A stretch of 64,000 bases of DNA, from positions 24,824 through 88,823 of the forward strand of contig PLLJ01000023.1 of the NCBI GenBank assembly GCA_003140935.1, written 5' to 3'. Position 1 is the stretch's first letter; every line of letters begins with the position of its first letter. Below the pieces are notes generated by a model. That model ran no database searches, was not told the origin of the DNA, and saw only the letters and a list, made by a program, of their open reading frames with translations. This DNA is from Candidatus Omnitrophota bacterium. Its GTDB lineage: Bacteria > Omnitrophota > Omnitrophia > Omnitrophales > Aquincolibacteriaceae. This document shows, one piece after another, positions 1 through 64,000 of this stretch. Made by a program: the position numbers and the translations under genes.

Positions 1-353
1 CTGTTTTCAAAATCACCAACGATCCCAGGATCACGCCGATCGGCAGTTTTCTCAGAAAGACGAGCCTTGATGAATTTCCTCAATTCCTGAATGTCCTCAT
101 GGGGGATATGAGCGTTGTGGGTCCCAGGCCTCCGCTTCCGAATGAAGTAGAAGAATATGAGCCTTGGCAGCGCCGGAGGCTTTCCATGAAGCCCGGCATT
201 ACCTGTATCTGGCAGGTCTCGGGACGCAACACCATCACTTTCGAAAAATGGATGGCGCTGGACCTGAAGTATATCGACAACTGGTCACTCGGATTGGACC
301 TTCAGCTTCTCGCCAAGACTCTTAAGGCCGTCGTTTCTCGCGACGGTAAGTAA
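1..353 (+). CDS. Polyprenyl-phosphate sugar phosphotransferase, C-terminal part (5' end lies outside the window)
   Basis: Reading frame opens at the window edge (frame from nt 3). The translation ...[44 protein letters not shown]...[13 protein letters not shown] matches the conserved bacterial sugar-transferase (WbaP/ExoY/CpsE) C-terminal domain. Confidence 0.8.
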
Positions 354-619
354 AACTTTCCCGCCGCATAGCTAAAACTCCGTCTACCCTCCAAGGGATT
401 ACCGGCACTTTTCGTCAAAAATTTGTAATGTTTATCCTTACATCCTATGGGGGAAAGGAAGAAGACCTAATGCCCTGTTCCCTGATACTCCTTGAGGCTA
501 TTAGTCGCAAGATCAAATGGACATAGCCTGACATACAAAAAAACGTCGTCTGTTAAACTTTTGTTGCAATGTTGGTGAGAAAAAGACGCACAGTTATTTT
601 AGAGAAGGAGAGTGCAGCT

Positions 620-1564
620 ATGAAAAGCAAGTATCAGTATCTTTCCGGAAAAACATTAGGGAAGACGGGGCGAGATTATCCCTCTAAAGATAAAGATTTG
701 ACGATCGTGATGTTCCCTTACGAAAGCCACAGCGTATTCCCTAAAGCGATCCGAGAGATCCATAAAGTTCTCTCGATCCCCTTCAATCTGATCGTCGTTG
801 AAGGGAACGCTTCCGATGAGGTCCGGAGCCAGTTGGAAGAATGTGAAAAACGCTACGGGAACACAACGGTTCTTTACTCCACCAAGTACCTGTCGCCGGG
901 GGAGATCATCAATCTGGCCAAGGCTCAGGTCAAGACTCCCTACAGCTTCTTTTTGGATAACGAGATCTACATCAGACCGGGCTGCATCGAGCGAATGCTT
1001 ATGAATGCCAAGAACTGGGGCACAGATATTGTTTTTCCGAAGAACAGTCTGATCTCTCGCGTGTTCAAGACACCGCAGAAAGATATCGTCAGTCTTGAAA
1101 CGCCCGGCTTGCGGCTTACGTTCCTCATCTCCACGTCAAGCCTTTCAAAACTTGTGAAGGTGGATGAACATACCGATCTGTATACCGCGGGATGGGACCT
1201 CATGCTTGAGTTCCAAGCAAAAGAGCTCAGGACCCGGGTCTCCGATGAGGCCTGGGTGGAAAGCTATCCCGAGCATGCGATCAGAAGAAGCGATCGTTCC
1301 CTCTATCAGCATCAATGGGACCTTAAGCGTCACCACGATGTCGTTGGCTATTTCCAAAGCAAATGGAATCTGGAGATCCAGGACGGTCTTTATCAACGGT
1401 GGTTTGAAGCCAAGAGCCGGAAGGCGGCCGCCCCGACGTCCCAGGATCCGGAGTACGAACCTTCCACACACGAAGTTCAACTTCAATCGCGTCCTCTGGA
1501 GAACCCATCGGCTTCATTGGAAAACGTTCCTCTTCCGGGGAATAACGGGCGAACGGAGGGTTGA
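620..1564 (+). CDS. Hypothetical GT-A-fold glycosyltransferase-like protein
   Basis: AGAAGGAGAG RBS 8 nt before the ATG at 620. Short segments (IVMFPYES, LIVVEGNASDE, FFLDNEIY) resemble GT2 N-terminal motifs, but the DxD is replaced by DNE. Stop is 1 nt before rfbF. Confidence 0.45.
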   Translation: MKSKYQYLSGKTLGKTGRDYPSKDKDLTIVMFPYESHSVFPKAIREIHKVLSIPFNLIVVEGNASDEVRSQLEECEKRYGNTTVLYSTKYLSPGEIINLAKAQVKTPYSFFLDNEIYIRPGCIERMLMNAKNWGTDIVFPKNSLISRVFKTPQKDIVSLETPGLRLTFLISTSSLSKLVKVDEHTDLYTAGWDLMLEFQAKELRTRVSDEAWVESYPEHAIRRSDRSLYQHQWDLKRHHDVVGYFQSKWNLEIQDGLYQRWFEAKSRKAAAPTSQDPEYEPSTHEVQLQSRPLENPSASLENVPLPGNNGRTEG

Positions 1565-1565
1565 T

Positions 1566-2336
1566 ATGAAGGCCATTATCCTTGCGGGAGGGAAGGGGAC
1601 GCGGCTTTCGGAGGAGACACTGTTAAAGCCAAAACCATTGGTCGAAATAGGCGAGATGCCGATCCTGTGGCACATCATGAAGTACTACTCCTCCTTCGGA
1701 ATCAATGATTTTGTGATCTGCTGCGGCTACAAGAGTTACATGATCAAAGAATATTTTGCGAACTATTTTCTCTATTGCTCCGATGTGACGTTCGATATGA
1801 CGGGAAATACGATGCAGGTGCTTAAGAAAAAGGCCGAACCGTGGCGAGTCACCCTGATCAATACCGGGCTTGAGACGCTGACCGGAGGACGTTTGAAATG
1901 TGTGAAAGACCATGTGGGCGGCGAGTCTTTTTGTTTCACTTACGGCGACGGCCTCAGTGATGTGAATATCGCCAAGCTTATTGATTTTCACAAAAAACAT
2001 AAGAAGATCGCGACGGTTACTGCTTCAAAGCACCAGAGCCGCTACGGGGTCATTTCTGCGGACCACGATCTTGTGACGCAATTCAGCGAAAAACCGATCA
2101 TGGAAAACAGCTGGATGAATTCCGGTTTTTTTGTGTTGGAGCCGGCCGTTTTTGATTACCTCCCCGAGAAAGATACCATGTTTGAAAAAGAACCGATGCA
2201 GCGTCTGATCCAAAGCGGCCAGCTCTGCGCATACCGTCACGACGGTTTTTTTCAATCCATGGATTCTTTGAGGGACAAAATGATCCTGGAGGATCTGTGG
2301 CAGAGGGGAGAAGCCCCATGGAAAGTATGGCTATGA
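1566..2336 (+). CDS. rfbF: Glucose-1-phosphate cytidylyltransferase
   Basis: MKAIILAGGKGTRLSEETLLKPKPLVEIGEMPILWHIMKYYS...FQSMDSLRDKMILEDLWQRGEAPWKVW is near-colinear with enterobacterial RfbF/DdhA. GGAGGG RBS is present. The long ORF 1164-2336 in the track is an upstream artefact extension. Confidence 0.93.
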   Translation: MKAIILAGGKGTRLSEETLLKPKPLVEIGEMPILWHIMKYYSSFGINDFVICCGYKSYMIKEYFANYFLYCSDVTFDMTGNTMQVLKKKAEPWRVTLINTGLETLTGGRLKCVKDHVGGESFCFTYGDGLSDVNIAKLIDFHKKHKKIATVTASKHQSRYGVISADHDLVTQFSEKPIMENSWMNSGFFVLEPAVFDYLPEKDTMFEKEPMQRLIQSGQLCAYRHDGFFQSMDSLRDKMILEDLWQRGEAPWKVWL

Positions 2337-3463
2337 ACGATCACTTCTGGAAAAATAAAAAAGTTTTTTTGACGGGGCACACGGGTTTTAAAGGGAGTTG
2401 GTGTGTGTTGTGGCTCAAAAGTCTTGGCGCCGATATCACGGGATATTCGTTAGAGCCTCCAACGCGGCCTAGTTTGTTCGAGAGCGCCCGGGTCGACGAA
2501 GGTATAAGGTCTGTCATCGGAGACATCCGGGACTTCCAGTATTTAAAAAAATGTCTCGGCGAAACCGCTCCGGATATCGTGATCCACATGGCGGCCCAGC
2601 CTCTCGTGCGGAAGTCTTATCAAGATCCGGTGGGGACTTACGCGACGAATGTCCTCGGGACCGTTCATTTACTTGAAGCGGTACGCCAGGGAACCGGTGA
2701 CCCCGTCGTCATCAACATCACAACGGACAAGTGCTATGAAAACAAGGAGTTGGACCGGGGCTATCGCGAGAATGAACCTCTGGGCGGGGCGGACCCTTAT
2801 AGCAGTAGTAAAGCATGTTCTGAAATAGCCACCTCGGCTTATCGGGATTCATACTTTCGATCCAAAGATGGTAGAGCTCGAGGCGTTGCGTTGGCAACGT
2901 GCCGTGCCGGAAACGTTATCGGAGGCGGTGATTGGGCCGAAGATCGGTTGGTCCCTGACATCGTGCGGGCTTTGATGGACGGGAGGGAGGTCATCATCAG
3001 AAATCCCAATTCCGTACGGCCCTGGCAGCATGTGTTGGACCCTTTGAACGGATACTTCACGCTCATCGAGAAACTTTTTGAAAATAGATCGCAATACGCG
3101 GAAGCTTGGAATTTCGGCCCGGACGAAGATGCCGCAAAACCGGTGTCTTGGATCGTGGATCAGCTTTTCATGTTTTGGGGCAAAAAGAGTTTTTGGAAAA
3201 AGGATCAAAATGATAATCCCCACGAAGCGAACTTGTTAAAGCTCAATTGCTCTAAAGCGAAGTCTCGTTTGGGATGGAGACCCAAATTGGGTTTGGAGGA
3301 GGCGTTGCGGTGGACTGCGGAGTGGTTTAAAGCTTACGCGGGAGGCGGGGATATGCGCCAGTTCAGTGAATCTCAGATCCGGAAATTTATGGAGGCCGGC
3401 TATGTTCCGGCTAAGACAGGAGAAAGTAAAGTTTTGAAAGAGGCTCATGTTTCTTGTTCGTGA
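2318..3463 (+). CDS. rfbG: CDP-glucose 4,6-dehydratase
   Basis: FWKNKKVFLTGHTGFKGSWCVLWL...HMAAQPLVRKSY...YSSSKACSEIATSAYRDSY...RPWQHVLDPLNGY is colinear with RfbG/DdhB and carries the SDR YxxxK motif. Alternative start at 2333 forms an ATGA overlap with the rfbF stop. Confidence 0.92.
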   Translation: MESMAMNDHFWKNKKVFLTGHTGFKGSWCVLWLKSLGADITGYSLEPPTRPSLFESARVDEGIRSVIGDIRDFQYLKKCLGETAPDIVIHMAAQPLVRKSYQDPVGTYATNVLGTVHLLEAVRQGTGDPVVINITTDKCYENKELDRGYRENEPLGGADPYSSSKACSEIATSAYRDSYFRSKDGRARGVALATCRAGNVIGGGDWAEDRLVPDIVRALMDGREVIIRNPNSVRPWQHVLDPLNGYFTLIEKLFENRSQYAEAWNFGPDEDAAKPVSWIVDQLFMFWGKKSFWKKDQNDNPHEANLLKLNCSKAKSRLGWRPKLGLEEALRWTAEWFKAYAGGGDMRQFSESQIRKFMEAGYVPAKTGESKVLKEAHVSCS

Positions 3464-3519
3464 GGGCGGGGTGTCACGGCCCCACCGATCACAGAAGGGG
3501 CATAGTCCAGGAGGAGCAG

Positions 3520-4083
3520 ATGATGATCTTTAAAGAAACAAAGCTTAAAGGCGCATTTATCGTTGAACTCGATAAAAAAGAGGACGAGCGGGGATTTTTT
3601 GCAAGGGCTTTTTGCCGGAATGAGTTCTCCAAGCAGGGTCTTAAGGCAGATATTGCCCAGATCAATACGTCTCACAATAACAAGAAGGGCACCCTGCGCG
3701 GCATGCACTTTCAAGCGGATCCCTATCCGGAATGCAAGATCAACCGCTGTATCCGAGGCGCCATTTACGATGTCATCATTGACCTGCGGCCGGATTCAAA
3801 AACTTTTAAACAATGGTTCGGGATCGAATTGCGCGAAGGGGACGGGAGGATGCTCTATGTCCCGGAGCATTTTGCCCACGGGTATCAGACCCTCGAAGAT
3901 CATTCCGAAGTCCTTTACCTGGTCACCCAATTTTATGTTCCTAGTGCGGGGAAGGGTGTTCTGTACAACGATCCGGCTTTTAATATTCAATGGCCGGTGG
4001 AAATCACTTCCGTGTCGGAGCAGGACATGAGTTGGAAACCTTTCAAGCTCGAGGGAACCTTGAAATGTTCTTGCGGGTCATAA
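3520..4083 (+). CDS. Sugar-nucleotide 3,5-epimerase, RmlC-like cupin; likely acts on CDP-4-keto-6-deoxyglucose
   Basis: GAGGAG RBS. MMIFKETKLKGAFIVELDKKEDERGFF...RGMHFQ...YVPEHFAHGYQTL is the typical dTDP-4-dehydrorhamnose 3,5-epimerase fold signature. Confidence 0.8.
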   Translation: MMIFKETKLKGAFIVELDKKEDERGFFARAFCRNEFSKQGLKADIAQINTSHNNKKGTLRGMHFQADPYPECKINRCIRGAIYDVIIDLRPDSKTFKQWFGIELREGDGRMLYVPEHFAHGYQTLEDHSEVLYLVTQFYVPSAGKGVLYNDPAFNIQWPVEITSVSEQDMSWKPFKLEGTLKCSCGS

Positions 4084-4119
4084 GCTGATCATAATCCCCA
4101 GGAAAGGAGGGTTCAATCC

Positions 4120-5157
4120 ATGAAAGCGACTATCGCGGTACCCACCAAAAACCGGACAAAGTATTTAGACGAGGTTTTTGCGGGAGCGCTAGGGCAACAT
4201 TACGATGATTACGAGATCCTTGTGGGCGATTCCTCCGATCAGGACGACGTGTACGAAAAGATCAAGTCTCTCGGCCCCGATAAAAAGATCCGCTATGTAC
4301 GCTACCCTCCCTTTGCGACGCAGCCATGGAAATTCACTCAAATGCTCAAGGAGGCCAAAGGGGAATGGATGACCTTTTTAGGGGATGACGATCTTTTGGA
4401 TCCGGATTATCTCCAAGTGCTGATGGGGCATGCCGAAGGGCAACCTAATGCGACCATCATCCTGAACCGTTTTCGGGAGATCAACGGGGAGGGGAAACTT
4501 TTGCGTCTGGATCCGCTGCATAAAACCGTCATGTCTCCGGCGGAGTTTCTGAGCCGTTTATTCCTGCCGTCGAGGGATTTTTTTAAAATGAATATCACGG
4601 GTCCGTTATTCCGGAGGGAAATACTTCTTCAGGAGGGCGGCTTTCCCGAACTTCCGAATTGTTGGCATACGGACATTCTCGGCTGGGCCAGAGTGGGGTC
4701 ACGCGGGTTGGCGATCTTTGAGAAAAGATCGCTTTGCGGTGTACGGGTTCATTATGGTTCATTGACATCGACCTCGTTTAATGACGATGTGGAAGACCTG
4801 ATCCAGACGAGTCAAGGTTTGGAAGAGATCGTTTCGGGTTTGCTTACGAGGATGGAATCGGAACTCACGACAGCGGAAGATGTGAGGTTCTTAAAGACAG
4901 CGAGACAAAATCTTCACACCTACGCGCGGCGTCATATCGGGCGGGCCTTTGACCGCGGATTTGTGGGGCTTTTGTCCAAAGATGATAGGGAGCTTTCTGA
5001 AAAGCTAGCGCACATGTTTAAAAGAATGCAGGCGATGAAGATCCCTGTTTTTGGGTCGGCCTATATTTACTCTTTTTTGAGACTTTTGAATTATTCCTTA
5101 AGGCGTCCGTTACTCGACGCGCTGGTCCGGTACAAGATCAGAAAACTATGCTCATAA
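4120..5157 (+). CDS. GT2-type glycosyltransferase, paralog A
   Basis: AGGAAAGGAGGG RBS. N-terminal IAVPTKNRTKYLDEVF...YEILVGDSSDQDD and a GDDD DxD motif. About 50% identical to the product of 6656-7690. Confidence 0.7.
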   Translation: MKATIAVPTKNRTKYLDEVFAGALGQHYDDYEILVGDSSDQDDVYEKIKSLGPDKKIRYVRYPPFATQPWKFTQMLKEAKGEWMTFLGDDDLLDPDYLQVLMGHAEGQPNATIILNRFREINGEGKLLRLDPLHKTVMSPAEFLSRLFLPSRDFFKMNITGPLFRREILLQEGGFPELPNCWHTDILGWARVGSRGLAIFEKRSLCGVRVHYGSLTSTSFNDDVEDLIQTSQGLEEIVSGLLTRMESELTTAEDVRFLKTARQNLHTYARRHIGRAFDRGFVGLLSKDDRELSEKLAHMFKRMQAMKIPVFGSAYIYSFLRLLNYSLRRPLLDALVRYKIRKLCS

Positions 5158-5246
5158 CCGCGGAAAGTTTTTATGATCCAAACGATGACCGGAATACTTG
5201 AAAGAAATTCGATGACGGAAGATGCAGCTTTCATAGGAGAACCTGG

Positions 5247-6659
5247 ATGATCCTTATCGATCGGGCACTTCAGCAAAGGGAAGAAGAAAATAAACCGATC
5301 CGTGTCGGTATGATCGGCGCTGGTTTTATGGGGCGGATGATCGCGTTTCAGATCGGAACCTCTGTGACCGGGATGCGGATGGTCGCGATCGCGAATCGCC
5401 ATGTGGAGAAGGCGAAGGAGGCTTATGCGCTTGCCGGCATTCACGACGTTCAAGAGGTCTCGGAGCTGGACGAGCTGGAGGATGCTATTTTAAAGGGACG
5501 CTGTGCGGTGACGGAAAACCCGCTTCTTTTAAGCCGGGCGGAGAATATTGATGTTCTGATCGAAGTGACCGGCACTATTAATTATGCGGTCTATCCGATT
5601 CTCGAAGCCATTCAACATAACAAGCATGTTATTTTGATGAACGCGGAGCTGGATGCCACGTTGGGGCCCATCCTGAAAACCTTTGCGGACAAAAAAAGGG
5701 TTGTGTATACGAATGCGGACGGCGATCAACCGGGAGTGGAAATGAACCTTTATCGATTCGTCAAAGGGACCGGGATCAGGCCTGTTTTGGCGGGAAACGT
5801 CAAGGGTTTGTATGATCCTCACCGGACGCCCGAGACTCAGGCAGCATTTGCAAAGCAATGGGGACAGAATCCGCGAATGGTCACCTCGTTCGCGGACGGG
5901 ACCAAAGTTTCATTCGAGCAAGCTGTTGTGGCCAATGCAACGGGCATGTCCATCGCTAAAAGGGGAATGCTTGGGTTTACGGTGCCATCCGGTATGGAGA
6001 TCCGTGAGGCATTTAAAATCTACCCCGCGGATGTGCTTTTAAAAGGTAACGGGATTGTCGATTACCTTGTCGCCGCCGAGCCGGGGGCCGGGGTTTTTAT
6101 CATCGGTCATGAAACACATCCTCTGCAGCGGAAATATCTCGAGCTCTACAAGCTCGGGAAAGGTCCTTTTTATTGCTTTTATGCGCCTTATCATTTATGC
6201 CACTTTGAAATTCCCAATTCGGTCGCACGTACCGTGATCTTTCACGATGCCGCTGCGACTCCGATGGGCGCTCCTCAGGTGGATGTGGTCGCAACGGCCA
6301 AGAGGGACCTCAGAAAAGGCGAGATGCTGGATGGGATCGGTTGCTTCATGACCTACGGACAATGTGAAAAGGCGGAGATCACCTACTCAGAACAACTCTT
6401 GCCCATGGGCATTGCCGAGGGATGCGTTTTGAACCGGGATATTACCAAAGACGCAGTGCTGACCTATAGAGATGTCACGCTCCCTGAGAATTCCATGAGC
6501 GTTGAACTCAGGCGCCAACAAGATCAGTCGTTTTTTTCAGGACAAAAGGATATGGAAACAGCCTCTTTGAAAGAGCGGTCCCGGCATTCTGAAGAAGAAA
6601 GATACTGGGAGGTCTACCATTTCGGTGCCGGAAATCGAGATTCACAGGTGATGCCATGA
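5247..6659 (+). CDS. NAD(P)-binding oxidoreductase with C-terminal SAF-like domain, COG4091-type (predicted homoserine-dehydrogenase-like)
   Basis: AGGAGA RBS. Rossmann motif IRVGMIGAGFMGR at the N-terminus. Overall architecture is the family annotated as predicted homoserine dehydrogenase with a SAF domain. Confidence 0.55.
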   Translation: MILIDRALQQREEENKPIRVGMIGAGFMGRMIAFQIGTSVTGMRMVAIANRHVEKAKEAYALAGIHDVQEVSELDELEDAILKGRCAVTENPLLLSRAENIDVLIEVTGTINYAVYPILEAIQHNKHVILMNAELDATLGPILKTFADKKRVVYTNADGDQPGVEMNLYRFVKGTGIRPVLAGNVKGLYDPHRTPETQAAFAKQWGQNPRMVTSFADGTKVSFEQAVVANATGMSIAKRGMLGFTVPSGMEIREAFKIYPADVLLKGNGIVDYLVAAEPGAGVFIIGHETHPLQRKYLELYKLGKGPFYCFYAPYHLCHFEIPNSVARTVIFHDAAATPMGAPQVDVVATAKRDLRKGEMLDGIGCFMTYGQCEKAEITYSEQLLPMGIAEGCVLNRDITKDAVLTYRDVTLPENSMSVELRRQQDQSFFSGQKDMETASLKERSRHSEEERYWEVYHFGAGNRDSQVMP

Positions 6660-7690
6660 GAGCAACGATCGCGATTCCTGCCCACAATTCCACAAAGTAC
6701 TTCGAAGAAGCCTTTGCCGGCGCCATGCGGCAGAATTTTGAAGACTATGAGGTTGTGGTCGCGGACTCTTCCGATCACGATAGCGTTCAGGAGAAAGTAG
6801 AGCCTTATTTGACGGATGGCAAGGCGCGCTATTTGCGTCTGCCCCCCGAAACAGAATTTCTTGTGAAACTGAATATTCTTCTTAAGTCCGCCCAGGGAGA
6901 GTGGATGACATACCTGTGTGATGACGACACCCTTCGCGAGGATTATTTGAGCGTCATGATGAAACATGCGGAAAGTCAACCCCAGGCGACTTTGATCCGG
7001 TGCCGGTTCGAGATCATTGATGGAGAAGGGCATCTTTTAAGGATGGATCCTGGGTCGAAGGAAGTGATGGGTCCTGCGGAGTTTTTGAGCCGCTTGTTCC
7101 TCCCCGAAAAGAAATTCTTCAAAATGAATATATCGGGAGTCTTGTTCCACCGTAAGACTTTTTTGGAAGAAGGAGGGTTCCGTGAATTCCCTCTGGCGTG
7201 GCATGCCGACTTGCTGTCGTGGGCCCTTATAGGGTCCCGGGGGCTGTGTATTTTCGAAAAAAAATGCCTTACGGAGATCCGTGTGCATCCTGATTCTCAG
7301 AATTCAGTCTATGACGAGGACCTGCTGAAGGCCGTTCAGACGAATTCCGGCGTGAGCGATGCACTGGAGCATATCTTAAAGAGACTCGAACAAGAAGTGA
7401 CGACCTTTAAAGACCGTAAATTTTTGGAGGCCGCGAAAAAGAATGTTAAGCATTATATGCGAAGGCATCTTTCGAGGGCATTCGACCATGGTTTTATGGC
7501 TGCCCTGTCGACAGACCGTCCCGGTATCGGTGAATATGTCGGATCGTGGCTTGAAAAAATGAAACAGATGGGAGTTCCCAGGTTCAAATCAGCATTGGTG
7601 TATTCCTGTCTGGGACATTTGGCTTATCCCGTACGGCGGCCGGTGCTGGACGTGTTCAAGCGGTATAAGACGAGAAAGTGGTGCCGTTGA
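6656..7690 (+). CDS. GT2-type glycosyltransferase, paralog B
   Basis: ATGA overlap with the upstream stop. MRATIAIPAHNSTKYFEEAF...YEVVVADSSDHD...CDDD. Clear paralog of the 4120-5157 product. Confidence 0.7.
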   Translation: MRATIAIPAHNSTKYFEEAFAGAMRQNFEDYEVVVADSSDHDSVQEKVEPYLTDGKARYLRLPPETEFLVKLNILLKSAQGEWMTYLCDDDTLREDYLSVMMKHAESQPQATLIRCRFEIIDGEGHLLRMDPGSKEVMGPAEFLSRLFLPEKKFFKMNISGVLFHRKTFLEEGGFREFPLAWHADLLSWALIGSRGLCIFEKKCLTEIRVHPDSQNSVYDEDLLKAVQTNSGVSDALEHILKRLEQEVTTFKDRKFLEAAKKNVKHYMRRHLSRAFDHGFMAALSTDRPGIGEYVGSWLEKMKQMGVPRFKSALVYSCLGHLAYPVRRPVLDVFKRYKTRKWCR

Positions 7691-7753
7691 TCCCAGGGAA
7701 TGCAGATTTTGAGAAGCGGAATGCAGAGGATGTGCTGAAAAGGAGAGTTTTCG

Positions 7754-8773
7754 ATGAAAAACCATAAGGGTCCCGGATGTATTTTGGTGACGGGCGGCGC
7801 GGGTTTTATTGGCTCTCATCTGTGTGAACGATTGCTTCAGGAAGGATACCGGGTCGTTTCCTTTGACAATTTCAACAACTTTTATGACCGGTCCATCAAA
7901 GAGAGGAACATCGAATCGGTCCGGTCGCAATCGACAGACGGAAAATTTCTGAGCGTTTATGGAGACATCCGGGATAAATTCCATCTCTTTGAAGTAATGG
8001 AAAGGGAACGCCCCCTTTGTGTCATCCATCTGGCGGCCATGGCTGGGGTCCGGCCGTCGTTGCAGGACCCGTTACATTATACTGATGTCAATGTCGTCGG
8101 GACGCAGCTTCTTCTGGAGGCGTGTGCAGGGATGAAGGTACGTCACTTTATCTTCGCCTCTTCTTCTTCCGTTTATGGCAATAATTCCAAGGTGCCTTTT
8201 GCCGAGACGGACTGTGTGGATTACCCGATCTCACCCTATGCCGCAACTAAAAAGGCCGGGGAATTGATCTGTTACAATTATTTCCATCTTCACGCCATGA
8301 GGATCGCATGCCTCCGTTTCTTTACGGTTTATGGGCCCCGCCAGCGTCCCGATTTGGCGATTCATAAGTTCGCCAGGATCATCCAAAGCGGTCAGGAAAT
8401 CTCGATGTATGGAGACGGCGAATCCCGGCGTGATTATACTTATATTGATGATTGCATCAGCGGCGTCATGGGGGCCCTCCGCTGGGTTGTTTCTGAAAAG
8501 GGAGCTCCGGCAGCCTATGAGATTGTGAACCTTGGAGAATCGCGCATGATTTCCCTGGCTGAGATGATCGCTTGCATTGAAAAGACGCTCGGGAAAAAAG
8601 CCCGGATCAAACGCCTGCCGCTCCAGCCCGGTGACGTGGAGCGGACCTATGCGGATATCAGCAAAGCGCGGCAATTGTTCGGCTATGCTCCCGCAACGGA
8701 TTTTGAAACCGGGATCGGACATTTCGTCGACTGGCTGCATTCTCTGGAAAAAGCGGGAGCTAAGACGTCATGA
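7754..8773 (+). CDS. NAD-dependent sugar-nucleotide epimerase/dehydratase (SDR); candidate 4-reductase/epimerase of the CDP-sugar pathway
   Basis: AAAGGAGAG RBS. ILVTGGAGFIGSHL Rossmann motif and SPYAATK catalytic YxxxK. Same family as UDP-glucuronate 4-epimerase and WcaG. Confidence 0.85.
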   Translation: MKNHKGPGCILVTGGAGFIGSHLCERLLQEGYRVVSFDNFNNFYDRSIKERNIESVRSQSTDGKFLSVYGDIRDKFHLFEVMERERPLCVIHLAAMAGVRPSLQDPLHYTDVNVVGTQLLLEACAGMKVRHFIFASSSSVYGNNSKVPFAETDCVDYPISPYAATKKAGELICYNYFHLHAMRIACLRFFTVYGPRQRPDLAIHKFARIIQSGQEISMYGDGESRRDYTYIDDCISGVMGALRWVVSEKGAPAAYEIVNLGESRMISLAEMIACIEKTLGKKARIKRLPLQPGDVERTYADISKARQLFGYAPATDFETGIGHFVDWLHSLEKAGAKTS

Positions 8774-9726
8774 ATCAGACCAAACCGCTTCCTTTTTTCT
8801 CAGTGGTCATCCCCGCTTATAACAGCGAAAGATATTTACCGGCGACCCTCGAAAGCGTGATCGGTCAAACGATCCGTGATTGGGAAATAGTCGTGGTGGA
8901 TGATGCATCGTCAGATGGAACGCCCGAGCTGTTGGCCAGGTATGCGGCGAAATATCCCCAGATCCGCATTTTCCGAAATGAACAGAACTCGGGCATCGCC
9001 AAGACCCTGAATCGCGGCATTCGCGAAGCCCGGGGAGAATGGATCGCCCGTCTTGACAGCGACGATCTGTTTACTCCGGGCTATCTGGGAACTCTTCGCT
9101 CTTTTATCGCAGAACTGCCGCATTCCCCTTGTTTTATTTCAAGCTGGGTCACCGTCATAGACGGAAATGGAGCGAAGGTGCTTGATGTGCGTTTGCCCTC
9201 CGCTAAAACAATCGCCCGCATGATGCATTTTGAGAATTTCCTTTATCATCCCGCCACGAGTTTCCCAAAGCGAGTGTGGGAACAAGTCGGCGGTTATCCG
9301 GATGAAGATCGGAAATTATCCGAAGACACGGAGATGTGGAAGCGGTTTTTCAAAAACGACGTATCACTTTTCATGATCCCAAAACACCTTGTCCTTTACA
9401 GGATCCATCAAACGAATACCACGTCCTTCAAGGACGGAGAAATAACAAAAAAGGGGAGCCGTCAAAGCGCCCTGGCGCAACAGTATCATGAATGGAGGGT
9501 CTCGCTTTTTTTAAAGCAGGGAGATCTCCGGGCCGCGCGTCATGAACTCCTCTTATTAAAGGAAATCCGACCAGCCTTTTCGTTAAAAAATACTTTGTAC
9601 TATCTTATGACGCTCCTCCCAAATTTCCTCGTCTATGGCTTCATGTGGGAGATCCGCCCCCGGATGCGTCGTTTGACAAAGTTCCTTAAGACCGGACTGC
9701 TTCAGGCCCGGCACAATCCCTCCTAG
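8770..9726 (+). CDS. Glycosyltransferase family 2
   Basis: ATGA overlap with the SDR stop. FSVVIPAYNSERYLPATLESVIGQT...EIVVVDDASSDGT...RLDSDD are canonical GT2 motifs. Confidence 0.85.
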   Translation: MNQTKPLPFFSVVIPAYNSERYLPATLESVIGQTIRDWEIVVVDDASSDGTPELLARYAAKYPQIRIFRNEQNSGIAKTLNRGIREARGEWIARLDSDDLFTPGYLGTLRSFIAELPHSPCFISSWVTVIDGNGAKVLDVRLPSAKTIARMMHFENFLYHPATSFPKRVWEQVGGYPDEDRKLSEDTEMWKRFFKNDVSLFMIPKHLVLYRIHQTNTTSFKDGEITKKGSRQSALAQQYHEWRVSLFLKQGDLRAARHELLLLKEIRPAFSLKNTLYYLMTLLPNFLVYGFMWEIRPRMRRLTKFLKTGLLQARHNPS

Positions 9727-10059
9727 ACACCTTTTTCATCCCTCCGAAAATTGATACTCCAGAATTTTCACATGATGAATGCTTTTTTTCAATCCTTCTT
9801 GTTATAAATCGCTATTCCCTGTTTATTAATGGGAATGACTGTCGACAAAAAGGATTAGAATGTTAATTAAGAAGCTGTTTGATAGCGCTTGAGAATGCCG
9901 TCTTTTGTGTCAAAAATATCAAAAAGATCCGCTTATTTTCACATTCCAGCAATTATTTTTGCCAAAAAATGACTTAATTGTAATGTTGTAACATCAATGA
10001 TATAAAAAAGATAAGTCGATTCCTAGACCCTAGAAAAAAATATTTTGTTTTTGTCACTT

Positions 10060-10330
10060 GCTTTTTATTTGAACCCCGTGTAGGGTTCTATCGTACGAGG
10101 GATGCGGTGATTCCCTGATACGAACAAAGCTTTTTCAAAGGTTTTACAGATTCTTGCTCCCGAAAGGGAGAGACCTCGAGTGCTGTTCCAGCCAAATCGT
10201 TCGAGATCGCAAATCGAAAGCCTCTTGACAAGAAGAACGTGATTGTCAGGCGAGTTTAAAGGTTTTGCGGTTCTGACGCATTTTTCAGACATAACATACG
10301 CACTTATATCCTACCTTAGCTTGCCCGCGG
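10060..10330 (+). ncRNA. Candidate structured 5' leader or ncRNA upstream of the giant surface-protein gene
   Basis: Consecutive perfect hairpins: GAACCCcgtgtaGGGTTC, AGGGAtgcggtgatTCCCT and CTCCCgaaaGGGAG (GNRA-type loop). The 300 nt before them are AT-rich and lack a convincing ORF. Confidence 0.25.
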
Positions 10331-10380
10331 CATTTCGTTCTCCTTGAGCTTTGTAAAATCAAAAAAAGGAGAACAATACA

Positions 10381-13300
10381 ATGAAACTCAATCTCAGTTT
10401 AGAATCACTCGGGTTAGTAGAACCGATCAGGTTAATAGAACCACTCAGGTTAGACGAAGCACGGGACCAGAAGCCTGTTTTTTGGAAACTCAGGATCTGG
10501 AAAGGTGTTTTACGGAAATCGCGGAAAATCCTTTCCGCCTCTTTGGCTTTGATCTTTCTGGGTCAGATGACCTTAATGAACACCGGATGGGCGCAATTGC
10601 CGCCTCCTACGGCGGCGGATCTGACGAATCCGCAAACACCGACCGTTTCGGTGAGTTCAACATCAACAACAAGTCCAACCACCACAACTGCAACGACCTC
10701 AACGCAACCCGTCTCGACGGATGCTTTTCTAATGAGCAGTCCGCTGAGTCCGGCAACGTCAACCACCACCTCAACTAGCACCGCCCTTGTCGGGACCCAA
10801 GCGACAGTCTTATCGGCAAGTGTGTCTACGACCGGTCGATCGTTGTATGTCTCAACAACAGGAAATAATACGGGAGATGGTTCCACCGCAAATCCCTACG
10901 CGACTATCGCGTATGGTGTTTCCCAGCTTAAGGCGGGGGACACTCTTTACATTGAAGCAGGCACCTATCAGCAGTCTGGTGCCGGCGCGGTGCTCACGAC
11001 TTCGGGAACTGCGGATGCCCATATCACGATCGAAGGTGTGGGGAATGTGGTCATCGAAGGTACGGGCACGGTCACTTATGCCGGATATACAGTAGCTTCG
11101 AATTTCAACCCGGCGTTTGACACCGGCGGTCAGTCTTACATCGACTTCAAAAATCTGACCGTTGATAATCTTCGTGCTCCGGTGAAGGTCAGCACGAACA
11201 GCTCTTACATTGATATCGATGGCGTGAACGCGGACCGCGATCACTTCGGTCTCTGGATCGACGGTGCCAATAACGTTTCCGCTCACAACATGACGATCAC
11301 CAACTGCCGCAACGGTGTCCGCACGGATTCCACGGCGGGCGTGACGCCTCACGATATTCTCTTGGAGAATATCGATTCCAGCGGAGCGAAAGACGTTTAC
11401 TCCGGGTTTGACACCGCATACCGTAACGGTGACGGTTTCATTCTCGAGTACGGCAATAACATCACCATACTCAACTGTAAATCCCATGACAACTGGGATT
11501 CTGGTTTCGACATCAAGGCGACCAATGTTTATTTAGAAGGGGTCGACTCTTATGGCAATTACCATCAAGGCGTGAAGATCTGGGGAAGCGGAATCGTGTT
11601 CAAAGATTCCATGATTCGTGACACGCGATCCTTGCCCGGCGATCCTGTTGCAAGTGAAGGTTTTGGTGTTAATAATCGCGGCGGATCCGTAACGTTTATT
11701 AATACGACCTTCGCGAATAACTATGCTGCCGATATCCGCACCGATAACCAGATTGGAATTCCTATCACGGTCCTGGAGAACTGTATTATTGCCAGGAATC
11801 TTTCCTCCGGGAAACTTTGGGAGGACACGGTCGGTACGATAACCGACAGCAACAATATCTGGTACAATGCCACAACAGGCAGTGCGGGTTTTACCCTCAG
11901 TTCAACGAGCAAGTTCATTGATCCCAAGTTCGTTGATTTGACCGGTAACGATTTTCACCTGCAGTCCGGTAGCCCGGCGATCAATGCGGGAAATATAAGC
12001 TATCCTATCGGACCAACCGATTTTGATGGCAATACCCGTGTCAACGGTGCAAGCGTGGATATCGGTGCTTATGAATTCGGCGGGACGACCACTCCGACTG
12101 AATTTGTAGGCGTGCAGAACGGGGCGACAGTCACCGGTATGGTAACGGTCGGCCCGAATCTTGCCACTCATCCCAACCTTCAAAATGTGACCTATTCCTT
12201 AAATGGTGCCAGCTCGGGGTATGTCACGGTGTCGCCTTTCTATTGGAGTGGTACCACGGGTACCGGGACGACCGGATTTGACACCACGACGCTTGCTAAC
12301 GGTGCTTATACACTGACCGCCCATTGTGTCGAAAGTACGGGCGCACATGATATGAGCCTTAGCTTTACTGTGAACAATCCCATTCTTTCTCAGGGGGGAG
12401 ACTTCACGGGCGTTACCGACGGAGCGGTGATGAGCGGGTTGATCAATGTGGGGCCGAACCTGACCGCCCATCCCAGCATCAGCAAGGTTGCCTACTACTT
12501 GAACGGAACCTCATCCGGAAAGGTGTATACCGCTCCTTTCTTTTGGGGCGGCCTGACGGGGGACGGTACCAAGGGATTTGATACGACGACGCTTGCCGAC
12601 GGGAACTACACCCTCGGCATGGTCTATACCGATAAAACGGGCGACCATAGCGTGTCAGTATCCTTTAAGATCAGTAATATTCCGACGACCGATACCACGG
12701 CGCCGGTGATCAGTGCGGTTACTTCAACGGGTGTTACATCAACAGGAGCGACGATCAACTGGACGACCAATGAAGCCAGTGATTCCCAGGTACAGTATCG
12801 TGTGCAGGGGACCACGAATTGGTTGAACACGACGTTGAACGCTGCGCTTGTGACCAGCCACTCGGTTGTGCTGAGCGGGCTGAACGCGAGTACGGTGTAT
12901 GAGTATCAGGTGAAGTCAAAGGATCAGGCGGGGAATCTTGCCACTGAGGCAACGATCTCCAACTTGACGACATTGACTCCCACCGCGACTTGCACAACGG
13001 CCATGTGTGGCGTTGCCGCAAATCAAACGGTAAGTGGGATTGTCAAGATCCAGCCGAACCTGACGCTCAATCCAGACATCCGGAAAGTGGCGTATTATCT
13101 GAATGGAACACAGTCGGATAAGGAATATACGGCGCCTTTCACGTGGGGTGGTGTAAACGGTTTTGATACGACCAAACTGGCGGATGGTACTTATACGCTA
13201 AGTGGGGCGTATACGACCTCGACGGGGGATAAGGGGTTTTCGATCGCCTTTACGGTCCAAAACACCACGCCGCCGCCCGATACCACGGCTCCAGTGATCA

Positions 13301-13872
13301 GTACGGTTACTTCGGGTAACATTAGTCCAACCGGAGCGACGATCAGCTGGACGACCAATGAAGCCAGTGATTCCCAGGTGCAGTATCGCGTGAAGGGAAC
13401 CACGACTTGGTTGAACACGACGCTGAACACCACGCTTGTGACCAGCCACTCGGTTGTGCTGAGCGGGCTGAACGCGAGTACGGTGTATGAGTATCAGGTG
13501 AAATCGAAGGACCAGGCGGGAAATCTTGCCACGCAGGCGACGGTCTCAAGCTTGACGACGGCAGCTGCTCCTCCGGCTACTTGCACTACGGCAGTTTGCG
13601 GTGTTACGGCGGGACAGGTTGTAAGCGGGACGGTCAATATCCAGCCCAACCTGACACTTGACCCTAGCGTCCGAAAGGTGGCATATTACTTGAACGGGAC
13701 CCAATCCGGGAAGGTCTATGCGGCACCTTACTTGTGGGGTGGTTCCACAGGGGATGGCACAACGGGTTTTGATACCAAGACGCTCGCCAATGGTACCTAT
13801 ACACTGGCGATGGTCTATACCGATGCGACGGGAGACCACACTGTGTCAATAACTTTCACGGTCAAGAATTAA
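10381..13872 (+). CDS. Giant secreted or surface protein: Thr/Ser-rich linker, right-handed parallel beta-helix (pectin-lyase-like), four ~95-aa Ig-like repeats and two FN3 domains
   Basis: AAAGGAG RBS 9 nt upstream. Signal-like h-region [23 protein letters not shown] lies after a 49-aa N-terminal extension. Linker [25 protein letters not shown]. Beta-helix repeats ([17 protein letters not shown]..., [20 protein letters not shown]...). Four repeats of the type VGPNL.HP...YYLNG..SG..Y.APF.WGG..G.G..GFDT..LA.G.YTL, and two repeats TAPVIS.VTS...[62 protein letters not shown]. Confidence 0.8.
10408..10450 (+). repeat. Tandem 18-bp direct repeat (about 2.3 copies) directly after the annotated start codon
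   Basis: GTTAGTAGAACCGATCAG / GTTAATAGAACCACTCAG / GTTAGAC... The units are in frame and encode [15 protein letters not shown]. Confidence 0.5.
12697..13560 (+). repeat. Two near-identical ~280-bp intragenic direct repeats (FN3 units) about 580 bp apart
   Basis: 12697-12975 and 13276-13560 share long identical runs, for example cagccactcggttgtgctgagcgggctgaacgcgagtacggtgtatgagtatcaggtgaa. Estimated DNA identity is over 90%. Confidence 0.8.
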
Positions 13873-13885
13873 ACAAGTTTGAAAT

Positions 13886-13918
13886 CACTGCCCCTTCCCA
13901 CGGGGCGAAGGGGCGGTG
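13886..13918 (+). terminator. GC-rich hairpin immediately after the giant gene; terminator-like but lacks a clean U-tract
   Basis: CACTGCCCCTT-cccacggggcg-AAGGGGCGGTG gives an 11-bp stem with one mismatch. Confidence 0.3.
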
Positions 13919-14197
13919 ATTGCATCGCCATTCGCTTTGGGGGGAAGGGGCAAGCAGGTTCGATAACTCGGCCCGCATGCATAACGTACCTTCTCCCACC
14001 TTTTTTGTCTGTCAGGGGAAAACTCGAACTGTTTTTATCGGGTTTTCCCCTACATTTTTCAAGATATTTCCTTATGGCAGGGACCGATTTTTAAGGTATG
14101 ATTACAGGAGCATAAGGTTTTTTCCCTACGCAAATGTAAGGTTAGGTCACATAAGTTTTGCGACGGCTCGGTAGACACCGGGCAGGAAGGTGATGCG

Positions 14198-14959
14198 ATG
14201 AAAAAGACCGTGGATGCCGAGAAAAAAGAAAAAAATGAAACTCAACCGGAACCTTTCAGTGTTGTTACTAAAAGGGGGGCACCGCCTTTTCCGGTGCGAG
14301 GGCCTTTTAGTCCGACCAAACGCGCCAGGATCATGATCCTGGACGATCATCCGATCCTTCGTCGCGGAATTGCTGACTACATCAACGCGGAATCCAATAT
14401 GATGATCTGCGGGGAAGCCGAGGATGCTCACCAGGCCTTAGAGATCATGCCGACGGCAAAACCCGATCTTGTGATCGTCGACATATCCCTTAACGGCTCA
14501 AGCGGGATCGAGTTTCTGAAGACCTTTCGACTCGAGTATCCCGATATTCCGACTTTAGTGCTGTCGATGCATGATGAATTGCTTTATGCCGAACGGGTCC
14601 TCCGGGAAGGCGCCCGGGGGTATGTCATGAAGCAAGAAGCGGTCGAGAAGATCCTGACCGCGATCCGAAAGATCCTGGAAGGCCAGATCTACCTGAGCGA
14701 TCGCATGATGGAACGTATCCTTGAGAAAAAATACATGGGTCAGCAGGGGAACCTGTCTCCGATGGAGTCTTTGAGCGATCGCGAGTTGGAAGTTTTCAGG
14801 CTCATCGGAGAGGGTATCACCACAACGGACATCGCGCATCAGCTTCACCGGAGCGTGAAAACGATCGAAACCTACCGCGCGCGTATCAAGGTTAAATTTA
14901 ACCTGAAAAATAACATGGAATTGATACGCTTTGCCATGCATTGGGCCCAGAATAAATAA
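14198..14959 (+). CDS. NarL/FixJ-family response regulator (REC + LuxR-type HTH)
   Basis: AGGAAGG RBS before the ATG at 14198. An alternative start at 14333 (MILDDHPI) would remove an unusual 45-aa N-terminal extension. C-terminal LSDRELEVFRLIGEGITTTDIAHQLHRSVKTIETYRARIKVKFNL is a LuxR HTH. Confidence 0.85.
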   Translation: MKKTVDAEKKEKNETQPEPFSVVTKRGAPPFPVRGPFSPTKRARIMILDDHPILRRGIADYINAESNMMICGEAEDAHQALEIMPTAKPDLVIVDISLNGSSGIEFLKTFRLEYPDIPTLVLSMHDELLYAERVLREGARGYVMKQEAVEKILTAIRKILEGQIYLSDRMMERILEKKYMGQQGNLSPMESLSDRELEVFRLIGEGITTTDIAHQLHRSVKTIETYRARIKVKFNLKNNMELIRFAMHWAQNK

Positions 14960-15059
14960 GCCGCTTGAACGGTTCCACCGGCCGGTCCGGCTTTAAGAGA
15001 AGCAATACCCCGTGAGACTTTTTTTGCAGCAGCGAATTCCGGACAGCGGGCCACCGTCG

Positions 15060-16523
15060 CTAAGAAAAGGGATCTCTCTTCGGATTGAAGTCCACGTGAT
15101 GCGCGGCATTGATGTCCGGATGAGGGTGAGGTAGTTTCAAGGGGCAACGGATCGTGATCCTGGTGCCCCGGTTTTTGCGTGTTTCGATCGAAATAGTCCC
15201 GTGAATAATGGCCGCGCGATAGTACATGCTCCGGAAACCGATCCCGCGCTGGATGCCCTCATTCCCCGGAGAAAACCCATTCCCGTTGTCGGCGATGAAC
15301 AAAAAAGCCGACTCATGCCGTTTCCCGTATTCAATGCGGATATCCTTGGCGCTCCCGTGGCGGACCGCATTATGGAGCGCCTCCTGGGCAATACGGTAAA
15401 GATGAGCTTCGACATCAGGATCTTTCAAAATATTTTCCTCGTGGCAAACGAAATCACATTGGATCCGGAAAGTCGATGAGAAGGTCTGGGTGAGGTTCCG
15501 CAAGGCCGAGGCCAAGCCGCAATGTTGAAGATCGACCGGATAAAAACTGTGGGCCATCTGCCGGGTCTCTTCAAGGGTTTTCTTGATCTCCGCCGTTAAA
15601 TTCCGGAGTTCCTCGACTTCCACGGACTTTTTTTCGGAGATTTTTTTTTCGATGAGCTGGGACATGAAGCCAAGAGCGACAAGCCGTTGGGTAATGCCGT
15701 CATGAAGATCTTGGCCCATTCGTTTTCTTTCGTCCTCTTGAATATCGAGAAGTTCGTGCTGGGCCTGCAATTTTTCCTGAGCCTCTTGTGCGATCCTTTT
15801 TTGCAGTTCCAAAAGATGGTCGGTCATCCTCGTCAGGGTCTTGGAAAGGTCCCCGATCTCGTCCTCCCGCGAAGAATCCAGACGGTGGTTCAGATCACCC
15901 GACGATATTTTTTCGGCCTCGATCTGGAGTGCCTTCAAGGGAAGGAAGAATTGGTAATGGGACCAAAGGATCGCTACGGCGGTAAATCCCAGTACCGAAA
16001 ACAGAAAAAAAGCGGTCACTCCAAGAGAAATACGGAGTTGCGATCGGGCAGTGTCCTCGTTATCTCCAGCCAGTTGATCGGCCAGGTAGCGTATGCTGGT
16101 CGCCCCGAGTTTTATCTTTTCTCTCATGGCGAAGAAAGAGGAGGACGCGAGATTCGTCTGGAGAATTGGGTCGGCGGATTGTTTTAAATAAAGCGCGGCT
16201 TGGTGAAGGTCCTCTTGCATGGACCGAAGGGATTTTTTTTCTTGCTCGGTTCTGACCAAGGAAAGAGATTTTGCGATCAAGCTTTCCGCTTCACTGTAAG
16301 CGGATTTCCACTGAGACAGCAACCGTGGCCCTGGCGGCAGGGAACTGGGGTCTGTGGCGAGCGCATAAAGCTGAGAAGCACGATCGCTGACTTGCTGTTC
16401 ATACCGGGCCATTTCAAACGAACGACGCAAAGCGAAAAGCTGGATGCTGATGAAAAGGGTGAAGATGCATCCTACCAGGGCTGCCAGCAGGGTCGAAAAC
16501 AGAACCGTTTTGGATAGTCTCAT
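15060..16523 (-). CDS. Sensor histidine kinase, HisKA_3 (NarX/DegS-like) + HATPase, N-terminal TM and HAMP-like region
   Basis: ELLDIQEDERKRMGQDLHDGITQRLVALGFMSQL is the HisKA_3 H-box. The C-terminus carries G-box motifs (DNGNGF...GIGFRSM). Two TM segments. Convergent with the NarL-type response regulator. Confidence 0.85.
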   Translation of the reverse strand: MRLSKTVLFSTLLAALVGCIFTLFISIQLFALRRSFEMARYEQQVSDRASQLYALATDPSSLPPGPRLLSQWKSAYSEAESLIAKSLSLVRTEQEKKSLRSMQEDLHQAALYLKQSADPILQTNLASSSFFAMREKIKLGATSIRYLADQLAGDNEDTARSQLRISLGVTAFFLFSVLGFTAVAILWSHYQFFLPLKALQIEAEKISSGDLNHRLDSSREDEIGDLSKTLTRMTDHLLELQKRIAQEAQEKLQAQHELLDIQEDERKRMGQDLHDGITQRLVALGFMSQLIEKKISEKKSVEVEELRNLTAEIKKTLEETRQMAHSFYPVDLQHCGLASALRNLTQTFSSTFRIQCDFVCHEENILKDPDVEAHLYRIAQEALHNAVRHGSAKDIRIEYGKRHESAFLFIADNGNGFSPGNEGIQRGIGFRSMYYRAAIIHGTISIETRKNRGTRITIRCPLKLPHPHPDINAAHHVDFNPKRDPFS

Positions 16524-16596
16524 GAACGTGGGGTGAAGAAAGCGATGTTTTCTGTGGCGAACAACCTCATGGTGAATCTCCTCGGGCCGGCGGGAA

Positions 16597-16992
16597 TTAT
16601 GCCGGAACTCCCTTTAAGGTCTCTTGGATGATCCTGAGGATATCCGTCAGGCTGAAAGGTTTTTTGACCAGTCTTTTTATTCCGCTGAACTCATTCAACA
16701 ACCAGTTTTCATCATGAAAAAAACCGCTCATGGCGATGATGGGAACATCGGCGCATCCCGGCAAGCTACGGATCTCGCGGGCGATCTCAATGCCGGTTTT
16801 TCCAGGCATCTTGATATCAAGCAAAATAAGCTTCGGTTTCAGTCCGGAGGCTAGATCCACGACTTCGGTCGGGTCACTGACGGTGATCATGTTGTAACCG
16901 CTCAGCGCCAGGGCCTCGCTGAGTTCTCCCAGGAAGATTTCGTCGTCATCCACCACCATGATCGTATTATCCGCATCCTTCATATTCTTCAT
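16597..16992 (-). CDS. Stand-alone REC-domain response regulator (CheY-like), paralog family 1
   Basis: IMVVDDDEIFL...LILLDIKMPGKTG...IIAMSGFF...KKPF. Lies upstream of, and is co-oriented with, the HisKA_3 kinase. Confidence 0.85.
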   Translation of the reverse strand: MKNMKDADNTIMVVDDDEIFLGELSEALALSGYNMITVSDPTEVVDLASGLKPKLILLDIKMPGKTGIEIAREIRSLPGCADVPIIAMSGFFHDENWLLNEFSGIKRLVKKPFSLTDILRIIQETLKGVPA

Positions 16993-17081
16993 TTTTTTCT
17001 CCCGTTGTTTTATTCAATATAAATAAAATTGACAGGCTTAAGTATGCTTTTAAATTGTGTCAAAAGACAGATGCAACTTCG

Positions 17082-17105
17082 TCTTTTCCCTGACTATTTT
17101 CCACC
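17082..17105 (-). promoter_or_regulatory. Recurring 26-bp motif, minus-strand copy, about 90 nt upstream of REC 16597-16992
   Basis: Reverse complement reads GGTGGAAAATAGTCAGGGAAAAGA and matches the consensus GGAAAAAAGTCRGAAAAAWGAGGA. Confidence 0.4.
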
Positions 17106-17195
17106 CAGAATCCCGATGTTCCCCGGCGCTTTTGACTACAGATCGTCCCGCATTCGCGATGCCTCTTCTCATATCGTGGAGCTTCTTGGAAAAGC

Positions 17196-17222
17196 GGGGA
17201 AAAGTCAGAAAAAAGAGGAATG
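17196..17222 (+). promoter_or_regulatory. Recurring 26-bp motif, copy 1, about 70 nt upstream of the small Cys-rich ORF at 17290
   Basis: GGGGAAAAGTCAGAAAAAAGAGGAATG. Confidence 0.45.
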
Positions 17223-17289
17223 CCCCGATAGCGCGCAATATTTTCATTGATTAAACTATCGTAGGTCTAGAAAGGTGGGAGAATCGGAT

Positions 17290-17472
17290 ATGGCAAAATT
17301 AGTAAGACGAGTCAACCAAAAGCGCGGTTATCAATGCTCTATTTGCGGAGAGAAGAAGGATAGCTTTTATGTATGTTGTGGTCATCCCATGATAGACCTT
17401 AAGACAAACTGGGATCTTCTGGATTGGGATATCCTGGATTGGAAAAAAAAGGCGTCACTTAAGAAGGGCTGA
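17290..17472 (+). CDS. Small basic Cys-rich protein (60 aa) with C-x2-C-x8-CCG motif; hypothetical
   Basis: GGTGGGA RBS 8 nt upstream. MAKLVRRVNQKRGYQCSICGEKKDSFYVCCGHPM... Paralogous to the 48-aa ORF at 31884. Confidence 0.4.
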   Translation: MAKLVRRVNQKRGYQCSICGEKKDSFYVCCGHPMIDLKTNWDLLDWDILDWKKKASLKKG

Positions 17473-17596
17473 TCCCGACAAATTCCGCGGGGCGTTGCGT
17501 CAAGCGAAGGGGATTCCCTTAAAAAAAAGAGGGCAGTATGAGGCTACAGGATGCGGCCAACGCTTTTGAAACTTGGGTGAGAAAAGAAGGTGAAAA

Positions 17597-17947
17597 GTGA
17601 TAGCCGAATTCTCAGTTTTCCAGATGAATGAATGCACGCCGATCAGCCGCACGATAACGGACGCCGCGAAGCTCGCTGAAGCTTCCGGACTGCCGTACCG
17701 TTTGACGCCGTCGACGATCTCCGTCAAAGGGGAATGGGACGAATTGTTCCTTTTGATCCGGAAGTGCCACGAGCGCGTCCGAGCACTAACGCCTCATGTG
17801 ATGACAACGATCTCGATTGAAGATGAGGACGGTCTCATGGACAAGATCGAAGATGGCAGCCGTGCCATTGAGGAGAAAATTACGAATCCTGCGACAGGGT
17901 GGAAGCCCAAAATACGCAATATAAAACCATCCAAAAACCAGATCTAA
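17597..17947 (+). CDS. MTH1187/YkoF-family (DUF77/UPF0045) small protein
   Basis: GTG start with AAGAAGG RBS. VIAEFSVFQM...GLPYRLTPSTISVKGEWDELFLLIRKCHE matches the MTH1187/YkoF fold signature. Confidence 0.7.
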   Translation: MIAEFSVFQMNECTPISRTITDAAKLAEASGLPYRLTPSTISVKGEWDELFLLIRKCHERVRALTPHVMTTISIEDEDGLMDKIEDGSRAIEEKITNPATGWKPKIRNIKPSKNQI

Positions 17948-18028
17948 GAATAGCAAAAACGTATTCACGCAGGTTATGGCCATAGAAAGAAAGCAGATCG
18001 CTTTAGGCATTTGCCGGGATTAAAAAAT

Positions 18029-19327
18029 ATGAAAATAGGGATCATCGGTTCAGGATATGTCGGGCTTGTGACGGGGGCCTGTTTGGCACATTTGGGGCAT
18101 AAGGTCATTTGCGTGGATCAGGATAAGGCCAAGATCCGGACTCTCAAGAATGGAAAAGTGCCCTTTTACGAACCGGGTCTTCTGGAAATGGTACTCGAAA
18201 ATGTATCTGCCAAAAGGCTCTCATTTACCACCGAGATATCCAAAGCCGTGAACCACTACGAAGTGCTTTTTGTATGCGTCAACACGCCGCCCAAGCCTCA
18301 GGGGGACTGTGACCTGAGTTTTGTGGGAAAGGTCACGAAACAGATCGCGACGCATCTACGAAGCTATTGTCTGGTTGTTGATAAAAGCACCGTTCCGGTC
18401 GAGACCGGAGCGTGGGTGCGTCAAACGATCCTCCGCCATGTCAAGAAAGGCGTCTCTTTCGATGTGGCTTCGAACCCCGAATTCTTAAGGGAGGGGTCTG
18501 CGATCCATGATTTCCTGCATCCGGACCGCATCGTGATCGGTGTTTCAAGCACACGCGCGGAAAAAATATTCAGGACACTTTACGACCCGCTCAAGGCCCC
18601 TATGATCGTCACAGACATCGAAAGCGCGGAACTGATCAAGCACGCGGCGAATTCTTTTTTGGCGACCAAGATCTCGTTCGCGAACGCGGTTTCCAGGATC
18701 TGTGATGCCGTGGGCGCGGATATCGAAAAGGTCACCCTGGGCATGGGACTTGATCCCCGCATCGGCAAACAGTTCCTGAACGCGGGGATCGGTTTCGGCG
18801 GGTCGTGTTTTCCCAAGGACGTGAGAGGCTTCCTGCATATCTCCGAAAAGTTGGGTGTGCGCTTTGATCTTCTTGCGGACGTTCTTCGGATCAATGACGA
18901 GCAGGCAAAATACTTTGTGGAGAAGATCAAAAGCTCCATGAAGATCCTTCGCGGCAAAACGATCGGAGTGTTGGGGCTGGCCTTCAAATCGGATACGGAT
19001 GATATGCGTTCGGCGCCCTCCATCCCCATCATTCAGATGCTTCAAAAAGAGGGGGTCTCTCTCCAGGCGTACGACCCTCAAGCTATGGACAAATCCCGGA
19101 AGATCTTTAACGGGGTGGAATTTGCAGAGGATCCCTTCGGGGCGGTCAAGGGAGCCCACGCGGTCGCCGTGCTTACGGAGTGGAGAGAATTCCTGAATCT
19201 CGATTGGGCGCGCGTCAAAAGGTCCATGAAAGACCGCTTCTTTTTCGATGGACGCAATCTATTCCAGCCGGCGGAGATGGTGAAGCTCGGATTTAAGTAT
19301 TTCAGCGTCGGCCGGCCCTCAGTCTGA
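18029..19327 (+). CDS. ugd: UDP-glucose 6-dehydrogenase (nucleotide-sugar dehydrogenase)
   Basis: MKIGIIGSGYVGLVTGACLA...GGSCFPKDV... is colinear with Ugd/UDPGDH. Confidence 0.85.
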   Translation: MKIGIIGSGYVGLVTGACLAHLGHKVICVDQDKAKIRTLKNGKVPFYEPGLLEMVLENVSAKRLSFTTEISKAVNHYEVLFVCVNTPPKPQGDCDLSFVGKVTKQIATHLRSYCLVVDKSTVPVETGAWVRQTILRHVKKGVSFDVASNPEFLREGSAIHDFLHPDRIVIGVSSTRAEKIFRTLYDPLKAPMIVTDIESAELIKHAANSFLATKISFANAVSRICDAVGADIEKVTLGMGLDPRIGKQFLNAGIGFGGSCFPKDVRGFLHISEKLGVRFDLLADVLRINDEQAKYFVEKIKSSMKILRGKTIGVLGLAFKSDTDDMRSAPSIPIIQMLQKEGVSLQAYDPQAMDKSRKIFNGVEFAEDPFGAVKGAHAVAVLTEWREFLNLDWARVKRSMKDRFFFDGRNLFQPAEMVKLGFKYFSVGRPSV

Positions 19328-19368
19328 GGGAAGACCTGCCTTCGCAGAGATCGCGGCGGTCCTGTTTT

Positions 19369-19770
19369 TTATTTGCGTGCTTCAGGCACAGAGAGCGGGC
19401 GTATTTTTTTCTGATTAAAAGCAAGGACCTTTAAGACCATATAAAAACCGAGAATGCCGACAGTATCAATGAAAATGTCCCGAATGGACCCGCTTCTTCC
19501 CTGGACGAACGACTGATGAAATTCATCCGATGCGGCATAGAAAAAAGAGAAAACGGCAGGATAGACAAAAAGATGAAAAACGTTCGTCACAAACGAACCT
19601 TTAAAGGCCCTGTACAGGAGGAAAGTAAGAATGAAATATTCGAAGACGTGAGCTATTTTCCTTAAGATCAGATCGCATTCAAGATTTGTTTTCAGGTTCG
19701 GAATACTTGAAAGCCAAAAAATGAAGCCCGCCCAAATTAAAACCAGAAACCATAGTTTAAAAATTTTCAC
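19369..19770 (-). CDS. VanZ-like membrane protein
   Basis: Four TM segments. LILRKIAHVFEYFILTFLLYRAF and DEFHQSFVQGRSGSIRD... motifs typical of the VanZ family. Confidence 0.65.
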   Translation of the reverse strand: MKIFKLWFLVLIWAGFIFWLSSIPNLKTNLECDLILRKIAHVFEYFILTFLLYRAFKGSFVTNVFHLFVYPAVFSFFYAASDEFHQSFVQGRSGSIRDIFIDTVGILGFYMVLKVLAFNQKKIRPLSVPEARK

Positions 19771-19890
19771 TCTGTCGATCCTTTCATTCTAATGAAACGG
19801 CATTGTACTCTGGGTGCCCCGTCGACTCAATAGGGTAGGTTGTCATGATAGGTGCTGACTCCAGGGCGATCTGACGCTGAAAAAATAAAA

Positions 19891-19918
19891 GGAGAAAAAA
19901 GTCGGAACAAAGTGGATG
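19891..19918 (+). promoter_or_regulatory. Recurring 26-bp motif, copy 2, about 105 nt upstream of hsp20
   Basis: GGAGAAAAAAGTCGGAACAAAGTGGATG. Confidence 0.4.
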
Positions 19919-20021
19919 TTGACCATTCATCACTTCCCGGCAATTCCATTAGAATGATCCCGCGATAAAAAAGGCCGTATTGGAAGAAGATTTCACTCAA
20001 TCAGGTGAAGGAGAAAACAAA

Positions 20022-20477
20022 ATGCACCCACTTGTAAAACACACAAACCGGTGGATCGATCCTTTTGATCTCGTCACGGATCTTCAGGGGGACGTGAACC
20101 GTTTATTTTCTTCGACTTTGCACCCGAGATCGCATGACGGTGTTGGGGAATTACTGCCGAATCTTGAGGTCAAGGAGGACGAGAACCAGTTCCTCGTGCA
20201 CCTCGATATCCCCGGGATGGAGCGCAAAGACCTGGATATTTCGGTCAGCGGCAAAATACTCACGGTAAAAGGGGAGCGGAAAGAAGAGGAAAGCAAAAAA
20301 GGAAAAGGCTATTTCTATTCCGAGCGTCGTTACGGAAGTTTCCATCGCTCGGTGGAACTGCCGGCTGAGGTGAAAGCCGACAAGGTTGAAGCCCATTACA
20401 AAGACGGCGTTCTGAAGCTGATCCTTCCAAAATCCGAGAAGGCCAAGGCAAAACAGATCAAAGTTGATGTGAAATAA
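20022..20477 (+). CDS. Small heat-shock protein, Hsp20/alpha-crystallin family
   Basis: AAGGAGAA RBS. ...FLVHLDIPGMERKDLDISVSGKILTVKGER...GSFHRSVELPAEVKADKVEAHYKDGVLKLILPK. Confidence 0.88.
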   Translation: MHPLVKHTNRWIDPFDLVTDLQGDVNRLFSSTLHPRSHDGVGELLPNLEVKEDENQFLVHLDIPGMERKDLDISVSGKILTVKGERKEEESKKGKGYFYSERRYGSFHRSVELPAEVKADKVEAHYKDGVLKLILPKSEKAKAKQIKVDVK

Positions 20478-20751
20478 AGCCTATCCAGGAACCGGTCCCC
20501 ATGGGTCCATAGCCGGATCAAAGAGGCGATGGCGGCTCTGTCTGTGCCGGACTTTTCGAAAGCACGGTTTGACTGATCCCGAGGGAGAGGATATTTTGAT
20601 TACAAAAAATTAATGCTGATTTAAGCTCCTGTTCATTTTCTCTGTGTTATGCTCCACCAGCCGAAAAAGGAGCGCAGGATAAAAGAGGTAACGAAATGGG
20701 ATCGGTATTGTAACGAGGCTCAACAGCGGAACCTAAGAAAAGGAGCAGGCT

Positions 20752-21072
20752 ATGAAGAAAAAATTGCTTCATGTTTCGACATTAGCGGTGATGGTTTTGC
20801 TTGTTACCGGGTGCGCGACTCCCTATCCCGTGGGGCTTCTTTACACGGAGCTGAATCTTCCTCACCAGGCGGTGTCGCAATCGGAGGTGTCCTACACGAA
20901 GGTGGGTGTTGCCAAGGCAACTTCGGTCCTGGGTCTTGTGACCACGGGGGATGCAAGCCAGCGGGCCGCCATACGCAATGGTCAGATCACAAAGGTTAAA
21001 TATATCGACTACTCGGTGAAGAACATCCTGGGGATCTATGGGGAGTATACCGTAACGGTCTACGGTGATTAA
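20752..21072 (+). CDS. TRL-like small lipoprotein
   Basis: AAAAGGAG RBS. Lipobox LVTGC. GLLYTELNLPHQ...AIRNGQITKVKYIDYSVKNILGIYGEYTVTVYGD is the TRL-domain pattern. Confidence 0.6.
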   Translation: MKKKLLHVSTLAVMVLLVTGCATPYPVGLLYTELNLPHQAVSQSEVSYTKVGVAKATSVLGLVTTGDASQRAAIRNGQITKVKYIDYSVKNILGIYGEYTVTVYGD

Positions 21073-21128
21073 GTGAACGGCAGCAAATACAACCGTAGGG
21101 TGAACGGGGATGGGCCCAGAGGAGCCGC

Positions 21129-21803
21129 ATGAGAGTTCTTGTGATCGAAGATGAGAAAAGGATGGCGGGCTTCATCGAGCGTGGGCTGAAAGAGGCGCAT
21201 TATGCCGTGGACCTGGCTTATGACGGGGAGCAGGGCATTCATCTGGCGGAGAACAACCCCTACGATCTGATCGTCCTCGACGTGGTCCTGCCTTATGAGA
21301 GCGGTTTTTTTGTTTGCGAGCATTTGAGGGACAAAGGGATCCAAACGCCCGTCCTTCTATTGACGGCCAAGAACGCGGTCAGAGATAAGGTGCGGGGGCT
21401 CGATGCCGGAGCGGACGATTACCTGACGAAACCGTTCGCTTTTGAAGAATTCATGGCACGGGTCCGAGCCTTGACGCGAAAAAACAGCCCTTCCAAGAAC
21501 AACATCCTCAAATTGGCCGACCTTGAGCTGGACCGCGTCACGCACAAAGTGTCCCGCGCGGGGCGGGAGATCACTCTGGCGAACAAGGAGTACGCTCTTC
21601 TGGAATACCTCATGCTCAATGCGGGCCATGTCATGACACGGACCATGATCTCCGAGCATGTGTGGAATGAGAGCTTTGACACCCTGACGAACGTCTTCGA
21701 TGTTTATATCCATCGTCTTCGCGGCAAGATCGACGAAGGATCCTCCAAGCCGCTGATTCACTCCGTGCGTGGCGTCGGCTATGTTCTGAAAGAGGACGCA
21801 TGA
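21129..21803 (+). CDS. OmpR-family response regulator (REC + winged-helix)
   Basis: MRVLVIEDEKRMAGFIERGL...LDVVLP...LTAKNAVRDKVRGLDAGADDYLTKPF...VRGVGYVL. Confidence 0.9.
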   Translation: MRVLVIEDEKRMAGFIERGLKEAHYAVDLAYDGEQGIHLAENNPYDLIVLDVVLPYESGFFVCEHLRDKGIQTPVLLLTAKNAVRDKVRGLDAGADDYLTKPFAFEEFMARVRALTRKNSPSKNNILKLADLELDRVTHKVSRAGREITLANKEYALLEYLMLNAGHVMTRTMISEHVWNESFDTLTNVFDVYIHRLRGKIDEGSSKPLIHSVRGVGYVLKEDA

Positions 21804-23296
21804 GAAAGAACTCGGTACGGTTCCAAATGAGCGTTCTTTTTACGGTCATCCTGGGGATCCTCGTGATCGCGCATAGCGCCGTGCTGTATTTTACGTTATC
21901 GCACGTGATCTACGGAGAGATCGACCAGGAGCTCCACGGAAAAGTCCGTGCGATCAATGATACGGTGGCGGCTTATTCCAATCTTATGGAGCCGAACTAT
22001 GAAATCACGCCCAAGTCGCTGAACCGGGCTCTGAGCCTTATCGATGCGGAGCAAACAAAGCTCTTTGACCCCCCGAAGATCAAAGCGCTTGACAAGGAAT
22101 GGCGGGATAAATTGCTCGGCCTGGGGCTTAATCACGATTATACCATCGTATTCTATCCCGACGGAGGCGTGGCGGAAATGAGCGGCAATATCCCGAAGGC
22201 GCTTCTTCCGGAATTGAAACGAATGGCTTTCAGCGTGACTTCCAAAAAGTCCCAGATCGCAATGATGCCCGAGGGCGTGGGTAAATTGAAGGCCATTGTC
22301 AGCCCGTCTTACCGCGAGAATAAACTGAAAAATATCCTGGTGATCGCCACATCGACGGCATCGACCGATGCGATCCTGCAAGGCCGTTTCACCCTTATCT
22401 TGATCACCGTTCCCACGGTGTTGCTCATTTCGATCTTTTTTGCCCTGTTCTTTGTCAAAAAAAGCCTTAGCCCTATCAAAGAGATCACGAGAACGGTCGA
22501 CGAGATCACTTACAAGGACATGAATAAACAGGTGGAGGTCCGATTGAAGGATCCGGAGATCACCGGTCTCAAAGACGCGCTCAATAAAATGCTCGTTCGT
22601 CTGCGCGAGTCCTTTCGGAACATGGATGATTTCAGTTCCAATGCGGCCCATGAACTGAAGACACCCATCGCGATCATCCGGGGAGAGGCGGAAGTCGCTC
22701 TCTTGGACGACCGGGATACGGAGGAATACAAAAGAGTGATCGGCGTTATTCTGGAAGAAGGGAAGCGGATGCTCAAAACGATCGACGATCTGCTTCTGGT
22801 GAACAAGATCGATTACCAGACGGAGGTGTTCACCTTCGAACCTATTGAAACGGCTGAATTTTTCTCCGAGATCATGGAACAGGCGAAGATCGTTGCGGCT
22901 CAAAAAGACATCGCCGTTGAATCCGAATTGCCGCCCTCGTCCCAGTTCATCAGCGCGAACAAACTTCACTTGCGGCGCCTCTTTTTCAATTTGATCGACA
23001 ACGCGATCAAATTCACCGCGTCGGGGGGGACCATCGGCATTAAGGTATCGTACGCCGATGACAGGCTGAAAGCCGAAATCTCCGACACGGGGATTGGGAT
23101 CCCGCCCGAGGACCTGAAAAAGATCTACGACAGGTTCTTCCGCGTGGACCGGACCAGCTGGGGGAATGTTCCCGGCAGCGGTCTGGGGCTCAGTATCGCA
23201 AAGTCGATCGCGACCATGCACCATGGGACCCTGGACGCGCAGAGCGAGCTCGGAAAAGGCACGACCTTCACCATCGGTCTTCCTCTGATCAAGTAG
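21800..23296 (+). CDS. Sensor histidine kinase (periplasmic sensor, HAMP, HisKA, HATPase), partner of the OmpR regulator
   Basis: ATGA overlap. H-box AAHELKTPIAIIRGEAEV; N, G1 and G2 boxes (DNAIKFT, GSGLGLSIAKSIATMHHG). Confidence 0.9.
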   Translation: MRKNSVRFQMSVLFTVILGILVIAHSAVLYFTLSHVIYGEIDQELHGKVRAINDTVAAYSNLMEPNYEITPKSLNRALSLIDAEQTKLFDPPKIKALDKEWRDKLLGLGLNHDYTIVFYPDGGVAEMSGNIPKALLPELKRMAFSVTSKKSQIAMMPEGVGKLKAIVSPSYRENKLKNILVIATSTASTDAILQGRFTLILITVPTVLLISIFFALFFVKKSLSPIKEITRTVDEITYKDMNKQVEVRLKDPEITGLKDALNKMLVRLRESFRNMDDFSSNAAHELKTPIAIIRGEAEVALLDDRDTEEYKRVIGVILEEGKRMLKTIDDLLLVNKIDYQTEVFTFEPIETAEFFSEIMEQAKIVAAQKDIAVESELPPSSQFISANKLHLRRLFFNLIDNAIKFTASGGTIGIKVSYADDRLKAEISDTGIGIPPEDLKKIYDRFFRVDRTSWGNVPGSGLGLSIAKSIATMHHGTLDAQSELGKGTTFTIGLPLIK

Positions 23297-23429
23297 CAAG
23301 CAGGGTCAACCTTCCCGGCGGTCTGTTTTCCATGAACAAGATTTAATTCTCTATTAATCCTCTTGTCATCCGCCGTATGAGAAGATCGCGCCGGTTAAAA
23401 GACAAAAGTTCAATAACGAAGGAGACACT

Positions 23430-23801
23430 ATGAAACAAATACTGATCGTGGATGATGAAAAGAGAATGACGAGGCTTTACGAGTACATTTTGACCCAAAA
23501 GGGTTACAAAACGTTCGTAGCCGATAGCGCAAACGACGCGAACGAGATCTTGAAAAAAGAAAAGGTCGACGTGGTCCTCCTGGATATCAACATGCCTGGA
23601 GCGGGCGGAGATGATCTTTACGGTGTGATGAAACTCTTCCATCAAGAAGTAAAAGTGATCATCAGCAGCGTTCTTCCCATCGGTAGGCAGAAGCAGCTTG
23701 TGCCCGGGGCGACGGCGTATTATGACAAATCCCAGGCCATCGAGATGCTTTTCAGCAAGATCGTCAAGGCCTGCACGGAAAGCCCGATCGCAGTGAAATA
23801 G
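23430..23801 (+). CDS. Stand-alone REC-domain response regulator
   Basis: AAGGAGA RBS. MKQILIVDDEKRMTRLYEYIL...VVLLDINMPGAGG. Confidence 0.8.
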   Translation: MKQILIVDDEKRMTRLYEYILTQKGYKTFVADSANDANEILKKEKVDVVLLDINMPGAGGDDLYGVMKLFHQEVKVIISSVLPIGRQKQLVPGATAYYDKSQAIEMLFSKIVKACTESPIAVK

Positions 23802-23880
23802 ACCCCAAGTAGAATTCCGAAAATCACTTCCCCCGATCGAAGGAAATGCCACAAAGGGTATTTTTGTTTTCTTTGAGCGG

Positions 23881-23908
23881 GTAGAAAAAAGTCAAAAAAA
23901 AGGGGAAG
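23881..23908 (+). promoter_or_regulatory. Recurring 26-bp motif, copy 3, about 360 nt upstream of the AraC-type response regulator, with an inverted half-site at 23917-23933
   Basis: GTAGAAAAAAGTCAAAAAAAAGGGGAAG, then GCTGACTTTTTTCCACC, which is the reverse complement of GGTGGAAAAAAGTCAGC. Confidence 0.4.
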
Positions 23909-24268
23909 CCTGTCATGCTGACTTTTTTCCACCTTTGCTATTATTTGCGGTGTCATCAGGCCTGAGACCGGAAAACGAGTAGCTTACAAAAGCGTTCACA
24001 GCTCACGAAAGGCACAGATGGAAAAATTGACTTATTTCCATCATCGATCTATATTATTTATACGGCTTTTTGCGATTCAAACCCCGCTTTTAATGGTGTA
24101 TTTAAAATAGATCGAAACCATGCTGACAAGCCCTCGTAGACGATTTGAAACTGCAAGCACGTCTTATCCCCGCTGTGCGTTATTCCGGATACGGTTCTCC
24201 ATCCAAAGTAAAATGTGTTCTGTGTTTGCTGAACATTTTTCCGATCACATTAAAAGAGAGGTGCTTCA

Positions 24269-25038
24269 TGCCTGAAACTATATTACTCGTCGACGATGAC
24301 AAGGAATTCAGAGAGGAATTCAGGGAGTTCCTCTCGGGCTATCAGATCCGTGAGGCGGCCAACGGCCGGGAGGCCCTGGATATTTTGCATAAGGCCCATG
24401 ACATCGATCTCATGATCCTGGATGTCAACATGCCGCAATTGGGCGGGATCGAAGTCCTGAAGGAAATAAAAAGAACGGATCCCAATGTGGGGATCATCAT
24501 TCTGACAGGCTACAGCGACAAGGACACCGCGATCGAAGCCCTCAAAGGACACGCGGACGATTATCTCGAAAAGCCCGTGGATCCCGAAAAGATGCGGACC
24601 CTGATCGAGAAACACCTTGAAAAAAAGCACGCGGGGAGCGATATCGATACTTCGAATACGCAGGGAAAGATCGAGAAGGTGAAACGCTTTCTCGAGAGGA
24701 ATTGTTTCAAAAAGGCGGGTCTGACGGAAGCGGCGCGGGCCGTGTGCCTGAGCCCCAAATATCTGAGCCGGATCTTCAAGGAAGAAACGGGGGAGAGCTA
24801 CGTCGGATATCGGCTCAAGATCAAGATCGAAAAAGCCAAAGAGCTTTTAACGCAAGGCGGCGGCAATGTCAGCCAGATCGCCTACAAGCTCGGCTATGAA
24901 AATCCGGAATCCCTGATCCGTCAGTTCAAGAAATTCACGCACAAGACGCCGGCGAAATTCCGTCAGAGCATTGCGAAACAAATTCCCGCGGGCGGGAAAA
25001 TCAGTCGGAAGGAAAAAACCGGGAAAAGAGCGGAATAA
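24269..25038 (+). CDS. Response regulator with AraC-type HTH output (REC + HTH_AraC)
   Basis: AGAGAGG RBS. MPETILLVDDDKEFREEF...LMILDVNMPQLGG; C-terminal VSQIAYKLGYENPESLIRQFKKFTHKTPAKFR. Confidence 0.85.
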
Positions 25039-25041
25039 CTC

Positions 25042-25665
25042 ATGAACCCAGAGACTCGCAGAAAGATCGCAAAGATTCTGGCGCTCGCCGTGAGCCTTGC
25101 CGGCATCCTGGTGATCCTCGGCTGGATCTTCAATATCGGTTTCTTGAAAAGTCTCTCTTCGGCCTGGATCTCCATGAAATTCAATACGGCCTTTGTCTTT
25201 GTCTTGAGCGGCCTGATCCTTTATTTTATTGTCCAGACCGGGGAAGGCAAACCCGATGTGGCCCAAGTCGTTCTCCCCATTGCCTCGCTCGTGATCCTGC
25301 TTTTGATGGGGACCTTGTTCTTTGGTAACCTTTTGGGTGTCCAAACAGGAGCGGAAGAACTGTTTATGCGGGACCTGAGCTCTGCTCCCACGACGGTCAC
25401 TCCCGGCATGCCGTCGTTACCGACGATGTTCAATTTTATATTGATCGCAAGCGCCGCTATTTTGACCCTTTTTAACCCCGAAAAATTATCAGCCATGCTG
25501 AAAAACATCGGACTTATCGTCGGGTGGGTCGGGGTCGTAGCGGTTCTCGGCTATCTGATAAATATTCCGCTTCTTTATTATTTCATCGCAGGTGTCAACA
25601 ACGCGATGGCCTGTCATACCGCGATCCTGTTCATGCTCCTGGGAGCCGGATTTTTATGTCTCTAA
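25042..25665 (+). CDS. Polytopic membrane protein (5-6 TM); possible sensory or accessory module of the downstream kinase
   Basis: Hydrophobic throughout. Its 3' end overlaps the start of the histidine kinase by 10 nt. Confidence 0.5.
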   Translation: MNPETRRKIAKILALAVSLAGILVILGWIFNIGFLKSLSSAWISMKFNTAFVFVLSGLILYFIVQTGEGKPDVAQVVLPIASLVILLLMGTLFFGNLLGVQTGAEELFMRDLSSAPTTVTPGMPSLPTMFNFILIASAAILTLFNPEKLSAMLKNIGLIVGWVGVVAVLGYLINIPLLYYFIAGVNNAMACHTAILFMLLGAGFLCL

Positions 25666-28274
25666 AAGCAAAACTCATCATTCTGTTTCTGGCGATTGCT
25701 TTGATCCCTTTGGTTTTCGTAAGCGCCTTGACCGTCCATAACTATCAAAATTCCATAGAAACGGCCCACCTGTCGGACCTTCAGCATATCGCCCTATTTA
25801 AAGCCGATAAAATAGAAGCCCATTTTGTCGATTTGAAAAAAAATCTCGAAGTTATCCGGAACATCTATGCGGTCAAAAAAAATCTTCCCATTCTGGACCG
25901 GCTTGTTCATGACCCGACCGATCCCAACTTTGTCGCGGCACAAAAGATGCTCAATGAAATATTCCCGAAAGCGACAAACGTTTGGAACCTGTTCGACATC
26001 ATGCTGCTTGGTCCTCAAGGGAACATCGTTTATTCAAGTAAGCCCGGTTATCACCCGGAGGTTTTTCCGAAAGGATTGCCGGCTCGTTATCAAGAAGCTT
26101 TTGAGAATGGGAAAAAAGGGATCTATTTTTCAGAGGTATTTCCTAACGAGAAAGAAAAGGACAAGACGACGATCTTGGCAACAGCCCCTGTGTCTGATCT
26201 TCACGGTCTTCCCGCGGGAGTGATTGTTTTCGAAGTAAATATGGAGCCCTTTTTCAAACTTATTCAAGATGTTACAGGTCTTGGCAAGACCGGCGAGACC
26301 TTGATCGGAAAAAAAGAGGGAGATAAAGTAGTATTTCTGAATCCCCTCAGGCATGACCCTGAAGCAGCTTTTAAACGCTATACAACTATCGGCAGTGTTG
26401 TGGGAGAGGCGTTACAACATGCGGTACAAGGCCAAAACGGATTCGGCTATACCATTGATTACCGCGGTAAACCGGTGGTAGCGGCTTGGCGGTACCTTCC
26501 ATTGTTAAGGTGGGGGGTTGTGGCCAAGATCGATCGCGAGGAGGCCTTTGCGGAGATCATCCATTTAAGACATGTCGTGATCATCTTAATTGTCATTATT
26601 TCCGCTTTGGCTGGCATCACGGCGTTTTCCATAGCTCAGTCCATTTCCGGGCCTATCCAAAAGCTCTCAAAAGGCGCGGAGATCATTGGGAAAGGGAACC
26701 TGGATTATAAAGTCGGAACCTCTCTCAAGGATGAAATCGGGCAGCTTTCAAGGGCATTCGACAAAATGACCGCTGAGCAAAAGCAGGCCCAAGATTCTTT
26801 GCGCCAAACCTCGTTTTATGCCAGGAGTCTTCTCGAAGCATCTTTGGATCCTCTGGTCACGATCTCGGCCTACGGCAAGATCACGGATGTTAACGAAGCT
26901 ACGATCAAGGCGACCGGCTTGTCCCGGGGAGATCTTGTCGGCACCGATTTTTCCGATTACTTCACAGAACCGGTTAAAGCCAAGGCGGGCTATCAAGAAG
27001 TCTTTTCGAAAGGATTTGTCACAGACTACCCGCTGACGATACGCCATAAGGACGGACATTCAACGGATGTTCTCTACAATGCCAGTGTTTATAAAGATAC
27101 TCACGGTAATGTCCTGGGAGTTTTCGCCGCGGCGCGCGACATAACTTTATTGAAACAAACTTCTCAATACGCCCGAAGCTTGATCGAATCTTCCCTTGAT
27201 CCCTTGGTCACGATCTCCGCCGACGGAAAAATTACGGACGTCAATGAAGCGGCTATCAAGGCGACCGGTCTGTCCCGGGGAGATCTTGTCGGAACAGATT
27301 TTTCCAATTACTTTACGAAGCCTGAAAAAGCCAAGGCAGGCTATCAAGAAGTCTTTTCGAAAGGATTTGTCACAGACTACCCGCTGACGATACGCCGCAA
27401 GGACGGACATTTAACGGATGTTCTCTATAACGCCAATATCTATAAAGATACTCGCGGTAATGTCCTGGGAGTTTTCGCCGCAGCACGTGATGTGACAGAA
27501 CTGAAAAAAGCAGAAGCGGAACTAAGGCGTCATCGCGACAGCCTCGAAGTTCTGGTGGCGGAGCGAACCGCCGATCTTCAAACAGCAAATCAAGAGCTCG
27601 CAAGTTCCAACGAAAATCTGGAGCAATTCGCCTACGTCGCGTCCCATGACCTTCAGGAACCCTTGCGGGTCATGTCCAATTTTTCGCAATTGTTGGAAAA
27701 ACGTTATAAGGATAAGCTGGATCAAGACGCGAATGAATTTATCGAGTTTATCGTGGATGCGGCAAAACGCATGCAGAAACTGATCACGGACCTTCTCGCT
27801 TATTCGCGGATAGGCAAAAAAGACATTGCCGAGACCGAAGAAGATCTCAACAAGATGGTTCAAAAAATACTGGACGGCATGGCGGCGACTCTGGAATCAA
27901 GCGGCGGTACGGTGACTTATGATACACTTCCAGCGTTGAGGGTCCACGCAACGAGTATAATGCAGGTTTTTCAGAATTTGATCGGCAACGCGTTGAAATT
28001 CCACGAGAAACTACCCCCCCGAGTCCATATCAGCGCAAGAAAAGACGGAGAGGAGTGGATCTTTTCCGTGCGGGATAATGGTCTGGGGATCGAACCGCAA
28101 TACCACGAGCGGATCTTCCAGATCTTCCAGCGCCTGCATTCCAAGGAAGAATATTCCGGCACCGGCATCGGTCTCTCCATCTGCAAAAAAATAGTGACGA
28201 ATTACGGAGGACGGATCTGGGTCGAATCCGAACACGGCAAAGGCTCGACTTTTTATTTCACAATCCCCACATAA
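25656..28274 (+). CDS. Sensor histidine kinase: TM, Cache-like periplasmic domain, HAMP, two PAS domains, HisKA, HATPase
   Basis: ATG at 25656 (MSLKAKLIILFLAIALIPLVF). H-box FAYVASHDLQEPLRVMSNFSQLL. G-boxes RDNGLGIEPQYHERIFQ, GTGIGLSICKKIV. The track ORF 25524 includes an upstream extension. Confidence 0.88.
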   Translation: MSLKAKLIILFLAIALIPLVFVSALTVHNYQNSIETAHLSDLQHIALFKADKIEAHFVDLKKNLEVIRNIYAVKKNLPILDRLVHDPTDPNFVAAQKMLNEIFPKATNVWNLFDIMLLGPQGNIVYSSKPGYHPEVFPKGLPARYQEAFENGKKGIYFSEVFPNEKEKDKTTILATAPVSDLHGLPAGVIVFEVNMEPFFKLIQDVTGLGKTGETLIGKKEGDKVVFLNPLRHDPEAAFKRYTTIGSVVGEALQHAVQGQNGFGYTIDYRGKPVVAAWRYLPLLRWGVVAKIDREEAFAEIIHLRHVVIILIVIISALAGITAFSIAQSISGPIQKLSKGAEIIGKGNLDYKVGTSLKDEIGQLSRAFDKMTAEQKQAQDSLRQTSFYARSLLEASLDPLVTISAYGKITDVNEATIKATGLSRGDLVGTDFSDYFTEPVKAKAGYQEVFSKGFVTDYPLTIRHKDGHSTDVLYNASVYKDTHGNVLGVFAAARDITLLKQTSQYARSLIESSLDPLVTISADGKITDVNEAAIKATGLSRGDLVGTDFSNYFTKPEKAKAGYQEVFSKGFVTDYPLTIRRKDGHLTDVLYNANIYKDTRGNVLGVFAAARDVTELKKAEAELRRHRDSLEVLVAERTADLQTANQELASSNENLEQFAYVASHDLQEPLRVMSNFSQLLEKRYKDKLDQDANEFIEFIVDAAKRMQKLITDLLAYSRIGKKDIAETEEDLNKMVQKILDGMAATLESSGGTVTYDTLPALRVHATSIMQVFQNLIGNALKFHEKLPPRVHISARKDGEEWIFSVRDNGLGIEPQYHERIFQIFQRLHSKEEYSGTGIGLSICKKIVTNYGGRIWVESEHGKGSTFYFTIPT
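26806..27497 (+). repeat. Tandem direct duplication of a ~340-bp PAS-domain segment inside the kinase gene
   Basis: Unit 1 (about 26806-27140) and unit 2 (about 27159-27497) share 60-nt perfectly identical runs, for example ggctatcaagaagtcttttcgaaaggatttgtcacagactacccgctgacgatacgcc. Protein units are about 85% identical. Confidence 0.8.
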
Positions 28275-28289
28275 CAAAAGGAGAAAAAA

Positions 28290-28754
28290 ATGGCTGATGG
28301 TAACGGTAATCACGTAAATCCGATCGATGTGCTTTTGGTGGAGGACAGTCCGGCGGACGTCAGATTGACCCGGGAAGCGCTTAAGGAAGAGAAGATGCGC
28401 ATCAATCTGCATGTGGCCGTGGACGGCGTCGAGGCAATGCAATTTTTACACCGGGAAGGCAAATTTGCCGAGGTTGCACTGCCGGACCTGATCCTTTTGG
28501 ACCTGAACCTTCCCAAAAAGGACGGTCGCGAGGTGCTTAAGGAGATCAAAGCGGACGCAGGCTTGAAAAGGATCCCCGTGGTCATTCTCACGATGTCCAA
28601 GGCGGAAGAAGATGTTTTAAAGACCTATGATCTTCACGCGAACTGTTATATTACGAAGCCCTTGGATCTAAAGCAGTTTTCAAAGGTGGTGAAATCCATA
28701 CAGGAATTTTGGATGACCATCGTGAAGCTGCCGCCCAATGAGGATAAAAAATAA
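28290..28754 (+). CDS. Stand-alone REC response regulator (Rcp1-like, phytochrome-associated type)
   Basis: [39 protein letters not shown]...[35 protein letters not shown]...YITKP. Confidence 0.85.
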
Positions 28755-28818
28755 AAAAGCAAATAATGACATTAAAAGAAAGCGAAGTGATTTCGTGGCA
28801 GGATCGCGTATCTTGTTA

Positions 28819-28855
28819 GTACCGCATCATATTTGCAATCAGGGGTATGCGGTAC
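28819..28855. promoter_or_regulatory. Perfect 9-bp inverted repeat GTACCGCAT-N19-ATGCGGTAC upstream of the hybrid kinase
   Basis: Read directly from the sequence. Lies 85 nt upstream of the ATG at 28939. Confidence 0.3.
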
Positions 28856-28938
28856 AATACTGTTAACCCCTAAAATCAAATAAAGAACAGTATTAGCGAC
28901 AGTTGGAAGGGCCATACTCATGAGGATGATTTAAGCTT

Positions 28939-31323
28939 ATGGAAAAAAAGCATATCGATATTCTCATCATTGAGGACAGTCCCGCAGACCGCAAGCTTGC
29001 AGAGCTGATGCTCCAGGAATCGACGGTCCCTTCCTTTGGCATCCGTTATGCCGTCCGCCTTGAAGAAGCCCGGAAAATGCTGGAAACGGAGCCTTTCGAT
29101 ATTATTCTCATGGATCTTGACCTTCCGGATAGTTCCGGGCTGGACGGTTTGAGAAAGATCACGGACAGGCCCGGAAGTCCTCCGGTGGTGGTGCTGACCG
29201 GTCTCGAAGACGAGGCGATGGGTTTGGAGGCTTTGGAAAAAGGGGCCAGTGATTTTCTGGTCAAAGGGCGGCTTACGCTCAATAGCCTGATCCGCAGCCT
29301 TCTCTACGCTCTCACGCGCCGGGAAATGGAACAGAAATTGCTCGACGAACAGCGCAATCTTCAGGCTATCTTCGATGCTGCGAACGTCGGCATGATCTTG
29401 ATCGATGAAACCAGTGCCGTTCAACGGATCAATCGTGTTATTCAGCAATGGACCGGCAAGGGAGCTCCAACGGCCTACGGTGTCCAACCCGGCAATATTT
29501 TGGGATGTATCCACGCTTTGAGCGATTCGGCGGGTTGTGGGCATACGCTGCGTTGCCAAGCATGTCCTATGCGTAAAATCTTCGAAAGTGTACTCCATGC
29601 CGGACAGCCGCTCCACGATATCGAGATGGAAATGACGCTCATGATCGGCAGTGATCAAGCGCATCTCCATCTGGCCGTCAGTGCGGATCCCCTTGTCCTT
29701 AATGGAAAACGGCATGTGATCTTGGCCTTGAATAACATCACCGCGCGCAAGCAGGCCGAAGACGCGTTGCGCCGGAGCCGGGAGGATCTGGACCGGGCCC
29801 AGGCTGTCGGACAGATCGGAAGTTGGCGGCTGGATATCGGCCGGAATATTCTGACATGGTCTGTCGAGAATCATTTCATTTTCGGCGTGCCCGAGGGAAC
29901 GCCTATGACGTATGAAACGTTCCTGGGGATCGTTCATCCCGAGGACCGGCAATATGTGGATGACCGGTGGAAAGCGTGTTTGAACGGCGAACCCTACGAC
30001 ATCGAGCACCGGATCGTGGTGGACGGAGTGGTGAAATGGATTCGCGCGAAGGCTTACCTGGAATACGATGCCGCGGGCAAGTTGCTGGGGGGCTTTGGGA
30101 TCAGCCAGGACATTAGCGAACGCAAACAGATCGAGGAGGCACTACGCGCAAGTCAGGAGCGTCTCGCGCTCGCTGCCGGAGGTACAGGCATCGGAATGTT
30201 TGATTGGGATATTGCGACTGGCGAGGCGGTCGGGACGGAACAACTCCTCCGGATGATCGGACTTCCTGTAACAACAACAACAACGACGACGACGGCGCTT
30301 TCCTATCAGTATTATTACCGGGATTGGGCCAAAGCCATTCATCCAGAAGATATGCCGCACGTCGAAAACGAGATCCGACGTTGCAAGACCGGACGAGTTC
30401 CGTTTAATATTGAGTACCGGGTCGTTTGGCCCAATGGAAGTGAGCATTGGCTCGCCGTCCGCGGTGTATTCCGGTGTGACACGTACGGCGAGCCACAGCA
30501 CATGCTCGGCATTGCGTTTGATATTACTGACCGTAAACATGTTGAGGAGATCCTGAAGCGCGATGTAGAGACTTTTGAACGGATCGCTCAGGAACGCACC
30601 GCGGAACTGTGGGAAGCTCAGCTCAAGCTGGCCCAGAGCAAACGGCTCTCCGATATCGGTGCTTTGGCCGCGACCGTAGCGCATGAACTCCGGACACCGC
30701 TCGGCGTGATCCGCATTGGGGCCTATAATATGAAGCGGAAAACTGAGGACCCGGCGCTGCTCAAGCACATTTCTCATATCGAAACAAAAGTCATTGAGGC
30801 TGACAAGATCATCAGCAATCTTCTCCTTTATTCCCGCATCAAGATGCCCAGCATGGAAGAGGTCCGTCTGTATGATCTTTTGAAGGAGTGCGTGGATCAC
30901 GCAGTAGAAAACTTGAAGGATCATCCGGTCCGGATCCTTTCGCAATTCGATCCTATCCAAAATGAATCCGTGAAACTGGACCCGCTTCAGATCAAGGAGG
31001 TTTTCCACAATATCCTTGCGAATGCGGTGGACGCTTTGGCCAACCGTAAAGACGGACAGATCAAGGTAAGCGCCCTTCGTTACGGTCCGAAGAAAGAAAT
31101 CTCGATCACATTTGAAGATAACGGGATAGGTATCAGTGAGCCGGATCTTAAAAGGATCCACGAACCGTTTTTCACGACCAAATCCAAAGGAACAGGTTTG
31201 GGATTGACGGTCTGCACACAGATCATTCATAACCACGGCGGAAGGATCGAAGTCGCCAGTCAGATAGGCCAAGGTTCAGTTTTTACGGTCATCCTACCGG
31301 TCAGAGAAGGAATGATTGGATGA
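28939..31323 (+). CDS. Hybrid sensor kinase: N-terminal REC, three PAS/PAC domains (first with a 4-Cys motif), HisKA, HATPase
   Basis: DILIIEDSPADRKLAELMLQ...IILMDLDLPDSSG (REC). H-box ATVAHELRTPLGVIRIG. G-boxes EDNGIGISEPDLKRIHEPFFTTK, GTGLGLTVCTQIIHNHGG. Confidence 0.88.
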   Translation: MEKKHIDILIIEDSPADRKLAELMLQESTVPSFGIRYAVRLEEARKMLETEPFDIILMDLDLPDSSGLDGLRKITDRPGSPPVVVLTGLEDEAMGLEALEKGASDFLVKGRLTLNSLIRSLLYALTRREMEQKLLDEQRNLQAIFDAANVGMILIDETSAVQRINRVIQQWTGKGAPTAYGVQPGNILGCIHALSDSAGCGHTLRCQACPMRKIFESVLHAGQPLHDIEMEMTLMIGSDQAHLHLAVSADPLVLNGKRHVILALNNITARKQAEDALRRSREDLDRAQAVGQIGSWRLDIGRNILTWSVENHFIFGVPEGTPMTYETFLGIVHPEDRQYVDDRWKACLNGEPYDIEHRIVVDGVVKWIRAKAYLEYDAAGKLLGGFGISQDISERKQIEEALRASQERLALAAGGTGIGMFDWDIATGEAVGTEQLLRMIGLPVTTTTTTTTALSYQYYYRDWAKAIHPEDMPHVENEIRRCKTGRVPFNIEYRVVWPNGSEHWLAVRGVFRCDTYGEPQHMLGIAFDITDRKHVEEILKRDVETFERIAQERTAELWEAQLKLAQSKRLSDIGALAATVAHELRTPLGVIRIGAYNMKRKTEDPALLKHISHIETKVIEADKIISNLLLYSRIKMPSMEEVRLYDLLKECVDHAVENLKDHPVRILSQFDPIQNESVKLDPLQIKEVFHNILANAVDALANRKDGQIKVSALRYGPKKEISITFEDNGIGISEPDLKRIHEPFFTTKSKGTGLGLTVCTQIIHNHGGRIEVASQIGQGSVFTVILPVREGMIG
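30268..30291 (+). repeat. Trinucleotide repeat (ACA)4(ACG)4 encoding Thr8 in an inter-PAS linker
   Basis: acaacaacaacaacgacgacgacg, read directly. Confidence 0.7.
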
Positions 31324-31724
31324 GTTCCAAGATCCTGATCATTGATGATGATGAGATGCTCTGCGAGGAGCTCGCCGAGATCCTTACCGGGAACGGGTAT
31401 GATGTGACAACGGCCTTTGACGGCCAGGAGGGTCTCGATGCGATCCAAAGAGCCCCTTATGATCTGGTTCTTTTAGACATTAAAATGCCTCACATGAACG
31501 GGCTCGAAGCCTTAAAAGAGATCAAGAAAAGCAAAACTGCCCCGAAAGTGATCATCCTGAGCGCCAACCATTCGGTCAATGTTTTTTTAGGCGAGACGGT
31601 GGATATACCCCATGATTATCCGCAACAAATTCTTGAACTTGCGGACGGCGTCATGAATAAACCCTACGATGTCGAAACCCTTCTCGCCAGGATCCGGGGT
31701 TTGCTGAGCGTACCGCGTTCCTGA
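31320..31724 (+). CDS. Stand-alone REC-domain response regulator
   Basis: ATGA overlap with the hybrid kinase stop. ILIIDDDEMLCEELAEIL...LVLLDIKMPHMNGLEALKEIKK. Confidence 0.85.
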   Translation: MSSKILIIDDDEMLCEELAEILTGNGYDVTTAFDGQEGLDAIQRAPYDLVLLDIKMPHMNGLEALKEIKKSKTAPKVIILSANHSVNVFLGETVDIPHDYPQQILELADGVMNKPYDVETLLARIRGLLSVPRS

Positions 31725-31787
31725 TCAAAGCCTTCTCCGGGAAAACTTCCCCCTGTTATTTACCCCTTTTTCTCATTTCCCGGCCCA

Positions 31788-31817
31788 GTAGAAACAAGTC
31801 AAGAAAAAGGGGATACC
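31788..31817 (+). promoter_or_regulatory. Recurring 26-bp motif, copy 4, about 70 nt upstream of the small Cys-rich ORF at 31884
   Basis: GTAGAAACAAGTCAAGAAAAAGGGGATAC. Confidence 0.45.
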
Positions 31818-31883
31818 TTCTATTCTGTTTTTCTGATCTCACAGCTATGCTTCTCTCAGGCAGGTGAAAGCGAAGGAGATGCG

Positions 31884-32030
31884 ATGAAGAAAGGAAGGAA
31901 AGCGAAAAGATCAGCAAAAACTCTATACGGTTGCAAGTACTGTGAATATGAGTCGGCCGCAAAAGAAATATGCTGCGGAGAAACGATACGGCCAAACCAT
32001 AAAACAGATAACGAAAGGGGGCTGCCATGA
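31884..32030 (+). CDS. Small basic Cys-rich protein (48 aa) with C-x2-C-x9-CCG motif; hypothetical (below the ORF-track cutoff)
   Basis: AAGGAGA RBS 5 nt upstream. MKKGRKAKRSAKTLYGCKYCEYESAAKEICCGETIRPNHKTDNERGLP. Its stop overlaps the next ATG (ATGA). Paralog of the 17290 product. Confidence 0.4.
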   Translation: MKKGRKAKRSAKTLYGCKYCEYESAAKEICCGETIRPNHKTDNERGLP

Positions 32031-32224
32031 GCGCTTGGCGTGATACCTACGAAGATATGACTTATTTTCCAAGGGTTCTCCGGAGGATCCGGCATCAAAA
32101 TAATATGATGACCATCCAGCATCTTCTGGAAGAGGCGTTTGATGGAAACCAACGCCTCCGTGAGTTTTGGAATGAGGTCGAAAAAGAGAACGGCGAGCGG
32201 TCGCAGGAATGGGAGGGTGAATGA
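32027..32224 (+). CDS. Small acidic hypothetical protein (65 aa), translationally coupled on both sides
   Basis: AAGGGGG RBS. ATGA overlaps with both the upstream small ORF and the downstream REC gene. Confidence 0.4.
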   Translation: MSAWRDTYEDMTYFPRVLRRIRHQNNMMTIQHLLEEAFDGNQRLREFWNEVEKENGERSQEWEGE

Positions 32225-32631
32225 ACGCCGATCCGGTGAATTCGGGTGGTCCCGTTGAAAATGCAATGACGGTGCTGGCCGTTGATGATGACGAGATCTT
32301 TTTGGAGGAACTGAGCGATGTGCTTGCGTCAAGCGGCTACGAAGTGGTCACGATAACCGACCCTCGAAAGGCTGTGGATGCGGCACTCGAAGCCAGGCCG
32401 GCGGTGATCCTTATGGATATGAAGATGCCCGGCAAAAGCGGGCTCGAGATCGCGCATGAAATGCGGTACCGGCCTGCCTTGGCCCATGTTCCGATCATTG
32501 CCATGAGCGGTTTTTTAAAAGAAAGCAACCTGCCCTTCATGGAAACATGTGGGATCAAAAAATGCCTTAAAAAACCGTTCAATCCTCTGGATATTATTTG
32601 GGAGATCGAAGAAGTATTGAAGAAGGAATGA
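32221..32631 (+). CDS. Stand-alone REC-domain response regulator, paralog family 1
   Basis: VLAVDDDEIFLEELSDVLASSGYEV...VILMDMKMPGKSGLEIAHEMR...IIAMSGFLKE...KKPF. Confidence 0.85.
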   Translation: MNADPVNSGGPVENAMTVLAVDDDEIFLEELSDVLASSGYEVVTITDPRKAVDAALEARPAVILMDMKMPGKSGLEIAHEMRYRPALAHVPIIAMSGFLKESNLPFMETCGIKKCLKKPFNPLDIIWEIEEVLKKE

Positions 32632-32665
32632 ACGTGGGCTGTATGTCACGAGGGGAGTTCCAAAC

Positions 32666-33064
32666 ATGAAATTGACCGCGATCGATCAGCAAGCTTCTGC
32701 CAATGGGAAGAGACAGGGGGTTTCGGACAGGCGATCTTCATCCGGACTTGCGAGCGACGGGACGATCAGCCAGCTCTTTCGCGCCTATTTCAACAACAAG
32801 ATGACGCTCCTGATCTTCCTCATCCAGGCCAAGACCCTTAAACTCAATTCACAGACGGTGGAAGAGATCTCCCGGTTTCTCGATGACATTTTTCACCATA
32901 TGTTGATCGGTGAAGCCCAACGGCAATACCAAGAGGCCTTTGAATTTCTTAAATCATTCTTCCGTGCTCTTCCCGATGTATCCCAAGAGCAGAGGGACCT
33001 GGCGAAAGAATTTATCCGCGATCTTTATCAAGCGGTGGGAATCGATCTCAAAGCTGATATTTGA
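32666..33064 (+). CDS. Hypothetical protein
   Basis: GAGGGGA RBS. No recognisable motif. Confidence 0.5.
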   Translation: MKLTAIDQQASANGKRQGVSDRRSSSGLASDGTISQLFRAYFNNKMTLLIFLIQAKTLKLNSQTVEEISRFLDDIFHHMLIGEAQRQYQEAFEFLKSFFRALPDVSQEQRDLAKEFIRDLYQAVGIDLKADI

Positions 33065-33151
33065 TCGTGAGTTGACAAAAGGCGGTTTTTCTTAACATCG
33101 CGCACACTTTAACGTACGCAACAACGGTGCTACACAAACAAAGGGGGAGTC

Positions 33152-33595
33152 ATGGAAGAAGTGAAATCAAAACTCGCTGTGATGATGAATAAAGCTTTAG
33201 AACTGGAACATGCCGCGAGGATCCAGTATCTCACGCATGCAGAGCTGATTCAGGGGCTGAATGCGGAGCCGATCCGGGATCGCCTTAAAGAGATCGCATC
33301 CGATGAAGCGAAGCATGAAGAGAAATTCCGCACCCTCATCAGCGATTATCTCGGCGGCGTTCCGTGCATGGGGCTCGCTCTTACGCATCCCGGGAAGGAC
33401 ATCCCGGGAATCCTGAAGACGAACCTGGCGAACGAAAAGGAAGCAATCGATTTTTACAGGCAGATCTACCGTAAGGTGACGGAGTCGAAGGATTCCCTGC
33501 CGTACGAATTTGAAACGCTCGAGCACGAGGTCCGGCACATTATTATCGAGGAGCAGGAGCATGTGACCGAACTCGCATTGCTTTTGGCGGAGTGA
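33152..33595 (+). CDS. Ferritin-like or bacterioferritin-like protein
   Basis: AAAGGGGGAG RBS. ...NKALELEHAARIQYLTHAELI...EIASDEAKHEEKF...EKEAIDFYRQI has the four-helix di-iron ligand spacing (E..H / E..H). Confidence 0.6.
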   Translation: MEEVKSKLAVMMNKALELEHAARIQYLTHAELIQGLNAEPIRDRLKEIASDEAKHEEKFRTLISDYLGGVPCMGLALTHPGKDIPGILKTNLANEKEAIDFYRQIYRKVTESKDSLPYEFETLEHEVRHIIIEEQEHVTELALLLAE

Positions 33596-33605
33596 GGAAC
33601 GGAAA

Positions 33606-34127
33606 TTGGAAAAACAAAAAAGTCGACCTCGAAAAACGGCGATTCTTATCGAAGACCAATACCAAGTATTGGAAGCGTGGTATCCCTATCTCCGGCTGAA
33701 AGAAGAGGGGATCGCGTCTGTGTTCGTGGGGACCGGAAAAAAAGTCTATACAAGCAAGGAAGGTTATCCCGCTGAGGCGGAGATCTCGGTCCAGCACATA
33801 AAATCCGGGGATTTCGACGGCGTGATCATCCCGGGAGGCTACGCTCCGGACATCCTCAGGCGGTACAAGGAAGTCGTTGATTTTGTCAAAGTCATGCATG
33901 AGGAGAAGAAACTTGTTGCCGCGATATGCCACGGGGGATGGCTTCTCGCGTCGGCAGGGATCCTCCGTGATAGAAAAGTCACGGGGTTCTTCGCCATCAA
34001 GGACGATCTGATCAACGCGGGCGGCCGCTATGAGGACCGAGAGGTTGTCGTGGACGGAAATCTCGTGACGTCCCGGAAACCCGAAGATCTGCCCGCTTTC
34101 TGCAGGGAGATCCTCCGTTTTTTTTGA
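33606..34127 (+). CDS. DJ-1/PfpI-family protein (class I glutamine amidotransferase-like)
   Basis: TTG start with GAGGA RBS. ...DGVIIPGGYAPDILRRYKEVVDFVKVMHEEKKLVAAICHGGWLLASAGIL... Confidence 0.8.
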   Translation: MEKQKSRPRKTAILIEDQYQVLEAWYPYLRLKEEGIASVFVGTGKKVYTSKEGYPAEAEISVQHIKSGDFDGVIIPGGYAPDILRRYKEVVDFVKVMHEEKKLVAAICHGGWLLASAGILRDRKVTGFFAIKDDLINAGGRYEDREVVVDGNLVTSRKPEDLPAFCREILRFF

Positions 34128-34159
34128 ACCATGCACTTAACAAAAGGAAGAGCCGATCC

Positions 34160-34711
34160 ATGAAAAAATCATGGGGTTTGTATTTGCTGGGGCTCGTCAT
34201 GATGGTTGCCATGCTGGGACCTGGGCCGGCTTATGCGAAGGCCGCTAAGGAGATCGATGCGAGCGTCGATGTCGCGTTGGAACATTTCCAAAAGAATGTA
34301 CACGACGGAAAAAACCTTCTTCAGAAAGCCAAAGGGGTGCTTGTTTTTCCGGGCATGATCAAGGGTGGTTTCGGGTTGGGTGCTGAATACGGGGAAGGCG
34401 CTCTCAGGATCCAGGGCAAGACCGTGGATTATTACAATATGATCAGCGGCTCGCTCGGATTTCAACTCGGCGGTCAATCCCGGAGGGTCTTTATTCTCTT
34501 TATGGAACCTGAGGCGCTCCAGAAGTTCCGCGCCGACCCGAAATGGCTCGGAGGACTCAATGCGTCAGGGGTCCTGATCGATGCGGGAGGCGAAGGTTCG
34601 ATGGACACGATGAAAGCGAACCAGCCGATCATGACCTTTGTCCTCGATCAAAAGGGATTGATGTATGACCTCAATCTGGAAGTGGGAAGGATCCATAAGA
34701 TCCAAAAATAG
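34160..34711 (+). CDS. Secreted SYLF (Ysc84-like, DUF500) lipid-binding domain protein
   Basis: AAGGAAG RBS. Signal peptide. ...KGVLVFPGMIKGGFGLGAEYGEGALRIQGKTVDYYNMISGSLGFQLGGQS... Confidence 0.55.
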   Translation: MKKSWGLYLLGLVMMVAMLGPGPAYAKAAKEIDASVDVALEHFQKNVHDGKNLLQKAKGVLVFPGMIKGGFGLGAEYGEGALRIQGKTVDYYNMISGSLGFQLGGQSRRVFILFMEPEALQKFRADPKWLGGLNASGVLIDAGGEGSMDTMKANQPIMTFVLDQKGLMYDLNLEVGRIHKIQK

Positions 34712-34723
34712 CGGATATGATCT

Positions 34724-36250
34724 ATGAAGATACCCCCCATATTTCAAGAAGTGATCCAAGAGGATGTGCGGGGCGTATGGCATGCCGGTCATCTGATCGG
34801 CGGAGAATGGCTTAGAAAGACCGCCGGACAGGAACTTTTAGTCACAAGTCCCGTTGATGGACGGGCCGTGGCGCGGTTGCCCAAGGCATCTTCCGAAGAC
34901 GTGAACTTGGCAGTGGCCGCCGCGGAGGCGGCTCAACCCCGTGTCCGGGAGATCGCGGCGATCGACCGGATCGCTCTCTTTAGCCGTGTTCAGCGGCTTT
35001 TGGAGGAACACCGGGATTTTTTCAAGTTCCTGCTGCTTTGGGAAGGCGGCAAGCCCGCGCACGAGGCGCTCGGAGAGATCGCGGCCACCCTAGAACGCCT
35101 CCATATGACGATGCAGGAGGCGAAAAAGATCACCGGAGAATATATTCCGGGCGATTGGTCTCATGATACGGTCGGCAAGATCGGGATCGTGATGAATGAA
35201 CCTGTCGGTATCGTCGCCGCGATCACCGCTTTTAATTATCCCCTCTATATCCCGGCGGCCAAGATCATCCCGGCGCTTTTAGCGGGAAACGCCGTGGTGG
35301 CAAAGCCGGCCAGTGTGGTTCCTTTAACGCTTCTTTGTTTTGCGAGACTTGTCGAGGAGGCGGGTTTTCCCAAAGGGGCGATCAACGTGGTCATGGGTTC
35401 AAGCCAGGTGGGGGACACTCTCGTGGGGAATTCCAGAGTAAGAGTCGTAAGTTTTACGGGTTCCACCGAGATCGGTCAGCATATCGCCATGACCGCGGGA
35501 ATTAAAAAACTTCATTTGGAACTCGGGGGAAAGGGGGTTGCGATCGTTCTGGAAGATAGCGACCTGGAGTTTGCTGCTCAAAAATGTGTGGAGGGGTCTT
35601 TGAAGAATGCGGGGCAACGATGCGACGCGATCAGTTCGGTCCTGGTGATCGGGAAAGTGGCGGATGAGTTGGTGAACCGGATGCAGAAGGCGATCTTGAA
35701 ATGGCCGGGAGGAGATCCGCGCGAAGCGAAGACCAAAGTGGGTCCTCTGATCAACGAAGCCGCGGCCATCCGGGTGGCCAAGCTTATCGAAGATGCCGTT
35801 GAAAAGGGCGCAAAAATACTTTGCGGAGGAAAACGGAACGGTGCTTATCTTGAGCCGACGCTCCTGGATGAAGTCCCCGGCAACGCGAGGATCGTGACGG
35901 AAGAAACTTTTGGGCCTGTCGTTTCTGTGATCCGTATCAAAGACGAAGAGGAAGCCGTGGCGATCGCCGCGCGGCCGCGTTACGGATTGGATTCCTGCAT
36001 CTTTACGAATGATTATTACCGGATGTGGAAACTCGCCAAACATCTTGAGGTGGGGAGTGTCACGATCAATGATCTGCCGCGTCATGGGGTCGGATATTTC
36101 CCCTTTGGCGGGGTCCGGAATTCCGGGATCGGCCGGGAAGGTGTCGGGTACAGCATCCAGGAGATGACACAGTACAAGACGGTCATCTTCAACCTCGAAC
36201 CTGCGGGTCTTGGAAAAAAACATCTGCCAGAAGAAGGCGTTCCGTCATGA
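34724..36250 (+). CDS. NAD(P)-dependent aldehyde dehydrogenase
   Basis: ...FTGSTEIGQHIA...LELGGKGVAIVLEDSDLEFAAQKCVEGSLKNAGQRCDAIS... shows the ALDH glutamate and cysteine active-site signatures. Confidence 0.9.
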   Translation: MKIPPIFQEVIQEDVRGVWHAGHLIGGEWLRKTAGQELLVTSPVDGRAVARLPKASSEDVNLAVAAAEAAQPRVREIAAIDRIALFSRVQRLLEEHRDFFKFLLLWEGGKPAHEALGEIAATLERLHMTMQEAKKITGEYIPGDWSHDTVGKIGIVMNEPVGIVAAITAFNYPLYIPAAKIIPALLAGNAVVAKPASVVPLTLLCFARLVEEAGFPKGAINVVMGSSQVGDTLVGNSRVRVVSFTGSTEIGQHIAMTAGIKKLHLELGGKGVAIVLEDSDLEFAAQKCVEGSLKNAGQRCDAISSVLVIGKVADELVNRMQKAILKWPGGDPREAKTKVGPLINEAAAIRVAKLIEDAVEKGAKILCGGKRNGAYLEPTLLDEVPGNARIVTEETFGPVVSVIRIKDEEEAVAIAARPRYGLDSCIFTNDYYRMWKLAKHLEVGSVTINDLPRHGVGYFPFGGVRNSGIGREGVGYSIQEMTQYKTVIFNLEPAGLGKKHLPEEGVPS

Positions 36251-37863
36251 ATACCGTAGGTTTCTTTTTTCAGAATCATTTGGGGGCCATTTTTCTTGTC
36301 TACGGACTTGCCTTTGTCGTGATGGGACTTGTGATCTTCGCCCAGCCGATCGCGGAAAGCCGGTTCAAGCTGGCAAAGATCATACGGCAATTAGGATGGT
36401 TCGGAGTCCTCCACGGGATCAACGAATGGCTGGATGGGTGGGCACAGCTCTATGGGCGGAACATGCCTTTGGATATATTACGTTTGGGGATGATCGCTGC
36501 TTCCTATCTCTTCCTGTTCGAATTCGGAAGGCGACTTTTCCGGCTTGAAATGGAAAAATACCCGGCCGGTCTGAAGGAAATCGCGGGTTGTTTCACAAAG
36601 GTGATAAGCCCCGCTTTGGCGGTTTTTATCGTCGGGGCCTCGTTCTTTGCGCCGGACCCCTGGAGAACGGGAATGACCTGGACGCGGTATCTTCTCGGCT
36701 TTCCGGGGGGCCTTTTGATCAGTGCGGGGTTTTTCTTCTATTACAAATACACAAAAAAAATATTAGAGCCTCTTGGAGCAAAGAAATATTTTAACGCGGA
36801 TGCCCTCGCTTTTCTTCTCTACGGGATCCTGGCGGGGTTGATCGTCCCGCGTGGCCTTCAGGGCCCCTGGCAATGGCTGAAGTTAGAATCTTTTTTTTCA
36901 GATATTGGGATCCCGCTGCAGGTATTCCGGACTGCATGCGCGATCATTGCGGGTTGGGCGACGATCGGAATGCTCAGGATCTTCCAACTGGCAACGATCA
37001 GGGATTTGGAGAAAGAGATCGCCCGGAGTAAGCGCCTTGAGATGGAACGCGAGTGGCTCAACAATGAACTCGTGAGACTTAATGAGAAACTCGTGGCGCT
37101 CGACAAGCGTAAATCCGATGTTGTGGCGATGGTTTCGCACGAATTCCGGGGCCCTCTGGGGATCCTCCAGGAAGCGATCGACCTGCTCCTTCAGGGCCAT
37201 GGCGGAGATCTTGGCCCGGATCAGAGAGGATTGCTTGAGATGGTGAAGCGAAGCATTGCCAGGCTGATCCGGCTGGTGACGGGCGTTCTTGATATTTCCA
37301 AGATCGAAGCCGGAAAGATAGAATTGAAAAAGGAACGGATCGATCTTCCGGCACTCATCGATGAGGTCGTCGCGCTCCACGGAAAGAAGATGGCTGATAA
37401 ACAGATCGTATTCCAAAAAAAACTTGCTGACGACACCGGCGTGCTTTGGGCTGACCAGGATAAGTTGAGCCAGGTTTTGATCAACTTGCTGGCGAATGCT
37501 ATTCAATACACACCGTCGCATGGAAGTGTCACCGTCGCGGTGGGCGGGACCGAGAGCGAGGTCCGTTTTGAAATATCGGATACGGGTTCCGGGATACCCA
37601 AAGAATATTCAGAAAAGATCTTCGACAGGTTCGAGCGGATCGGTATCGAGAGGCAGGAGGGCACAGGCTTAGGACTGCCGATCGCTAAAGATATCGTCGA
37701 GCTCCACAAGGGGAGGATCTGGGTCGAAAGCGAGGTCGGGAAAGGCAGTAAATTCTGTTTTGTCCTGCCCCGGAATTTCAGACTGCGAACCGATTTTTCC
37801 GAGTTCTCAACTCATAAGGGTGAAGCCTTGAAAGGAGCCCTATGCGATTCTCTACGATGGTAA
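36247..37863 (+). CDS. Sensor histidine kinase with about 8-TM N-terminal sensor domain, HisKA, HATPase
   Basis: ATGA overlap with the ALDH stop. H-box MVSHEFRGPLGILQEAIDLL. G-boxes SDTGSGIPKEYSEKIFDRFER, GTGLGLPIAKDIVELHKG. Confidence 0.88.
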   Translation: MNTVGFFFQNHLGAIFLVYGLAFVVMGLVIFAQPIAESRFKLAKIIRQLGWFGVLHGINEWLDGWAQLYGRNMPLDILRLGMIAASYLFLFEFGRRLFRLEMEKYPAGLKEIAGCFTKVISPALAVFIVGASFFAPDPWRTGMTWTRYLLGFPGGLLISAGFFFYYKYTKKILEPLGAKKYFNADALAFLLYGILAGLIVPRGLQGPWQWLKLESFFSDIGIPLQVFRTACAIIAGWATIGMLRIFQLATIRDLEKEIARSKRLEMEREWLNNELVRLNEKLVALDKRKSDVVAMVSHEFRGPLGILQEAIDLLLQGHGGDLGPDQRGLLEMVKRSIARLIRLVTGVLDISKIEAGKIELKKERIDLPALIDEVVALHGKKMADKQIVFQKKLADDTGVLWADQDKLSQVLINLLANAIQYTPSHGSVTVAVGGTESEVRFEISDTGSGIPKEYSEKIFDRFERIGIERQEGTGLGLPIAKDIVELHKGRIWVESEVGKGSKFCFVLPRNFRLRTDFSEFSTHKGEALKGALCDSLRW

Positions 37864-38693
37864 AACAACTTTACGCAGTGCCCCACGACGCGGTCCGGAA
37901 CGTCGATTCAGAAAGTCTCGAGGCCGTACTGCCTCTGGAGCGTATGCGGAATGTACTGCCCATTCTCGGAAAGTATTTTGGCGCGCCTTTAAAACCGCCG
38001 GCGCAAAGTCCGACGGCCGAGATGAAAGAGGTCGCGGGGCCGTGTGGCGGGATCCGGGAGGACCAGACGCTCTATTATTCGGAGCGAAAAGGAAAATTCG
38101 AATTTGCCGCTTTATGGCCTTGGAAAGATGGAGAACACGTCACCTTGAAGATCTTGGCGGGGGCAAGGTCATCCCTGGCGGATCCGGCTTTACGCGGCAA
38201 ACAGGAATCCGCGGAAAAGAATACGGAAGTCCAGGTTCCAATTGCGGAGGTGCAGAACTCAACGATCGAAGTCCTGGTCTTGGGTCCTCAGATGCAATGG
38301 GCGGGGAATATCCTGAAAATTCTCGGGGAGGACGGTTTTAAGGTCCGCGCGGAGTACGGACGCTTGGGCCTTGACGGTCTGTTCCGGCAAAAGGAGTATG
38401 CGCCCCAAGCGGTGCTTTTATATCTCTCCCGGATGAATTGGCCGGGTCCGGAAGTTGTGCCTCAGATCAAGGCGCAATGGCCGGAAACGAAACTGCTTGT
38501 TTATGCGGAAAGTGACATGCCCTGGAGGATTTCCCTTAACTCCATACGGGATGCCGATCTTTTTCACCGGGGGCATGAAGATTGGGCCCAACTTGGGGGC
38601 GTGATCAAAAAAGTACTGCAACAACGGTATGACACTGTAGAATATAAGCGTCTGAAGGTTCCGGAAAGGTCTCCAACCCGGCCCAGACGTTAA
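37842..38693 (+). CDS. Hypothetical protein; C-terminal half resembles a degenerate receiver domain
   Basis: Overlaps the kinase 3' end by 22 nt. IEVLVLGP...AVLLYLSRMNWPGPEVV...KLLVYAES has REC-like topology without the acidic pocket. Confidence 0.45.
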   Translation: MRFSTMVKQLYAVPHDAVRNVDSESLEAVLPLERMRNVLPILGKYFGAPLKPPAQSPTAEMKEVAGPCGGIREDQTLYYSERKGKFEFAALWPWKDGEHVTLKILAGARSSLADPALRGKQESAEKNTEVQVPIAEVQNSTIEVLVLGPQMQWAGNILKILGEDGFKVRAEYGRLGLDGLFRQKEYAPQAVLLYLSRMNWPGPEVVPQIKAQWPETKLLVYAESDMPWRISLNSIRDADLFHRGHEDWAQLGGVIKKVLQQRYDTVEYKRLKVPERSPTRPRR

Positions 38694-38748
38694 GTAAAAA
38701 AATACCTTGAGGTCAACGGTCACTGAATGAATAGATTTAGGAGGAAAA

Positions 38749-39210
38749 ATGCGTAGCATAAAAGGTCATTCAAAATTGGATCCGCAAAAAATAAAAAAAC
38801 GGGCTAACGAGATCTGGAAGAGGAAACGCGAGGCGCTTAACACAGCGCTCGATGACTGGCTTCAGGCAGAACGGGAGCTCAAGATCCAGAACGGCCTCAA
38901 GGACAAGAACCCCAGTCAGTATACCTCCGAAGATGTCACCAAGATCAGAGAACGGGCGCAGGCGATACGTGAAGAGAAAGTGAAGTCCCTGCGAACGGCA
39001 TTTGACGACTGGATCGAGGCGGAGAAAGAACTCACGGAGGAATTAAAGAAGAAAAAGATCGACCTCCGGGATCTTTTTGATATGTGGTTCAAGAAAATAT
39101 CGCCTCGCGTTGATGAGCTGCTGGACGGAGACCTCACCATCCAGCGTGGCATTTTCGATGATGAGCTTGGAAAAGAATACGTTGAATTAATGATGGAATG
39201 CGTGAAGTGA
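38749..39210 (+). CDS. DUF2934-family protein (two DUF2934 repeats)
   Basis: GGAGGAAAAA RBS. ANEIWKRKREALNTALDDWLQAEREL and AQAIREEKVKSLRTAFDDWIEAEKEL. Confidence 0.55.
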   Translation: MRSIKGHSKLDPQKIKKRANEIWKRKREALNTALDDWLQAERELKIQNGLKDKNPSQYTSEDVTKIRERAQAIREEKVKSLRTAFDDWIEAEKELTEELKKKKIDLRDLFDMWFKKISPRVDELLDGDLTIQRGIFDDELGKEYVELMMECVK

Positions 39211-39323
39211 GCCGTAAGACGTAAACAAAGGCAGGAATCGTATTCTTCCGGGCAGATTTTTAAATCGTTTTAGAGGACCTCTTTTCCCGACAAGCGTCTT
39301 TCCGTGTTTGAGAATCCTTTCAA

Positions 39324-41099
39324 ATGAAGATCTTTTGCCGGAACAATCTCGATAAAGCCGTTTCTCCTTACCTTCGCCAGCACAAGGATAATCCTGTTTG
39401 GTGGCAGGAGTGGAGCGACAAGGCGGTCGCCTATGCCCGGGAAACAGGAAAATTCATTTTTGTTTCAGTCGGATATGCGACGTGCCACTGGTGCCATGTC
39501 ATGGCGAAAGAGGCTTTTTCGGATCCGGAAGCGGCGGCTTATCTGAACAAGCATTTTGTCTCGATCAAGGTGGACCGGGAAATGCGGCCCGATATCGATC
39601 ACTTTCTGATGTCTTATTTGGTCGCGATCCAGGGACAGGGAGGCTGGCCGCTCAACGCTTTCCTGACCCCCGACTTGCGGCCGGTTTATGCCCTGACCTA
39701 CGCGCCCCTAAGATCCCGCCAGGGACTCCCGGATTTTCTTGAGATCTTGAAGCAGATCAAGAAATTTCACGATCAAAATACAGAGCCTGTCGAAGCTTTC
39801 TCTGTCCCGGCCCCGGTCTCGGTCCCAAAATCCGAAAATGAAGTGAGTCAAAGACTCCAACAGAGTTTTGACCCGGAATATGGCGGATTCGGGATGGGAC
39901 AAAAATTTCCGCCATTTTGCACGCTGCTTTTTATGCTTTCTTACGGGGGAGTCGTTCAGGACACATCCTTGCTCCACATGTGCACTTTGACCCTGGATCG
40001 GATGGCACAAGGAGGATTGCACGATCATCTGCAGGGAGGTTTCTTTCGCTACTGCGTTGACCGGGAGTGGACGATCCCTCATTTTGAAAAAATGTTGTAT
40101 GACCAAGCGATGGCCTTATGGGTTTATTCGCTGGCGTTCCGGGTTCTGAACAGGCCGGATTACGGGAAGATCGCGGAAAAGATCCTCCGCTGTCTGGACG
40201 AGACCTTTGCGGAAAACGGCCTCTATCTTTCGGCTCTCGATGCGGATACGGACCATGAAGAGGGGGCAACGTATCTATGGGGGGAGAAAGAGCTGCGGAA
40301 ACTCTTAACCCCGGAAGAGTTCGAGCGATTTCGTACTGTTTATCAAATAAGCGCCGGAGGGAATTTTGAGGGCAGGAATCATCTCCTAAAAAAAGGGAAA
40401 GTCTCCGTGCAAGACATCGAGGAGAAACTACTTTGCGAAAGGAAGAAAAGAAAGCAACCTGAAACGGACAAAAAGCTGATCACGAGTCAAAATGCGCTTG
40501 CCGGTATCGCATTGATCCACGCTTACCGTTTTTTGGGCCGGAGGGATTGCCTTGAGAGATCCGGTCTTATTGCCCGGCAGCTCATGAAACGGCATATTCG
40601 GAAAGGCAGGCTGTCCCACAGCTCCTGCGGAGGAGCGCTGCAACGGGAGGAATTCCTTCAGGATGTCGCGGGTCTTCTCCTGTTATTGACTTATCTGCAT
40701 GAGGAGGACGGCGTTTACGGCAATGAGATCCGTATCTTTGAGAAAAAATTACGCGGATTCAAAAGGGAAGACGGATGGCTTGAGACCCGGCAAAACGATT
40801 TTGGGGAGATTCCCGCCGAGACGATCGATCAGCCGCTTCCCTCCAGTGTTTCCATGGCTGAACTTGCCCAAGTGCGCGTTGGCATTCTGGAGTCTGCCGG
40901 CATTCCGCCAGGGAATTTTAAAGAGCCGCACTGGAACGATTTTTACAACTACGCCGTACTCATCCGGAACGGTTATTTTCACGTTCTCACAACACCCGAA
41001 CGTCTCCCATGGCAAACACTACCAGTCCTAAGTATCCAGCTTAAGGGCAAAAAATTCCTGGATTGTTACCGCGGCGCCTGCCGCACGACCCTCTTGTAA
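39324..41099 (+). CDS. Thioredoxin-domain protein, YyaL/DUF255 family
   Basis: ...KDNPVWWQEWSDKAVAYARETGKFIFVSVGYATCHWCHVMAKEAFSDPEAAAYLNKHFVSIKVDREMRPDID... Confidence 0.8.
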   Translation: MKIFCRNNLDKAVSPYLRQHKDNPVWWQEWSDKAVAYARETGKFIFVSVGYATCHWCHVMAKEAFSDPEAAAYLNKHFVSIKVDREMRPDIDHFLMSYLVAIQGQGGWPLNAFLTPDLRPVYALTYAPLRSRQGLPDFLEILKQIKKFHDQNTEPVEAFSVPAPVSVPKSENEVSQRLQQSFDPEYGGFGMGQKFPPFCTLLFMLSYGGVVQDTSLLHMCTLTLDRMAQGGLHDHLQGGFFRYCVDREWTIPHFEKMLYDQAMALWVYSLAFRVLNRPDYGKIAEKILRCLDETFAENGLYLSALDADTDHEEGATYLWGEKELRKLLTPEEFERFRTVYQISAGGNFEGRNHLLKKGKVSVQDIEEKLLCERKKRKQPETDKKLITSQNALAGIALIHAYRFLGRRDCLERSGLIARQLMKRHIRKGRLSHSSCGGALQREEFLQDVAGLLLLLTYLHEEDGVYGNEIRIFEKKLRGFKREDGWLETRQNDFGEIPAETIDQPLPSSVSMAELAQVRVGILESAGIPPGNFKEPHWNDFYNYAVLIRNGYFHVLTTPERLPWQTLPVLSIQLKGKKFLDCYRGACRTTLL

Positions 41100-41270
41100 T
41101 CTTCTCCAGCCTATCCGGGCAAGGGTATCCACCCGAGTAGAAAAAAATCTATTTTTTGCGGAAAAGCGTCCTTTAACAGACTGCGGTTTTGATTTAACGT
41201 GCGCATAGGCGTTTCTATCGCCCTGATTTTTTGAAAGTAACAGAAGATTTATTTCACAAAGGAGGAAAAA

Positions 41271-41570
41271 ATGAAAAAGAAGATCATCGCTTTGGCTTTA
41301 CTCGCGATATTTGTGCTGTCCGGCATGACGGCGCTTGTTTTTGCGAAAGAGAGCAAGGATATGGGAATGAGCAAAAATATGGCGGTGGTGGATGTCGGCA
41401 ATAAAATGTGTCCGCTGTTGGACGGCAAGGCTGATGGAAAGACGTTCATGGTTTACAAAGGAAAACGCTATGGTTTCTGTTGCCCGGGCTGTGAAAAAGA
41501 ATTCAAGAAAAACCCCGAGAAGTATATCGCCAAGCTCAAGGAAACTGAGAAGGATTTGAAAACGCTCTGA
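41271..41570 (+). CDS. Secreted YHS-domain protein
   Basis: AAAGGAGGAAAAAA RBS. Signal peptide. ...MCPLLDGKADGKTFMVYKGKRYGFCCPGCEKEFKKNPEKYI. Confidence 0.7.
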   Translation: MKKKIIALALLAIFVLSGMTALVFAKESKDMGMSKNMAVVDVGNKMCPLLDGKADGKTFMVYKGKRYGFCCPGCEKEFKKNPEKYIAKLKETEKDLKTL

Positions 41571-41709
41571 AAGTGTATTGAATATAAACAGAGCAGGGGA
41601 AGAACAAATAATTCTTTGGTCTGTGGGTATGCCTTCCTGGGAGGGGTGGTGGCATTTTTTAAAAAAGGTTTATTTCAGGGCTGTGATGTTTGATTCTGCC
41701 AGAAAAAAG

Positions 41710-42330
41710 ATGGTCATGGAGCAGATCCTGTCACGTGGCGTGACGGATACGCAAGTCCTCGCGGCAATGCGAAAGGTTCCGAGGCACTTGTTCGTTCCCC
41801 TGAGCTGTCGCTCCCTGGCCTATGCGGATGGGGCCCTTTCGATCGGCGATGGTCAGACGATCTCCCAGCCGTACATTGTCGCGTTCATGACGCAAACGGC
41901 GCATGTTGGTTCCGGGTCCCGCGTGCTTGAGATCGGCACCGGATCGGGGTATCAGACCGCGATGCTGGCCGAGATCGCCAACGAGGTCTATTCCATCGAG
42001 ATCATCCAAGCCCTGGCGGATCAGGCAGTTACAAGATTAGCCAAACTCGGATACAAGAACGTGAAGATCAAGCAGGGGGACGGGTACAAAGGATGGCCTG
42101 AGCAAGCACCTTTCGATGCGATCATGGTCACCGCCGCGCCTCTCGAGGTTCCCAGTGACCTTCTCGGTCAATTGAAGGTGGGCGGTTGTATGGTGGTGCC
42201 CGTGGGGGACACTTATCAGGATCTTCGGCGCATCACGCGTACCGAGTCCGGTTTTGAAGAAGAATCTCTGATGTCTGTCGTATTCGTTCCGATGGTGACG
42301 GAAAAGAAAAATGAAAACTGTAGTTCGTAA
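41710..42330 (+). CDS. pcm: Protein-L-isoaspartate O-methyltransferase
   Basis: ...ISQPYIVAFMTQ...GSRVLEIGTGSGYQTAMLAEIANEVYSIE...GDGYKGWPEQAPFDAIMVTAA... Start is uncertain (41686, 41710 or 41716). Confidence 0.8.
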   Translation: MVMEQILSRGVTDTQVLAAMRKVPRHLFVPLSCRSLAYADGALSIGDGQTISQPYIVAFMTQTAHVGSGSRVLEIGTGSGYQTAMLAEIANEVYSIEIIQALADQAVTRLAKLGYKNVKIKQGDGYKGWPEQAPFDAIMVTAAPLEVPSDLLGQLKVGGCMVVPVGDTYQDLRRITRTESGFEEESLMSVVFVPMVTEKKNENCSS

Positions 42331-42473
42331 CAAGAAAGGGTGGAAAAAAAGCAGATATTTGTGGAAGAAGGGCCTACCCCGTGCATTTTGCATGAAGTAT
42401 CCTTCCACGGATTGAATTTTGAGATGCCGTTCGAAATTTGTCAAAAAAGTCTACTCAACCCAGGAGGGAGCGT

Positions 42474-42815
42474 ATGAAAAAAGCAATGGCGTTGTTAGTT
42501 GTGTTAGCGATGTTTTCCGGCTGTAGCACCACGACGGTAGCAAAAGATTTTAACAACCTCGGGACGCCGGACGGAAAAGCCGTTCACGTGAGTACCTCGA
42601 ACATGGCCCTTCACCTGCTGATGAACAAGCCTCTCTCCGGAGATGCGAGTCTGGAAAAAACCGTGGCTGACTTCACAGCTGCGGCAAAAAATGAAGGTGC
42701 TTCCAAAGTGCGTATCGTGCAGTCTAATGTCAGCAAACTTTGGTATCTGCTTCCTCCCATCACTTTAGTGATCACGCCCGTTCTCAGCAACGTGGCGGGA
42801 GATGCAATCAGCTAA
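42474..42815 (+). CDS. Small lipoprotein, hypothetical
   Basis: GGAGGGAG RBS. Lipobox FSGCST. Confidence 0.5.
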   Translation: MKKAMALLVVLAMFSGCSTTTVAKDFNNLGTPDGKAVHVSTSNMALHLLMNKPLSGDASLEKTVADFTAAAKNEGASKVRIVQSNVSKLWYLLPPITLVITPVLSNVAGDAIS

Positions 42816-43006
42816 GTTTGTTGACCGGTTCCTGTTGGTCGGGGGGCAGGTTGTTTTCCGGAGAGCCGGGGGCAGCCTGCTCCCTTTTCGTTTGTGATTT
42901 GTATCCCACGGGCGAATATCAAGACGCCGTTCATCTTCAGGCCTTCCTTTCTCGCATCATGAACCCCGCCAAAGGTCTGTGAGGCACTCCATCTCTTAGA
43001 GAGCCT

Positions 43007-43036
43007 GATGGAAAAAAGTCGGAAAAAAGAGGAACC
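43007..43036 (+). promoter_or_regulatory. Recurring 26-bp motif, copy 5, about 85 nt upstream of REC 43120, followed by an inverted TTCCTTTTTTCC arm
   Basis: GATGGAAAAAAGTCGGAAAAAAGAGGAACC atcctat TTCCTTTTTTCC. Confidence 0.45.
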
Positions 43037-43119
43037 ATCCTATTTCCTTTTTTCCCTCTCCTATCATTATGTCCCTGTAATGAGGAGACCGGACGGGTAT
43101 CGTCTCCGAAGGAGGACCC

Positions 43120-43521
43120 ATGGATCCTAAAAAAGAGCGCATTACAGTGTTGGTCGTCGACAACGATAAAGATTTTTTGGCAGAAGTGAGCGAATCGTTG
43201 GATGGCAGCGGTTACACAGCGGTGGCCGTGAACGATCCGATGATTGCCTTGATGGAGATCGAGAGAGTGAAACCGGACGTCGTCCTTTTGGATCTTCAGA
43301 TGCCCGGGAAAAGCGGGTTGGAAATCGGCTATGAGATCAGAAGGAGACCGCAGTTTGCACGTACGCCCATTCTGGCGCTCAGCGGTATTTTTCCGGGCTC
43401 GGATATTCCCTTGCCGGAAGTGTGGGGTGTCAAACATTGTCTCAACAAACCTTTTCACCCCTCAGAATTGATCTGCGCGATCGAAAAGATTTTGGCGAAG
43501 CAAACGGCTCTGATCAACTAA
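43120..43521 (+). CDS. Stand-alone REC-domain response regulator, paralog family 1
   Basis: GAAGGAGGA RBS. VLVVDNDKDFLAEVSESLDGSGYTAV...VVLLDLQMPGKSGLEIGYEIR...ILALSGIFPG...NKPF. Confidence 0.85.
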   Translation: MDPKKERITVLVVDNDKDFLAEVSESLDGSGYTAVAVNDPMIALMEIERVKPDVVLLDLQMPGKSGLEIGYEIRRRPQFARTPILALSGIFPGSDIPLPEVWGVKHCLNKPFHPSELICAIEKILAKQTALIN

Positions 43522-43751
43522 GGTGTCACCCGTGAATGATGGCTGGGTGTTGGCAGTATGACGTGGCTAGAAAAGGTTACGGATCGCAGGAGCCGCTACA
43601 CCCGTTTTGTCCGGGTTGATCTGGGCCTAGACCGGGTAGAACGCGTATTGGCACCACATAGAAGGTTTCATGGAGCGGTAGGCTAACAGCGACTCAGCTA
43701 GTGAGAAGCGCAGCTGCGTTGTTGAACGATTTTTGAACCGGGAGATAAAAA

Positions 43752-44795
43752 ATGTACCAGACCAAAGCTTATGCCGCAAAGAGTGCCGTTAGTCCGCTAG
43801 CTCCTTTTGAAATCGACCGTCGCGCCGTCGGGCCGCACGATGTTTTGATCGACATCCGTTTCTGCGGGATCTGTCATTCGGACATTCACCAGGTCCGCGA
43901 TGAATGGGGCCATTCGCTTTACCCGATGGTCCCGGGGCATGAGATCGTGGGCATTGTCGCGCAAGCCGGGGCCCAAGTAAAAAAGTTTAAGTCGGGCGAC
44001 AAGGTTGGCGTGGGATGTCTTGTGGAATCGTGCCGCGAATGCTCCGAATGTCAGGAGGGGTATCAACAGTACTGTGACCACCCCGTCTTTACCTACAGCA
44101 GCAAAGAAAAAGACGGCAAGACACTGACCCAGGGAGGCTACTCGACCCGGATCGTCGTGAATGAGGATTTTGTGCTCCGGTTGCCGGAAAACCTCCCGAT
44201 GGATGCCACGGCACCGCTTCTTTGCGCCGGGATCACCACATATTCGCCGCTCCGTCACTGGAAGGCGGGTCCCGGAAAAAAGGTCGGGGTGATCGGACTT
44301 GGCGGGCTGGGGCACATGGCAGTCAAAATCGCGCATGCCATGAGCGCTGAGGTCTCTGTTCTGAGCCGCTCCCGCAAAAAAGAGACGGATGCAAAAAGGC
44401 TCGGTGCGGCCGGTTATTACGCGATGGGGGAGGAAGAGGCGTTCGGGAAATTGGCGGGAACCTTCGATCTGATCCTTTGCACGGTCTCTGCAGACGTGGA
44501 CTGGAACCGGTACCTTAAAACTCTCAAGAGGGACGGGACCATGGTCGTGTTGGGCGTTCCTCCTGAAGCTCAGGCCGTGCAAGCGGAAAATCTGATCTTC
44601 GGGCGGCATAGCCTGTCGGGATCTCTGATCGGCGGGATCCGAGAGACTCAGGAAATGCTGGATTTTTGCGGGAATCACGGGATCGTGTCGGAGATCGAAA
44701 TAATCCCGATCCAGAAGGTCAACGAAGCGTACGAACGTGTCATCAAGGGCGACGTGAAATTCCGTTTTGTGATCGACCTTGCTTCGTTGAAATAG
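43752..44795 (+). CDS. Zn-dependent NAD(P) alcohol dehydrogenase (cinnamyl-alcohol/YahK-like)
   Basis: ...DVLIDIRFCGICHSDIHQVRDEWGHSLYPMVPGHEIVGIV...GCLVESCRECSECQEG...GVIGLGGLGHMAVKIA... Confidence 0.9.
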   Translation: MYQTKAYAAKSAVSPLAPFEIDRRAVGPHDVLIDIRFCGICHSDIHQVRDEWGHSLYPMVPGHEIVGIVAQAGAQVKKFKSGDKVGVGCLVESCRECSECQEGYQQYCDHPVFTYSSKEKDGKTLTQGGYSTRIVVNEDFVLRLPENLPMDATAPLLCAGITTYSPLRHWKAGPGKKVGVIGLGGLGHMAVKIAHAMSAEVSVLSRSRKKETDAKRLGAAGYYAMGEEEAFGKLAGTFDLILCTVSADVDWNRYLKTLKRDGTMVVLGVPPEAQAVQAENLIFGRHSLSGSLIGGIRETQEMLDFCGNHGIVSEIEIIPIQKVNEAYERVIKGDVKFRFVIDLASLK

Positions 44796-44824
44796 AGTCA
44801 GACGAGGGATCAACCAAAGAGGGG

Positions 44825-45028
44825 ATGATGGAAGGCATCGCGAAACAGGAAACAAAGACGAAACCTTGTTGCTGCACGGCGCTTATCGGAGCGCTTGTGA
44901 TCTTGTTCGCCTGGTGGAAGGTCGCCTGGGGAGCGATCGTGACGATCTTGGGTATCGTTATTATTTTAAAAGAATTGATCAACCGGTGCTGCTACTTTTC
45001 GATCTGTAAGCCCAAGGCCGGTCCATAG
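44825..45028 (+). CDS. Small membrane protein (67 aa) with CCC and CC motifs; hypothetical
   Basis: AAGAGGGG RBS. MMEGIAKQETKTKPCCCTALIGALVILFAWWKVAWGAIVTILGIVIILKELINRCCYFSICKPKAGP. The track ORF 44666 merges it with an upstream read-through. Confidence 0.4.
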   Translation: MMEGIAKQETKTKPCCCTALIGALVILFAWWKVAWGAIVTILGIVIILKELINRCCYFSICKPKAGP

Positions 45029-45085
45029 CAGAATAACGGAACAGATCTGACGCAAAATGAATTTGAAAAATAAGGGGGTCTTCCC

Positions 45086-45451
45086 ATGCTGATCTTGGCA
45101 AAGTTAATCGGCCTTTTGGTCGCAACCTTTGGCCTTACCCTATTCGTTTTACCGCGATTTACAGAAAAGGTCTTCGATTTTATGAAAGAAGGAAAGCGTC
45201 TCTATTGGGCGGGAGTGGTCCGTTCCTTGATCGGTCTGATCCTTCTGATGGGGGCTCCGCAAAGTGCCCTGCCGGTCGCGACAGTCTCGGTCGGAGTGAT
45301 CTTTCTTCTGAGCGGTATTATCGTGTTTGCCTGCGACCTGGAGAAGCTGAAAGGTTTTTTTGCCCACTACATTGAGCTGTCTGCGGTTGTCACCCGGCTT
45401 CTCGGTCTGGTGGTCGCCTGTTTTGGGATACTGATCTTTTCGATCGCTTGA
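45086..45451 (+). CDS. Membrane protein (4 TM), hypothetical
   Basis: AAGGGGG RBS. Hydrophobic throughout. Confidence 0.5.
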   Translation: MLILAKLIGLLVATFGLTLFVLPRFTEKVFDFMKEGKRLYWAGVVRSLIGLILLMGAPQSALPVATVSVGVIFLLSGIIVFACDLEKLKGFFAHYIELSAVVTRLLGLVVACFGILIFSIA

Positions 45452-45455
45452 ATTT

Positions 45456-46721
45456 TTAACGGGAAGGGTCTTTGGGGCACCGTGCCTGTCCGGCGCGAAT
45501 GAACTTCAGGCGTTGTTTGTAGCTGTGGAGAAATCTCCGTTTTGCCGCCTTCATTTTTAGCTTTGCGAGGCGCAAAAAATTCTTGTAGATCTTGGGGATC
45601 TTTCCGTGGAATAGGTCCTGATATTCTCCCGATCGCTTCTTCCATGTCAAAAACCTCGAGTGCAGGATGTTATAACTGACCTCGAGGTCCTCATAATAAT
45701 GCTCCAAGTGCGTGGGTTTTCCGACGCCTGCCATCAAATTCCGCAACCGCTGCTGGTTCGTTTCAAGCCGTGCCTCCATGATCTCGAATTTTGACTTCCG
45801 GTACAGTCCCGAGGCCAGGCCGACCATTGATAAGAGAGCGATCAGCCACTTCGTCAAGTCCCAATGGTACCAGGAGACCCCGTTTCGGTAATCATTCTGG
45901 AAACGGTGGTGATAATTATGGTGTCCTTCTCCGTTCGTGAAGAGGGCTACGATCCAGTTGTCTTTGGCCGTGGATTGGATGTCGTACGGTTCTTTTCCGA
46001 ACGCGTGGCAGACAGAGTTCACGCAAAAGGTCGCGTGATGGACCATAACGAGCCTTGTGCAAACACAAAATATGAACGCGCCCAGAAGTTGACCCTGGGA
46101 AAACCCGATTAGGAGAGGCAACGCGACGCCCGAGGCAAGCGCCCAAAGATAATAGTGATCGTTTTGATGCGCGAGAAGCGGGTTCTTTCTGAGGTCCCGA
46201 ACATTATCGAAGTTAAATGTATGATCCCAGAAGAGCAGCCATCCTATGTGGGAGTAAAAGAAACCTTTTCCGATGCTGTAGGGGTCCAGATCCGTCGCCA
46301 CAAAGCGATGATGGTTGCGGTGCTGAGAAGACCACCGGATCGCGGATTGTTGAAAGGCGCCTGCGCCAAAGAAGAGAAAGAAGAGCTGGACGATCGGATG
46401 TGCTTTATACGCGCGGTGGGAAAAAAGACGGTGATAACCGGCGCTAATGCTGATACTGGTGGCAATCAAGAATAAGAAGATCAACCAAAAGAGGGAGGGC
46501 TGAAAACCATAGCGTGAAAGATAGAAAGGACCGCCGATCAGGGCTATGACTGCGGTCGAGACGAAAAAGAGGATGTTCTCCGGAATGATCTTTCGGACAG
46601 GGGCTTTGAGACCATTGTGGCCATTCTTAGAATCGTTGTGATTGTTAGGGCTCACCTGAATCCTCGGGACTTCAGACTGTTGCTTCAAGCCTTCCCAAAA
46701 ACAGCGGAAAAATTCTATCAC
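45456..46721 (-). CDS. Acyl-CoA/acyl-lipid delta-9 fatty-acid desaturase
   Basis: Histidine boxes HRLFSH, HRNHHRF and HNYHH with TM segments. Has a C-terminal basic extension. Confidence 0.85.
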   Translation of the reverse strand: MIEFFRCFWEGLKQQSEVPRIQVSPNNHNDSKNGHNGLKAPVRKIIPENILFFVSTAVIALIGGPFYLSRYGFQPSLFWLIFLFLIATSISISAGYHRLFSHRAYKAHPIVQLFFLFFGAGAFQQSAIRWSSQHRNHHRFVATDLDPYSIGKGFFYSHIGWLLFWDHTFNFDNVRDLRKNPLLAHQNDHYYLWALASGVALPLLIGFSQGQLLGAFIFCVCTRLVMVHHATFCVNSVCHAFGKEPYDIQSTAKDNWIVALFTNGEGHHNYHHRFQNDYRNGVSWYHWDLTKWLIALLSMVGLASGLYRKSKFEIMEARLETNQQRLRNLMAGVGKPTHLEHYYEDLEVSYNILHSRFLTWKKRSGEYQDLFHGKIPKIYKNFLRLAKLKMKAAKRRFLHSYKQRLKFIRAGQARCPKDPSR

Positions 46722-46876
46722 AAAGTAAAAAAATCTGTAAAGGACAAAACTCTTTGGATGGCACCTTTTGCCTTTTAAAGTAGAGAAAGATCAGAAAAAA
46801 GATCGCTCGGGTCATGGCAAAAGATCTTGCGAAGATGTTCGCTGGCTCCGTGATTCCCAGCCGCGGTTTTCAAAAA

Positions 46877-47215
46877 TTATTTCAACGGTTTTTGCATCCC
46901 AGACTGCGGTGTGTCGTCTTTTCTGATGTCCGCCGGTTCAACAGGCCGTTGCTGACCAACCACCACGGCATCGAGTTGCAGGTGCTCGATATCACTTAGA
47001 GAGATCCACTGAGGCTTCAAGGACCTGTCGTCCGGCTGAAAATAGACCATAGTCCGGTTCCCATTCCATGCGGCGATGGTTCCTTTCAACGTTTTGCCAT
47101 TTTTCAATAAGATCGTTTCACCGGCCAACCCCGTGACCGGGAGGATCAAGCACACGAAAACAGCCCATCCCAGGAAGCATGCGGTGCATTTTTTTAGAGG
47201 GTGGAGCCGGCTCAT
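46877..47215 (-). CDS. Secreted hypothetical protein
   Basis: GGAGGAAG RBS before the ATG at 47215. Signal peptide MSRLHPLKKCTACFLGWAVFVCLILPVTGLAG. Confidence 0.5.
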   Translation of the reverse strand: MSRLHPLKKCTACFLGWAVFVCLILPVTGLAGETILLKNGKTLKGTIAAWNGNRTMVYFQPDDRSLKPQWISLSDIEHLQLDAVVVGQQRPVEPADIRKDDTPQSGMQKPLK

Positions 47216-47246
47216 TTTAAACTTCCTCCGAATTTCTTTTTCACGA

Positions 47247-47435
47247 TCAGTCCGTGGATTCCGCATAGAAATCCCGGATCTCTCCCGACGAGAATTCGGC
47301 GCGTATTCGAATAGGGCGGCAGCAAACTTCACAGTCCTGGACAAACTCCTGCCGTTTGCCGTTCGTGACATCAAGCCGTATACAGAGCGTCTGGCCGCAA
47401 TAAGGACATAAAAAGTTCCGATCGTTCTCGATCAT
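47247..47435 (-). CDS. Cysteine-rich CPXCG-family small protein (zinc-ribbon-like)
   Basis: MIENDRNFLCPYCGQTLCIRLDV...QDCEVCCRPIRIRAEF matches the CPxCG ... CEVCC pattern of this family. Confidence 0.65.
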   Translation of the reverse strand: MIENDRNFLCPYCGQTLCIRLDVTNGKRQEFVQDCEVCCRPIRIRAEFSSGEIRDFYAESTD

Positions 47436-47564
47436 AAAATCATCTGGTCCCGTAGAGAGGGTGTGTTTTCCACAAACTATTCATCAAGCAAAAATACGGC
47501 CCATCTCCGTTCCAATAATACGCTGCAGAGAAAAAAATTTCTAGGGGCATTATCCACTAACTTT

Positions 47565-47593
47565 ATGGAAAAAAGTCAGTAAAAAGGACATCT
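47565..47593 (+). promoter_or_regulatory. Recurring 26-bp motif, copy 6, about 120 nt upstream of the Cys-rich ORF at 47715
   Basis: TATGGAAAAAAGTCAGTAAAAAGGACATC. Confidence 0.4.
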
Positions 47594-47714
47594 GAGACAT
47601 GGACGCTTTTTGAGGTGAGAATTAGATTGAGGGGTGCATCGTTATGTCACAAAAGCTATTTTCTGGGTTCACAAACATTGACTGAATTCAGAAAAAAATA
47701 AGAGGAGGTCGGTC

Positions 47715-48050
47715 ATGGAAGGCAAATGTTCTCAAGATGCACACGGTCAGGAAACTTGCCGTGTGGAAGCACGCCCGCAGGAGACTTGCGCCAGTAAGTG
47801 CGAATGCGGTTGTCCCATCGAGAAGGCGACGGAAATGTGGAGTTGCGCCTTCTGCGAAGCCAAGAGGCAAGCTGCCGTTGAGATCCTAAAAGGCAAGATC
47901 CAAAAGGCTTGGGGCTCCAAAATGGAGAAAGTAGCGGATGCGGTCCTTGCCGCGAAGGATGCCGAATGGAAAGCGATGCTCGCCAAAGGTAAAGCCAAAA
48001 TGGACCTTAAAGATCAGATGCTCAAGATCCTGGCGAAGAGCGAGAAATAG
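47715..48050 (+). CDS. Cys-rich hypothetical protein (CECGCP / CAFCE motifs), Lys/Ala-rich C-terminus
   Basis: AAGAGGAGG RBS. MEGKCSQDAHGQETCRVEARPQETCASKCECGCPIEKATEMWSCAFCEAK... Confidence 0.55.
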   Translation: MEGKCSQDAHGQETCRVEARPQETCASKCECGCPIEKATEMWSCAFCEAKRQAAVEILKGKIQKAWGSKMEKVADAVLAAKDAEWKAMLAKGKAKMDLKDQMLKILAKSEK

Positions 48051-48179
48051 TCAAAGGCGTCGGTTCATTCTTTGAAGTGCCGGAATGATCGAAGAACGTG
48101 AATGCTCGCGTTCCGGTGCTTCGAGGAATGGTTCATGGTCATGTGACAGACGTTTCTGAAAAGGAACAAAAGGTAGCTT

Positions 48180-49385
48180 ATGCCAGAAAATGTTTTTACT
48201 TATATTATTGTGGGGGGAGGATTAGCCGGAGCTTCGGCGATCGAAGGGATCAGGGAACAAGATGCCGCGGGAACGCTCCTCCTGATCGGTGATGAAAAAC
48301 ATTTGCCTTATGACCGTCCGCCTCTTTCCAAGAAATTATGGCTTGGCAAAAAACGCGTTGATGAGATCTTTCTTCACGACGCAGCCTTCTATCGCGCGAA
48401 CCACGTCGAATTAAAACTCGGCGTCACGGTGACCCGCCTTGATCCTTTCCGGAAAACGGTCGCGGACGATTCCGGCAACGAATACCACTACGGAAAACTA
48501 CTTTTGGCGACGGGCGGGAGGCCCCGTCCTTTGCCGGTCCCGGGCGGTGAACTGGACGGCATCTGCTATTTCCGCTACCTGGATGATTATGAAAAGGTCC
48601 GCGCCAAGGCCGCTCCGGGCCGCTCCGTGTTGGTCGTCGGTGGCGGGTTCATCGGTTCCGAAATGGCGGCCGCGTTGTGCGTGAACGGGCTCGCAGTGAC
48701 CATGATCTTTCCCGAGGATTCTTTATGCCAGTTGGTATTTCCTCCTGCTTTGTCTCTGGCGATGCGGAACTATTTTCTTGATAAGGGCATCGTGATCTTG
48801 AACGGGGACAAGCCCGTTGCGATCTCCAAGAGAGGCGAAGGGTTTGTCACGCGTACGGAAAAAGGCCGTGAGATCGGTTCGGACATTGTCATCGTGGGCA
48901 TCGGGATCCAGCCGGAGGTGAAGCTCGCTTCATCCGCCGGACTGAAGATCGAAAACGGTATCGTTGTGAATGAATACCTCCAAACTTCCTACCCCGGTAT
49001 TTACGCGGCGGGAGACAATGCGTACTTTCCTTGCAAAGCCCTGGGGAAAAAAATGCGCGCCGAACACTGGGATAATGCGCTCAACCAGGGAAAATACGCG
49101 GGCCGCAATATGGCGGGGAGCGTACAGCCTTATGACTATCTTGCTTACTTTTTCTCGGATCTTTTTGAATTCGGCTACGAAGCGGTCGGTGAGGTTAGTT
49201 CAAAGCTGACGGTCTTCGCCGACTGGCAGGAGGAGAACCGCAAAGGTGTTGTCTATTATTTGGACCGGAATAAGGTCCGGGGCGTTATGTTGTGCGATGT
49301 GTGGGGCCAAGTGGACGCCGCCCGGCAGTTGATCCTGAAGAGCGAGGATGTGACCGAAGCCGGGTTGCGAGGCGCGATCCGATGA
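48180..49385 (+). CDS. FAD-dependent pyridine-nucleotide-disulfide oxidoreductase (ferredoxin/rubredoxin reductase or AIF-like)
   Basis: YIIVGGGLAGASAIEGIRE...IGDEKHLPYDRPPLSK... and a second dinucleotide motif VLVVGGGFIGSEMAAAL. Confidence 0.8.
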   Translation: MPENVFTYIIVGGGLAGASAIEGIREQDAAGTLLLIGDEKHLPYDRPPLSKKLWLGKKRVDEIFLHDAAFYRANHVELKLGVTVTRLDPFRKTVADDSGNEYHYGKLLLATGGRPRPLPVPGGELDGICYFRYLDDYEKVRAKAAPGRSVLVVGGGFIGSEMAAALCVNGLAVTMIFPEDSLCQLVFPPALSLAMRNYFLDKGIVILNGDKPVAISKRGEGFVTRTEKGREIGSDIVIVGIGIQPEVKLASSAGLKIENGIVVNEYLQTSYPGIYAAGDNAYFPCKALGKKMRAEHWDNALNQGKYAGRNMAGSVQPYDYLAYFFSDLFEFGYEAVGEVSSKLTVFADWQEENRKGVVYYLDRNKVRGVMLCDVWGQVDAARQLILKSEDVTEAGLRGAIR

Positions 49386-49449
49386 AGCGAGCGATCTTAG
49401 CGAATAAAAAGGTTGAGATAACGCGAAGGGATAAGGAGCAAGAGAACCC

Positions 49450-50205
49450 ATGACAGTAGCTCTGTCCGGCAAAACGGCTTTGATCACAGGAGCTTCGAAA
49501 AGGATCGGCAACGCGATCGTCCGGGGCCTTGCGGAAAAAGGGGTTCATGTGGTCATTCATTATTCTTCGTCCGCGAAGGAAGCGAAGCAGTTGTGTGAAG
49601 AATTGAAAGTTTATAAAGTGAATGCCTGGACGATCAAAGCCGATTTTACAGATCCTTCCGAATATGAAACTCTGATCCAACGAGCCATGAAGATCGCCGG
49701 CCCTCTGGATATTTTGATCAATAACGCCTCTTTTTTTTCGTCCGACCAGATGGGTAACATGACTTTCGCGGGCCTGATGCAGCAGATCGAGATCAATGCC
49801 TGGGCGCCTTTTGTCCTGAGCCGGGAATTTGAGCGGCAACAACGGGGAAGTATTATCAATATCTTGGATGCCAAGATCACCGGATATGACAGAGAACATG
49901 TTTCATACCTCTTAAGCAAACAGATGTTCGCGATCCTTACAAAAATGACGGCTCTCGATTTTGCTCCGGCGGTCCGGGTGAACGGCATCGCTCCGGGGCT
50001 GATCTTATCGCCGGCCGGCAAGGACGAAAAATATCTTAAAAATCTTGCTAAAACCGTTCCGCTCAAACGGTCGGGAAGCCCGGAGGATATCGTGTCCGCC
50101 GCGATCTATCTGCTTACGAATGATTTTCTAACCGGCCAGGTCCTTTTTGTGGACGGCGGCCGTCACATCACGGAGGAAAACCTTGGACCGGATCTTTATC
50201 AGTGA
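49450..50205 (+). CDS. FolM/PTR1-like short-chain dehydrogenase (pteridine or dihydromonapterin reductase)
   Basis: ALITGASKRIGNAIV...ILINNASFF...VNGIAPGLILSP...LTGQVLFVDGGRHI parallels E. coli FolM blocks. Lies head of the folB-folK-folE-PCD operon. Confidence 0.65.
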   Translation: MTVALSGKTALITGASKRIGNAIVRGLAEKGVHVVIHYSSSAKEAKQLCEELKVYKVNAWTIKADFTDPSEYETLIQRAMKIAGPLDILINNASFFSSDQMGNMTFAGLMQQIEINAWAPFVLSREFERQQRGSIINILDAKITGYDREHVSYLLSKQMFAILTKMTALDFAPAVRVNGIAPGLILSPAGKDEKYLKNLAKTVPLKRSGSPEDIVSAAIYLLTNDFLTGQVLFVDGGRHITEENLGPDLYQ

Positions 50206-50536
50206 CCTCCAAGCGCGCTGCATCATCGGCGTTTGGGAAGAGGAGCGCAGGGAAAAACAAGACGTGATCATCAATATTGTCCTGTCTACGGATCTCCGGA
50301 AACCGGGACGAACGGACCGGTTCGAAGACGCTCTGGATTACCGGGACCTCAAAAAAAAGATCTTACACCTCATTGAAAATTCAAAATATTTTCTGGTGGA
50401 GGCTCTGGCCGAGGCCATTGCGGCGTTTTGTCTTGAAAATGAAAAAGTGATCGGCGCTCGGGTCCGGGTCGAAAAACCGGGCGCCCTTCGTTTTGCGAGA
50501 AGCGTGGGCGTTGAGATCGAACGTGAGAGGAGCTGA
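50183..50536 (+). CDS. folB: Dihydroneopterin aldolase
   Basis: TTG start with GGAGG RBS, overlapping the SDR 3' end. DRIFISDLQARCIIGVWEEERREKQDVIINIVL...RVRVEKPGALRFARSVGVEIER. Confidence 0.75.
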   Translation: MDRIFISDLQARCIIGVWEEERREKQDVIINIVLSTDLRKPGRTDRFEDALDYRDLKKKILHLIENSKYFLVEALAEAIAAFCLENEKVIGARVRVEKPGALRFARSVGVEIERERS

Positions 50537-50538
50537 AC

Positions 50539-51090
50539 ATGCCCCGGGCCTTCATAGGTATCGGATCGAACATTGATCCGGAAAAGAATGTGAAAGAAGC
50601 GCTCCGTCTTCTTTCCGCCCGAACTTCCGTTCTTAAGATCTCAACCGTTTACCATACGGAACCCGAGCTCCGGCCGGAACAACCTTGGTACTATAACTGT
50701 GTTGCGGAGATCGATACGGAGCTCCGGCCGGAAGAACTGAAATTCGCCCTGCTGAGGGGGATCGAAAAAGAACTGGGCCGTAAACGGACCGCGGACAAAT
50801 TTGCCGAACGCACGATCGACCTTGACCTGCTCCTTTACAGTGACCCGTCCGTTGAACCCGCCGGGCTTTTTGTGCAAGATCCGGACATTTTTCGCCGGCC
50901 CTACCTCGCGGCAGCGTTATTGGAATTGTCACCCGGTCTGAAATTGCGGGAGCCGCAGTCCTTGGAAGCGCGTGTCCCGGAACCGGCCTTAAGCACCGCC
51001 AGGCCGGAAGTGCCACCTTCAAAGATGGAAGTTCTGGAAGCGTACACTCAATCGTTAAGAAAGGAGATTCTCCGTGGCGGCAAATGTTGA
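50539..51090 (+). CDS. folK: 2-amino-4-hydroxy-6-hydroxymethyldihydropteridine pyrophosphokinase
   Basis: [25 protein letters not shown]...YHTEPE...[10 protein letters not shown]. Confidence 0.85.
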
Positions 51091-51652
51091 GAAGATCGAG
51101 GCTTTGGTGAAACAACTGTTGATCGAATTGGGGGAGGACCCGGAACGGGAAGGCCTGATCAAGACACCCGAACGCGTTGCCAAATCATTGGCTTTTTTGA
51201 CCTCCGGTTACGGAACCGATCCGCATAAAGTGATCCAGGAAGCCTGTTTCAATCAAAACACGAACAGCATGGTCGTGATCAAGAATATCGAGATCTATAG
51301 TATCTGCGAGCATCATTTGCTACCTTTTTACGGACGCTGTCATGTCGGATATATTTGCAACGGGAAAGTCCCGGGCTGCAGCAAGATCGTCCGTCTCGTT
51401 GAAATGTTCGCGCGGAGGCTTCAGATCCAGGAACGCCTGACCGAGGAGATCTCTTGCGCGGTCCAGGAAACGATCGGCGCGATGGGGGTTGGGGTCATGA
51501 TCGAAGCCCGGCATCTCTGCATGATGATGCGTGGCGTGGAAAAACAAAATTCAATTCTAGTGACATCCTCGGTCCTCGGGGCATTCCGGGACCGTCCGGC
51601 GACAAGGCAGGAGTTCCTTTCTTTAATTGAACGGGACAAAGTATCGATCTAA
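51074..51652 (+). CDS. folE: GTP cyclohydrolase I
   Basis: GTG start with AAGGAG RBS; 17-nt overlap with folK. ...[20 protein letters not shown]... Confidence 0.9.
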
Positions 51653-51668
51653 AAAGACGGAGGGACCT

Positions 51669-52019
51669 ATGAGCGATCCGAATTTTTCACGGCAAGAACC
51701 GGAACTGACGTCAAAGAAATGCGTTCCCTGCGCGGCCGGGACAAAGCCAAAGACCGAGGCGGAAATCGGCAAACTTTTGAAAGACCTCCCGGGCTGGCAA
51801 TATGAAAAAGGAGAGATCGTCAAAACATTCACGTTCAAAAATTACTCCGAGGTAGTTCCCTTTGTGAATGCGGTGGCGTGGATCGCGAACCGCGAAAACC
51901 ATCATCCGGAGATCGAGTTCGGGTACAAGACCTGCCGGGTCCGGTATTCGACGCACGCGATCGGCGGGCTCTCGGACAATGATTTTATTTGTGCCGCCAA
52001 GATCGACCGACTCTTGTGA
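51669..52019 (+). CDS. Pterin-4a-carbinolamine dehydratase
   Basis: GGAGGGA RBS. ...DLPGWQYEKGEIVKTFTFKNYSEVVPFVNAVAWIANRENHHPEIEFGYKTCRVRYSTHAIGGLSDNDFICAAKID. Confidence 0.85.
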   Translation: MSDPNFSRQEPELTSKKCVPCAAGTKPKTEAEIGKLLKDLPGWQYEKGEIVKTFTFKNYSEVVPFVNAVAWIANRENHHPEIEFGYKTCRVRYSTHAIGGLSDNDFICAAKIDRLL

Positions 52020-52028
52020 GGAGGGAGT

Positions 52029-53534
52029 GTGGATGCGTACTTCGGGGATTTCCGTTTCGGAAATCTGATCTTTCAACGTTGTCTTGCCGCAGTCTATCTT
52101 ATCGCTTTCATTTCGGCACTGAACCAGTTTCCAGCGCTGCTTGGAGAGAAGGGATTCTTACCGGTCTCTGATTTCATCCGGAGAGTTCCTTTTGAAGACA
52201 CCCCCAGTTTATTTTATCTGGGCTATTCGGACCGGCTGTTCACCTATGTTGCATGGATCGGGATCATCCTTTCTTCGCTTATTTTTTTGGGATTGTTTGA
52301 ACGAGTACCCTGGTGGTTACTGACCGCGGCATGGCTCGTTCTTTGGTTTCTTTATCTCTCCATTGTCAATGTGGGACAAATCTTTTACGCCTTCGGCTGG
52401 GAGTCGATGCTGCTCGAGGCGGGATTCTTCGCGGCCTTTCTTGGGCCTGCCACACAGAATCCGTCCTTGATCCCGGTGTTGGCCGTACGTTGGATGCTTT
52501 TTCGGCTGATACTCGGAGCGGGTCTGATCAAGCTGCGGAACGATCCGTGCTGGCGTGACCTCACATGTCTTTTCTACCATTACGAGACCCAGCCGATCCC
52601 GAATCCTTTGAGCTGGTATTTCCATCATCTTCCGAAGATCCCGCTGATGATCGGCGTTTTTTTTAATCACTTTGTCGAGGTGGCCGCACCTTTCGGACTT
52701 CTCGGTCCTCAGTGGGTCGCCGCAGCCGCCGGCATGATCATTATTTCTCACCAGCTCGTGCTGATCGTGGGAGGGAACTACGCCTGGCTGAACATGTTAA
52801 CGATCGTTCTCGGGATCACTGCGTTCAGCGATGGAGTGATCGGCCGGCTCCTTCCGGGTCCCGCGATCTCCATGCCCGCAGTCCAACCTCGCCCGGAAAG
52901 CTACCATACGATCCTGATGATGCTTGCCCTTGTCACAGTCGTTTTAAGCGTTCGCCCGGCACTGAACCTTTGTTCCCGGGAACAGCGCATGAACTATAGC
53001 TACAATCCCATCCATCTGATCAATGATTACGGTGTTTTCGGGACCATCACCAAGGAACGCTATGAGATCGTGATCGAGGGGACCGGTGACGCGACACTTA
53101 CGCCGAAAACAAAATGGAAAGAATATGAATTCAAAGGCAAACCGGGGGATGTGCGGCGAATGCCACCCCAAATAGCGCCGTACCACTTGCGGCTGGATTG
53201 GCTCATGTGGTTCCTTCCTTTTTCCGTAGAAGTAACGGAAAACGGTATCCTGATGGCGGGGCATGAGCTCTGGTTCCTACGATTCATGGAGAAATTGCTT
53301 GAAGCGGACCGGAAGACGCTTAAACTCTTAAGAACGGATCCGTTCTCAGGGAAACCGCCTCATTATTTGCGGGCGAGATATTACCTGTACCAGTTCACGA
53401 ACTGGAAAGAAAAAAAAGCGACCGGGGCCTGGTGGAAAAGAAAACTGATCGATGAATATCTGCCGCCGGTAACGCTGGCCGGCTTAAGGAAAGCTCTCGA
53501 CTTTCCCGAAAAACCGTACAAAGAGGGAGTTTAA
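52029..53534 (+). CDS. Lipase-maturation-factor (LMF/HTTM-like) family polytopic membrane protein
   Basis: GTG start. Multi-TM N-terminal half with a conserved C-terminal region. Family assignment is from memory of LMF-type topology and motifs. Confidence 0.5.
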   Translation: MDAYFGDFRFGNLIFQRCLAAVYLIAFISALNQFPALLGEKGFLPVSDFIRRVPFEDTPSLFYLGYSDRLFTYVAWIGIILSSLIFLGLFERVPWWLLTAAWLVLWFLYLSIVNVGQIFYAFGWESMLLEAGFFAAFLGPATQNPSLIPVLAVRWMLFRLILGAGLIKLRNDPCWRDLTCLFYHYETQPIPNPLSWYFHHLPKIPLMIGVFFNHFVEVAAPFGLLGPQWVAAAAGMIIISHQLVLIVGGNYAWLNMLTIVLGITAFSDGVIGRLLPGPAISMPAVQPRPESYHTILMMLALVTVVLSVRPALNLCSREQRMNYSYNPIHLINDYGVFGTITKERYEIVIEGTGDATLTPKTKWKEYEFKGKPGDVRRMPPQIAPYHLRLDWLMWFLPFSVEVTENGILMAGHELWFLRFMEKLLEADRKTLKLLRTDPFSGKPPHYLRARYYLYQFTNWKEKKATGAWWKRKLIDEYLPPVTLAGLRKALDFPEKPYKEGV

Positions 53535-53535
53535 C

Positions 53536-53919
53536 ATGGCTGTGAGCTTCAGGGTCTATCCTACGATGCTTTTTGACGGGGACTGCGGCTTCTGCCGGTA
53601 CTGGATCGAGCAATGGCAGCGAATTACCCGGGATAAGGTCCAGTACCGCTCTTTCCAGGAGGCCCTGATTCAATTTCCGCATTTGACGGAAAAAGAATGC
53701 ATGGAGTCCGTTCGCCTCATCCTGCCTGACGGTTCGATCTCCTCCGGAGCGCGTGCAGTCTTCAAGGCTTTCGCCATCGCTGACCGCTTTGTCTGGCTTC
53801 TGAAGTGTTACGATTGTGTGCCGCTTTTTGGCCGTGTCGCAGAATGGGGCTACAGACTTGTTGCCGCCCACCGCATCTTTCTTTCAAAATCTCATAACTC
53901 AGTTCAATGCCGGAAGTGA
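53536..53919 (+). CDS. Thiol-disulfide oxidoreductase, DCC (DUF393) family
   Basis: MLFDGDCGFCRYWIEQWQR... matches the DCC signature. Starts 2 nt after the LMF stop. Confidence 0.75.
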   Translation: MAVSFRVYPTMLFDGDCGFCRYWIEQWQRITRDKVQYRSFQEALIQFPHLTEKECMESVRLILPDGSISSGARAVFKAFAIADRFVWLLKCYDCVPLFGRVAEWGYRLVAAHRIFLSKSHNSVQCRK

Positions 53920-54014
53920 CGGCAGTCCGTCTATCCTTGCCTTGGATTATTTTCTCAAATGGTTGGCAAGGATTGCCCCAATTCCAACTCCGTTGAAATT
54001 GATAGGTATTGGGA

Positions 54015-54770
54015 CTAGGCTTGCTCTGCGCGCATCATCAGAACCGTAATGTTGTCCAGTCCGCCCGAACGATTGGCTTCGGCGACAAGCTTTTCGCAAG
54101 CCTCCCGGAGGTCTTCCTGTTGCAGAAGGATCTCTTGAATCAGGGTATCGCTGAGCATGTCATGCAGTCCATCGCTGCATAAGAGGACGCGGTCGCCGGG
54201 TTCGATCGAAAGAACAGCGATCGCCGGCGAGATCTTTGGACCATGTCCCAGGCATTGTGTCAGCTGGAACCGTCCCGGATGCCCCCGCTGTTCATTTTCC
54301 GATACAAGACCACTCTCAAGTAATTCCTGAAAAACGGAATGGTCTTTGGTCAAGCGGCAAAGCTTGCCGTCACGGAAAAGATACGCCCGGCTGTCACCCA
54401 CATGAGCGATCAGGATACGGTCGTTACGGACCAGACACAGAACCACGGTTGTTCCCATTCCTTTTTGCTCCGGATGCGCCATTCCAGTTTCATGGATCTG
54501 TCGATTGACCGTCTCTAACAAGTCCGCGACGGTTCTCGAGGCTTCCGGGTTTTCCAGGGATCTGAGGCTAGGGTGTTTCTCCCGGAAGAATCGAGGGAGT
54601 AACGTGACGGCCACGCCTGCAGCGATTTCGCCGGCGGCATGACCGCCCATTCCGTCCGCGACAAGATAAAGCCCTTCCGCTGAGTCCGCATTCCAGGCGT
54701 CCTCGTTGTTGAGCCTTGTGCGCCCCAAGTCCGATAGCCCATAGTGTTCAAAGCGACTTATATCTGACAT
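54015..54770 (-). CDS. PP2C-family Ser/Thr protein phosphatase (Stp1-like)
   Basis: ...LYLVADGMGGHAAGEIAAGVAV...LCSDGLHDMLSD...GGLDNITVLMM. Confidence 0.85.
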   Translation of the reverse strand: MSDISRFEHYGLSDLGRTRLNNEDAWNADSAEGLYLVADGMGGHAAGEIAAGVAVTLLPRFFREKHPSLRSLENPEASRTVADLLETVNRQIHETGMAHPEQKGMGTTVVLCLVRNDRILIAHVGDSRAYLFRDGKLCRLTKDHSVFQELLESGLVSENEQRGHPGRFQLTQCLGHGPKISPAIAVLSIEPGDRVLLCSDGLHDMLSDTLIQEILLQQEDLREACEKLVAEANRSGGLDNITVLMMRAEQA

Positions 54771-54810
54771 GCGACCATTTTAACGTACTTTCCGTGGAAA
54801 ATGTATCTGA

Positions 54811-54839
54811 GGGGGAAAAAAGTCAGAAAAATGAGGATG
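54811..54839 (+). promoter_or_regulatory. Recurring 26-bp motif, copy 7, about 110 nt upstream of the ORF at 54951
   Basis: GGGGGAAAAAAGTCAGAAAAATGAGGATG. Confidence 0.45.
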
Positions 54840-54950
54840 CGGATAATTTACCGATTTTTCAACAGGCATAGAATGCTAGTCGGGACGATCAGTGAGTTCT
54901 CGGGGAAACGTGTTTGAGTCAACACCCATTCAAAAAAAGGGAGGAGAGTT

Positions 54951-55511
54951 ATGAGACTTTCCAGGAATTTGATAGCGGGATTATCAATGATCGCGCTGAT
55001 GATCGCGTTTTTGCCGCTGTCCTTCGGACATTGGGCAGGGCATGACAAGGCGCAGTGTGAAAGCAACATAAAAACCCTGAAGGATTCGGCAGCTATCCTT
55101 CAAGCGAGCCATCCGGATCTGGCAAAAAGTTTGACAGAGATGGCGGGTCAGAAAGAAGAAGCGATGAAAAAAATGCGGGCGATGCACGAAGCATCCCTCA
55201 AAACCGTGGAAGATGCCGCAACGGCTTTGCAGCCAGTGAATCCGGAACTCTCGAAGGGACTGAAGGCTTACGCCGACCAAGAAGAGAAAGAAGAAATGGG
55301 ATCGGCGGAGATGCCAGCCATGCAGAAGGAAGATAGGGCGGCTACGATCAAGCTCCTGAAGAATGCGGGGGAAGCTCTCAAGCCGTCAAATCCGGCGCTG
55401 GCGATGAAATTGACGACCATGGCGAATAAAAAAGAGATGAAAACGCAGTGCATGAAAGACGCGAAAAATCAATCGGGTGAGACGGAAGAAGAAAAAGAAA
55501 TGCCCATGTAG
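54951..55511 (+). CDS. Secreted protein with internal ~35-aa helical repeats, hypothetical
   Basis: GGGAGGAGAG RBS. Signal peptide. Repeats ILQASHPDLAKSLTEMAGQKEE / ALQPVNPELSKGLKAYADQEEKEE / EALKPSNPALAMKLTTMANKKE. Confidence 0.55.
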   Translation: MRLSRNLIAGLSMIALMIAFLPLSFGHWAGHDKAQCESNIKTLKDSAAILQASHPDLAKSLTEMAGQKEEAMKKMRAMHEASLKTVEDAATALQPVNPELSKGLKAYADQEEKEEMGSAEMPAMQKEDRAATIKLLKNAGEALKPSNPALAMKLTTMANKKEMKTQCMKDAKNQSGETEEEKEMPM

Positions 55512-55639
55512 AAATACACAAAGCAGACGGGATACGCGAGGAGTCTCCTGGGGTGGGATGAGACTCCCGCGGTTTCCCGGTAGTGGTGTCCAGGCTGTTC
55601 GGGATGATGCGAACATCCTTCAAAGTAAAGGAGCGGAAA

Positions 55640-55978
55640 ATGGCGGGGGAAAAAAGATCGCAATTCCAAACCATGGCATCCGCCAGCGCGACCACGTTCG
55701 ATGAACCGGTCCCCGTTCAAGAAATGTCCGTCCCATTCGTTTTGTCTGCACCCCAGGCGGAAAAAGTGAGCGTTGCAGGCACTTTCAATCATTGGGATGT
55801 CAAAGCTTTGCAAATGAAAAAGGATAAACAAGGACGCTGGAGTTCGAGAATTTCTTTGAAACCGGGCCGCTATGAATACTTGTTCGTTGTGGATGACCAA
55901 TGGCTCAGGGATCCCGGGGCCAGGGAAACGGTTCAAAACTCATTTGGGTCGGTGAATTCTGTTTTGAAAGTCGAATAG
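55640..55978 (+). CDS. CBM48 (glycogen-binding, AMPK-beta-like) domain protein
   Basis: AAGGAG RBS. VPFVLSAPQAEKVSVAGTFNHWDVKALQMKKDKQGRWSSRISLKPGRYEYLFVVDDQWLRDP. Confidence 0.65.
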   Translation: MAGEKRSQFQTMASASATTFDEPVPVQEMSVPFVLSAPQAEKVSVAGTFNHWDVKALQMKKDKQGRWSSRISLKPGRYEYLFVVDDQWLRDPGARETVQNSFGSVNSVLKVE

Positions 55979-56020
55979 TCGATTTCTTGTAGAAGTTTTT
56001 TGAAAAGATCGGGGGCCGTC

Positions 56021-57112
56021 ATGAGAAAAAAGGAACGTTTTGAGGCCTGGGAGGGCTATTTGATAAAGAGGAGAAATCGCGCATGGGGTGCGTTTGATGA
56101 GAATAGAAAAAAGCCGGGGAATGGTTCTGACGAAAAAAATCATTCACAGGTTAAAATCGAATTAAAAGAAGACATTCCGGTTTCAACGATCACGTCCGCT
56201 CGCGCACCGGTCCGTGAACATGTAACGGTGCCCATTTCCAGCAATAAAGACTCATGCCGCGCTGAAGAACTCCCCGGTAATTACGGCGACAATCAGATCT
56301 ATCTGCTCGTTCGTGACCCCTATTGGATCTATGCCTACTGGGAGATCCAGAAAGATCATCAGGAGCGGAATCTTTTAAAATTGGGTGGCAGTTGGGACTC
56401 CGTTGTTTCGATCCTTCGGGCTTATGATGTCACCGGATCGGAGAGAACCCCACCCTTTTACGACATAACGCTTCAGAATATGGCGAAGTCCTGGTATCTG
56501 AACACTCAGCCGAACCATAGCTACTACGTCGAGATCGGTTTACGCCACAGGGACGGTCGTTTTATCAGCCTGGCCCGTTCCAATCAAGTGATGACCCCGC
56601 GGTCCGGAATGTCGGATGTGATCGACGAACAGTGGATGAGCATGGATTTTGATAAAATGTACGCGCTCTCCGGAGGTTTTCAGGTCGGGAAAAGTTCTGC
56701 CGAACTTCGAAAGCTCATGGAAGAACGCCTCAAACACGCGATCACGTCAGGTTCCGGAGCGGGGGCTGTTTCCAGCATGTCCAGCCCGGTCAAGGTGAAA
56801 CAACGCGGATTCCATTTCTGGCTTGAATGCGAGCTCATTATCTATGGCGGAACTGAGCCCGATGCCAAGGTGACCATGCAGAGAAGACCCGTCCAGCTCC
56901 GGCCGGACGGCACCTTCACGCTTCGCTACGGACTTCCGGACGGGAAATTCGTCTTTGATTGCCGCGCGGAGTCTTCCGATGGCATGGAAGCAAGGACCAT
57001 CACACCGGTCGTGAGCCGCAACACGGAGAGGCCCGCGCCTGTCCATCATCAAACAAACGGTCGAGGGTCGGCGAAGGAATATTGCGACACAAAAATGGCA
57101 TTGGTCAGGTAG
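56021..57112 (+). CDS. DUF4912-like protein
   Basis: ...NQIYLLVRDPYWIYAYWEI... motif. Start is uncertain (56000 or 56021). Confidence 0.45.
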   Translation: MRKKERFEAWEGYLIKRRNRAWGAFDENRKKPGNGSDEKNHSQVKIELKEDIPVSTITSARAPVREHVTVPISSNKDSCRAEELPGNYGDNQIYLLVRDPYWIYAYWEIQKDHQERNLLKLGGSWDSVVSILRAYDVTGSERTPPFYDITLQNMAKSWYLNTQPNHSYYVEIGLRHRDGRFISLARSNQVMTPRSGMSDVIDEQWMSMDFDKMYALSGGFQVGKSSAELRKLMEERLKHAITSGSGAGAVSSMSSPVKVKQRGFHFWLECELIIYGGTEPDAKVTMQRRPVQLRPDGTFTLRYGLPDGKFVFDCRAESSDGMEARTITPVVSRNTERPAPVHHQTNGRGSAKEYCDTKMALVR

Positions 57113-57146
57113 TTCCCTGAGCCTTGGGAGAGAAAGGTATGGATCC

Positions 57147-58796
57147 ATGCAAGAGCATGTAGGGTTGCTGTCAACGATAAGAGTGCTTTTGGTCGATGAT
57201 GATCCCGATTTCATAAGAATGCTTCGGTTTTCGTTGCAGTCCGAGGATAGCATCACTTTTGAGGCCGAAAGTGTAGGCACTCTCGACGCTGCCTTCAAGG
57301 TTCTTGAAAACCAAACCTTTCAGGTGGTTCTTCTCGATCTTGCTTTGCCGGACAGTCAGGGAATCAGAACCTTCGAGGCATTGGCCAAAGTTCATCCGGA
57401 AGTTGCTTATGTGATCTTGAGCGGTACGGATGACGCAAATCTGGCGCTTGAGGCGGTACAAAAAGGGGCGCAGGATTATGTGGTCAAAGGAGAGATCGGC
57501 GAAAAAATGATCTCGCGGATGATTGTCCACGCCCTGGAACGGCACCGCCAGAAAAGACACATGGAAGAACTGACTGTCCGGCTTGAAAAGCTGTCGATAC
57601 TTGACCCTCTCACGCGGCTATTAAACCGAAGAGGATTGCAACGCATGTTGTCCCGCGAGCTCGGAATTTCGGGTCGTGAGGGGACAAATCTTTCCGTGAT
57701 CGTCCTGGACCTGGATAATTTTAAATCTATCAATGATACGTTCGGTCACGCGGCCGGAGATAACGTACTCCAGGAGGTTGCAAAGATCATGCGGGATGCG
57801 GTTCGTGCGTCGGACTATGTGTCCCGTATCGGGGGGGATGAGTTCATTATCCTTCTTCCGAACACACGGCTTGCGGAGGGCATCCATTTTTCCGAAAGGA
57901 TACGGGAGATGATCAGCCGGGCATCGGTGGCTGTGACCAACGGGCGGACGGTCAGGATCACGGCCAGTCTCGGTGTCACGAGTGTGAATAGGCGAATGAC
58001 GACGGTCGACTCTCTTCTCGAAGAGACGCATGCGGCATTGGCAAAGAGCAAACGATTAGGCAAGAACCGGGTGAGTTCCGGGGATGCCGTCGAACCGACG
58101 GCTCACAATGTTCGTGAAATGCTCCGGTCTGGAAATTGTTTCCGGTCGGTCAAACAACCGATCTGGGATTTGGTGACCGGGAAGGTGGACGGGTACGAAT
58201 TTTTTTCACGTACGAATATTGCCGGTTTCGAAATGCCCGATGAATTTTTTAATTTCAGCAAAGATAGTAATATCCTTTCCCTGGTCGACGAACGGTGTCT
58301 GGAGGTCTCGCTTGCGGCAGCCTCTGAGGCCCCTCTGGGAACCGAAAAGCATGTCAATCTTTTTCCTTCCACGATGGCAGAACTTCAAGCCGGGCAGTTT
58401 ACTGATCTTTTTCCGCGTGTCAGCCTTGGCGGGGCTTTATGCGTGGAGATCAGCGAGCAGCAGATCATGGGGGATCCGGCTCATCTGGCCCCTGTCATCC
58501 GGCGACTCAAGAAACATAAGATCCTTGTGGCGATCAAGGGGGTCGGTTTTGGCCGCAGCAGTCTTGAAAGCTTGATCGTTCTTCAGCCAAACGAGATCAA
58601 GATCGACAAAAAACTCGTGCAGAACATCAGCCGCGATCTGAGGCGCAGAGAAACGCTCCGCAGGCTCCTCGCCGCTTTGGAAAGTTTTCACGTCAAGGTA
58701 ATTGCCGAGGGGATTGAGAATCAGGATGACCTGGACACGCTGAAATCGATGGGCGTCCGTTACGGACAAGGATACTTCTGGGGGCAACCCTCCTGA
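57147..58796 (+). CDS. Response regulator with GGDEF and EAL-like output domains (c-di-GMP turnover or binding)
   Basis: REC (VLLVDDDPDFIRML...VVLLDLALPDSQG), GGDEF (RIGGDEFIILLP), and an EAL-like domain whose signature EAL is replaced by EIS. KIDKKLV is present. Confidence 0.88.
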   Translation: MQEHVGLLSTIRVLLVDDDPDFIRMLRFSLQSEDSITFEAESVGTLDAAFKVLENQTFQVVLLDLALPDSQGIRTFEALAKVHPEVAYVILSGTDDANLALEAVQKGAQDYVVKGEIGEKMISRMIVHALERHRQKRHMEELTVRLEKLSILDPLTRLLNRRGLQRMLSRELGISGREGTNLSVIVLDLDNFKSINDTFGHAAGDNVLQEVAKIMRDAVRASDYVSRIGGDEFIILLPNTRLAEGIHFSERIREMISRASVAVTNGRTVRITASLGVTSVNRRMTTVDSLLEETHAALAKSKRLGKNRVSSGDAVEPTAHNVREMLRSGNCFRSVKQPIWDLVTGKVDGYEFFSRTNIAGFEMPDEFFNFSKDSNILSLVDERCLEVSLAAASEAPLGTEKHVNLFPSTMAELQAGQFTDLFPRVSLGGALCVEISEQQIMGDPAHLAPVIRRLKKHKILVAIKGVGFGRSSLESLIVLQPNEIKIDKKLVQNISRDLRRRETLRRLLAALESFHVKVIAEGIENQDDLDTLKSMGVRYGQGYFWGQPS

Positions 58797-58947
58797 CGAA
58801 GATGTCCAAGAACTATCGCAAGGTCCGAAAATTCTCAATACCACCACCTGAGGGCGAATATTTTATATTCTTGCCCTTCTATAGGATGTCGATGGTTATC
58901 CGAGAAACTGATTGCTGTGAGGTATTTTTGGACTAAAATAACCGCCT

Positions 58948-59985
58948 ATGAAAAAAGCATTTTTGCTCTTCTTCATACTCCTCCTCGCGGCCGGGCTCAC
59001 GGGGTGTTCTTCGGTCGCACTTGACCGGAAAGCGAAACTCCTGGGGTTTGGCGAGACCAAGATGCTCCCGAAAGCACCCCTTATCTTTGTCCACGGACTC
59101 AACTGTGACGGCTCGTTTTGGTGGAAGAGCAAGATCATGAAAAAACTCGGGGAATTCGGCTTCAGTTATGGAGGAGACCTCAAAGCTGAACAAAAAGACG
59201 GCCAGATCCTCATTCACGCCGACAACATCATTCCCGCGACCATGTACACGGTCAGTTTTTCAGGAAAACAGCTTGCCATTATTCAGCAAGGAAAGGAGCT
59301 TGCCGAGATGATCAAGAAGGTCAAGGAAGTTACCGGCTCTCCCAAGGTTGTCTTGATCGGACACAGTATGGGCGGGCTCGCGGCCCGGGAATACCTTCAG
59401 TCGGATTATTACGGGCATGACGTCCGGGCCTATATCTCTTTTGCGACTCCTCAGCGCGGGAGCGATTACAATCCGGAACATTGGTACCTGAAGATGTTCC
59501 CGTATAAGATGAGTACCAGGCTCTCCGGATTGGACACGAAAAGTGATGCCGTGCGCGATCTCAAAAAAGACAGCATCTATCTGAACGGCGGTCCGGAGTT
59601 CAATACGCCCAACTGGTTCCACAGCAAGGATGTTAACGGGAACGGCCGTACGGACGACGTGATCGTGGGGCTCAACGATTTCAAGCGGCGGCCTTTGCCT
59701 GAGGAAGTGGTCTATATCTCGATCCTGGGTGCCGGCAGTATGCCCCTCCTTTCGACCAAGCGTCAAAACGAGAACTCGGACGGGATCGTGGAGATCACAA
59801 GCCAGGACCTGAATGCGGTCCCCGGCGTGAATGTGACCGCGATGGTGCTGATCTCCCAGCAGCGGCATACCTATCAGAACAAGGATGTCTGGGTCATCCT
59901 TCAACTCCTGCGGTCCGCCAAATACATTCTTGAGATCGAACAGAGGAATGTCGAACGGTGCGCAGCGGGACAAATGAAAGAGTAA
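58948..59985 (+). CDS. Alpha/beta-hydrolase lipoprotein (lipase/esterase, GHSMGG nucleophile elbow)
   Basis: Lipobox LTGCSS. VVLIGHSMGGLAAREYL. Confidence 0.75.
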   Translation: MKKAFLLFFILLLAAGLTGCSSVALDRKAKLLGFGETKMLPKAPLIFVHGLNCDGSFWWKSKIMKKLGEFGFSYGGDLKAEQKDGQILIHADNIIPATMYTVSFSGKQLAIIQQGKELAEMIKKVKEVTGSPKVVLIGHSMGGLAAREYLQSDYYGHDVRAYISFATPQRGSDYNPEHWYLKMFPYKMSTRLSGLDTKSDAVRDLKKDSIYLNGGPEFNTPNWFHSKDVNGNGRTDDVIVGLNDFKRRPLPEEVVYISILGAGSMPLLSTKRQNENSDGIVEITSQDLNAVPGVNVTAMVLISQQRHTYQNKDVWVILQLLRSAKYILEIEQRNVERCAAGQMKE

Positions 59986-59999
59986 CTTCCGGAGTTTTC

Positions 60000-61007
60000 A
60001 TGCGAACCATTTTTTCTTTTCTTCTCCGTTGGATCATCCTTCCGCTTATTTTGATCGGTCTTCACCTTTGGAGCTTCGGCGCCCTCTATTATTCTCCCAT
60101 TCATCCTGAGTCTGTCAGGATCGCGATTGCGTACGGTTTTCTTGCCGGTGTTCCGCTTGCCGTCCTGATCCGTTGGTCCCAAAAATGGGCGGTGATCTTG
60201 CCACTCGCCGGTTTTTTATGCGTCCTGGCCTATGAATGGCAGATCCAGCCGAAAACAAATGCCCATTATCCTCCGTCAGTGGAAAAGACCACCTATGCGG
60301 AATTTAACGGCGACCGCGTCACGCTTCATAATGTCCGGAATGCCGACTACCGGACGGTCGATGATTTTGATGTTCGCTGGGAGACGCGGGAATATGATCT
60401 AAAAAATCTCCGGACACTGGATGTATTCGTGAATTACTGGGGCATGGACGCGATCGCGCATGTGTTTGTGAGCTTCGGTTTTACGGACGGGCGTTACCTC
60501 GCGGTCTCCGTCGAATACCGGCCCGAAGTGGGTGAGACCTATGGTGCGTTCAAAGGCCTCTTCAAACAATATGAGATCATTTATGTTTGGGCGGATGAGC
60601 GGGACATCGCACGTCTCCGCACCAATTACAGGAAAGAAGACGTTTATCTTTACCGGACGACGCTTACGCCGGACCAGGTCAGGAGGCTCTTTGTAAATAT
60701 GCTTGAACGGACGAACTCGCTTCATGCCAAGCCGAAATTTTATAATACAGTGACGGAAAGTTGTACGAACACGATCGGCGACCACATTATCAAGGCTCAT
60801 GTCTTTAATATTCCTTTTTGGCAACGACGGATCCTGACCGGGGCCACGGATCGCCGTCTTTATGAACGCGGTCTTCTCGAGACTTTTGGGGAACCGTTCC
60901 CGGAACTGCGCGCCCAAAGCAAGATCAACGCCAAGGCCCAGGCGGCTGATCAGGATCCTGATTTTTCGAAAAAGATCAGAACCTTATTTATTAAGAAGAT
61001 ATTATGA
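60000..61007 (+). CDS. DUF4105-like membrane-anchored periplasmic protein
   Basis: Two N-terminal TM segments followed by a globular domain. Family assignment is tentative. Confidence 0.4.
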   Translation: MRTIFSFLLRWIILPLILIGLHLWSFGALYYSPIHPESVRIAIAYGFLAGVPLAVLIRWSQKWAVILPLAGFLCVLAYEWQIQPKTNAHYPPSVEKTTYAEFNGDRVTLHNVRNADYRTVDDFDVRWETREYDLKNLRTLDVFVNYWGMDAIAHVFVSFGFTDGRYLAVSVEYRPEVGETYGAFKGLFKQYEIIYVWADERDIARLRTNYRKEDVYLYRTTLTPDQVRRLFVNMLERTNSLHAKPKFYNTVTESCTNTIGDHIIKAHVFNIPFWQRRILTGATDRRLYERGLLETFGEPFPELRAQSKINAKAQAADQDPDFSKKIRTLFIKKIL

Positions 61008-61735
61008 GATTAAGCTATTGGTTGCCGCAAATTATTTCGCTGTTGTTTGTGATTTCCTTTCTTCCGGTCTGTATGGCTGCGGATCCCAGGCCGAGCGGGT
61101 TCATGGATCAAAAGAACATGACGATCCGGGGGGATCTTCCGTTCGAGATGGGCTGGATCAAACCCGGCGTCAACTGGCAAAAATACCAAAAGGTCGTGAT
61201 CGAACCCGTAGATACGAAGCATCTCTTGGAGTCGGATGCTTGGCAGGAGTTTGGCCGGACCGGCGAGATCCAGAAGGACATCAAAAAACTCGCGATGTAT
61301 ACGCGCGGCGCCTTTTCGAACGCGTTCATTACAGATCCCAAGAAACGGTTCAAGATCAGTTACAGCATGTCGCCAAGTCCCGATACTCTGAAAGTAGAAA
61401 TGGCACTGACGGAATTGACCCCCAACAAGGTGCTCTTGAAAGCAGCCGGTTATGTGCCGCTTTATGGGCTAGCGGTCAAGGCGGTGAATCAGACCAATCC
61501 CAGTTATGTGTCGATCGAGATCCGTCTGAAAGACGCCAAAACGGGGGAGATCCTCGCGAAGTTCGCGGACAGGCAGAATGAACCTTTCACGCTCGTGAAT
61601 GTCGATCAATTCAACTGGTACGGCTTTGCCGAAAAACGGGTCGATGAATGGTCGGTGAAACTCGTCGAGACCCTGAACCGGAAGCCGGGAACAGTGGTCA
61701 GCAAGTCCTCAAATTTCAACCTGAAACCTTGGTGA
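61004..61735 (+). CDS. Putative lipoprotein (DUF3313-like)
   Basis: ATGA overlap. Signal with Cys (FLPVCMAAD). Confidence 0.4.
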   Translation: MRLSYWLPQIISLLFVISFLPVCMAADPRPSGFMDQKNMTIRGDLPFEMGWIKPGVNWQKYQKVVIEPVDTKHLLESDAWQEFGRTGEIQKDIKKLAMYTRGAFSNAFITDPKKRFKISYSMSPSPDTLKVEMALTELTPNKVLLKAAGYVPLYGLAVKAVNQTNPSYVSIEIRLKDAKTGEILAKFADRQNEPFTLVNVDQFNWYGFAEKRVDEWSVKLVETLNRKPGTVVSKSSNFNLKPW

Positions 61736-61923
61736 CAACCGAAATTTATCACTTAAAATATGGCATGAATTATAAAGAAATAGCCGTATGACGAAACAAG
61801 ATCCTGCTGAATCAAAACGATGGGGCGAGGCGCGTGAGCAGAAGATCCCTTGGAAAAAATGGGGACCGTGTTTAAGCGAACGCCAGCTGTGGACATGAGT
61901 TTAACTGAAAAAGGAGGGTGATT

Positions 61924-62385
61924 GTGAAATCCGAAAAAAGGTTTTTCATTGCCGCAATTTTTCTTATAGGGGCCGTCATGATTTTTCCATGCCTTTTGCC
62001 GAATGCGCAGGCATTCCGCGGCGGAGGGGGAGGCGGCAGGGAAGGCGGAGGCGAGCGCGAAGGTGAATTTTCAGAAGGTGCGCGTGGTAGCGAATTTGCC
62101 GAAGGACCCCGAGGTGGTGAAGTCGCCGAAGGTCCGCGTGGCGGAGTGGCGGCCGAAGGTTTCCGTGGTGGAGAAGCTGCCGTGGGGCCTGAGGGCCGCG
62201 CGATCGCTAAAGGACCTCAGGGGAATGTTGACGCCGGAAGAGTGGGGGAGCGAGTGCATATTCTGCCTGAGACGGCTGAGATGCTTGCGTGGGGTGATCG
62301 GACCTATTACGTTAACGGCGGCGTTTATTACTTGCCGTGCACTGATGACAATACGGCCTACTGCGTGGTACCCGCGCCTCAATAA
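61924..62385 (+). CDS. Secreted Gly/Glu-rich repeat protein (EGPRGGEVA-type nonapeptide repeats)
   Basis: AAGGAGG RBS 6 nt before the GTG at 61924. Signal peptide. Repeats EGARGSEFA, EGPRGGEVA, EGPRGGVAA, EGFRGGEAA. C-terminal YYLPCTDDNTAYC. Confidence 0.5.
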   Translation: MKSEKRFFIAAIFLIGAVMIFPCLLPNAQAFRGGGGGGREGGGEREGEFSEGARGSEFAEGPRGGEVAEGPRGGVAAEGFRGGEAAVGPEGRAIAKGPQGNVDAGRVGERVHILPETAEMLAWGDRTYYVNGGVYYLPCTDDNTAYCVVPAPQ

Positions 62386-62481
62386 ATACAAAATAGTCGA
62401 AAGATTCGCAGCCGGGCCGTCATGGAAAATGAAAAAACGCATGACAACCTGTTGATCAGACAAAAAGGAAGGGAGTAGACG

Positions 62482-63858
62482 ATGGCTTCTGTAGTCCATG
62501 ATCTCCATGCGTTCAGGCTTGCTTCACAGAAAAGCGAGATCAAACGTCTTCTTCTGCTCTTTGGAATTATGGGAGTGCTGCTTATTCTGACGATCGCGCG
62601 TCACATGGCCGGCGGGATCGCGATGCAAGGAAAGGCGTTTGTGCTCACGCTCGGGATCCTTTTACTCGTGGCGTGTTATGTGGTGGTTTTTTTATTTGCC
62701 GTTCGCCGCGCGGATCTTGAAAAACGACTTTTGCCGAAATGGGTACGGGTTTTCAGTGTCATCGTGGAAGCTTCGCTGCCGACCCTTGCGCTTCTTATGC
62801 TGGTCAGGCTGGCTTCGATCGAGCCTCTTAAGGCCCTTGTCGCTCCGGCAATCCTTCTCTACGGCGTGTTTGCTGCAGCGAACGTGCTTCGCTTGAGCCC
62901 TAAACTGAGCTGGCTTTTCGGAGGGGTTTCGGCGATGGGTTACGTGAGCGTGACGGTTTACGCCGTGGCCAAAGCAGGGGGCGTGGAATGGGCCATGGTC
63001 TCGTTCCTTGCCAGCTATACGGTTTTTATATTGCTGACGAGTGTTGTGGCGGCTTTTGTCAGCGGAGAATTAAGACGTCATGTGATCGCCGCGATGGAAG
63101 CGGCGGATCTGAAGCGCCGCGCCGAATTGTTGCAGAGTGAACTCAAGATCGCCCGCGAAATCCAGCAAAGCCTTTTTCCAAAACAGGAGTTGAAGATCCC
63201 GGGATTTGAAGTGATCGGGTGGTGCAAACCCGCGACTGAGACCGGCGGCGATTATTATGATTGGTGCCAGCTTCCGTCCAAGGAAGGTTTCGTCATGCTG
63301 GGGGATGCGACGGGTCACGGATTGGGTCCCGCACTTCTCATCGCATCGTGCCGGGCGTATGTGCGGGCGGACCTGCCGCAGAATAAAGACATCGCGGGTT
63401 TTATGAATCGTCTTAATACGCGTGTGGCTCATGATACGGATGGGTCCCGTCTTGTGACCTTTGTCGGAACGCTTCTTGATGAAGAAACGGGGCAAGTGAA
63501 GATCATGTCGGCCGGCCATTGTCCCGCGCTTTTGGTGCATGCAGCGACGGGAACCGTGGAACAGATCAAAGCAAATGGAGTGCCGCTCGGGGTGATGGGA
63601 GGTGTATCCTTTCAGGATCCGGCAGCCATCCAGTTGCAGCATGGCGACCGTCTTCTCGTTTACACGGACGGTATTACCGAGGCAAAAGACGCCGGCGGAA
63701 CCATGTTTGGGATAGATCGTTTGGGCCGGGCGGTGGTGCGTCATTCCAAACTTGAAGGTCAGGCTTTCATTGACGCGTTATACAATGAAGTGATGGCTTT
63801 TTCAAATAACGCGGCGCTCCAGGATGATCTTACCCTCCTGAGTATCCGGCGTTTGTAA
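62482..63858 (+). CDS. Membrane-anchored PP2C-type phosphatase (SpoIIE/RsbU-like) with a 6-TM N-terminal sensor
   Basis: ...GDYYDWCQLPSKEGFVMLGDATGHGLGPALLIASCRAYVRA...TFVGTLLDEETGQVKIMSAGHCPALLVH...YTDGITEAKD. Confidence 0.85.
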   Translation: MASVVHDLHAFRLASQKSEIKRLLLLFGIMGVLLILTIARHMAGGIAMQGKAFVLTLGILLLVACYVVVFLFAVRRADLEKRLLPKWVRVFSVIVEASLPTLALLMLVRLASIEPLKALVAPAILLYGVFAAANVLRLSPKLSWLFGGVSAMGYVSVTVYAVAKAGGVEWAMVSFLASYTVFILLTSVVAAFVSGELRRHVIAAMEAADLKRRAELLQSELKIAREIQQSLFPKQELKIPGFEVIGWCKPATETGGDYYDWCQLPSKEGFVMLGDATGHGLGPALLIASCRAYVRADLPQNKDIAGFMNRLNTRVAHDTDGSRLVTFVGTLLDEETGQVKIMSAGHCPALLVHAATGTVEQIKANGVPLGVMGGVSFQDPAAIQLQHGDRLLVYTDGITEAKDAGGTMFGIDRLGRAVVRHSKLEGQAFIDALYNEVMAFSNNAALQDDLTLLSIRRL

Positions 63859-63964
63859 GACTTTTTTAATTTAATAGTAAGAGAAGATACATCCAGTTCA
63901 TCGACTTGGGATAGCTCTGCTCCAGGCAATGAAACAAAAAAATTTGACTACCAGGAGGATTCTT

Positions 63965-64000
63965 ATGGGCAAGAAAGACAAATGTACAAAAGAAGAGATG
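63965..64000 (+). CDS. Start of a downstream ORF (truncated by the window end)
   Basis: CAGGAGGA RBS, then ATG (MGKKDKCTKEEM...). Confidence 0.3.
   Translation, partial: MGKKDKCTKEEM

Follow-up and report, generated by a model that had tools for sequence, protein, structure and literature searches.

Gene Content of the Locus

Does the glycan cluster at the start of the window (the whole stretch of 64,000 nucleotides analysed here) glycosylate the large Ser/Thr-rich protein encoded beside it, as the first-pass annotation had proposed, or does it serve the export of a polysaccharide, and which enzyme would then complete its CDP-linked sugar? The genes named in that annotation were all found in place, on the + strand and with scores far beyond chance; these include the four glycosyltransferases, all of the GT2 type. 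The relevant features are the following:

1..353, +, 3' end (C-terminus) of a priming polyprenyl-phosphate hexose-1-phosphate transferase; NCBIfam Bac_transf/EpsZ/EPS_sugtrans/WbaP-type, E = 3e-58 to 1e-49; 477 aa in full on the contig L001
569..1564, +, GT2a, GT2-like glycosyltransferase; PF00535, weak, 30 bits (gathering score 23.3)
1566..2336, +, rfbF, glucose-1-phosphate cytidylyltransferase; TIGR02623 equivalog, 393 bits (cut-off 300)
2333..3463, +, rfbG, CDP-glucose 4,6-dehydratase; TIGR02622 equivalog, 503 bits (cut-off 278)
3520..4083, +, RmlC-like cupin epimerase; TIGR01221, 165 bits (cut-off 156); PF00908, 203 bits
4120..5157, +, GT2b, GT2 glycosyltransferase; PF00535, 70 bits
5247..6659, +, DLO1-type (DXR-II-like) NAD(P) oxidoreductase, DRL_cat + SAF, COG4091; PF21135, 174 bits
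6656..7690, +, GT2c, GT2 glycosyltransferase; PF00535, 60 bits; ATGA overlap with the DLO stop
7754..8773, +, predicted UDP-glucuronate 4-epimerase (extended SDR); PDB 5u4q, 3e-81; BcUGAepi 6zl6, 7e-63
8770..9726, +, GT2d, GT2 glycosyltransferase; PF00535, 128 bits; start overlaps the preceding stop
9727..10380, AT-rich intergenic spacer of 654 bp; 37% GC vs 50% for the operon
10381..13872, +, secreted or anchored multidomain protein of 1163 aa; Pfam domains, AlphaFold/Foldseek
14198..14959, +, LuxR/GerE-type response regulator; Pfam Response_reg + GerE
18011..19327, +, UDP-glucose 6-dehydrogenase (Ugd); all three UDPG_MGDP_dh domains

The operon is tightly packed and ends with GT2d. GT2a, conserved at 68% in the relatives L091 and L092, stops 1 nt ahead of the rfbF start, and rfbG, which carries the T-D-K and YxxxK motifs, overlaps rfbF through an ATGA. 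GT2b and GT2c are paralogues, the former having a 61% identical orthologue in L091, a relative lacking the CDP cassette. The response regulator, a gene type that also adjoins the related loci L089 and L092, is a possible regulator of the locus.

Upstream Region and Type of Locus

The first-pass annotation had correctly pointed out that the window embeds neither a flippase nor a polymerase; this is because the window begins inside the locus. In same-strain assemblies, on contigs that match the window DNA at 100% identity, Wzx and Wzy-type genes lie directly upstream of base 1, the order being Wzc (Wzz/GNVR/AAA_31 domains), Wzx (Polysacc_synt), Wzy (Wzy_C), two GT4 glycosyltransferases and the entire priming transferase (Bac_transf), followed by the window genes. 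The full-length priming transferase scores 416 bits against the EPS model TIGR03025 (cut-off 296), and the C-terminal tyrosine autokinase domain of Wzc is above the cut-off of TIGR01007. The lone Wzy_C protein falls under every NCBIfam cut-off, and its sequence fits a polymerase, a ligase or a PglL-type oligosaccharyltransferase alike. Relatives with a 73-76% identical Wzc also carry a Wza/EpsE-like exporter and a BBP2/EpsL-like outer-membrane barrel; the exporter is seen in relatives only, since the own-strain flank ends inside wzc.

Judging from gene families and order, positions 1-9726 are the distal half of an ~18-kb Wzx/Wzy-dependent exopolysaccharide or capsule locus. The presence of Wzc, Wzx, Wzy and the priming transferase upstream, together with the exporter and barrel of the relatives, indicates an exported-polymer apparatus and thus speaks against the dedicated protein-glycosylation system previously suggested. 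On the basis of family membership, undecaprenyl phosphate would carry the growing repeat unit, which the priming transferase and as many as six glycosyltransferases would put together and which would then be flipped, polymerised and exported. The product might instead be an LPS O-antigen, whose clusters typically combine Wzx/Wzy assembly with rfb-type sugar genes and whose ligases also belong to the Wzy_C family; however, we consider this unlikely, in that the co-polymerase bears the tyrosine-kinase domain and the outer-membrane components of the relatives mark capsule/exopolysaccharide export.

The Two Predicted Sugar Precursors

RfbF would form CDP-glucose, RfbG would turn this into CDP-4-keto-6-deoxyglucose, and the RmlC-like cupin, whose closest PDB matches are RmlC 3,5-epimerases (E = 6e-40), is presumed to act on that keto-sugar. 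Probing by tblastn with DegT/E1-type sequences retrieved no gene with an E-value below 1 from the 64-kb window or from 8.4 kb of upstream DNA, a stretch in which adjacent rfbH and rfbI homologues were likewise missing, and no E3-type (ferredoxin-NADP-reductase-like) gene was present among the ORFs scanned. The earlier expectation that rfbF and rfbG lead to a CDP-6-deoxyhexose rather than to a 3,6-dideoxyhexose is therefore a sound prediction; gene identities, synteny and co-occurrence are shown directly, and the stereochemistry of this sugar, the DLO reaction and the activity of the beta-helix protein are inferred from them.

The SDR at 7754-8773 had been regarded as an enzyme of this same pathway, acting as its reductase. 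This assignment had to be abandoned: according to its sequence, the protein is a UDP-glucuronate 4-epimerase and not a CDP-sugar reductase, since it aligns over its full length with the two epimerases listed above and shares with such enzymes an identical FTVYGPRQRPD motif; the JGI name is also "UDP-glucuronate 4-epimerase". Moreover, an 80% identical orthologue exists in L091, where the CDP cassette is absent, which implies that the SDR occurs independently of the CDP pathway. Ugd would supply UDP-GlcA and the 4-epimerase would convert it to UDP-galacturonate; we thus propose that two unusual precursors, a CDP-6-deoxyhexose and UDP-galacturonate, are made locally.

A DLO1-Type Oxidoreductase as Candidate C4 Reductase

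As the only other SDR of the locus is the UDP-GlcA 4-epimerase, the COG4091 protein (5247-6659) is the better reductase candidate. Judging mainly from gene context, it is likely the C4 reductase of the CDP-4-keto-6-deoxyhexose, using NAD(P)H, so that the last step of the rare-sugar pathway seems to be carried out by a member of the DXR-II-like oxidoreductase family DLO1, for which we found no assigned function. The protein is homologous to Brucella DXR-II (DRL, PDB 3upl, E = 7e-64), but differs at the residues diagnostic for DXR-II (G121A, K191N, T229V, H250L). The family retains the HSDH/DRL-type D-G-x-K...E catalytic motif; of the three residues that anchor fosmidomycin, Lys193 is kept and two, Lys191 and Thr229, are lost.

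This homology raises a further scenario, in which the enzyme is a reductoisomerase that, with DXR-like chemistry, rearranges the CDP-4-ketohexose and then reduces it to a branched-chain or ring-contracted CDP-sugar. Its substrate would be an alpha-hydroxy ketone, like DXP, and the tight coupling between the DLO and RmlC-like genes (see below) recalls dihydrostreptose synthesis. We nevertheless hold this scenario to be highly improbable, given the replaced residues, the failure of DLO-family members to complement a dxr mutant (PMC3847144), and the fact that completing the pathway needs a plain ketoreduction, for which DLO is the only candidate.

Conservation of the RmlC-like/DLO Pair

The neighbourhood of DLO was analysed in 80 loci from genomes of many phyla, these being the top scorers among at least 586 and chosen by DLO similarity. 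In 77 out of 80 loci, an RmlC-like gene stands ahead of the DLO orthologue (57-63% identical) in the same orientation, and in 71 of these 77 the two genes are directly adjacent, with no intervening gene. An rfbF gene is present in 69 loci. The third enzyme is a Cj1427-like SDR in 68 loci and RfbG in four, and the two were never found together; the step forming the 4-keto-sugar is thus swappable between a Cj1427-like dehydrogenase and RfbG. The Cj1427-like assignment, which draws on moderate similarity (best PDB match 6vo6, 7e-23) and on gene neighbourhood, is a putative one; the protein has an SSCS motif and lacks the dehydratase acid/base. In 41 loci the Cj1427-like SDR occurs together with a gene resembling L-2-hydroxyglutarate oxidase, a gene never seen with RfbG, in agreement with the alpha-ketoglutarate/L-2-hydroxyglutarate ping-pong chemistry known for Cj1427 (PMC10680097). 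In the DLO tree, the RfbG-type loci are polyphyletic, which points to repeated swapping of this module.

Pontibacter and Fontibacter harbor the four RfbG-type loci; there, RfbG is the sole SDR within 10 kb, leaving DLO as the sole remaining oxidoreductase for the C4 reduction. This co-occurrence bears on the possibility that the C4 reductase is, after all, the SDR at 7754-8773 or an enzyme encoded elsewhere, DLO having some other task, e.g., the oxidation or reduction of a different position or the turnover of a non-nucleotide substrate. The characterised C4 reductases of CDP-, dTDP- and GDP-4-keto-sugars in comparable pathways are all SDRs, e.g., HS41.18 of C. jejuni HS:41 (PMC12369002), and for the DLO/DRL fold a single member has been characterised, a sugar-phosphate reductoisomerase, and none that uses nucleotide sugars (PMC3847144). 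However, the end-to-end alignment with epimerases, the orthologue in L091, the loci with RfbG as their sole SDR, and the linkage of DLO to the RmlC-like gene in nearly all loci make this possibility rather unlikely.

The 1163-Residue Protein

The gene at 10381-13872 has a good Shine-Dalgarno sequence and probably a separate promoter in the AT-rich spacer, from which it would be transcribed; in 9727-10380, promoter-like sites were not significantly enriched, and neither a terminator nor an Rfam match was found. The protein starts with an N-terminal extension, followed by a hydrophobic segment (aa 48-70, nt 10522-10590), a Ser/Thr-rich spacer (aa 85-162, nt 10633-10866), a Pel9A-like right-handed beta-helix (about nt 10834-12075), and Big_7-like modules plus two FN3 modules (nt 12103-13869). 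The spacer, previously described as almost pure Thr/Ser, is indeed rich in these residues, but the description was overstated, the content being 55% and at most 67% over 30 aa. PF22842 appears in the precomputed Pfam matches and was not reproduced by our own scans.

The AlphaFold model of aa 141-610 has a pLDDT of 91. Foldseek retrieved Pel9A as the top match (3.8e-12), then GH136, PL9, AlgG, PL6, RbmB and tailspike depolymerases, with TM-scores to solved enzymes of only about 0.45-0.59. Five further polysaccharide loci (L087, L088, L089, L093 and L094), with or without the CDP cassette, have a homologue of 40-58% identity in their interior or at their border, often beside uronic-acid genes: in L087 and L094 the beta-helix gene overlaps, at its start, with an orthologue of the UDP-glucose dehydrogenase gene, and in one of the five a 59% identical UDP-GlcA epimerase is directly upstream. 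A single homologue (L095) is outside any polysaccharide locus. We propose that the protein belongs functionally to polysaccharide loci of this sort and, from the predicted fold, that an enzymatic action on polysaccharide is more probable for it than a role as glycosylation substrate; it would most likely cleave or modify a uronic-acid-containing polymer (trimming, release or remodelling), with the Ser/Thr-rich stretch as a flexible spacer.

A non-catalytic matrix, adhesin or S-layer-like role, in which the beta-helix and the Ig/FN3 modules bind or organise the exopolysaccharide, is possible but doubtful. Beta-helix adhesins exist, the Ig-like and FN3 modules are many and vary in copy number between assemblies (1163 vs 1359 aa), and L088 harbors tandem paralogues of the protein. 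On the other hand, the closest solved folds are nearly all enzymes, an acidic/Lys motif (NGDGF...DNWDxGFDIK) is strongly conserved across the subfamily, and some homologues, of about 480-565 aa, are short and comprise little beyond the beta-helix.

As for the view that this protein is the target of an O-glycosylation module, a Wzy_C/PglL-type enzyme would move a lipid-linked oligosaccharide onto the Ser/Thr-rich spacer. The genes are adjacent and on the same strand, the spacer is 55% Ser/Thr, homologues repeatedly adjoin glycan loci, and the upstream Wzy_C protein weakly matches the "putative O-glycosylation ligase" model TIGR03097 (42 bits; cut-off 188). Yet Wzc, and the exporter and barrel of the relatives, are unneeded for short protein-linked glycans; homologues do not preserve the Ser/Thr content of the spacer (0.17-0.47); an AT-rich gap of 654 bp lies between the genes; the loci next to homologues encode different sugars, some without any CDP cassette; the fold is that of polysaccharide-acting lyases, hydrolases and epimerases; and no homologue occurs in any of the 80 DLO loci. 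The spacer could still be glycosylated, but a module dedicated to this task is very unlikely.

Conclusions

Taken jointly, the data are best explained, with a probability of roughly 0.6, by a Wzx/Wzy exopolysaccharide or capsule locus that uses UDP-galacturonate and a CDP-6-deoxyhexose finished by DLO, and that is accompanied by a polymer-acting beta-helix protein. From the first-pass annotation, the glycan-assembly cluster and the CDP-6-deoxyhexose are retained, and the SDR as reductase and the protein-glycosylation reading are not. In an otherwise ordinary bacterial slime or capsule cluster, the unusual part is the candidate CDP-sugar reductase from the DLO1 family.

Gene Map and Type of Locus

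The ORF map and the Pfam and NCBIfam scans retrieved every gene named in the first-pass annotation, all on the plus strand:

1-353, plus: C-terminus of a Bac_transf/EpsZ/WbaP-type priming transferase (E = 3e-58)
569-1564, plus: weak GT2 match (30 bits)
1566-2336, plus: rfbF, glucose-1-phosphate cytidylyltransferase (TIGR02623, equivalog, 393 bits, above the cut-off)
2333-3463, plus: rfbG, CDP-glucose 4,6-dehydratase (TIGR02622, 503 bits, above the cut-off; T-D-K and YxxxK motifs)
3520-4083, plus: RmlC-like cupin (TIGR01221, 165 bits, above the cut-off; PF00908, 203 bits)
4120-5157, 6656-7690 and 8770-9726, plus: GT2 transferases (PF00535)
5247-6659, plus: DRL_cat/SAF oxidoreductase of COG4091, hereafter DLO (PF21135, 174 bits)
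7754-8773, plus: extended SDR (Pfam Epimerase/GDP_Man_Dehyd)
10381-13872, plus: ORF of 1163 aa with a strong Shine-Dalgarno sequence

The 1-nt gaps or ATGA overlaps between the genes from 569 to 9726 mark them as one operon. A spacer of 654 bp, with a GC content of 37% compared to 50% for the operon, separates it from the large gene; probing this spacer against Rfam gave chance-level matches only, and in a promoter/terminator scan it did not exceed shuffled sequence significantly.

Looking up the exact RfbF protein retrieved contigs that are 100% identical to the window DNA over 12.3 kb and reach 8.4 kb further upstream. Upstream of base 1 they harbor, in this order:

first: Wzz/GNVR/AAA_31 protein, a Wzc-type tyrosine autokinase (TIGR01007, 145 bits; cut-off 108)
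second: Polysacc_synt flippase, Wzx (Pfam)
third: Wzy_C protein (Pfam; below all NCBIfam cut-offs)
fourth and fifth: two GT4 transferases
sixth: complete priming transferase of 477 aa (TIGR03025, 416 bits, above the cut-off)

The first-pass annotation had seen neither flippase nor polymerase in the window and had advised a search for wzx/wzy nearby; Wzx and Wzy_C do lie within 8.4 kb upstream, on DNA identical to the window where the two overlap, so that the lack does not extend to the locus. The flank of the strain itself ends inside wzc. In two relatives (L091 and L092), found with the partial Wzc and carrying a Wzc 73-76% identical, a Wza/EpsE-like exporter (Poly_export/SLBB) and a BBP2/EpsL-like outer-membrane barrel are encoded just before wzc. 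A search of metagenome contigs with the upstream Wzx gave, among the matches listed, only an unrelated one at 22%.

With the upstream Wzx, Wzy_C and Wzc, and with the Wza/EpsL-like genes of the relatives, the locus belongs to a familiar type and bears the typical features of a system that exports an exopolysaccharide or capsule. It shares with other Wzx/Wzy loci (E. coli group 1 capsule/colanic acid; Methylobacillus Eps) the priming phosphoglycosyltransferase, several GTs, Wzx, Wzy_C and Wzc, and the exporter and barrel of such loci are present in its relatives; it differs from them in its predicted precursors (a CDP-6-deoxyhexose made via DLO, and UDP-GalA) and in the appended beta-helix protein.

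A LuxR/GerE-type response regulator adjoins these exopolysaccharide loci (window 14198-14959; L089:3308-4066; L092:3224-3940), followed in the window by a HisKA_3 kinase (15060-16523, minus) and a stand-alone receiver (16597-16992, minus). A dense block of two-component/PAS sensor kinases and a GGDEF-EAL protein occupies 21129-31323 and 57147-58796; two-component/PAS kinases and GGDEF-EAL proteins are typical regulators of matrix production. A lipase-maturation-factor (LMF1) homologue (52029-53534) and a lipase-like alpha/beta hydrolase (58948-59985) are found a few kb apart, in a stretch (52-61 kb) that also encodes DUF4912 and Lnb_N proteins.

The Predicted CDP-Sugar and the Role of the SDR

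The cluster had been described as lacking E1 and E3, with the reservation that rfbH/rfbI homologs might be adjacent to the window. The absence was borne out: tblastn with a DegT-family protein had no match at E < 1 in the window, in the 8.4 kb upstream or in the loci of three relatives (L088, L091 and L092), no E1/E3 family was detected in the Pfam/NCBIfam scans of the window ORFs, and neither rfbH nor rfbI occurs in the 8.4 kb upstream. The combination of RfbG, an RmlC-like epimerase and a C4 reductase, with neither E1 nor E3, leads to a predicted CDP-6-deoxyhexose as the product of the cluster. Its configuration would be set by the centres epimerised and by the face of reduction, the candidates being L-rhamno/L-talo, L-altro, or D-gulo/D-allo; the cupin belongs to the RmlC-like family, a membership that does not give nucleotide specificity.

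RfbF and RfbG match, at the equivalog level, those of the Salmonella/Yersinia 3,6-dideoxyhexose pathway (rfbF, rfbG, rfbH/E1, rfbI/E3), in which, however, the PMP-dependent E1 and the E3 reductase stand where the window has the RmlC-like epimerase and DLO. Another parallel is the CDP-6-deoxy-L-altrose/CDP-D-fucose pathway of C. jejuni HS:41 (HS41.21-HS41.17), which also lacks E1/E3 and likewise combines a cytidylyltransferase, a 4,6-dehydratase, an RmlC-like 3,5-epimerase acting on CDP-4-keto-6-deoxy-D-glucose, and C4 reduction (PMC12369002). In HS:41 the C4 reductase is an SDR, followed by a pyranose/furanose mutase (PMC12369002), whereas the window has neither of these and holds a DLO1 oxidoreductase in the reductase position.

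The SDR at 7754-8773 had been counted among the CDP-pathway enzymes, and a reductase role for it does not hold. It aligns end to end with K. pneumoniae 5u4q (3e-81) and with the Bacillus cereus UDP-glucuronic acid 4-epimerase BcUGAepi, 6zl6 (7e-63), MoeE5 being the next match; its FTVYGPRQRPD motif is identical to that of BcUGAepi, the S/Y/K triad is present, and JGI names it UDP-glucuronate 4-epimerase. Besides RfbG it is the only SDR of the locus, and in RfbG-type cassettes elsewhere RfbG stands alone as SDR within 10 kb. The protein is thus a predicted UDP-glucuronate 4-epimerase; that it supplies UDP-GalA is suggested by the UDP-glucose dehydrogenase at 18011-19327 in the window and by an 80% identical orthologue in L091, a relative without any CDP-sugar genes.

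The DLO Family

The sole solved relative of DLO is the Brucella DRL/DXR-II (PDB 3upl, E = 7e-64 over residues 4-427); the Brucella abortus enzyme (3upl, 3upy) and DLO share the same three-domain fold (Rossmann, DRL catalytic and SAF-like). In the alignment, the positions with diagnostic and substrate-anchoring roles in DXR-II (PMC3847144) read Gly121 to Ala, Lys191 to Asn, Thr229 to Val and His250 to Leu, with Lys193 kept; the Val at 229 and the hydrophobic residue at 250 fit the description of DLO1 (PMC3847144). DLO1 was uncharacterised when DXR-II was described in 2013, and the tested members of the DLO family fail to complement a dxr mutant (PMC3847144). A role as DXP reductoisomerase (DXR-II) was rejected, on account of the replaced Gly121, Lys191, Thr229 and His250 and of a context that is nucleotide-sugar and not isoprenoid/MEP. 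The HSDH/DRL-type D-G-x-K...E motif is invariant in the family, so that the capacity for hydride transfer has plausibly been kept.

This subfamily is both very large and highly conserved: all 8000 scored candidates pass E = 1e-10, at least 586 species-representative genomes carry a member, and identity across phyla is 58-65%, the nearest DLO among GTDB representatives being a 63% match. Beyond the 2013 DXR-II paper (PMC3847144), our literature search found neither a characterised COG4091/SAF/DLO enzyme in CDP-sugar synthesis nor a later paper assigning a role to the DLO1 oxidoreductases.

The DLO Cassette across Genomes

Gene context was analyzed in the best 80 of at least 586 DLO loci, from Cyanobacteria, Bacteroidota, Proteobacteria, Acidobacteria, Verrucomicrobia, Nitrospirota and other phyla. 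In 77 of these 80, DLO lies behind an RmlC-like gene of the same strand, the two being immediate neighbours in 71 of the 77; rfbF is present in 69/80. In 68/80 loci there is a GalE-like SDR whose active-site region reads SSCS-Y-K and which lacks the acid/base pair of a dehydratase; its best solved relative is 6vo6/6vo8 (7e-23), which we take to be C. jejuni Cj1427. Canonical RfbG stands in place of this Cj1427-like SDR in four loci out of 80 (Pontibacter, Fontibacter), and the two never occur together. A FAD oxidase accompanies the Cj1427-like SDR in 41 loci and RfbG in none; against L-2-hydroxyglutarate oxidase, the cyanobacterial copy reaches 625 bits. Cj1427 works as a ping-pong C4 dehydrogenase whose bound NADH is re-oxidised by alpha-ketoglutarate, yielding L-2-hydroxyglutarate (PMC10680097), and an adjoining L-2-hydroxyglutarate oxidase fits this chemistry. 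The possibility that the GalE-like SDR is a cryptic 4,6-dehydratase was discarded, as the T-D-(E/K) motif is missing and the solved structure it resembles best is of the Cj1427 type.

According to these data, the cassette has a constant pair, RmlC-like/DLO, to which a cytidylyltransferase and an enzyme forming the 4-keto group (a dehydrogenase or a 4,6-dehydratase) are added. The common form follows the same logic as the Cj1427/Cj1430/Cj1428 module of C. jejuni, where a ping-pong C4 dehydrogenase, a cupin C3/C5 epimerase and a C4 reductase lead to GDP-D-glycero-L-gluco-heptose (PMC10680097); it differs in using CDP (rfbF) and not GDP, in having DLO and not an SDR reductase, and in often including the L-2-hydroxyglutarate oxidase. 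In the window, moreover, the dehydrogenase is replaced by the 4,6-dehydratase RfbG.

The common form occurs in L046:2970-11314 (Sphaerospermopsis) and in 67 other loci: rfbF, the FAD oxidase (41 loci), the Cj1427-like SDR, the RmlC-like gene and DLO, in many cases accompanied by TIGR04440-like GT2 genes. From its gene content, this cassette is predicted to encode a CDP-hexose (not deoxy) pathway in which alpha-ketoglutarate would be recycled from L-2-hydroxyglutarate.

In the four RfbG-type loci, RfbG is the sole SDR within 10 kb; this, in turn, leaves DLO as the only enzyme for C4 reduction to a stable sugar nucleotide. The RfbG-type loci are polyphyletic in the DLO tree, the lineage of the window (also L092) representing one case, which implies that the swap between dehydrogenase and RfbG occurred several times; the idea that RfbG-type DLOs form a separate clade was rejected on the same tree.

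The Beta-Helix Protein and Protein Glycosylation

The 1163-aa protein has a hydrophobic segment (aa 48-70) and a spacer (aa 85-162), followed by a beta-helix, three further Big_7-like modules and two FN3 modules. The spacer had been described as almost pure Thr/Ser, which is an overstatement for a region that is 55% Ser/Thr. A tandem repeat of 18 bp x 3 at 10400-10453, at the 5' end of the gene, is part of an unusual N-terminal extension of ~47 aa ahead of the hydrophobic signal/anchor segment. The 1163-aa version was found on one 115.6-kb contig only; in other assemblies of the same strain the protein has 1359 aa, with one more Big_7 and FN3 module (window 12337-13872 compared to L003), reflecting either an assembly collapse of repeats or a real copy-number variation.

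The AlphaFold model of aa 141-610 (pLDDT 91) has a right-handed parallel beta-helix fold near that of pectate lyase Pel9A, 1ru4, the best Foldseek match in the PDB (E = 3.8e-12, TM 0.48-0.54). Further matches are GH136 lacto-N-biosidases, PL9 rhamnogalacturonan lyase, the alginate epimerases AlgG/AlgE, PL6 lyases, V. cholerae RbmB and phage capsule depolymerases; TM-scores of ~0.45-0.59 place the resemblance to solved enzymes at the fold level. A sequence-only PDB search with the beta-helix domain gave a borderline PL9 match (E = 0.07). PF22842 (Pel9A-like beta-helix) is a precomputed match for this gene on two of the same-strain contigs (L001/L003) and for all close homologues; our own hmmscan (E <= 0.001) gave only PF13229. 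An NGDGF...DNWDxGFDIK motif is conserved.

The homologues are 40-58% identical and share a layout of signal peptide, variable spacer, beta-helix and a variable number of Big_7-like modules. Their contexts are the following:

L088: syntenic GT4-GT4-priming transferase-GT2-SDR-UDP-GlcA epimerase, then two tandem paralogues; no CDP cassette
L087 and L094: loci making amino-sugar polymers, with a UDP-glucose dehydrogenase overlapping the gene start
L089: within another Wzx/Wzy locus
L093: adjoining a different CDP-4-keto cassette with a C-methyltransferase
L095: no polysaccharide genes nearby

The paralogues of L088 (8553-13790) are beta-helix/Big_7 proteins at the locus end, and the FN3 modules of the second are 67-71% identical to those of the window. 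The cassette of L093 (6048-10879) comprises rfbF, a DAO-type oxidase, a Cj1427-like SDR and an RmlC-like gene, then a C-methyltransferase (PF08421/PF08484) in the usual place of DLO; its gene content suggests a branched-chain CDP sugar.

No homologue of the large protein occurs in any of the 80 DLO loci. This, together with the contexts listed, indicates that the protein accompanies exopolysaccharide loci, above all those containing uronic-acid genes, rather than the CDP sugar. The most economical reading would be that the locus encodes, in this protein, a lyase, hydrolase or epimerase for the polymer; AlgL, AlgG and RbmB are precedents. With RbmB (V. cholerae), AlgG (alginate) and Pel9A (PL9) the protein shares the right-handed beta-helix, a gene beside acidic-exopolysaccharide biosynthesis, and a secreted/periplasmic location; it differs in having 10-17% identity to the solved enzymes, extra Big_7/FN3 modules and a long N-terminal spacer. 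A non-catalytic matrix protein or adhesin is a serious rival to the enzymatic reading.

The first-pass annotation had proposed that cluster and large protein form a dedicated glycosylation system. For a protein O-glycosylation (PglL-type) locus one may invoke the Ser/Thr-rich spacer, which could carry glycans, and the single Wzy_C protein, which is below all family cut-offs and has a weak, sub-threshold TIGR03097 match; family scans of the window ORFs found no oligosaccharyltransferase-like gene, leaving this upstream Wzy_C protein as the sole candidate. However, Wzc is present, and the relatives have Wza-like and EpsL-like chain-length/export genes; the Ser/Thr richness of the acceptor-like spacer is not conserved (0.17-0.47 across homologues, the window being the extreme case); the large gene has its own AT-rich upstream region; and the glycan loci next to its homologues are varied. 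We consider such a system very unlikely, and, the locus itself being ordinary, the proposal finds no support.

Proposed Role of DLO and Its Implications

From the comparison of gene contexts, we infer that DLO is the C4 ketoreductase of the CDP-sugar pathway. To the full reading, in which DLO is simply a C4 ketoreductase with a new fold and a CDP-hexose pathway recycles L-2-hydroxyglutarate, we assign a probability somewhat above one half. A bolder reading is that DLO1 represents a new class of nucleotide-sugar enzyme with the homoserine-dehydrogenase/DXR-II fold, keeping reductoisomerase chemistry, so that the cassette would yield an undescribed branched-chain or ring-contracted CDP-sugar; we rate its chances as slight. 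In either reading, DLO1 would act with the RmlC-like epimerase on CDP-4-ketohexoses. What is new here is a DXR-II-like oxidoreductase in the reductase slot and a widespread cassette for which we found no description in the searchable literature.

The ketoreductase role gives DLO1 a concrete, testable function, as the apparent constant partner of an RmlC-like epimerase in a CDP-hexose/CDP-6-deoxyhexose cassette, and should be moderately surprising to nucleotide-sugar enzymologists. The swap of a Cj1427-like dehydrogenase (with the L-2-hydroxyglutarate oxidase) for RfbG would represent a clean natural module exchange, toggling between 6-hydroxy and 6-deoxy sugars. If the assignment is true, there would be a second protein fold among nucleotide-sugar C4 reductases, a very large family with ~60% identity across phyla would become annotatable, and the surface glycans of many bacteria would be predicted to contain undescribed CDP-derived L- or 6-deoxy-hexoses.

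What the first reader, a model, noticed from the sequence alone, without database searches (positions are those of the whole stretch)
17082..54839. Recurring 26-bp intergenic element GGAAAAAAGTCRGAAAAAWGAGGA (at least 8 oriented copies): candidate promoter of an undescribed stress or alternative-sigma regulon
The same element sits 70-120 nt (once about 360 nt) upstream of start codons and is always oriented toward the downstream gene.

Copies:
- 17196 GGGGAAAAGTCAGAAAAAAGAGGAATG
- 19891 GGAGAAAAAAGTCGGAACAAAGTGGATG
- 23881 GTAGAAAAAAGTCAAAAAAAAGGGGAAG
- 31788 GTAGAAACAAGTCAAGAAAAAGGGGATA
- 43007 GATGGAAAAAAGTCGGAAAAAAGAGGAAC
- 47565 TATGGAAAAAAGTCAGTAAAAAGGACATC
- 54811 GGGGGAAAAAAGTCAGAAAAATGAGGATG
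- minus strand, 17105-17082: GGTGGAAAATAGTCAGGGAAAAGA, pointing at the divergent REC gene 16992

Genes it precedes: two paralogous tiny Cys-rich proteins (17290, 31884), a third Cys-rich protein (47715), orphan REC regulators (16992, 43120), the AraC-type response regulator operon, hsp20, and a secreted repeat protein.

Operons it heads continue into ferritin-like, DJ-1, ALDH, ADH, FAD and SDR oxidoreductase genes, which is a general-stress-like gene set.

The 3' half (GAGGAAT, GGGGATA, GAGGATG) resembles the GGGWAW -10 box of SigB/SigF-type group-3 sigma factors. Two PP2C phosphatases of the RsbU/SpoIIE type are encoded nearby (54015-54770, 62482-63858).

The 12-bp periodic direct repeat GAAAAAAG-N4-GAAAAAAG would alternatively fit an OmpR/PhoB-type response-regulator box. 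Several copies are followed 15-25 nt downstream by the complementary TTTTTTCC arm (23917-23933, 43044-43055), so an RNA hairpin in the 5' UTR is a third reading.
Basis: partly seen in the sequence, partly recalled or inferred. Interest (0 to 1): 0.85.

Follow-up and report, generated by a model that had tools for sequence, protein, structure and literature searches.

The report
Response-regulator operator upstream of stress promoters
The repeated A-rich element is real, but it is not an alternative-sigma promoter: it is a 27-41 bp activator site fixed just upstream of ordinary sigma-70-type promoters, most likely bound by the receiver+AraC response regulator encoded beside it, and it marks an undescribed, redox-stress-like regulon shared by uncultured Omnitrophota and MAGs whose submitters assign them to several other candidate phyla.

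Summary
There are exactly eight copies (35-45 bits; next best 16, shuffle maximum 17.7). All are intergenic and point at a gene.

Every copy lies at a fixed distance upstream of a sigma-70-type promoter. The -35 hexamer starts 26 nt after the A of AGTC, and a -10 follows after 16-18 nt. The element therefore spans about -70 to -44, plus a C-N-ATT patch abutting the -35. The window's -35 boxes are weak (2.6 of 6).

A strict pattern scan of 185,579 species genomes found 46 loci. Most are Omnitrophota and other candidate-phylum MAGs with the same layout. The window's REC+AraC response regulator (24268-25038) has 51-61% identical orthologues in about a quarter of them.

In the converse test, 80 metagenome loci were fetched through that regulator alone. 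They hold 54 motif hits (0 expected), 53 on the regulator's strand. Density falls about 20-fold beyond 6 kb.

Downstream genes are mainly single-domain receivers. Others include the regulator itself, superoxide reductase, ferritin-like, desulforedoxin-like, DUF1540-like and Hsp20 genes.

Verdict: the operator of an uncharacterised AraC-type two-component activator. It is a new member of a known kind.

The parts
17194..17257 (+). Copy 1. Core 17194-17220 (GCGGGGAAAAGTCAGAAAAAAGAGGAA), -35 position 17229-17234 (TAGCGC), -10 17252-17257 (TAAACT). Drives the 60-aa CxxC...CCG protein at 17290-17472.
17041..17104 (-). Copy 2, divergent from copy 1. Core 17104-17078 (GTGGAAAATAGTCAGGGAAAAGACGAA), -35 17069-17064, -10 17046-17041 (CATACT). 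Drives the REC-only gene 16992-16597 and probably the HisKA_3 kinase 16523-15060.
   Evidence: conserved in L132 and L133
19891..19955 (+). Copy 3. Core 19891-19917, -35 19926-19931 (TTCATC), -10 19950-19955 (TAGAAT). Drives hsp20 (start 20022, ends 20477).
23881..23944 (+). Copy 4. Core 23881-23907 (GTAGAAAAAAGTCAAAAAAAAGGGGAA), -35 23916-23921, -10 23939-23944 (TATTAT). This is the upstream promoter of the REC+AraC regulator operon. An inverted half-site lies at 23915-23933 on the minus strand.
24268..25038 (+). REC + AraC-type HTH response regulator, 256 aa. Proposed binder of the element.
   Evidence: Pfam Response_reg + HTH_18. Gene call. Orthologues next to the motif in other phyla.
25042..28274 (+). 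207-aa membrane protein followed by a dCache-HAMP-PAS-PAS histidine kinase, in the regulator's operon. Probable cognate sensor. The kinase ORF as listed starts at 25524; the public gene call is 872 aa.
31788..31851 (+). Copy 5. Core 31788-31814, -35 31823-31828, -10 31846-31851 (TATGCT). Heads a long run of same-strand genes: 48-aa CxxC...CCG protein (31884-32030), a 65-aa ORF, a REC-only gene (32221-32631), a ferritin-like gene (33152-33595), DJ-1/PfpI, an aldehyde dehydrogenase and a kinase.
   Evidence: the L132 orthologous promoter keeps the motif
43008..43070 (+). Copy 6. Core 43008-43034 (ATGGAAAAAAGTCGGAAAAAAGAGGAA), -35 43043-43048, -10 43065-43070 (CATTAT). Drives the REC-only gene 43120-43521, followed by a Zn alcohol dehydrogenase.
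47565..47628 (+). Copy 7. Core 47565-47591, -35 47600-47605, -10 47623-47628 (TAGATT). Drives the 111-aa Cys-rich protein 47715-48050, followed by a pyridine-nucleotide-disulphide oxidoreductase and a short-chain dehydrogenase.
54812..54874 (+). Copy 8. Core 54812-54838 (GGGGAAAAAAGTCAGAAAAATGAGGAT), -35 54847-54852 (TTTACC), -10 54869-54874 (TAGAAT). Drives the 186-aa protein 54951-55511, which has a signal-peptide-like N-terminus.

Best explanation
The element is the operator of the receiver+AraC-type response regulator encoded at 24268-25038.

Proposed mechanism: a sensor kinase phosphorylates the regulator. The kinase is probably the dCache-HAMP-PAS kinase in the same operon. The regulator then binds, most likely as a head-to-tail dimer, to about 41 bp spanning roughly -70 to -30. 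This span is the 27-bp core GTRGAAAAAAGTCARNAAAAAGNGGAA plus a C-N-ATT patch that abuts the -35. From there it recruits the housekeeping sigma-70-type RNA polymerase to promoters whose own -35 hexamers are poor.

Its main targets are single-domain receiver proteins, which probably act as a phosphate sink or feedback branch. Other targets are its own operon and small redox or oxidative-stress-type proteins: desulforedoxin-like and other Cys-rich proteins, ferritin-like, DJ-1/PfpI and Hsp20 here, and superoxide reductase, hemerythrin-like and DUF1540-like proteins in other lineages.

What is shown:
- the fixed promoter geometry;
- the two-way genomic linkage between motif and regulator;
- the strand and intergenic bias;
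- conservation of the motif at orthologous promoters.

What is inferred: physical binding, activation rather than repression, dimer stoichiometry, and the nature of the signal.
For: 1. Geometry. In 111 unique sites from the window and 126 other loci, the -35 hexamer (TTkAC) starts exactly 26 nt after the A of AGTC. ATT at +25 to +27 is present in 81-93% of sites. A -10 (at least 4 of 6, with A2 and T6) follows at 16-18 nt in 87% of sites, against 7-22% at shifted offsets. These positions lie outside the matrix used to find the sites.
2. The window's -35 hexamers match TTGACA at only 2.6 of 6 on average. A consensus promoter scan misses these promoters. Both fit dependence on an activator.
3. 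Motif to regulator. A strict motif scan of 596 Gb of species genomes gave 46 loci. Full-length orthologues of the regulator (51-61% identity) lie within the 8-kb loci in 9 cases, plus 2 cut by a locus end. No GerE or OmpR output domain or PP2C domain was found in them.
4. Regulator to motif. The 80 loci (719 kb) fetched by the regulator protein alone contain 54 hits of at least 22 bits in 42 loci, against 0 in shuffles. 53 of the 54 are on the regulator's strand, and 26 of 35 loci of at least 8 kb carry one.
   - Density is 1.2-1.4 per 10 kb within 4 kb of the gene and 0.06 per 10 kb at 6-10 kb.
   - Strict-pattern density is about 1e5 times that of the genome collection.
   - Only 6 of 54 hits lie in ORF calls of at least 100 aa, although 87% of the bases do (P about 8e-36).
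5. Both HTH recognition helices are invariant in 31 orthologues: S162, K164, Y165, L166, S167 and F170; Y210, N212, E214, S215, R218 and F220. This matches the nearly invariant operator. The output domain aligns with the AraC, YesN and MarA DNA-binding domains.
6. Self-similarity of the element peaks at a 21-bp offset. That is the spacing reported for predicted sites of the receiver+AraC hybrid regulators of Bacteroides (PMC3878776).
7. Footprint. The related contig L132 (regulator 80% identical) keeps the motif and promoter at four orthologous promoters while the flanks diverge.
Against: - No binding, transcription-start or expression data exist. The assignment rests on association.
- 9 of 35 long regulator loci have no hit of at least 22 bits.
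- In the syntenic Omnitrophota MAG L133 only one copy was found, upstream of the REC-only gene. It faces away from the regulator gene, which has no copy of its own.
- The 21-bp self-similarity is modest (0.45), and the two halves are not clean repeats. A monomer site plus a separate -35-proximal feature is therefore possible.
- Loci fetched through the regulator are biased toward containing it. Only the motif-first set is unbiased, and there the regulator is seen in about a quarter to a third of the loci.
- The stress or redox signal is inferred from gene content only.
Confidence: 0.75

Rival explanations
1. The element is bound by another, unidentified transcription factor or RNA-polymerase accessory protein that travels with the same gene neighbourhood. 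The AraC-type regulator is then only a frequent neighbour or target.
For: The regulator is seen in only about a quarter to a third of motif-selected 8-kb loci. Some regulator loci lack the motif. Several MAGs carry the motif on contigs other than the regulator's.
Against: No other DNA-binding family recurs in motif-selected loci. The top families are REC-only, the AraC regulator, superoxide reductase and ferritin-like. GerE and OmpR output domains are absent. Motif density decays steeply with distance from the regulator gene. Motif copies on other contigs are what a trans-acting regulon would show.
Confidence: 0.12
2. The element is an UP-element-like or intrinsically bent A-tract module. It is read by the RNA polymerase alpha C-terminal domain and is not a regulator-specific site.
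For: It lies at about -70 to -44. It has two A5-6 tracts phased about 11 bp apart, and AAAAAAG resembles UP-element subsites (own knowledge).
Against: Non-A positions are nearly invariant: G at -6, G-T-C at +1 to +3, G at +12 and G at +15, each in 94-100% of 111 sites. UP elements do not show this. The element is concentrated within 4 kb of one regulator family and is extremely rare in 596 Gb of genomes.
Confidence: 0.05
3. One reading: the element itself is the -35/-10 of an alternative sigma factor of the SigB/SigF or ECF type, controlled by the nearby PP2C phosphatases.
For: GGGGAAT / GAGGAAT resembles a GGGWAW -10 box. Two PP2C/SpoIIE genes lie in the window. The gene set looks like a general stress response.
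Against: A sigma-70-type -35 and -10 follow at fixed spacing in 87% of sites. GTC to GGAAT is about 10 nt apart, not 12-15. No sigma or anti-sigma domain was found in the window genes that were scanned. No PP2C domain recurs in motif-selected loci. The PP2C genes have no motif.
Confidence: 0.03
4. The element is an RNA hairpin in the 5' UTR, formed between the A-tract and a downstream T-tract.
For: Copies at 23890 and 43017 fold with z-scores of -3.5 and -2.4.
Against: The pairing region lies upstream of the predicted -10. The other six copies have z-scores from -1.6 to +1.0, and the eight structures differ. The T-run is absent from 87 of 103 sites elsewhere. Rfam finds no match.
Confidence: 0.02
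5. The element is a mobile or REP-like repeat scattered by transposition.
For: There are multiple near-identical short copies in one 38-kb stretch.
Against: Only about 30-40 bp are conserved, with no terminal inverted repeats or target duplications. Orientation toward genes is strict. Copies are retained at orthologous promoters. Position relative to the -35 and -10 is fixed.
Confidence: 0.01

Closest known systems
AraC/XylS-family activator sites (AraC I1-I2 at araBAD, XylS sites at Pm, the MarA/SoxS/Rob marbox)
   Same: The site is asymmetric and orientation-dependent, lies immediately upstream of or abutting the -35 of a sigma-70 promoter with a weak -35, and is read by a bipartite two-HTH domain. 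The window regulator's output domain aligns with the AraC and MarA DNA-binding domains. The element shows 21-bp self-similarity.
   Different: The sequence is unrelated to those sites as I recall them. The regulator is switched by a phospho-receiver domain rather than a ligand-binding domain. The operator is almost invariant across MAGs assigned to several phyla. Comparison with the named E. coli and Pseudomonas sites rests on my own knowledge and was not tested here.
Predicted operators of Bacteroides hybrid two-component systems (receiver + AraC output), PMC3878776
   Same: The output architecture is the same (CheY-like receiver followed by an AraC-type HTH). Those sites are direct repeats with an average 21-bp centre-to-centre distance, interpreted as dimers on one face of the DNA.
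   Different: Those are membrane-bound one-polypeptide systems restricted to Bacteroidetes that control polysaccharide use. This regulator is a soluble 240-260 aa protein in Omnitrophota and other candidate phyla, with redox or stress-type targets. The motif sequence is different.
YesN-type REC+AraC response regulators (for example B. subtilis YesN; PDB 3lsg, 6swi)
   Same: The domain order is the same and the output domains are recognisably similar (E 5e-10 to 3e-7). JGI annotates the window protein as YesN/AraC family.
   Different: No NCBIfam model reaches its cutoff. Identity to the solved domains is low. I found no published operator resembling this element.
OmpR/PhoB-type tandem boxes (pho box)
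   Same: A-rich direct repeats with about 11-bp phasing lie next to a weak -35, and regulation is by a two-component system.
   Different: No winged-helix output domain is linked to the motif in other genomes. The only OmpR-type regulator in the window (21129-21803) is not conserved with the motif.
SigB-type general stress promoters of Firmicutes
   Same: The downstream gene classes are similar (small heat-shock protein, ferritin/Dps-like, DJ-1/PfpI, aldehyde dehydrogenase, short-chain dehydrogenase). There is a GGGAAT-like hexamer.
   Different: The spacing does not fit. A canonical -35/-10 lies downstream. No sigma or Rsb module is present. The organism is related to Omnitrophota, not Firmicutes.

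Membership tests
AraC/XylS-type activator operator | A protein with an AraC-type two-HTH DNA-binding domain is genetically linked to the site | tested here: met
   Orthologues of the REC+AraC regulator lie within 8 kb of the motif in 9-11 of 46 motif-selected loci. Conversely there are 54 motif hits in 80 regulator-selected loci, against 0 expected.
AraC/XylS-type activator operator | An asymmetric site in fixed orientation, adjacent to or overlapping the -35 of a sigma-70 promoter | tested here: met
   The -35 starts at +26 from the A of AGTC in all classes of site. A -10 lies at 16-18 nt in 87% of sites.
AraC/XylS-type activator operator | Two direct-repeat half-sites about 21 bp apart (dimer binding) | tested here: inconclusive
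   Normalised self-similarity peaks at a 21-bp offset (0.45), but the halves share little beyond GnGGAA.
AraC/XylS-type activator operator | Demonstrated protein-DNA binding and activator-dependent transcription | not testable with these tools
   Needs EMSA, a footprint, DAP-seq or a reporter assay.
SigB/SigF-type (group 3) alternative-sigma promoter | -35 GTTTAA-like and -10 GGGTAT-like hexamers separated by 12-15 nt, with no other core promoter needed | tested here: not met
   GTC to GGAAT is about 10 nt apart. A sigma-70-type -35/-10 follows at fixed distance.
SigB/SigF-type (group 3) alternative-sigma promoter | A cognate sigma factor or partner-switching module co-occurs with the motif | tested here: not met
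   No sigma or anti-sigma domain was found in the window genes that were scanned. No PP2C domain occurs in motif-selected loci. The whole genome was not available.
OmpR/PhoB-type response-regulator box | A winged-helix (Trans_reg_C) regulator is linked to the tandem repeats | tested here: not met
   tblastn with the OmpR-type output domain of window 21129-21803 finds nothing in the 46 motif-selected loci.
UP element | A/T-rich -40 to -60 region without invariant G/C positions, present at strong promoters generally | tested here: not met
   G and C positions are 94-100% invariant. The motif is confined to the neighbourhood of one regulator family. rRNA or ribosomal-protein promoters of this organism were not available for comparison.
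Structured RNA / 5' UTR element | Transcribed, with a conserved secondary structure | tested here: not met
   It lies upstream of the -10. The eight copies have no common fold. Rfam finds no hit.
Mobile short repeat (REP/MITE-like) | Terminal inverted repeats or target duplications, with insertion independent of gene orientation | tested here: not met
   53 of 54 hits are on the regulator's strand. Hits are intergenic with P about 8e-36. Copies are retained at orthologous promoters.

The most novel reading that the evidence does not exclude
The regulator, its nearly invariant 27-41 bp operator and the single-domain receiver genes it drives form a self-contained signalling cassette. The cassette has been kept or exchanged across at least five candidate phyla (Omnitrophota, Elusimicrobiota, Ratteibacteria, Auribacterota/Aureabacteria, Planctomycetota-labelled MAGs). 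It serves there as the main oxygen or redox-stress regulon of these mostly anaerobic, uncultured bacteria. Its chief transcriptional output is more receiver proteins that re-route phosphorelay flux, rather than enzymes.
Probability: 0.3. Interest if true: 0.65.

Novelty: new member of a known kind. Interest (0 to 1): 0.5.

Why it matters
Almost nothing is known about transcriptional regulation in Omnitrophota and neighbouring candidate phyla, because they are essentially uncultured. This work pairs a sharply defined operator (about 40 bits, with predicted promoter geometry) with a named candidate regulator. That gives a regulon that can be scanned for in any MAG. It can also be tested heterologously, with regulator plus promoter-reporter in E. 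coli, without culturing the organism. The target set is superoxide reductase, ferritin-like, desulforedoxin-like, hemerythrin-like, DJ-1 and Hsp20 genes. It suggests how these anaerobes sense and answer oxygen or redox stress. The near-identity of a long operator across MAGs assigned to several phyla is unusual for two-component regulators. It points either to strong constraint or to horizontal spread of the cassette.

Tried and rejected
- Alternative-sigma promoter: rejected on spacing and on the downstream sigma-70 core promoter.
- OmpR-type or NarL/GerE-type regulator as the binder: their output domains do not recur near the motif.
- PP2C partner-switching link: no recurrence.
- RNA hairpin or riboswitch: folds are inconsistent, the T-arm is not conserved, and Rfam finds nothing in the window.
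- Mobile repeat: no supporting features.
- Literature search by sequence strings and by topic found nothing relevant.
- NCBIfam gave no family at cutoff for the regulator, the REC-only proteins or the small Cys-rich proteins.
- The strict genome scan did not recover the source genome itself. The window organism is known only from metagenome and MAG contigs.
- Several strict-pattern hits were false positives inside coding sequence, for example Ffh-like KKVKKMGKKG tails in L014, L033 and L040, and L012, L013 and L029.
- Weaker motif-like sites in the window (46789, 42349, 41270) score within shuffle noise and were not counted.
- I first took the organism for a Firmicute, from its strong Shine-Dalgarno sites and purine skew. 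Synteny with an Omnitrophota MAG corrected this.

Full report
**Observation**

Five match the 23-mer consensus within three mismatches, against none in 100 dinucleotide-preserving shuffles. A weight matrix built from the eight copies scores them at 35-45 bits. The next best site in the 64-kb window scores 16 bits, and the best site in shuffled sequence scores 17.7. There are therefore exactly eight copies, between 17078 and 54838.

All eight lie between genes and point at the next gene. The distance from the A of AGTC to the start codon is 87-141 nt for seven copies and 378 nt for the AraC-type regulator.

**Anatomy**

When the copies are aligned on AGTC, each is followed by nine variable bases, a poor -35-like hexamer, 16-18 bases and a good -10 (TAGAAT, TATTAT, TATGCT, CATTAT, TAGATT, TAAACT, CATACT).

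The same layout holds in 111 unique sites gathered from the window and 126 other loci:
- The consensus is GTRGAAAAAAGTCArnAAAAAGnGGAA, then N5, then C-n-ATTkac.
- The -35 hexamer starts 26 nt after the A of AGTC.
- A -10 (at least 4 of 6, with A2 and T6) lies at a 16-18 nt spacer in 87% of sites, against 7-22% when the frame is shifted.
- These downstream positions lie outside the matrix used to find the sites, so they are independent evidence.

The element therefore occupies roughly -70 to -44 of a housekeeping sigma-70-type promoter, with a further conserved patch touching the -35. The window's own -35 hexamers match TTGACA at only 2.6 of 6 positions on average. A consensus promoter scan does not detect these promoters. 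That is what activator-dependent promoters look like. Predicted starts leave 5' UTRs of about 26-80 nt with Shine-Dalgarno sites.

**What travels with the element**

*Motif first.* A strict pattern (GAAAAAAGTCRRNAAAAWGRGGA) was scanned against one genome for each of 185,579 species. It gave only 46 loci.
- About a dozen are coding or otherwise doubtful matches.
- The rest show the same motif, -35 and -10 layout.
- By record title they come from Omnitrophota (the largest group), Elusimicrobia, Ratteibacteria, Auribacterota, Schekmanbacteria, Planctomycetes/PVC and some MAGs labelled Clostridia.
- tblastn found 51-61% identical, full-length orthologues of the window's receiver+AraC-HTH regulator (24268-25038) inside nine of these 8-kb loci, and partial copies at the ends of two more.
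- tblastn also found orthologues of the window's single-domain receivers and of its dCache-HAMP-PAS kinase.
- The AraC-type output domain is the only DNA-binding output domain that recurs. GerE-type and OmpR-type output domains and PP2C give nothing.
- The most frequent gene families in these loci are REC-only, the regulator, superoxide reductase and ferritin-like.
- About 16 loci carry second or third weaker copies.

*Regulator first.* An alignment of 31 orthologues was used to fetch 80 metagenome loci (719 kb) through the protein alone.
- The matrix built only from the window's eight copies finds 54 hits of at least 22 bits in 42 loci, against 0 in shuffles.
- 53 of the 54 hits are on the regulator's strand, and 26 of 35 loci of at least 8 kb have one.
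- Hits sit typically 45-140 nt after the regulator's stop codon, or 2.3-3.6 kb downstream.
- Density is 1.2-1.4 per 10 kb within 4 kb of the gene and 0.06 per 10 kb at 6-10 kb. This within-contig control excludes a composition effect.
- Only 6 of 54 hits fall in ORF calls of at least 100 aa, although 87% of the bases do.
- Strict-pattern density near the regulator is about 1e5 times that of the genome collection.

**Phylogenetic footprint and taxon**

- The window's proteins are found only on metagenome and MAG contigs.
- The closest named relative of the regulator (69% identity) is from a Candidatus Omnitrophota MAG. Its contig (L133) is syntenic with the window.
- A closer relative (L132, regulator 80% identical) keeps the motif and promoter at four orthologous promoters: the REC-only gene, the tiny Cys-rich gene, the regulator and the long stress-gene run. 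The flanking intergenic DNA diverges.
- L133 keeps only the copy in front of the REC-only gene.

**Targets**

The most frequent first downstream gene is a 120-135 aa single-domain receiver with an IMVVDDDKEFLEEL-type N-terminus. It accounts for at least 26 of the 111 unique sites (26 of the 124 raw hits by family clustering; 26 of 111 by N-terminal pattern).

Other downstream genes include:
- the regulator itself (6 sites);
- DUF1540-like Cys-rich proteins;
- superoxide reductase;
- ferritin-like proteins;
- YHS-domain proteins;
- TusA-like proteins;
- lipoproteins;
- tiny Cys-rich peptides.

In the window the elements head genes for the following:
- two REC-only proteins directly, with a third (32221-32631) inside the run of genes headed by copy 5;
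- a 111-aa Cys-rich protein;
- Hsp20;
- the regulator operon;
- a 186-aa protein with a signal-peptide-like N-terminus;
- a long run of same-strand genes with ferritin-like, DJ-1/PfpI, aldehyde dehydrogenase and kinase genes.

The gene set suggests a redox or oxygen-stress response. This is an inference from content only.

**Mechanism**

The regulator's output domain is a canonical two-HTH AraC/MarA-type domain. Both recognition helices are invariant among 31 orthologues, which fits an almost invariant operator. The conserved DNA span (-9 to about +31, roughly 41 bp) is about twice the footprint of one such domain. Its self-similarity peaks at a 21-bp offset. The same spacing has been inferred for receiver+AraC hybrid regulators of Bacteroides (PMC3878776).

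I therefore propose that a phosphorylation-induced head-to-tail dimer binds from about -70 to the edge of the -35 and recruits the housekeeping holoenzyme. Induced REC-only proteins would then feed back on the phosphorelay. Binding, the sign of regulation, stoichiometry and the signal have not been shown.

**Rivals**

- A SigB-type or other alternative-sigma promoter is not supported, on spacing, on the downstream core promoter and on the absence of a linked sigma module.
- An OmpR/PhoB box is not supported, because no winged-helix regulator is linked to the motif.
- An UP element does not explain the invariant G and C positions or the confinement to one regulator's neighbourhood.
- An RNA hairpin is not supported.
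- A mobile repeat is not supported.
- An unidentified co-travelling factor cannot be excluded. It is the main residual rival.

**Novelty**

Neither sequence-string nor topic searches of the held literature found the element or this regulator subfamily. No NCBIfam model reaches its cutoff. In kind it is an ordinary two-component activator site. What is new is the operator, its assignment to a regulator, and the regulon in candidate phyla that have no genetics.

Noticed in passing
window 24027-24055: A near-consensus sigma-70 promoter (TTGACT-17-TATATT) lies about 210 nt upstream of the regulator's start codon and about 100 nt downstream of the motif-dependent promoter. It is a conserved block in the related contig L132. 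Its -35 plus T-run is the reverse complement of a distal half-site (ATGGAAATAAGTCAAT). The regulator gene may therefore have a basal promoter that the regulator itself can occupy.
   Followed up: partly
window 23915-23933 (minus strand): A perfect inverted distal half-site (GGTGGAAAAAAGTCAGC) sits between the -35 and -10 of the regulator's motif-dependent promoter and is conserved in L132. Among the 111 unique sites examined it occurs only here. Possibly an autorepression site.
   Followed up: partly
window 23951-24267: The leader between the predicted start of the motif-dependent promoter and the regulator's start codon is unusually long (about 317 nt). It has no called gene and no Rfam match.
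   Followed up: partly
window 17290-17472 and 31884-32030; L036 about 7410-7640: Tiny proteins with a CxxC...CCG pattern like desulforedoxin directly follow the motif. They have no curated family (the Pfam Desulfoferrod_N hit is below threshold).
   Followed up: partly
L017 about 6835-6950 (minus strand) and L037 about 3945-4070 (minus strand): 37-40 aa peptides with one transmembrane helix and a C-terminal CxH..YC..CK motif (MxWGLFGQIVLLII...) directly follow the motif in two different MAGs. This may be an unannotated small-protein family.
   Followed up: no
L014, L033, L040: The strict DNA pattern also matches coding sequence for a lysine-rich tail (KKVKKMGKKG, Ffh-like) in alphaproteobacterial MAGs. 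These are false positives for the element.
   Followed up: yes
L002/L028, L023/L038, L004/L020, L019/L041, L008/L046: In five MAGs the motif occurs on two different contigs. For example a TusA/DsrE-like operon lies on one contig and the regulator cluster on another. The regulon is therefore dispersed, not only local to the regulator.
   Followed up: partly
window 14198-63858: The region is unusually dense in signalling genes: at least six histidine kinases, eight receiver-containing proteins, a REC-GGDEF-EAL protein (57147-58796) and two PP2C/SpoIIE phosphatases. Only part of this set is under the motif.
   Followed up: partly

Follow-up and report, generated by a model that had tools for sequence, protein, structure and literature searches.

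Two small cysteine-rich genes and their surroundings

The window, by which we mean the whole 64 kb stretch of DNA analysed here, holds two very small genes, A and B (Table 1), whose peptides had been quoted in a preliminary description and are exact translations at their coordinates. Gene A encodes a basic N-terminus, a YQC-x2-C-x9-CCGHPM core and then an acidic, Trp-rich tail (NWDLLDWDILDW), and the core of gene B follows the B-type pattern YGC-x2-C-x9-CCGE-x-[MI]. The cysteine spacing is thus the same in the two, as had been claimed, with the correction that it is C-x2-C-x9-C-C-G in both and not x8-9. Basic N-termini are equally apparent (five and seven Lys/Arg among the first 13 residues of A and B, respectively, and no acidic residue), and both ORFs are preceded by Shine-Dalgarno-like sequences, GGTGGGAG for A and AAGGAG for B. 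A six-frame regular-expression scan of the 64 kb places C-x2-C-x9-CC(G) in ORFs A and B alone, also when the loop is loosened to x4-22, and second-order Markov shuffles give 0.00 chance occurrences per window with the Gly, 0.03 for x9 and 0.17 for x7-11.

Gene B heads a long operon, in which its stop codon and the ATG of a 65-aa ORF (pI 4.98) overlap as ATGA (32027-32030), and the stop of that ORF overlaps the ATG of the receiver REC2 in the same manner (32221-32224), both as first described. Behind gene A there is a 125-nt gap to the next ORF and no coupled gene. Both tiny genes have mostly been overlooked by annotation: B is in no gene caller's output and is missing from the protein database and from the gene calls of same-species contigs, and a word-indexed protein search with A returned the identical protein alone. 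The 65-aa acidic protein has no match in Pfam, NCBIfam or the PDB, and is conserved in six loci with a dN/dS of 0.2-0.4. Gene order in the B operon is conserved in three further loci (L085, L086 and L087), with a 1Fe superoxide reductase (SOR) lacking a desulforedoxin (Dx) domain added in L087, MsrAB in L094, and a peroxiredoxin, a flavodiiron-like protein and an FNR-like protein on contig ERZ1426847. By their predicted gene content, the operons headed by B-type genes are oxidative-stress-like.

Table 1. Genes and motif copies discussed in the text, numbered from the first nucleotide of the window.
Feature	Position	Strand	Evidence or sequence
HAMP-HisKA_3-HATPase histidine kinase, downstream of REC1 and co-oriented	15060-16523	-	
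REC1, single-domain receiver, divergent from A	16597-16992	-	PF00072
Weaker motif copy (5 mismatches), facing REC1	17079-17101	-	
Motif copy upstream of A	17197-17219	+	GGGAAAAGTCAGAAAAAAGAGGA
Gene A, mini-desulforedoxin-like, A-type, 60 aa	17290-17472	+	translation, relatives, pN/pS, hhalign to Dx
Motif copy upstream of B	31791-31813	+	GAAACAAGTCAAGAAAAAGGGGA
Gene B, mini-desulforedoxin-like, B-type, 48 aa	31884-32030	+	translation, orthologues, pN/pS
65-aa acidic protein, ATGA-coupled to B and REC2	32027-32224	+	
REC2, single-domain receiver of the same subfamily	32221-32631	+	PF00072
Conserved helical protein, 132 aa	32666-33064	+	
Rest of B operon: ferritin/rubrerythrin-like diiron protein, DJ-1/PfpI, Ysc84-like, aldehyde dehydrogenase, HisKA kinase	33152-37863	+	
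Motif copy ahead of REC3	43011-43033	+	
REC3, third paralogous receiver, directly behind motif, no Cys peptide	43120-43521	+	
Motif copy, 111-aa Cys-rich ORF (47715-48050) and flavoprotein (48180-49385)	47568-49385	+	

A protein family under purifying selection

Eight further members were found on other metagenomic contigs, giving ten in total from at least eight contigs. Relatives of A are P0123, P0124, L088 (5410-5613, minus strand), L091 and L092, and orthologues of B lie in L087 (2983-3108), L094 (3422-3544) and L085 (4952-5092); the four members of L089-L092 were recovered through peptide similarity alone. Members are about 25-35% identical overall and sit in unrelated contexts, yet the amino-acid signature positions are kept: the x9 spacing, a Tyr or Phe at position -2 from the first Cys, and a Gly followed by Glu or His after the Cys pair occur in all ten, and a Met at the fourth position past CC in nine, with Ile in the window's B. 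All four cysteines (C-x2-C and the adjacent C-C) are present in every member except that of L085, a B orthologue with an intact frame in which Tyr replaces the first and third Cys. A basic N-terminal tail, with 4-8 Lys/Arg within the first 13 residues, is likewise universal, and the pI is about 9-9.6 for seven of the ten full-length peptides; the whole-peptide pI of several A-type members is acidic (4.6-5.7).

Calculated against intact orthologues, pN/pS is well below 1 for both genes, at 0.26 for A versus L088 (p = 9e-10) and 0.32 for B versus L087 (p = 1.6e-6). In the L085 lineage, where B has lost two Cys, it rises to 0.44 (p = 0.051). This codon-level comparison shows A and B to be coding and under purifying selection, and the recovery of members elsewhere shows that a family exists, in keeping with the proposal that the two are genuine paralogues. 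On sequence criteria, A and B represent a family of proteins of 40-70 residues that had gone unannotated. B is evidently decaying in some lineages; it is broken in L086 and absent from L093, and the 65-aa gene and the receiver persist in both. Since B is lost, or two of its Cys are replaced, in L085, L086 and L093, the receiver does not need the peptide, and the two Cys-to-Tyr replacements in L085 imply that at least one lineage can do without the putative metal site.

It is very improbable that the ORFs have no protein function and are leader or upstream ORFs tuning downstream expression, or ORFs that occur by chance where the 5' region is conserved. Such an explanation would suit B as a very short first cistron whose translation is coupled to that of the gene behind it and which has decayed in L086 and vanished from L093 with the operon kept, and would also suit the pN/pS of up to 0.44 in the L085 lineage. 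However, it sits poorly with signature residues that are retained among such divergent members, with a pN/pS well below 1, with the uncoupled position of A, and with the match to a real protein domain in profile and predicted fold (below), which is not expected of a leader ORF.

Relationship to desulforedoxin

Desulforedoxin is a four-cysteine iron protein of anaerobes. The cysteine pattern of A and B was at first thought to belong to no named family, but Y-x-C-x2-C ... [VI]-C-C-G-[EH]-x-M is the signature of desulforedoxin, shortened by six hairpin residues. PF06397 is the sole full-signature lead in Pfam, with two of the seven scanned members matching at E <=1 (best E = 0.0063) and gene A scoring 16.6 bits, under the gathering cut-off of 23; an hmmsearch of the PDB with the family gave 1cfw at E = 2 and 1dfx at E = 8. 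Alignment of the ten-member profile to three PDB Dx sequences using hhalign resulted in a probability of 90.7%, an E of 1.2e-6 and scores of 30.6-30.7, and covers both Cys knuckles with a single 6-residue gap in the hairpin. Permuting the other Dx columns with the Cys fixed (n = 60) gave scores of 11.7 +/- 2.2 (maximum 16.7) versus ~30.6 for the real sequences, which indicates that the profile-profile similarity exceeds what the Cys pattern alone gives.

The better of the AlphaFold models, that of P0123 (core pLDDT 83-91), was compared with 350,542 PDB chains using Foldseek. Its six best matches (E 0.26-1.4) are without exception Dx proteins or SOR Dx domains, headed by 1dxg_A (probability 0.98, TM 0.63, 34 of 36 residues). 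For the gene A model (pLDDT 58.8) the highest-probability match is the Dx domain of D. baarsii SOR (E = 0.6). Each sequence or fold match to Dx falls under database-wide significance in Pfam, PDB hmmsearch and Foldseek. The canonical pattern of centre I is CX2CX15CC (SORGOdb, PMC3116461), from which all ten members depart in having a loop of x9, not x15. The sequence profile shows a relation to desulforedoxin and the predicted fold points the same way, and on these grounds the family is best classed as a short-loop variant of Dx, the N-terminal domain of desulfoferrodoxin (PF06397).

Other assignments fared less well. Rubredoxin (PF00301) was rejected as there is no second CxxC knuckle, and its hhalign match spans one knuckle (13 columns, 25.6% probability); a regular expression for CxxCG...CPxCG found no such ORF in the window. 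The HdrB-type CCG domain (PF02754), which is Cys-rich with CCG and a distal CxxC, matches one of seven members under Pfam's threshold (E = 0.047) and is a far longer domain than the peptides. The earlier label of zinc ribbon does not apply: such ribbons carry two CxxC (or CxxH) knuckles, each on a beta-hairpin, and here the second knuckle is an adjacent Cys pair and not CxxC. The Nop10 and aIF2 structures rank under Dx in the Foldseek search of the P0123 model.

A related idea is that the peptide is a structural Zn(Cys)4 miniprotein with no redox role, whose Lys/Arg-rich tail sits on nucleic acid (the motif DNA or an mRNA leader), the peptide itself being a small regulator or a nucleoid- or ribosome-associated protein. 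The tail common to all ten members would fit, as would the matches that follow Dx in Foldseek (archaeal Nop10, aIF2 and other RNA- or ribosome-binding zinc-knuckle proteins) and the knuckles of C2H2 fingers, which are the best PDB sequence matches. These zinc-knuckle matches, however, span a single knuckle and rank under Dx in the better model, several A-type members are acidic overall, no HTH or other known DNA-binding fold is present, and two adjacent Cys are characteristic of the iron site in Dx rather than of zinc ribbons. We regard this idea as improbable.

A shared upstream motif and a subfamily of receivers

A 23-nt motif occurs in seven copies at <=3 mismatches in the window, all on the plus strand, against 0.00 expected. 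As previously noted, A and B are each the first gene after a copy, and the distance from motif core to ATG is 90 nt in both. L088 has a matching divergent motif pair (5894, plus, and 5707, minus) with the same motif-to-A arrangement, and the B spacing is held at 89-90 nt in L085, L087 and L094. Counting the loci with upstream sequence available, the motif lies upstream of the peptide in nine of nine, at 89-91 nt in six, and it is also found in the two loci that have lost B, L086 and L093. The genes behind the motif in the window include a small heat-shock protein, several two-component genes and the oxidative-stress-type operon.

Gene A is divergent from REC1, which is 54% identical to REC2, consistent with the paralogy first proposed. 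The receivers are single-domain proteins but not orphans as had been thought, since REC1 is followed by a HisKA_3 kinase and the operon of REC2 ends in a kinase (36247-37863). The three receivers of the window match PF00072 at E-values of 5e-18, 2e-20 and 7e-17, and their alignment keeps DDD, LLD-x-KMPG, MSG and KKPF (acidic pocket, phospho-acceptor Asp, Ser/Thr and Lys). REC1 synteny, including the kinase, recurs in L088 and L095, and REC2 orthologues in L085, L086 and L087 are 71-90% identical by global alignment. A receiver 48-56% identical to REC2 directly follows the peptide in three of the four loci L089-L092, whereas a generic receiver nearby reaches 30%. The L091 and L092 loci resemble bare peptide-plus-receiver modules without detoxification genes, and L089 has no receiver adjoining the peptide. 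In all, the subfamily is linked to the peptide in nine of ten loci, in three arrangements, and gene order on these contigs shows the linkage of the peptides to motif and receiver to recur across organisms. Three receivers of the subfamily (REC3 and those of L095 and L093) lie behind the motif with no peptide, and the adjacency of peptide and receiver could simply reflect shared regulation. The receivers are acidic (pI 4.4-5.2), a charge complementary to the basic N-termini of the peptides.

Possible function

A metal-binding or redox role is the most plausible for A and B, and the pairing of peptide and receiver behind a shared motif, seen among several uncultured, related bacteria, suggests a possible link of metal or redox state with two-component signalling. 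Our best explanation, advanced tentatively, is that they are Cys4 metal-binding miniproteins that supply the receiver with a redox or iron input; metal binding, any receiver contact and the direction of signalling are all inferred. The core would be a shortened desulforedoxin-type Cys4 site (C-x2-C, a tight hairpin and adjacent C-C) with the Lys/Arg-rich tail in front. The genes would be transcribed from a conserved motif-bearing promoter region, and their genetic coupling is to a single subfamily of CheY-like receivers, which are acidic and of one domain. The miniprotein may bind Fe (or Zn) via its four cysteines, and its redox or metallation state would decide its binding to the neighbouring receiver in the manner of a small connector protein, so that the phosphorelay controlling the motif regulon would be informed of oxygen, ROS or iron status.

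The main competing explanation retains the mini-desulforedoxin Fe(Cys)4 identity and assigns it to electron transfer. The peptides would pass electrons one at a time from a reductase using NAD(P)H to ROS-detoxifying enzymes of the regulon (1Fe-SOR, a flavodiiron protein and the ferritin/rubrerythrin-like diiron protein), and receiver adjacency would be no more than co-regulation. The partners in known Dx fusions, namely SOR (152 Dx-SOR proteins in SORGOdb, PMC3116461) and rubrerythrin (C. jejuni desulforubrerythrin, PMC7482061), are here separate genes of the same operon, 1Fe-SOR in L087 and the ferritin/rubrerythrin-like diiron protein in every B locus. Behind another motif copy in the window lies a flavoprotein of the ferredoxin/rubredoxin-reductase family, a candidate for the reductase. 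We consider electron transfer somewhat less probable than the input to the receiver. A-type members lie outside detoxification operons, the window's B operon has no SOR gene, the most constant neighbour is a receiver and not a redox enzyme, and lineages with B lost or two Cys gone retain the whole detoxification operon. The strongly basic tail is also unlike the acidic N-terminal stretch of D. gigas desulforedoxin, and unlike rubredoxins, which are typically acidic.

A more specific form of the receiver-input explanation, in which the free-standing miniprotein, with its Fe(Cys)4 site, is a dedicated oxygen, ROS or iron sensor that docks by its basic tail on the acidic receiver and gates the latter's phosphorylation, seems to us unlikely. 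If true, it would constitute a previously undescribed route for redox information into two-component signalling, controlling a stress regulon with a conserved A-tract/GTCA motif in Omnitrophota-like bacteria.

Comparison with known systems

Receiver domains are bound by small connectors or anti-adaptors such as PmrD, IraP, IraM and IraD, and in RsrA, a ZAS anti-sigma factor, a Cys-bound metal site is the redox sensor. The logic proposed here, of a small stress-induced protein modulating a two-component or sigma-factor module, would resemble theirs by analogy only, these proteins having no sequence or fold relationship to the family. Rubredoxin is also small, carries electrons in anaerobes by an Fe(Cys)4 centre and has a similar first knuckle (Y-x-C-x2-CG), but its second, C-P-x-C-G, is about 30 residues away. 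The Dx domain of 2Fe SOR (desulfoferrodoxin; 1DFX, 1VZG, 2JI1) and desulforubrerythrin is closer, sharing the Cys4 signature, including CCGEPM, and a tie to oxidative-stress enzymes, here SOR and ferritin/rubrerythrin-like proteins in the same operons; the peptides differ in being free-standing rather than fused to an enzyme, and in having a receiver domain as their constant neighbour. In desulforedoxin itself, which is a homodimer, a single Fe sits in a distorted tetrahedral Cys4 site. Relative to the D. gigas protein (1DXG/1CFW; PF06397) the family has a loop of 9 instead of 15 residues, an additional basic N-terminal extension of ~13 residues and, in A-type members, an acidic C-terminal tail and His for Glu after CCG, and it scores under Pfam's threshold. 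The D. gigas protein is, however, similarly small (36 aa), combines C-x2-C with an adjacent C-C, has comparable flanks (VYKC..CG versus [YF]QC..C[GE], and LVCCGEDM versus [VI]CCG[HE]xM), and provides both the best profile-profile and the best predicted-fold match of the family.

Two short ORFs and a shared promoter-region motif

ORF A and ORF B both carry C-x2-C-x9-C-C-G in translation, so that of the x8-9 spacing given in the preliminary description x9 stands for both and x8 for neither. In a six-frame regular-expression scan they are the sole C-x2-C-x(4-22)-CC sites of the 64-kb window, where second-order Markov shuffles give a chance expectation of 0.00-0.17 per window, depending on stringency. 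As pairwise BLASTP of A against B is weak (29% identity over 21 residues), the case for their relationship is built on the cysteine pattern and on context. Much of that context was correctly read at the outset: Shine-Dalgarno-like sequences precede both ORFs, ATGA overlaps join B to the following 65-aa gene and that gene to a receiver gene, and the CheY-like single-domain receivers beside A (REC1) and after B (REC2) are paralogous, at 54% identity. The third receiver paralogue (REC3, 46%) sits behind another copy of the promoter-region motif, without a peptide.

Features of the window and of related loci (L-numbers, on other contigs)
Feature	Location	Strand	Remarks
ORF A	17290-17472	+	60 aa; MAKLVRRVNQKRGYQCSICGEKKDSFYVCCGHPMIDLKTNWDLLDWDILDWKKKASLKKG
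ORF B	31884-32030	+	48 aa; MKKGRKAKRSAKTLYGCKYCEYESAAKEICCGETIRPNHKTDNERGLP
REC1	16597-16992	-	beside A
65-aa gene	32027-32224		acidic product
REC2	32221-32631		
132-aa gene	32666-33064		helical product
REC3	43120-43521		
Motif copies	17197, 19894, 23884, 31791, 43011, 47568, 54815	+	
Opposed motif copy	17079-17101	-	divergent A/REC1 region
REC1 trio	14198-16992		also in L088, L095
OmpR-type regulator	21129-21803		
REC-AraC regulator	24145-25038		
111-aa Cys-rich ORF	47715-48050		after motif copy 47568
Flavoprotein	48180-49385		follows the 111-aa ORF
Repeats in 1163-aa beta-helix/Fn3 surface protein	12235-13869		several internal 230-270-nt direct repeats
Repeat in 916-aa sensor kinase	26805-27455		300-nt duplication, 83% identical, inside PAS region
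B orthologue, L087			syntenic contig; MKKKPKTSKKKKTLYGCEYCEYESATKERCCGEMMQPRKSR
B orthologue, L094			syntenic contig; ...TPYECGSCGAKSSKKDECCGEKMQPKKS
B orthologue, L085	4952-5092		frame and ATGA coupling kept; first and third Cys to Tyr
B orthologue, L086	about 9610-9745		frame broken
B position, L093	2133-2270		peptide absent; motif, 65-aa gene and receiver still there
A orthologue, L088			contig shared with L086; uncalled; MARLVRRIKHRWKHNYQCCICGERDHRVRICCGHLMIALRPNWDLLDWDIMEWKK...
1Fe-SOR, L087	4748-5152		without Dx domain
P0123 locus, L089	961-8165		tRNA gene and island
Antisense call, L096	1136-1402		88-aa ORF over B region

The 23-nt motif (consensus GAAAAAAGTCAGAAAAAAGRGGA, or GT.GAAA.AAGTCAG.AAAAAG.GGA when written as a pattern) contains two A-tracts 11 bp apart and occurs seven times in the window at ≤3 mismatches, all on the forward strand, with 0.00 copies expected. 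Between its core and the start codon downstream there are 90 nt for A and B alike, and the divergent region between A and REC1 holds two opposed copies, one per gene, as does that of L088. A scan from the motif to the start codons of A and B found no sigma-70 promoter and no sigma-70 -35 element, and a TAnnnT box lies about 30 nt downstream of the motif, which together suggest that the motif is probably an activator site or UP-like element. Across the related contigs (L085-L095) it marks a conserved regulon. Elsewhere in the window it precedes an HSP20 gene, a REC-AraC regulator with kinases, REC3 with an alcohol dehydrogenase, a 186-aa protein with a sub-threshold NCBIfam match only, and a 111-aa Cys-rich ORF (CECGCP, CAFCE) with, just downstream, a flavoprotein gene of the ferredoxin/rubredoxin-reductase (flavorubredoxin-reductase) family. 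The 111-aa ORF may encode another small metalloprotein. Candidate regulators acting through the motif are the REC-AraC protein, which has its own copy upstream, and an OmpR-type regulator.

Further family members and coding evidence

A word-indexed protein search retrieved only A itself with A and nothing with B, and B is absent from the gene calls on every same-species contig. Protein search and gene calls being blind to B, the receivers were chosen as the anchor for finding relatives of A and B. This receiver subfamily is abundant in metagenomes, and sources named by NCBI are nearly always Candidatus Omnitrophota. When a genome collection was scanned with the receiver alignment, the matches listed contained one close receiver, from an Elusimicrobia MAG (L005, 52%), with no adjoining Cys peptide; the other 79 loci among the matches listed hold generic receivers, and their C-x2-C-x7-11-CC matches are out-of-frame noise in GC-rich DNA.

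Orthologues of both ORFs occur on related contigs (see table), that of A in L088 with divergent receiver and motif as in the window. An HMM search, suggested in the preliminary description, was run with the A+B profile, using HMMER in full over 1.84 billion representatives, and recovered two further small proteins, P0123 (54 aa) and P0124 (70 aa), both with [YF]QC..C-x9-CCGHPM; two of the five profile matches, a 1585-aa repeat protein (P0122) and a C2H2 array (P0125), were spurious knuckle matches. Scanning metagenomes with the A-type alignment added two members, L091 and L092.

The coding claim, which would fall if the frames were not conserved, held up well, pN lying far below pS by the Nei-Gojobori method both for A against L088 (0.195 and 0.765, Fisher p = 9e-10) and for B against L087 (0.255 and 0.789, Fisher p = 1.6e-6). 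On this codon-level evidence the intact reading frames of A and B are under purifying selection; that they are leader ORFs without protein function seems very improbable. Against the Tyr-substituted L085 copy of B, in which two independent TGC-to-TAC changes underlie the substitutions, the ratio is relaxed (0.44, p = 0.051). B orthologues decay stepwise through L085, L086 and L093, the 65-aa gene and receiver remaining intact in all three.

A was missed by NCBI annotation, whose protein set lacks it, and B by every gene caller. On L096, a contig of the window's species, the JGI calls put an antisense ORF across the B region and cut the 65-aa gene down to 38 aa. Public annotation therefore either lacks A and B or has them wrong, a reminder that operon-head ORFs below 60 aa are systematically lost; in the JGI calls B is replaced by a spurious antisense ORF.

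Relationship to desulforedoxin

The pattern had at first not been recognised as a named family; comparison relates it to desulforedoxin (Dx). The sole Pfam lead spanning the signature is PF06397, the desulfoferrodoxin N-terminal domain (E = 0.0063; 16.6 bits, where the cut-off is 23). In the PDB, desulforedoxin and the Dx domains from two superoxide reductases (SORs) share a signature that the family, with [YF]-x-C-x2-C-[GE]-x8-[VI]-C-C-G-[HE]-x-M, repeats with six hairpin residues missing. Alignment of ten members with the three Dx sequences by hhalign gave a probability of 90.7% (E 1.2e-6), covering both knuckles with one 6-residue gap. With Cys columns fixed and the other Dx columns permuted 60 times, scores were 11.7 +/- 2.2 (maximum 16.7), so the real score of 30.6 exceeds what the Cys pattern would give by itself.

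AlphaFold gives a poor model for A (pLDDT 58.8). In the P0123 model the core reaches a pLDDT of 83-91, and the model's six best Foldseek PDB matches are all desulforedoxin or SOR Dx domains, the best being 1dxg_A (probability 0.98, TM 0.63 over 34/36 residues), with E-values of 0.26-1.4 that are not significant for this tiny domain. A PDB profile search with the family placed C2H2 fingers on top, with one knuckle covered, and Dx only at E = 2. As the family fails both the canonical centre-I spacing, CX2CX15CC (SORGOdb, PMC3116461), and Pfam's threshold, we file it as a putative short-loop variant related to desulforedoxin, outside its regular membership. Relative to PDB desulforedoxin, every member has in addition a Lys/Arg-rich N-terminal tail (4-8 K/R within the first 13 residues), and A-type members an acidic tail, in some of them rich in Trp.

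Other assignments were rejected. For rubredoxin, hhalign covers one knuckle only (13 columns, 25.6% probability); a zinc ribbon is at odds with a second ligand pair that is an adjacent CC; and the HdrB CCG domain, far longer than the peptides, matched one of seven scanned members (E = 0.047). A RiPP precursor or Cys-sensing leader peptide fits neither the examined neighbourhoods, which have no maturase- or transporter-like gene, nor the conservation beyond the Cys residues.

Operon context, receivers and possible function

B heads an operon that continues with the 65-aa acidic protein, receiver, 132-aa protein, ferritin/rubrerythrin-like protein, DJ-1/PfpI, Ysc84-like protein, aldehyde dehydrogenase and kinase. 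The window's operon has no SOR; that of L087 has a 1Fe-SOR gene that separates the ferritin-like gene from DJ-1, that of L094 adds MsrAB, and another orthologous operon adds peroxiredoxin, an FNR-like reductase and a flavodiiron-like protein. The B operons are thus an oxidative-stress-type gene set. The 65-aa and 132-aa proteins, for which Pfam, NCBIfam and the PDB hold no relatives, flank REC2 and are conserved in five or six syntenic loci.

Such surroundings are consistent with an electron-carrier role for the peptide, which we nevertheless consider somewhat doubtful: SOR and diiron genes share its operons, the motif regulon includes a reductase, and Dx-SOR and Dx-rubrerythrin fusions are known elsewhere (PMC3116461, PMC7482061), but two Cys are lost in L085, and the gene itself in L086 and L093, which weakens this role and a sensory one alike.

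No neighbour of the peptide is as constant as the receiver subfamily, which lies immediately downstream in L090, L091 and L092, downstream with the 65-aa gene in between at four B loci, and divergently in two A loci; an adjacent receiver is missing only in L089. Loci L089-L092 were picked by peptide similarity alone, without regard to the receiver, so its presence in three of the four (48-56% identical to REC2) is unbiased confirmation of the linkage. The motif lies 5' of the peptide in all nine loci with upstream sequence, and in six of them its spacing to the start is 89-91 nt. The suggested co-occurrence with receivers and motif therefore holds when counted from the peptide; the converse fails, about half of the examined receivers having no peptide. 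In L089 the A-type P0123 gene lies just past a tRNA gene bordering an integrase-containing island. REC1 forms a conserved trio with a HAMP-HisKA_3 kinase and a convergent REC-LuxR regulator, which suggests a branched or phosphate-sink arrangement.

We tentatively propose that the peptide, a putative Cys4 metal-binding miniprotein that would be induced along with the stress regulon, could act as a sensor or connector, binding the acidic receiver through its basic tail according to its holo/apo or oxidised/reduced state. This proposal draws on receiver adjacency in three arrangements, on two-gene peptide-receiver modules outside detoxification operons and on the charge complementarity of peptide and receiver. 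A zinc miniprotein binding nucleic acid is improbable, and both it and a non-functional leader ORF are less likely than a sensor or carrier.

Comparison with known desulforedoxins

Studies of desulforedoxin have chiefly treated it as a bioinorganic model, or as part of fusions with superoxide reductase or rubrerythrin; what the free protein does physiologically is, to our knowledge, unsettled. A natural short version that uncultured lineages conserve, and that is tied to a receiver and a stress-type regulon, informs this question, and we found no comparable case in the searched literature mentioning desulforedoxin. With a core of about 25 residues, it provides a compact natural scaffold for a putative Cys4 metal site, and a testable candidate for coupling redox or iron status to phosphorelays in strict or micro-aerotolerant anaerobes. 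The fold family is already known; novelty lies in the x9 loop and basic tail, in the gene standing free, in the linkage to receiver and motif, and in the lineage.
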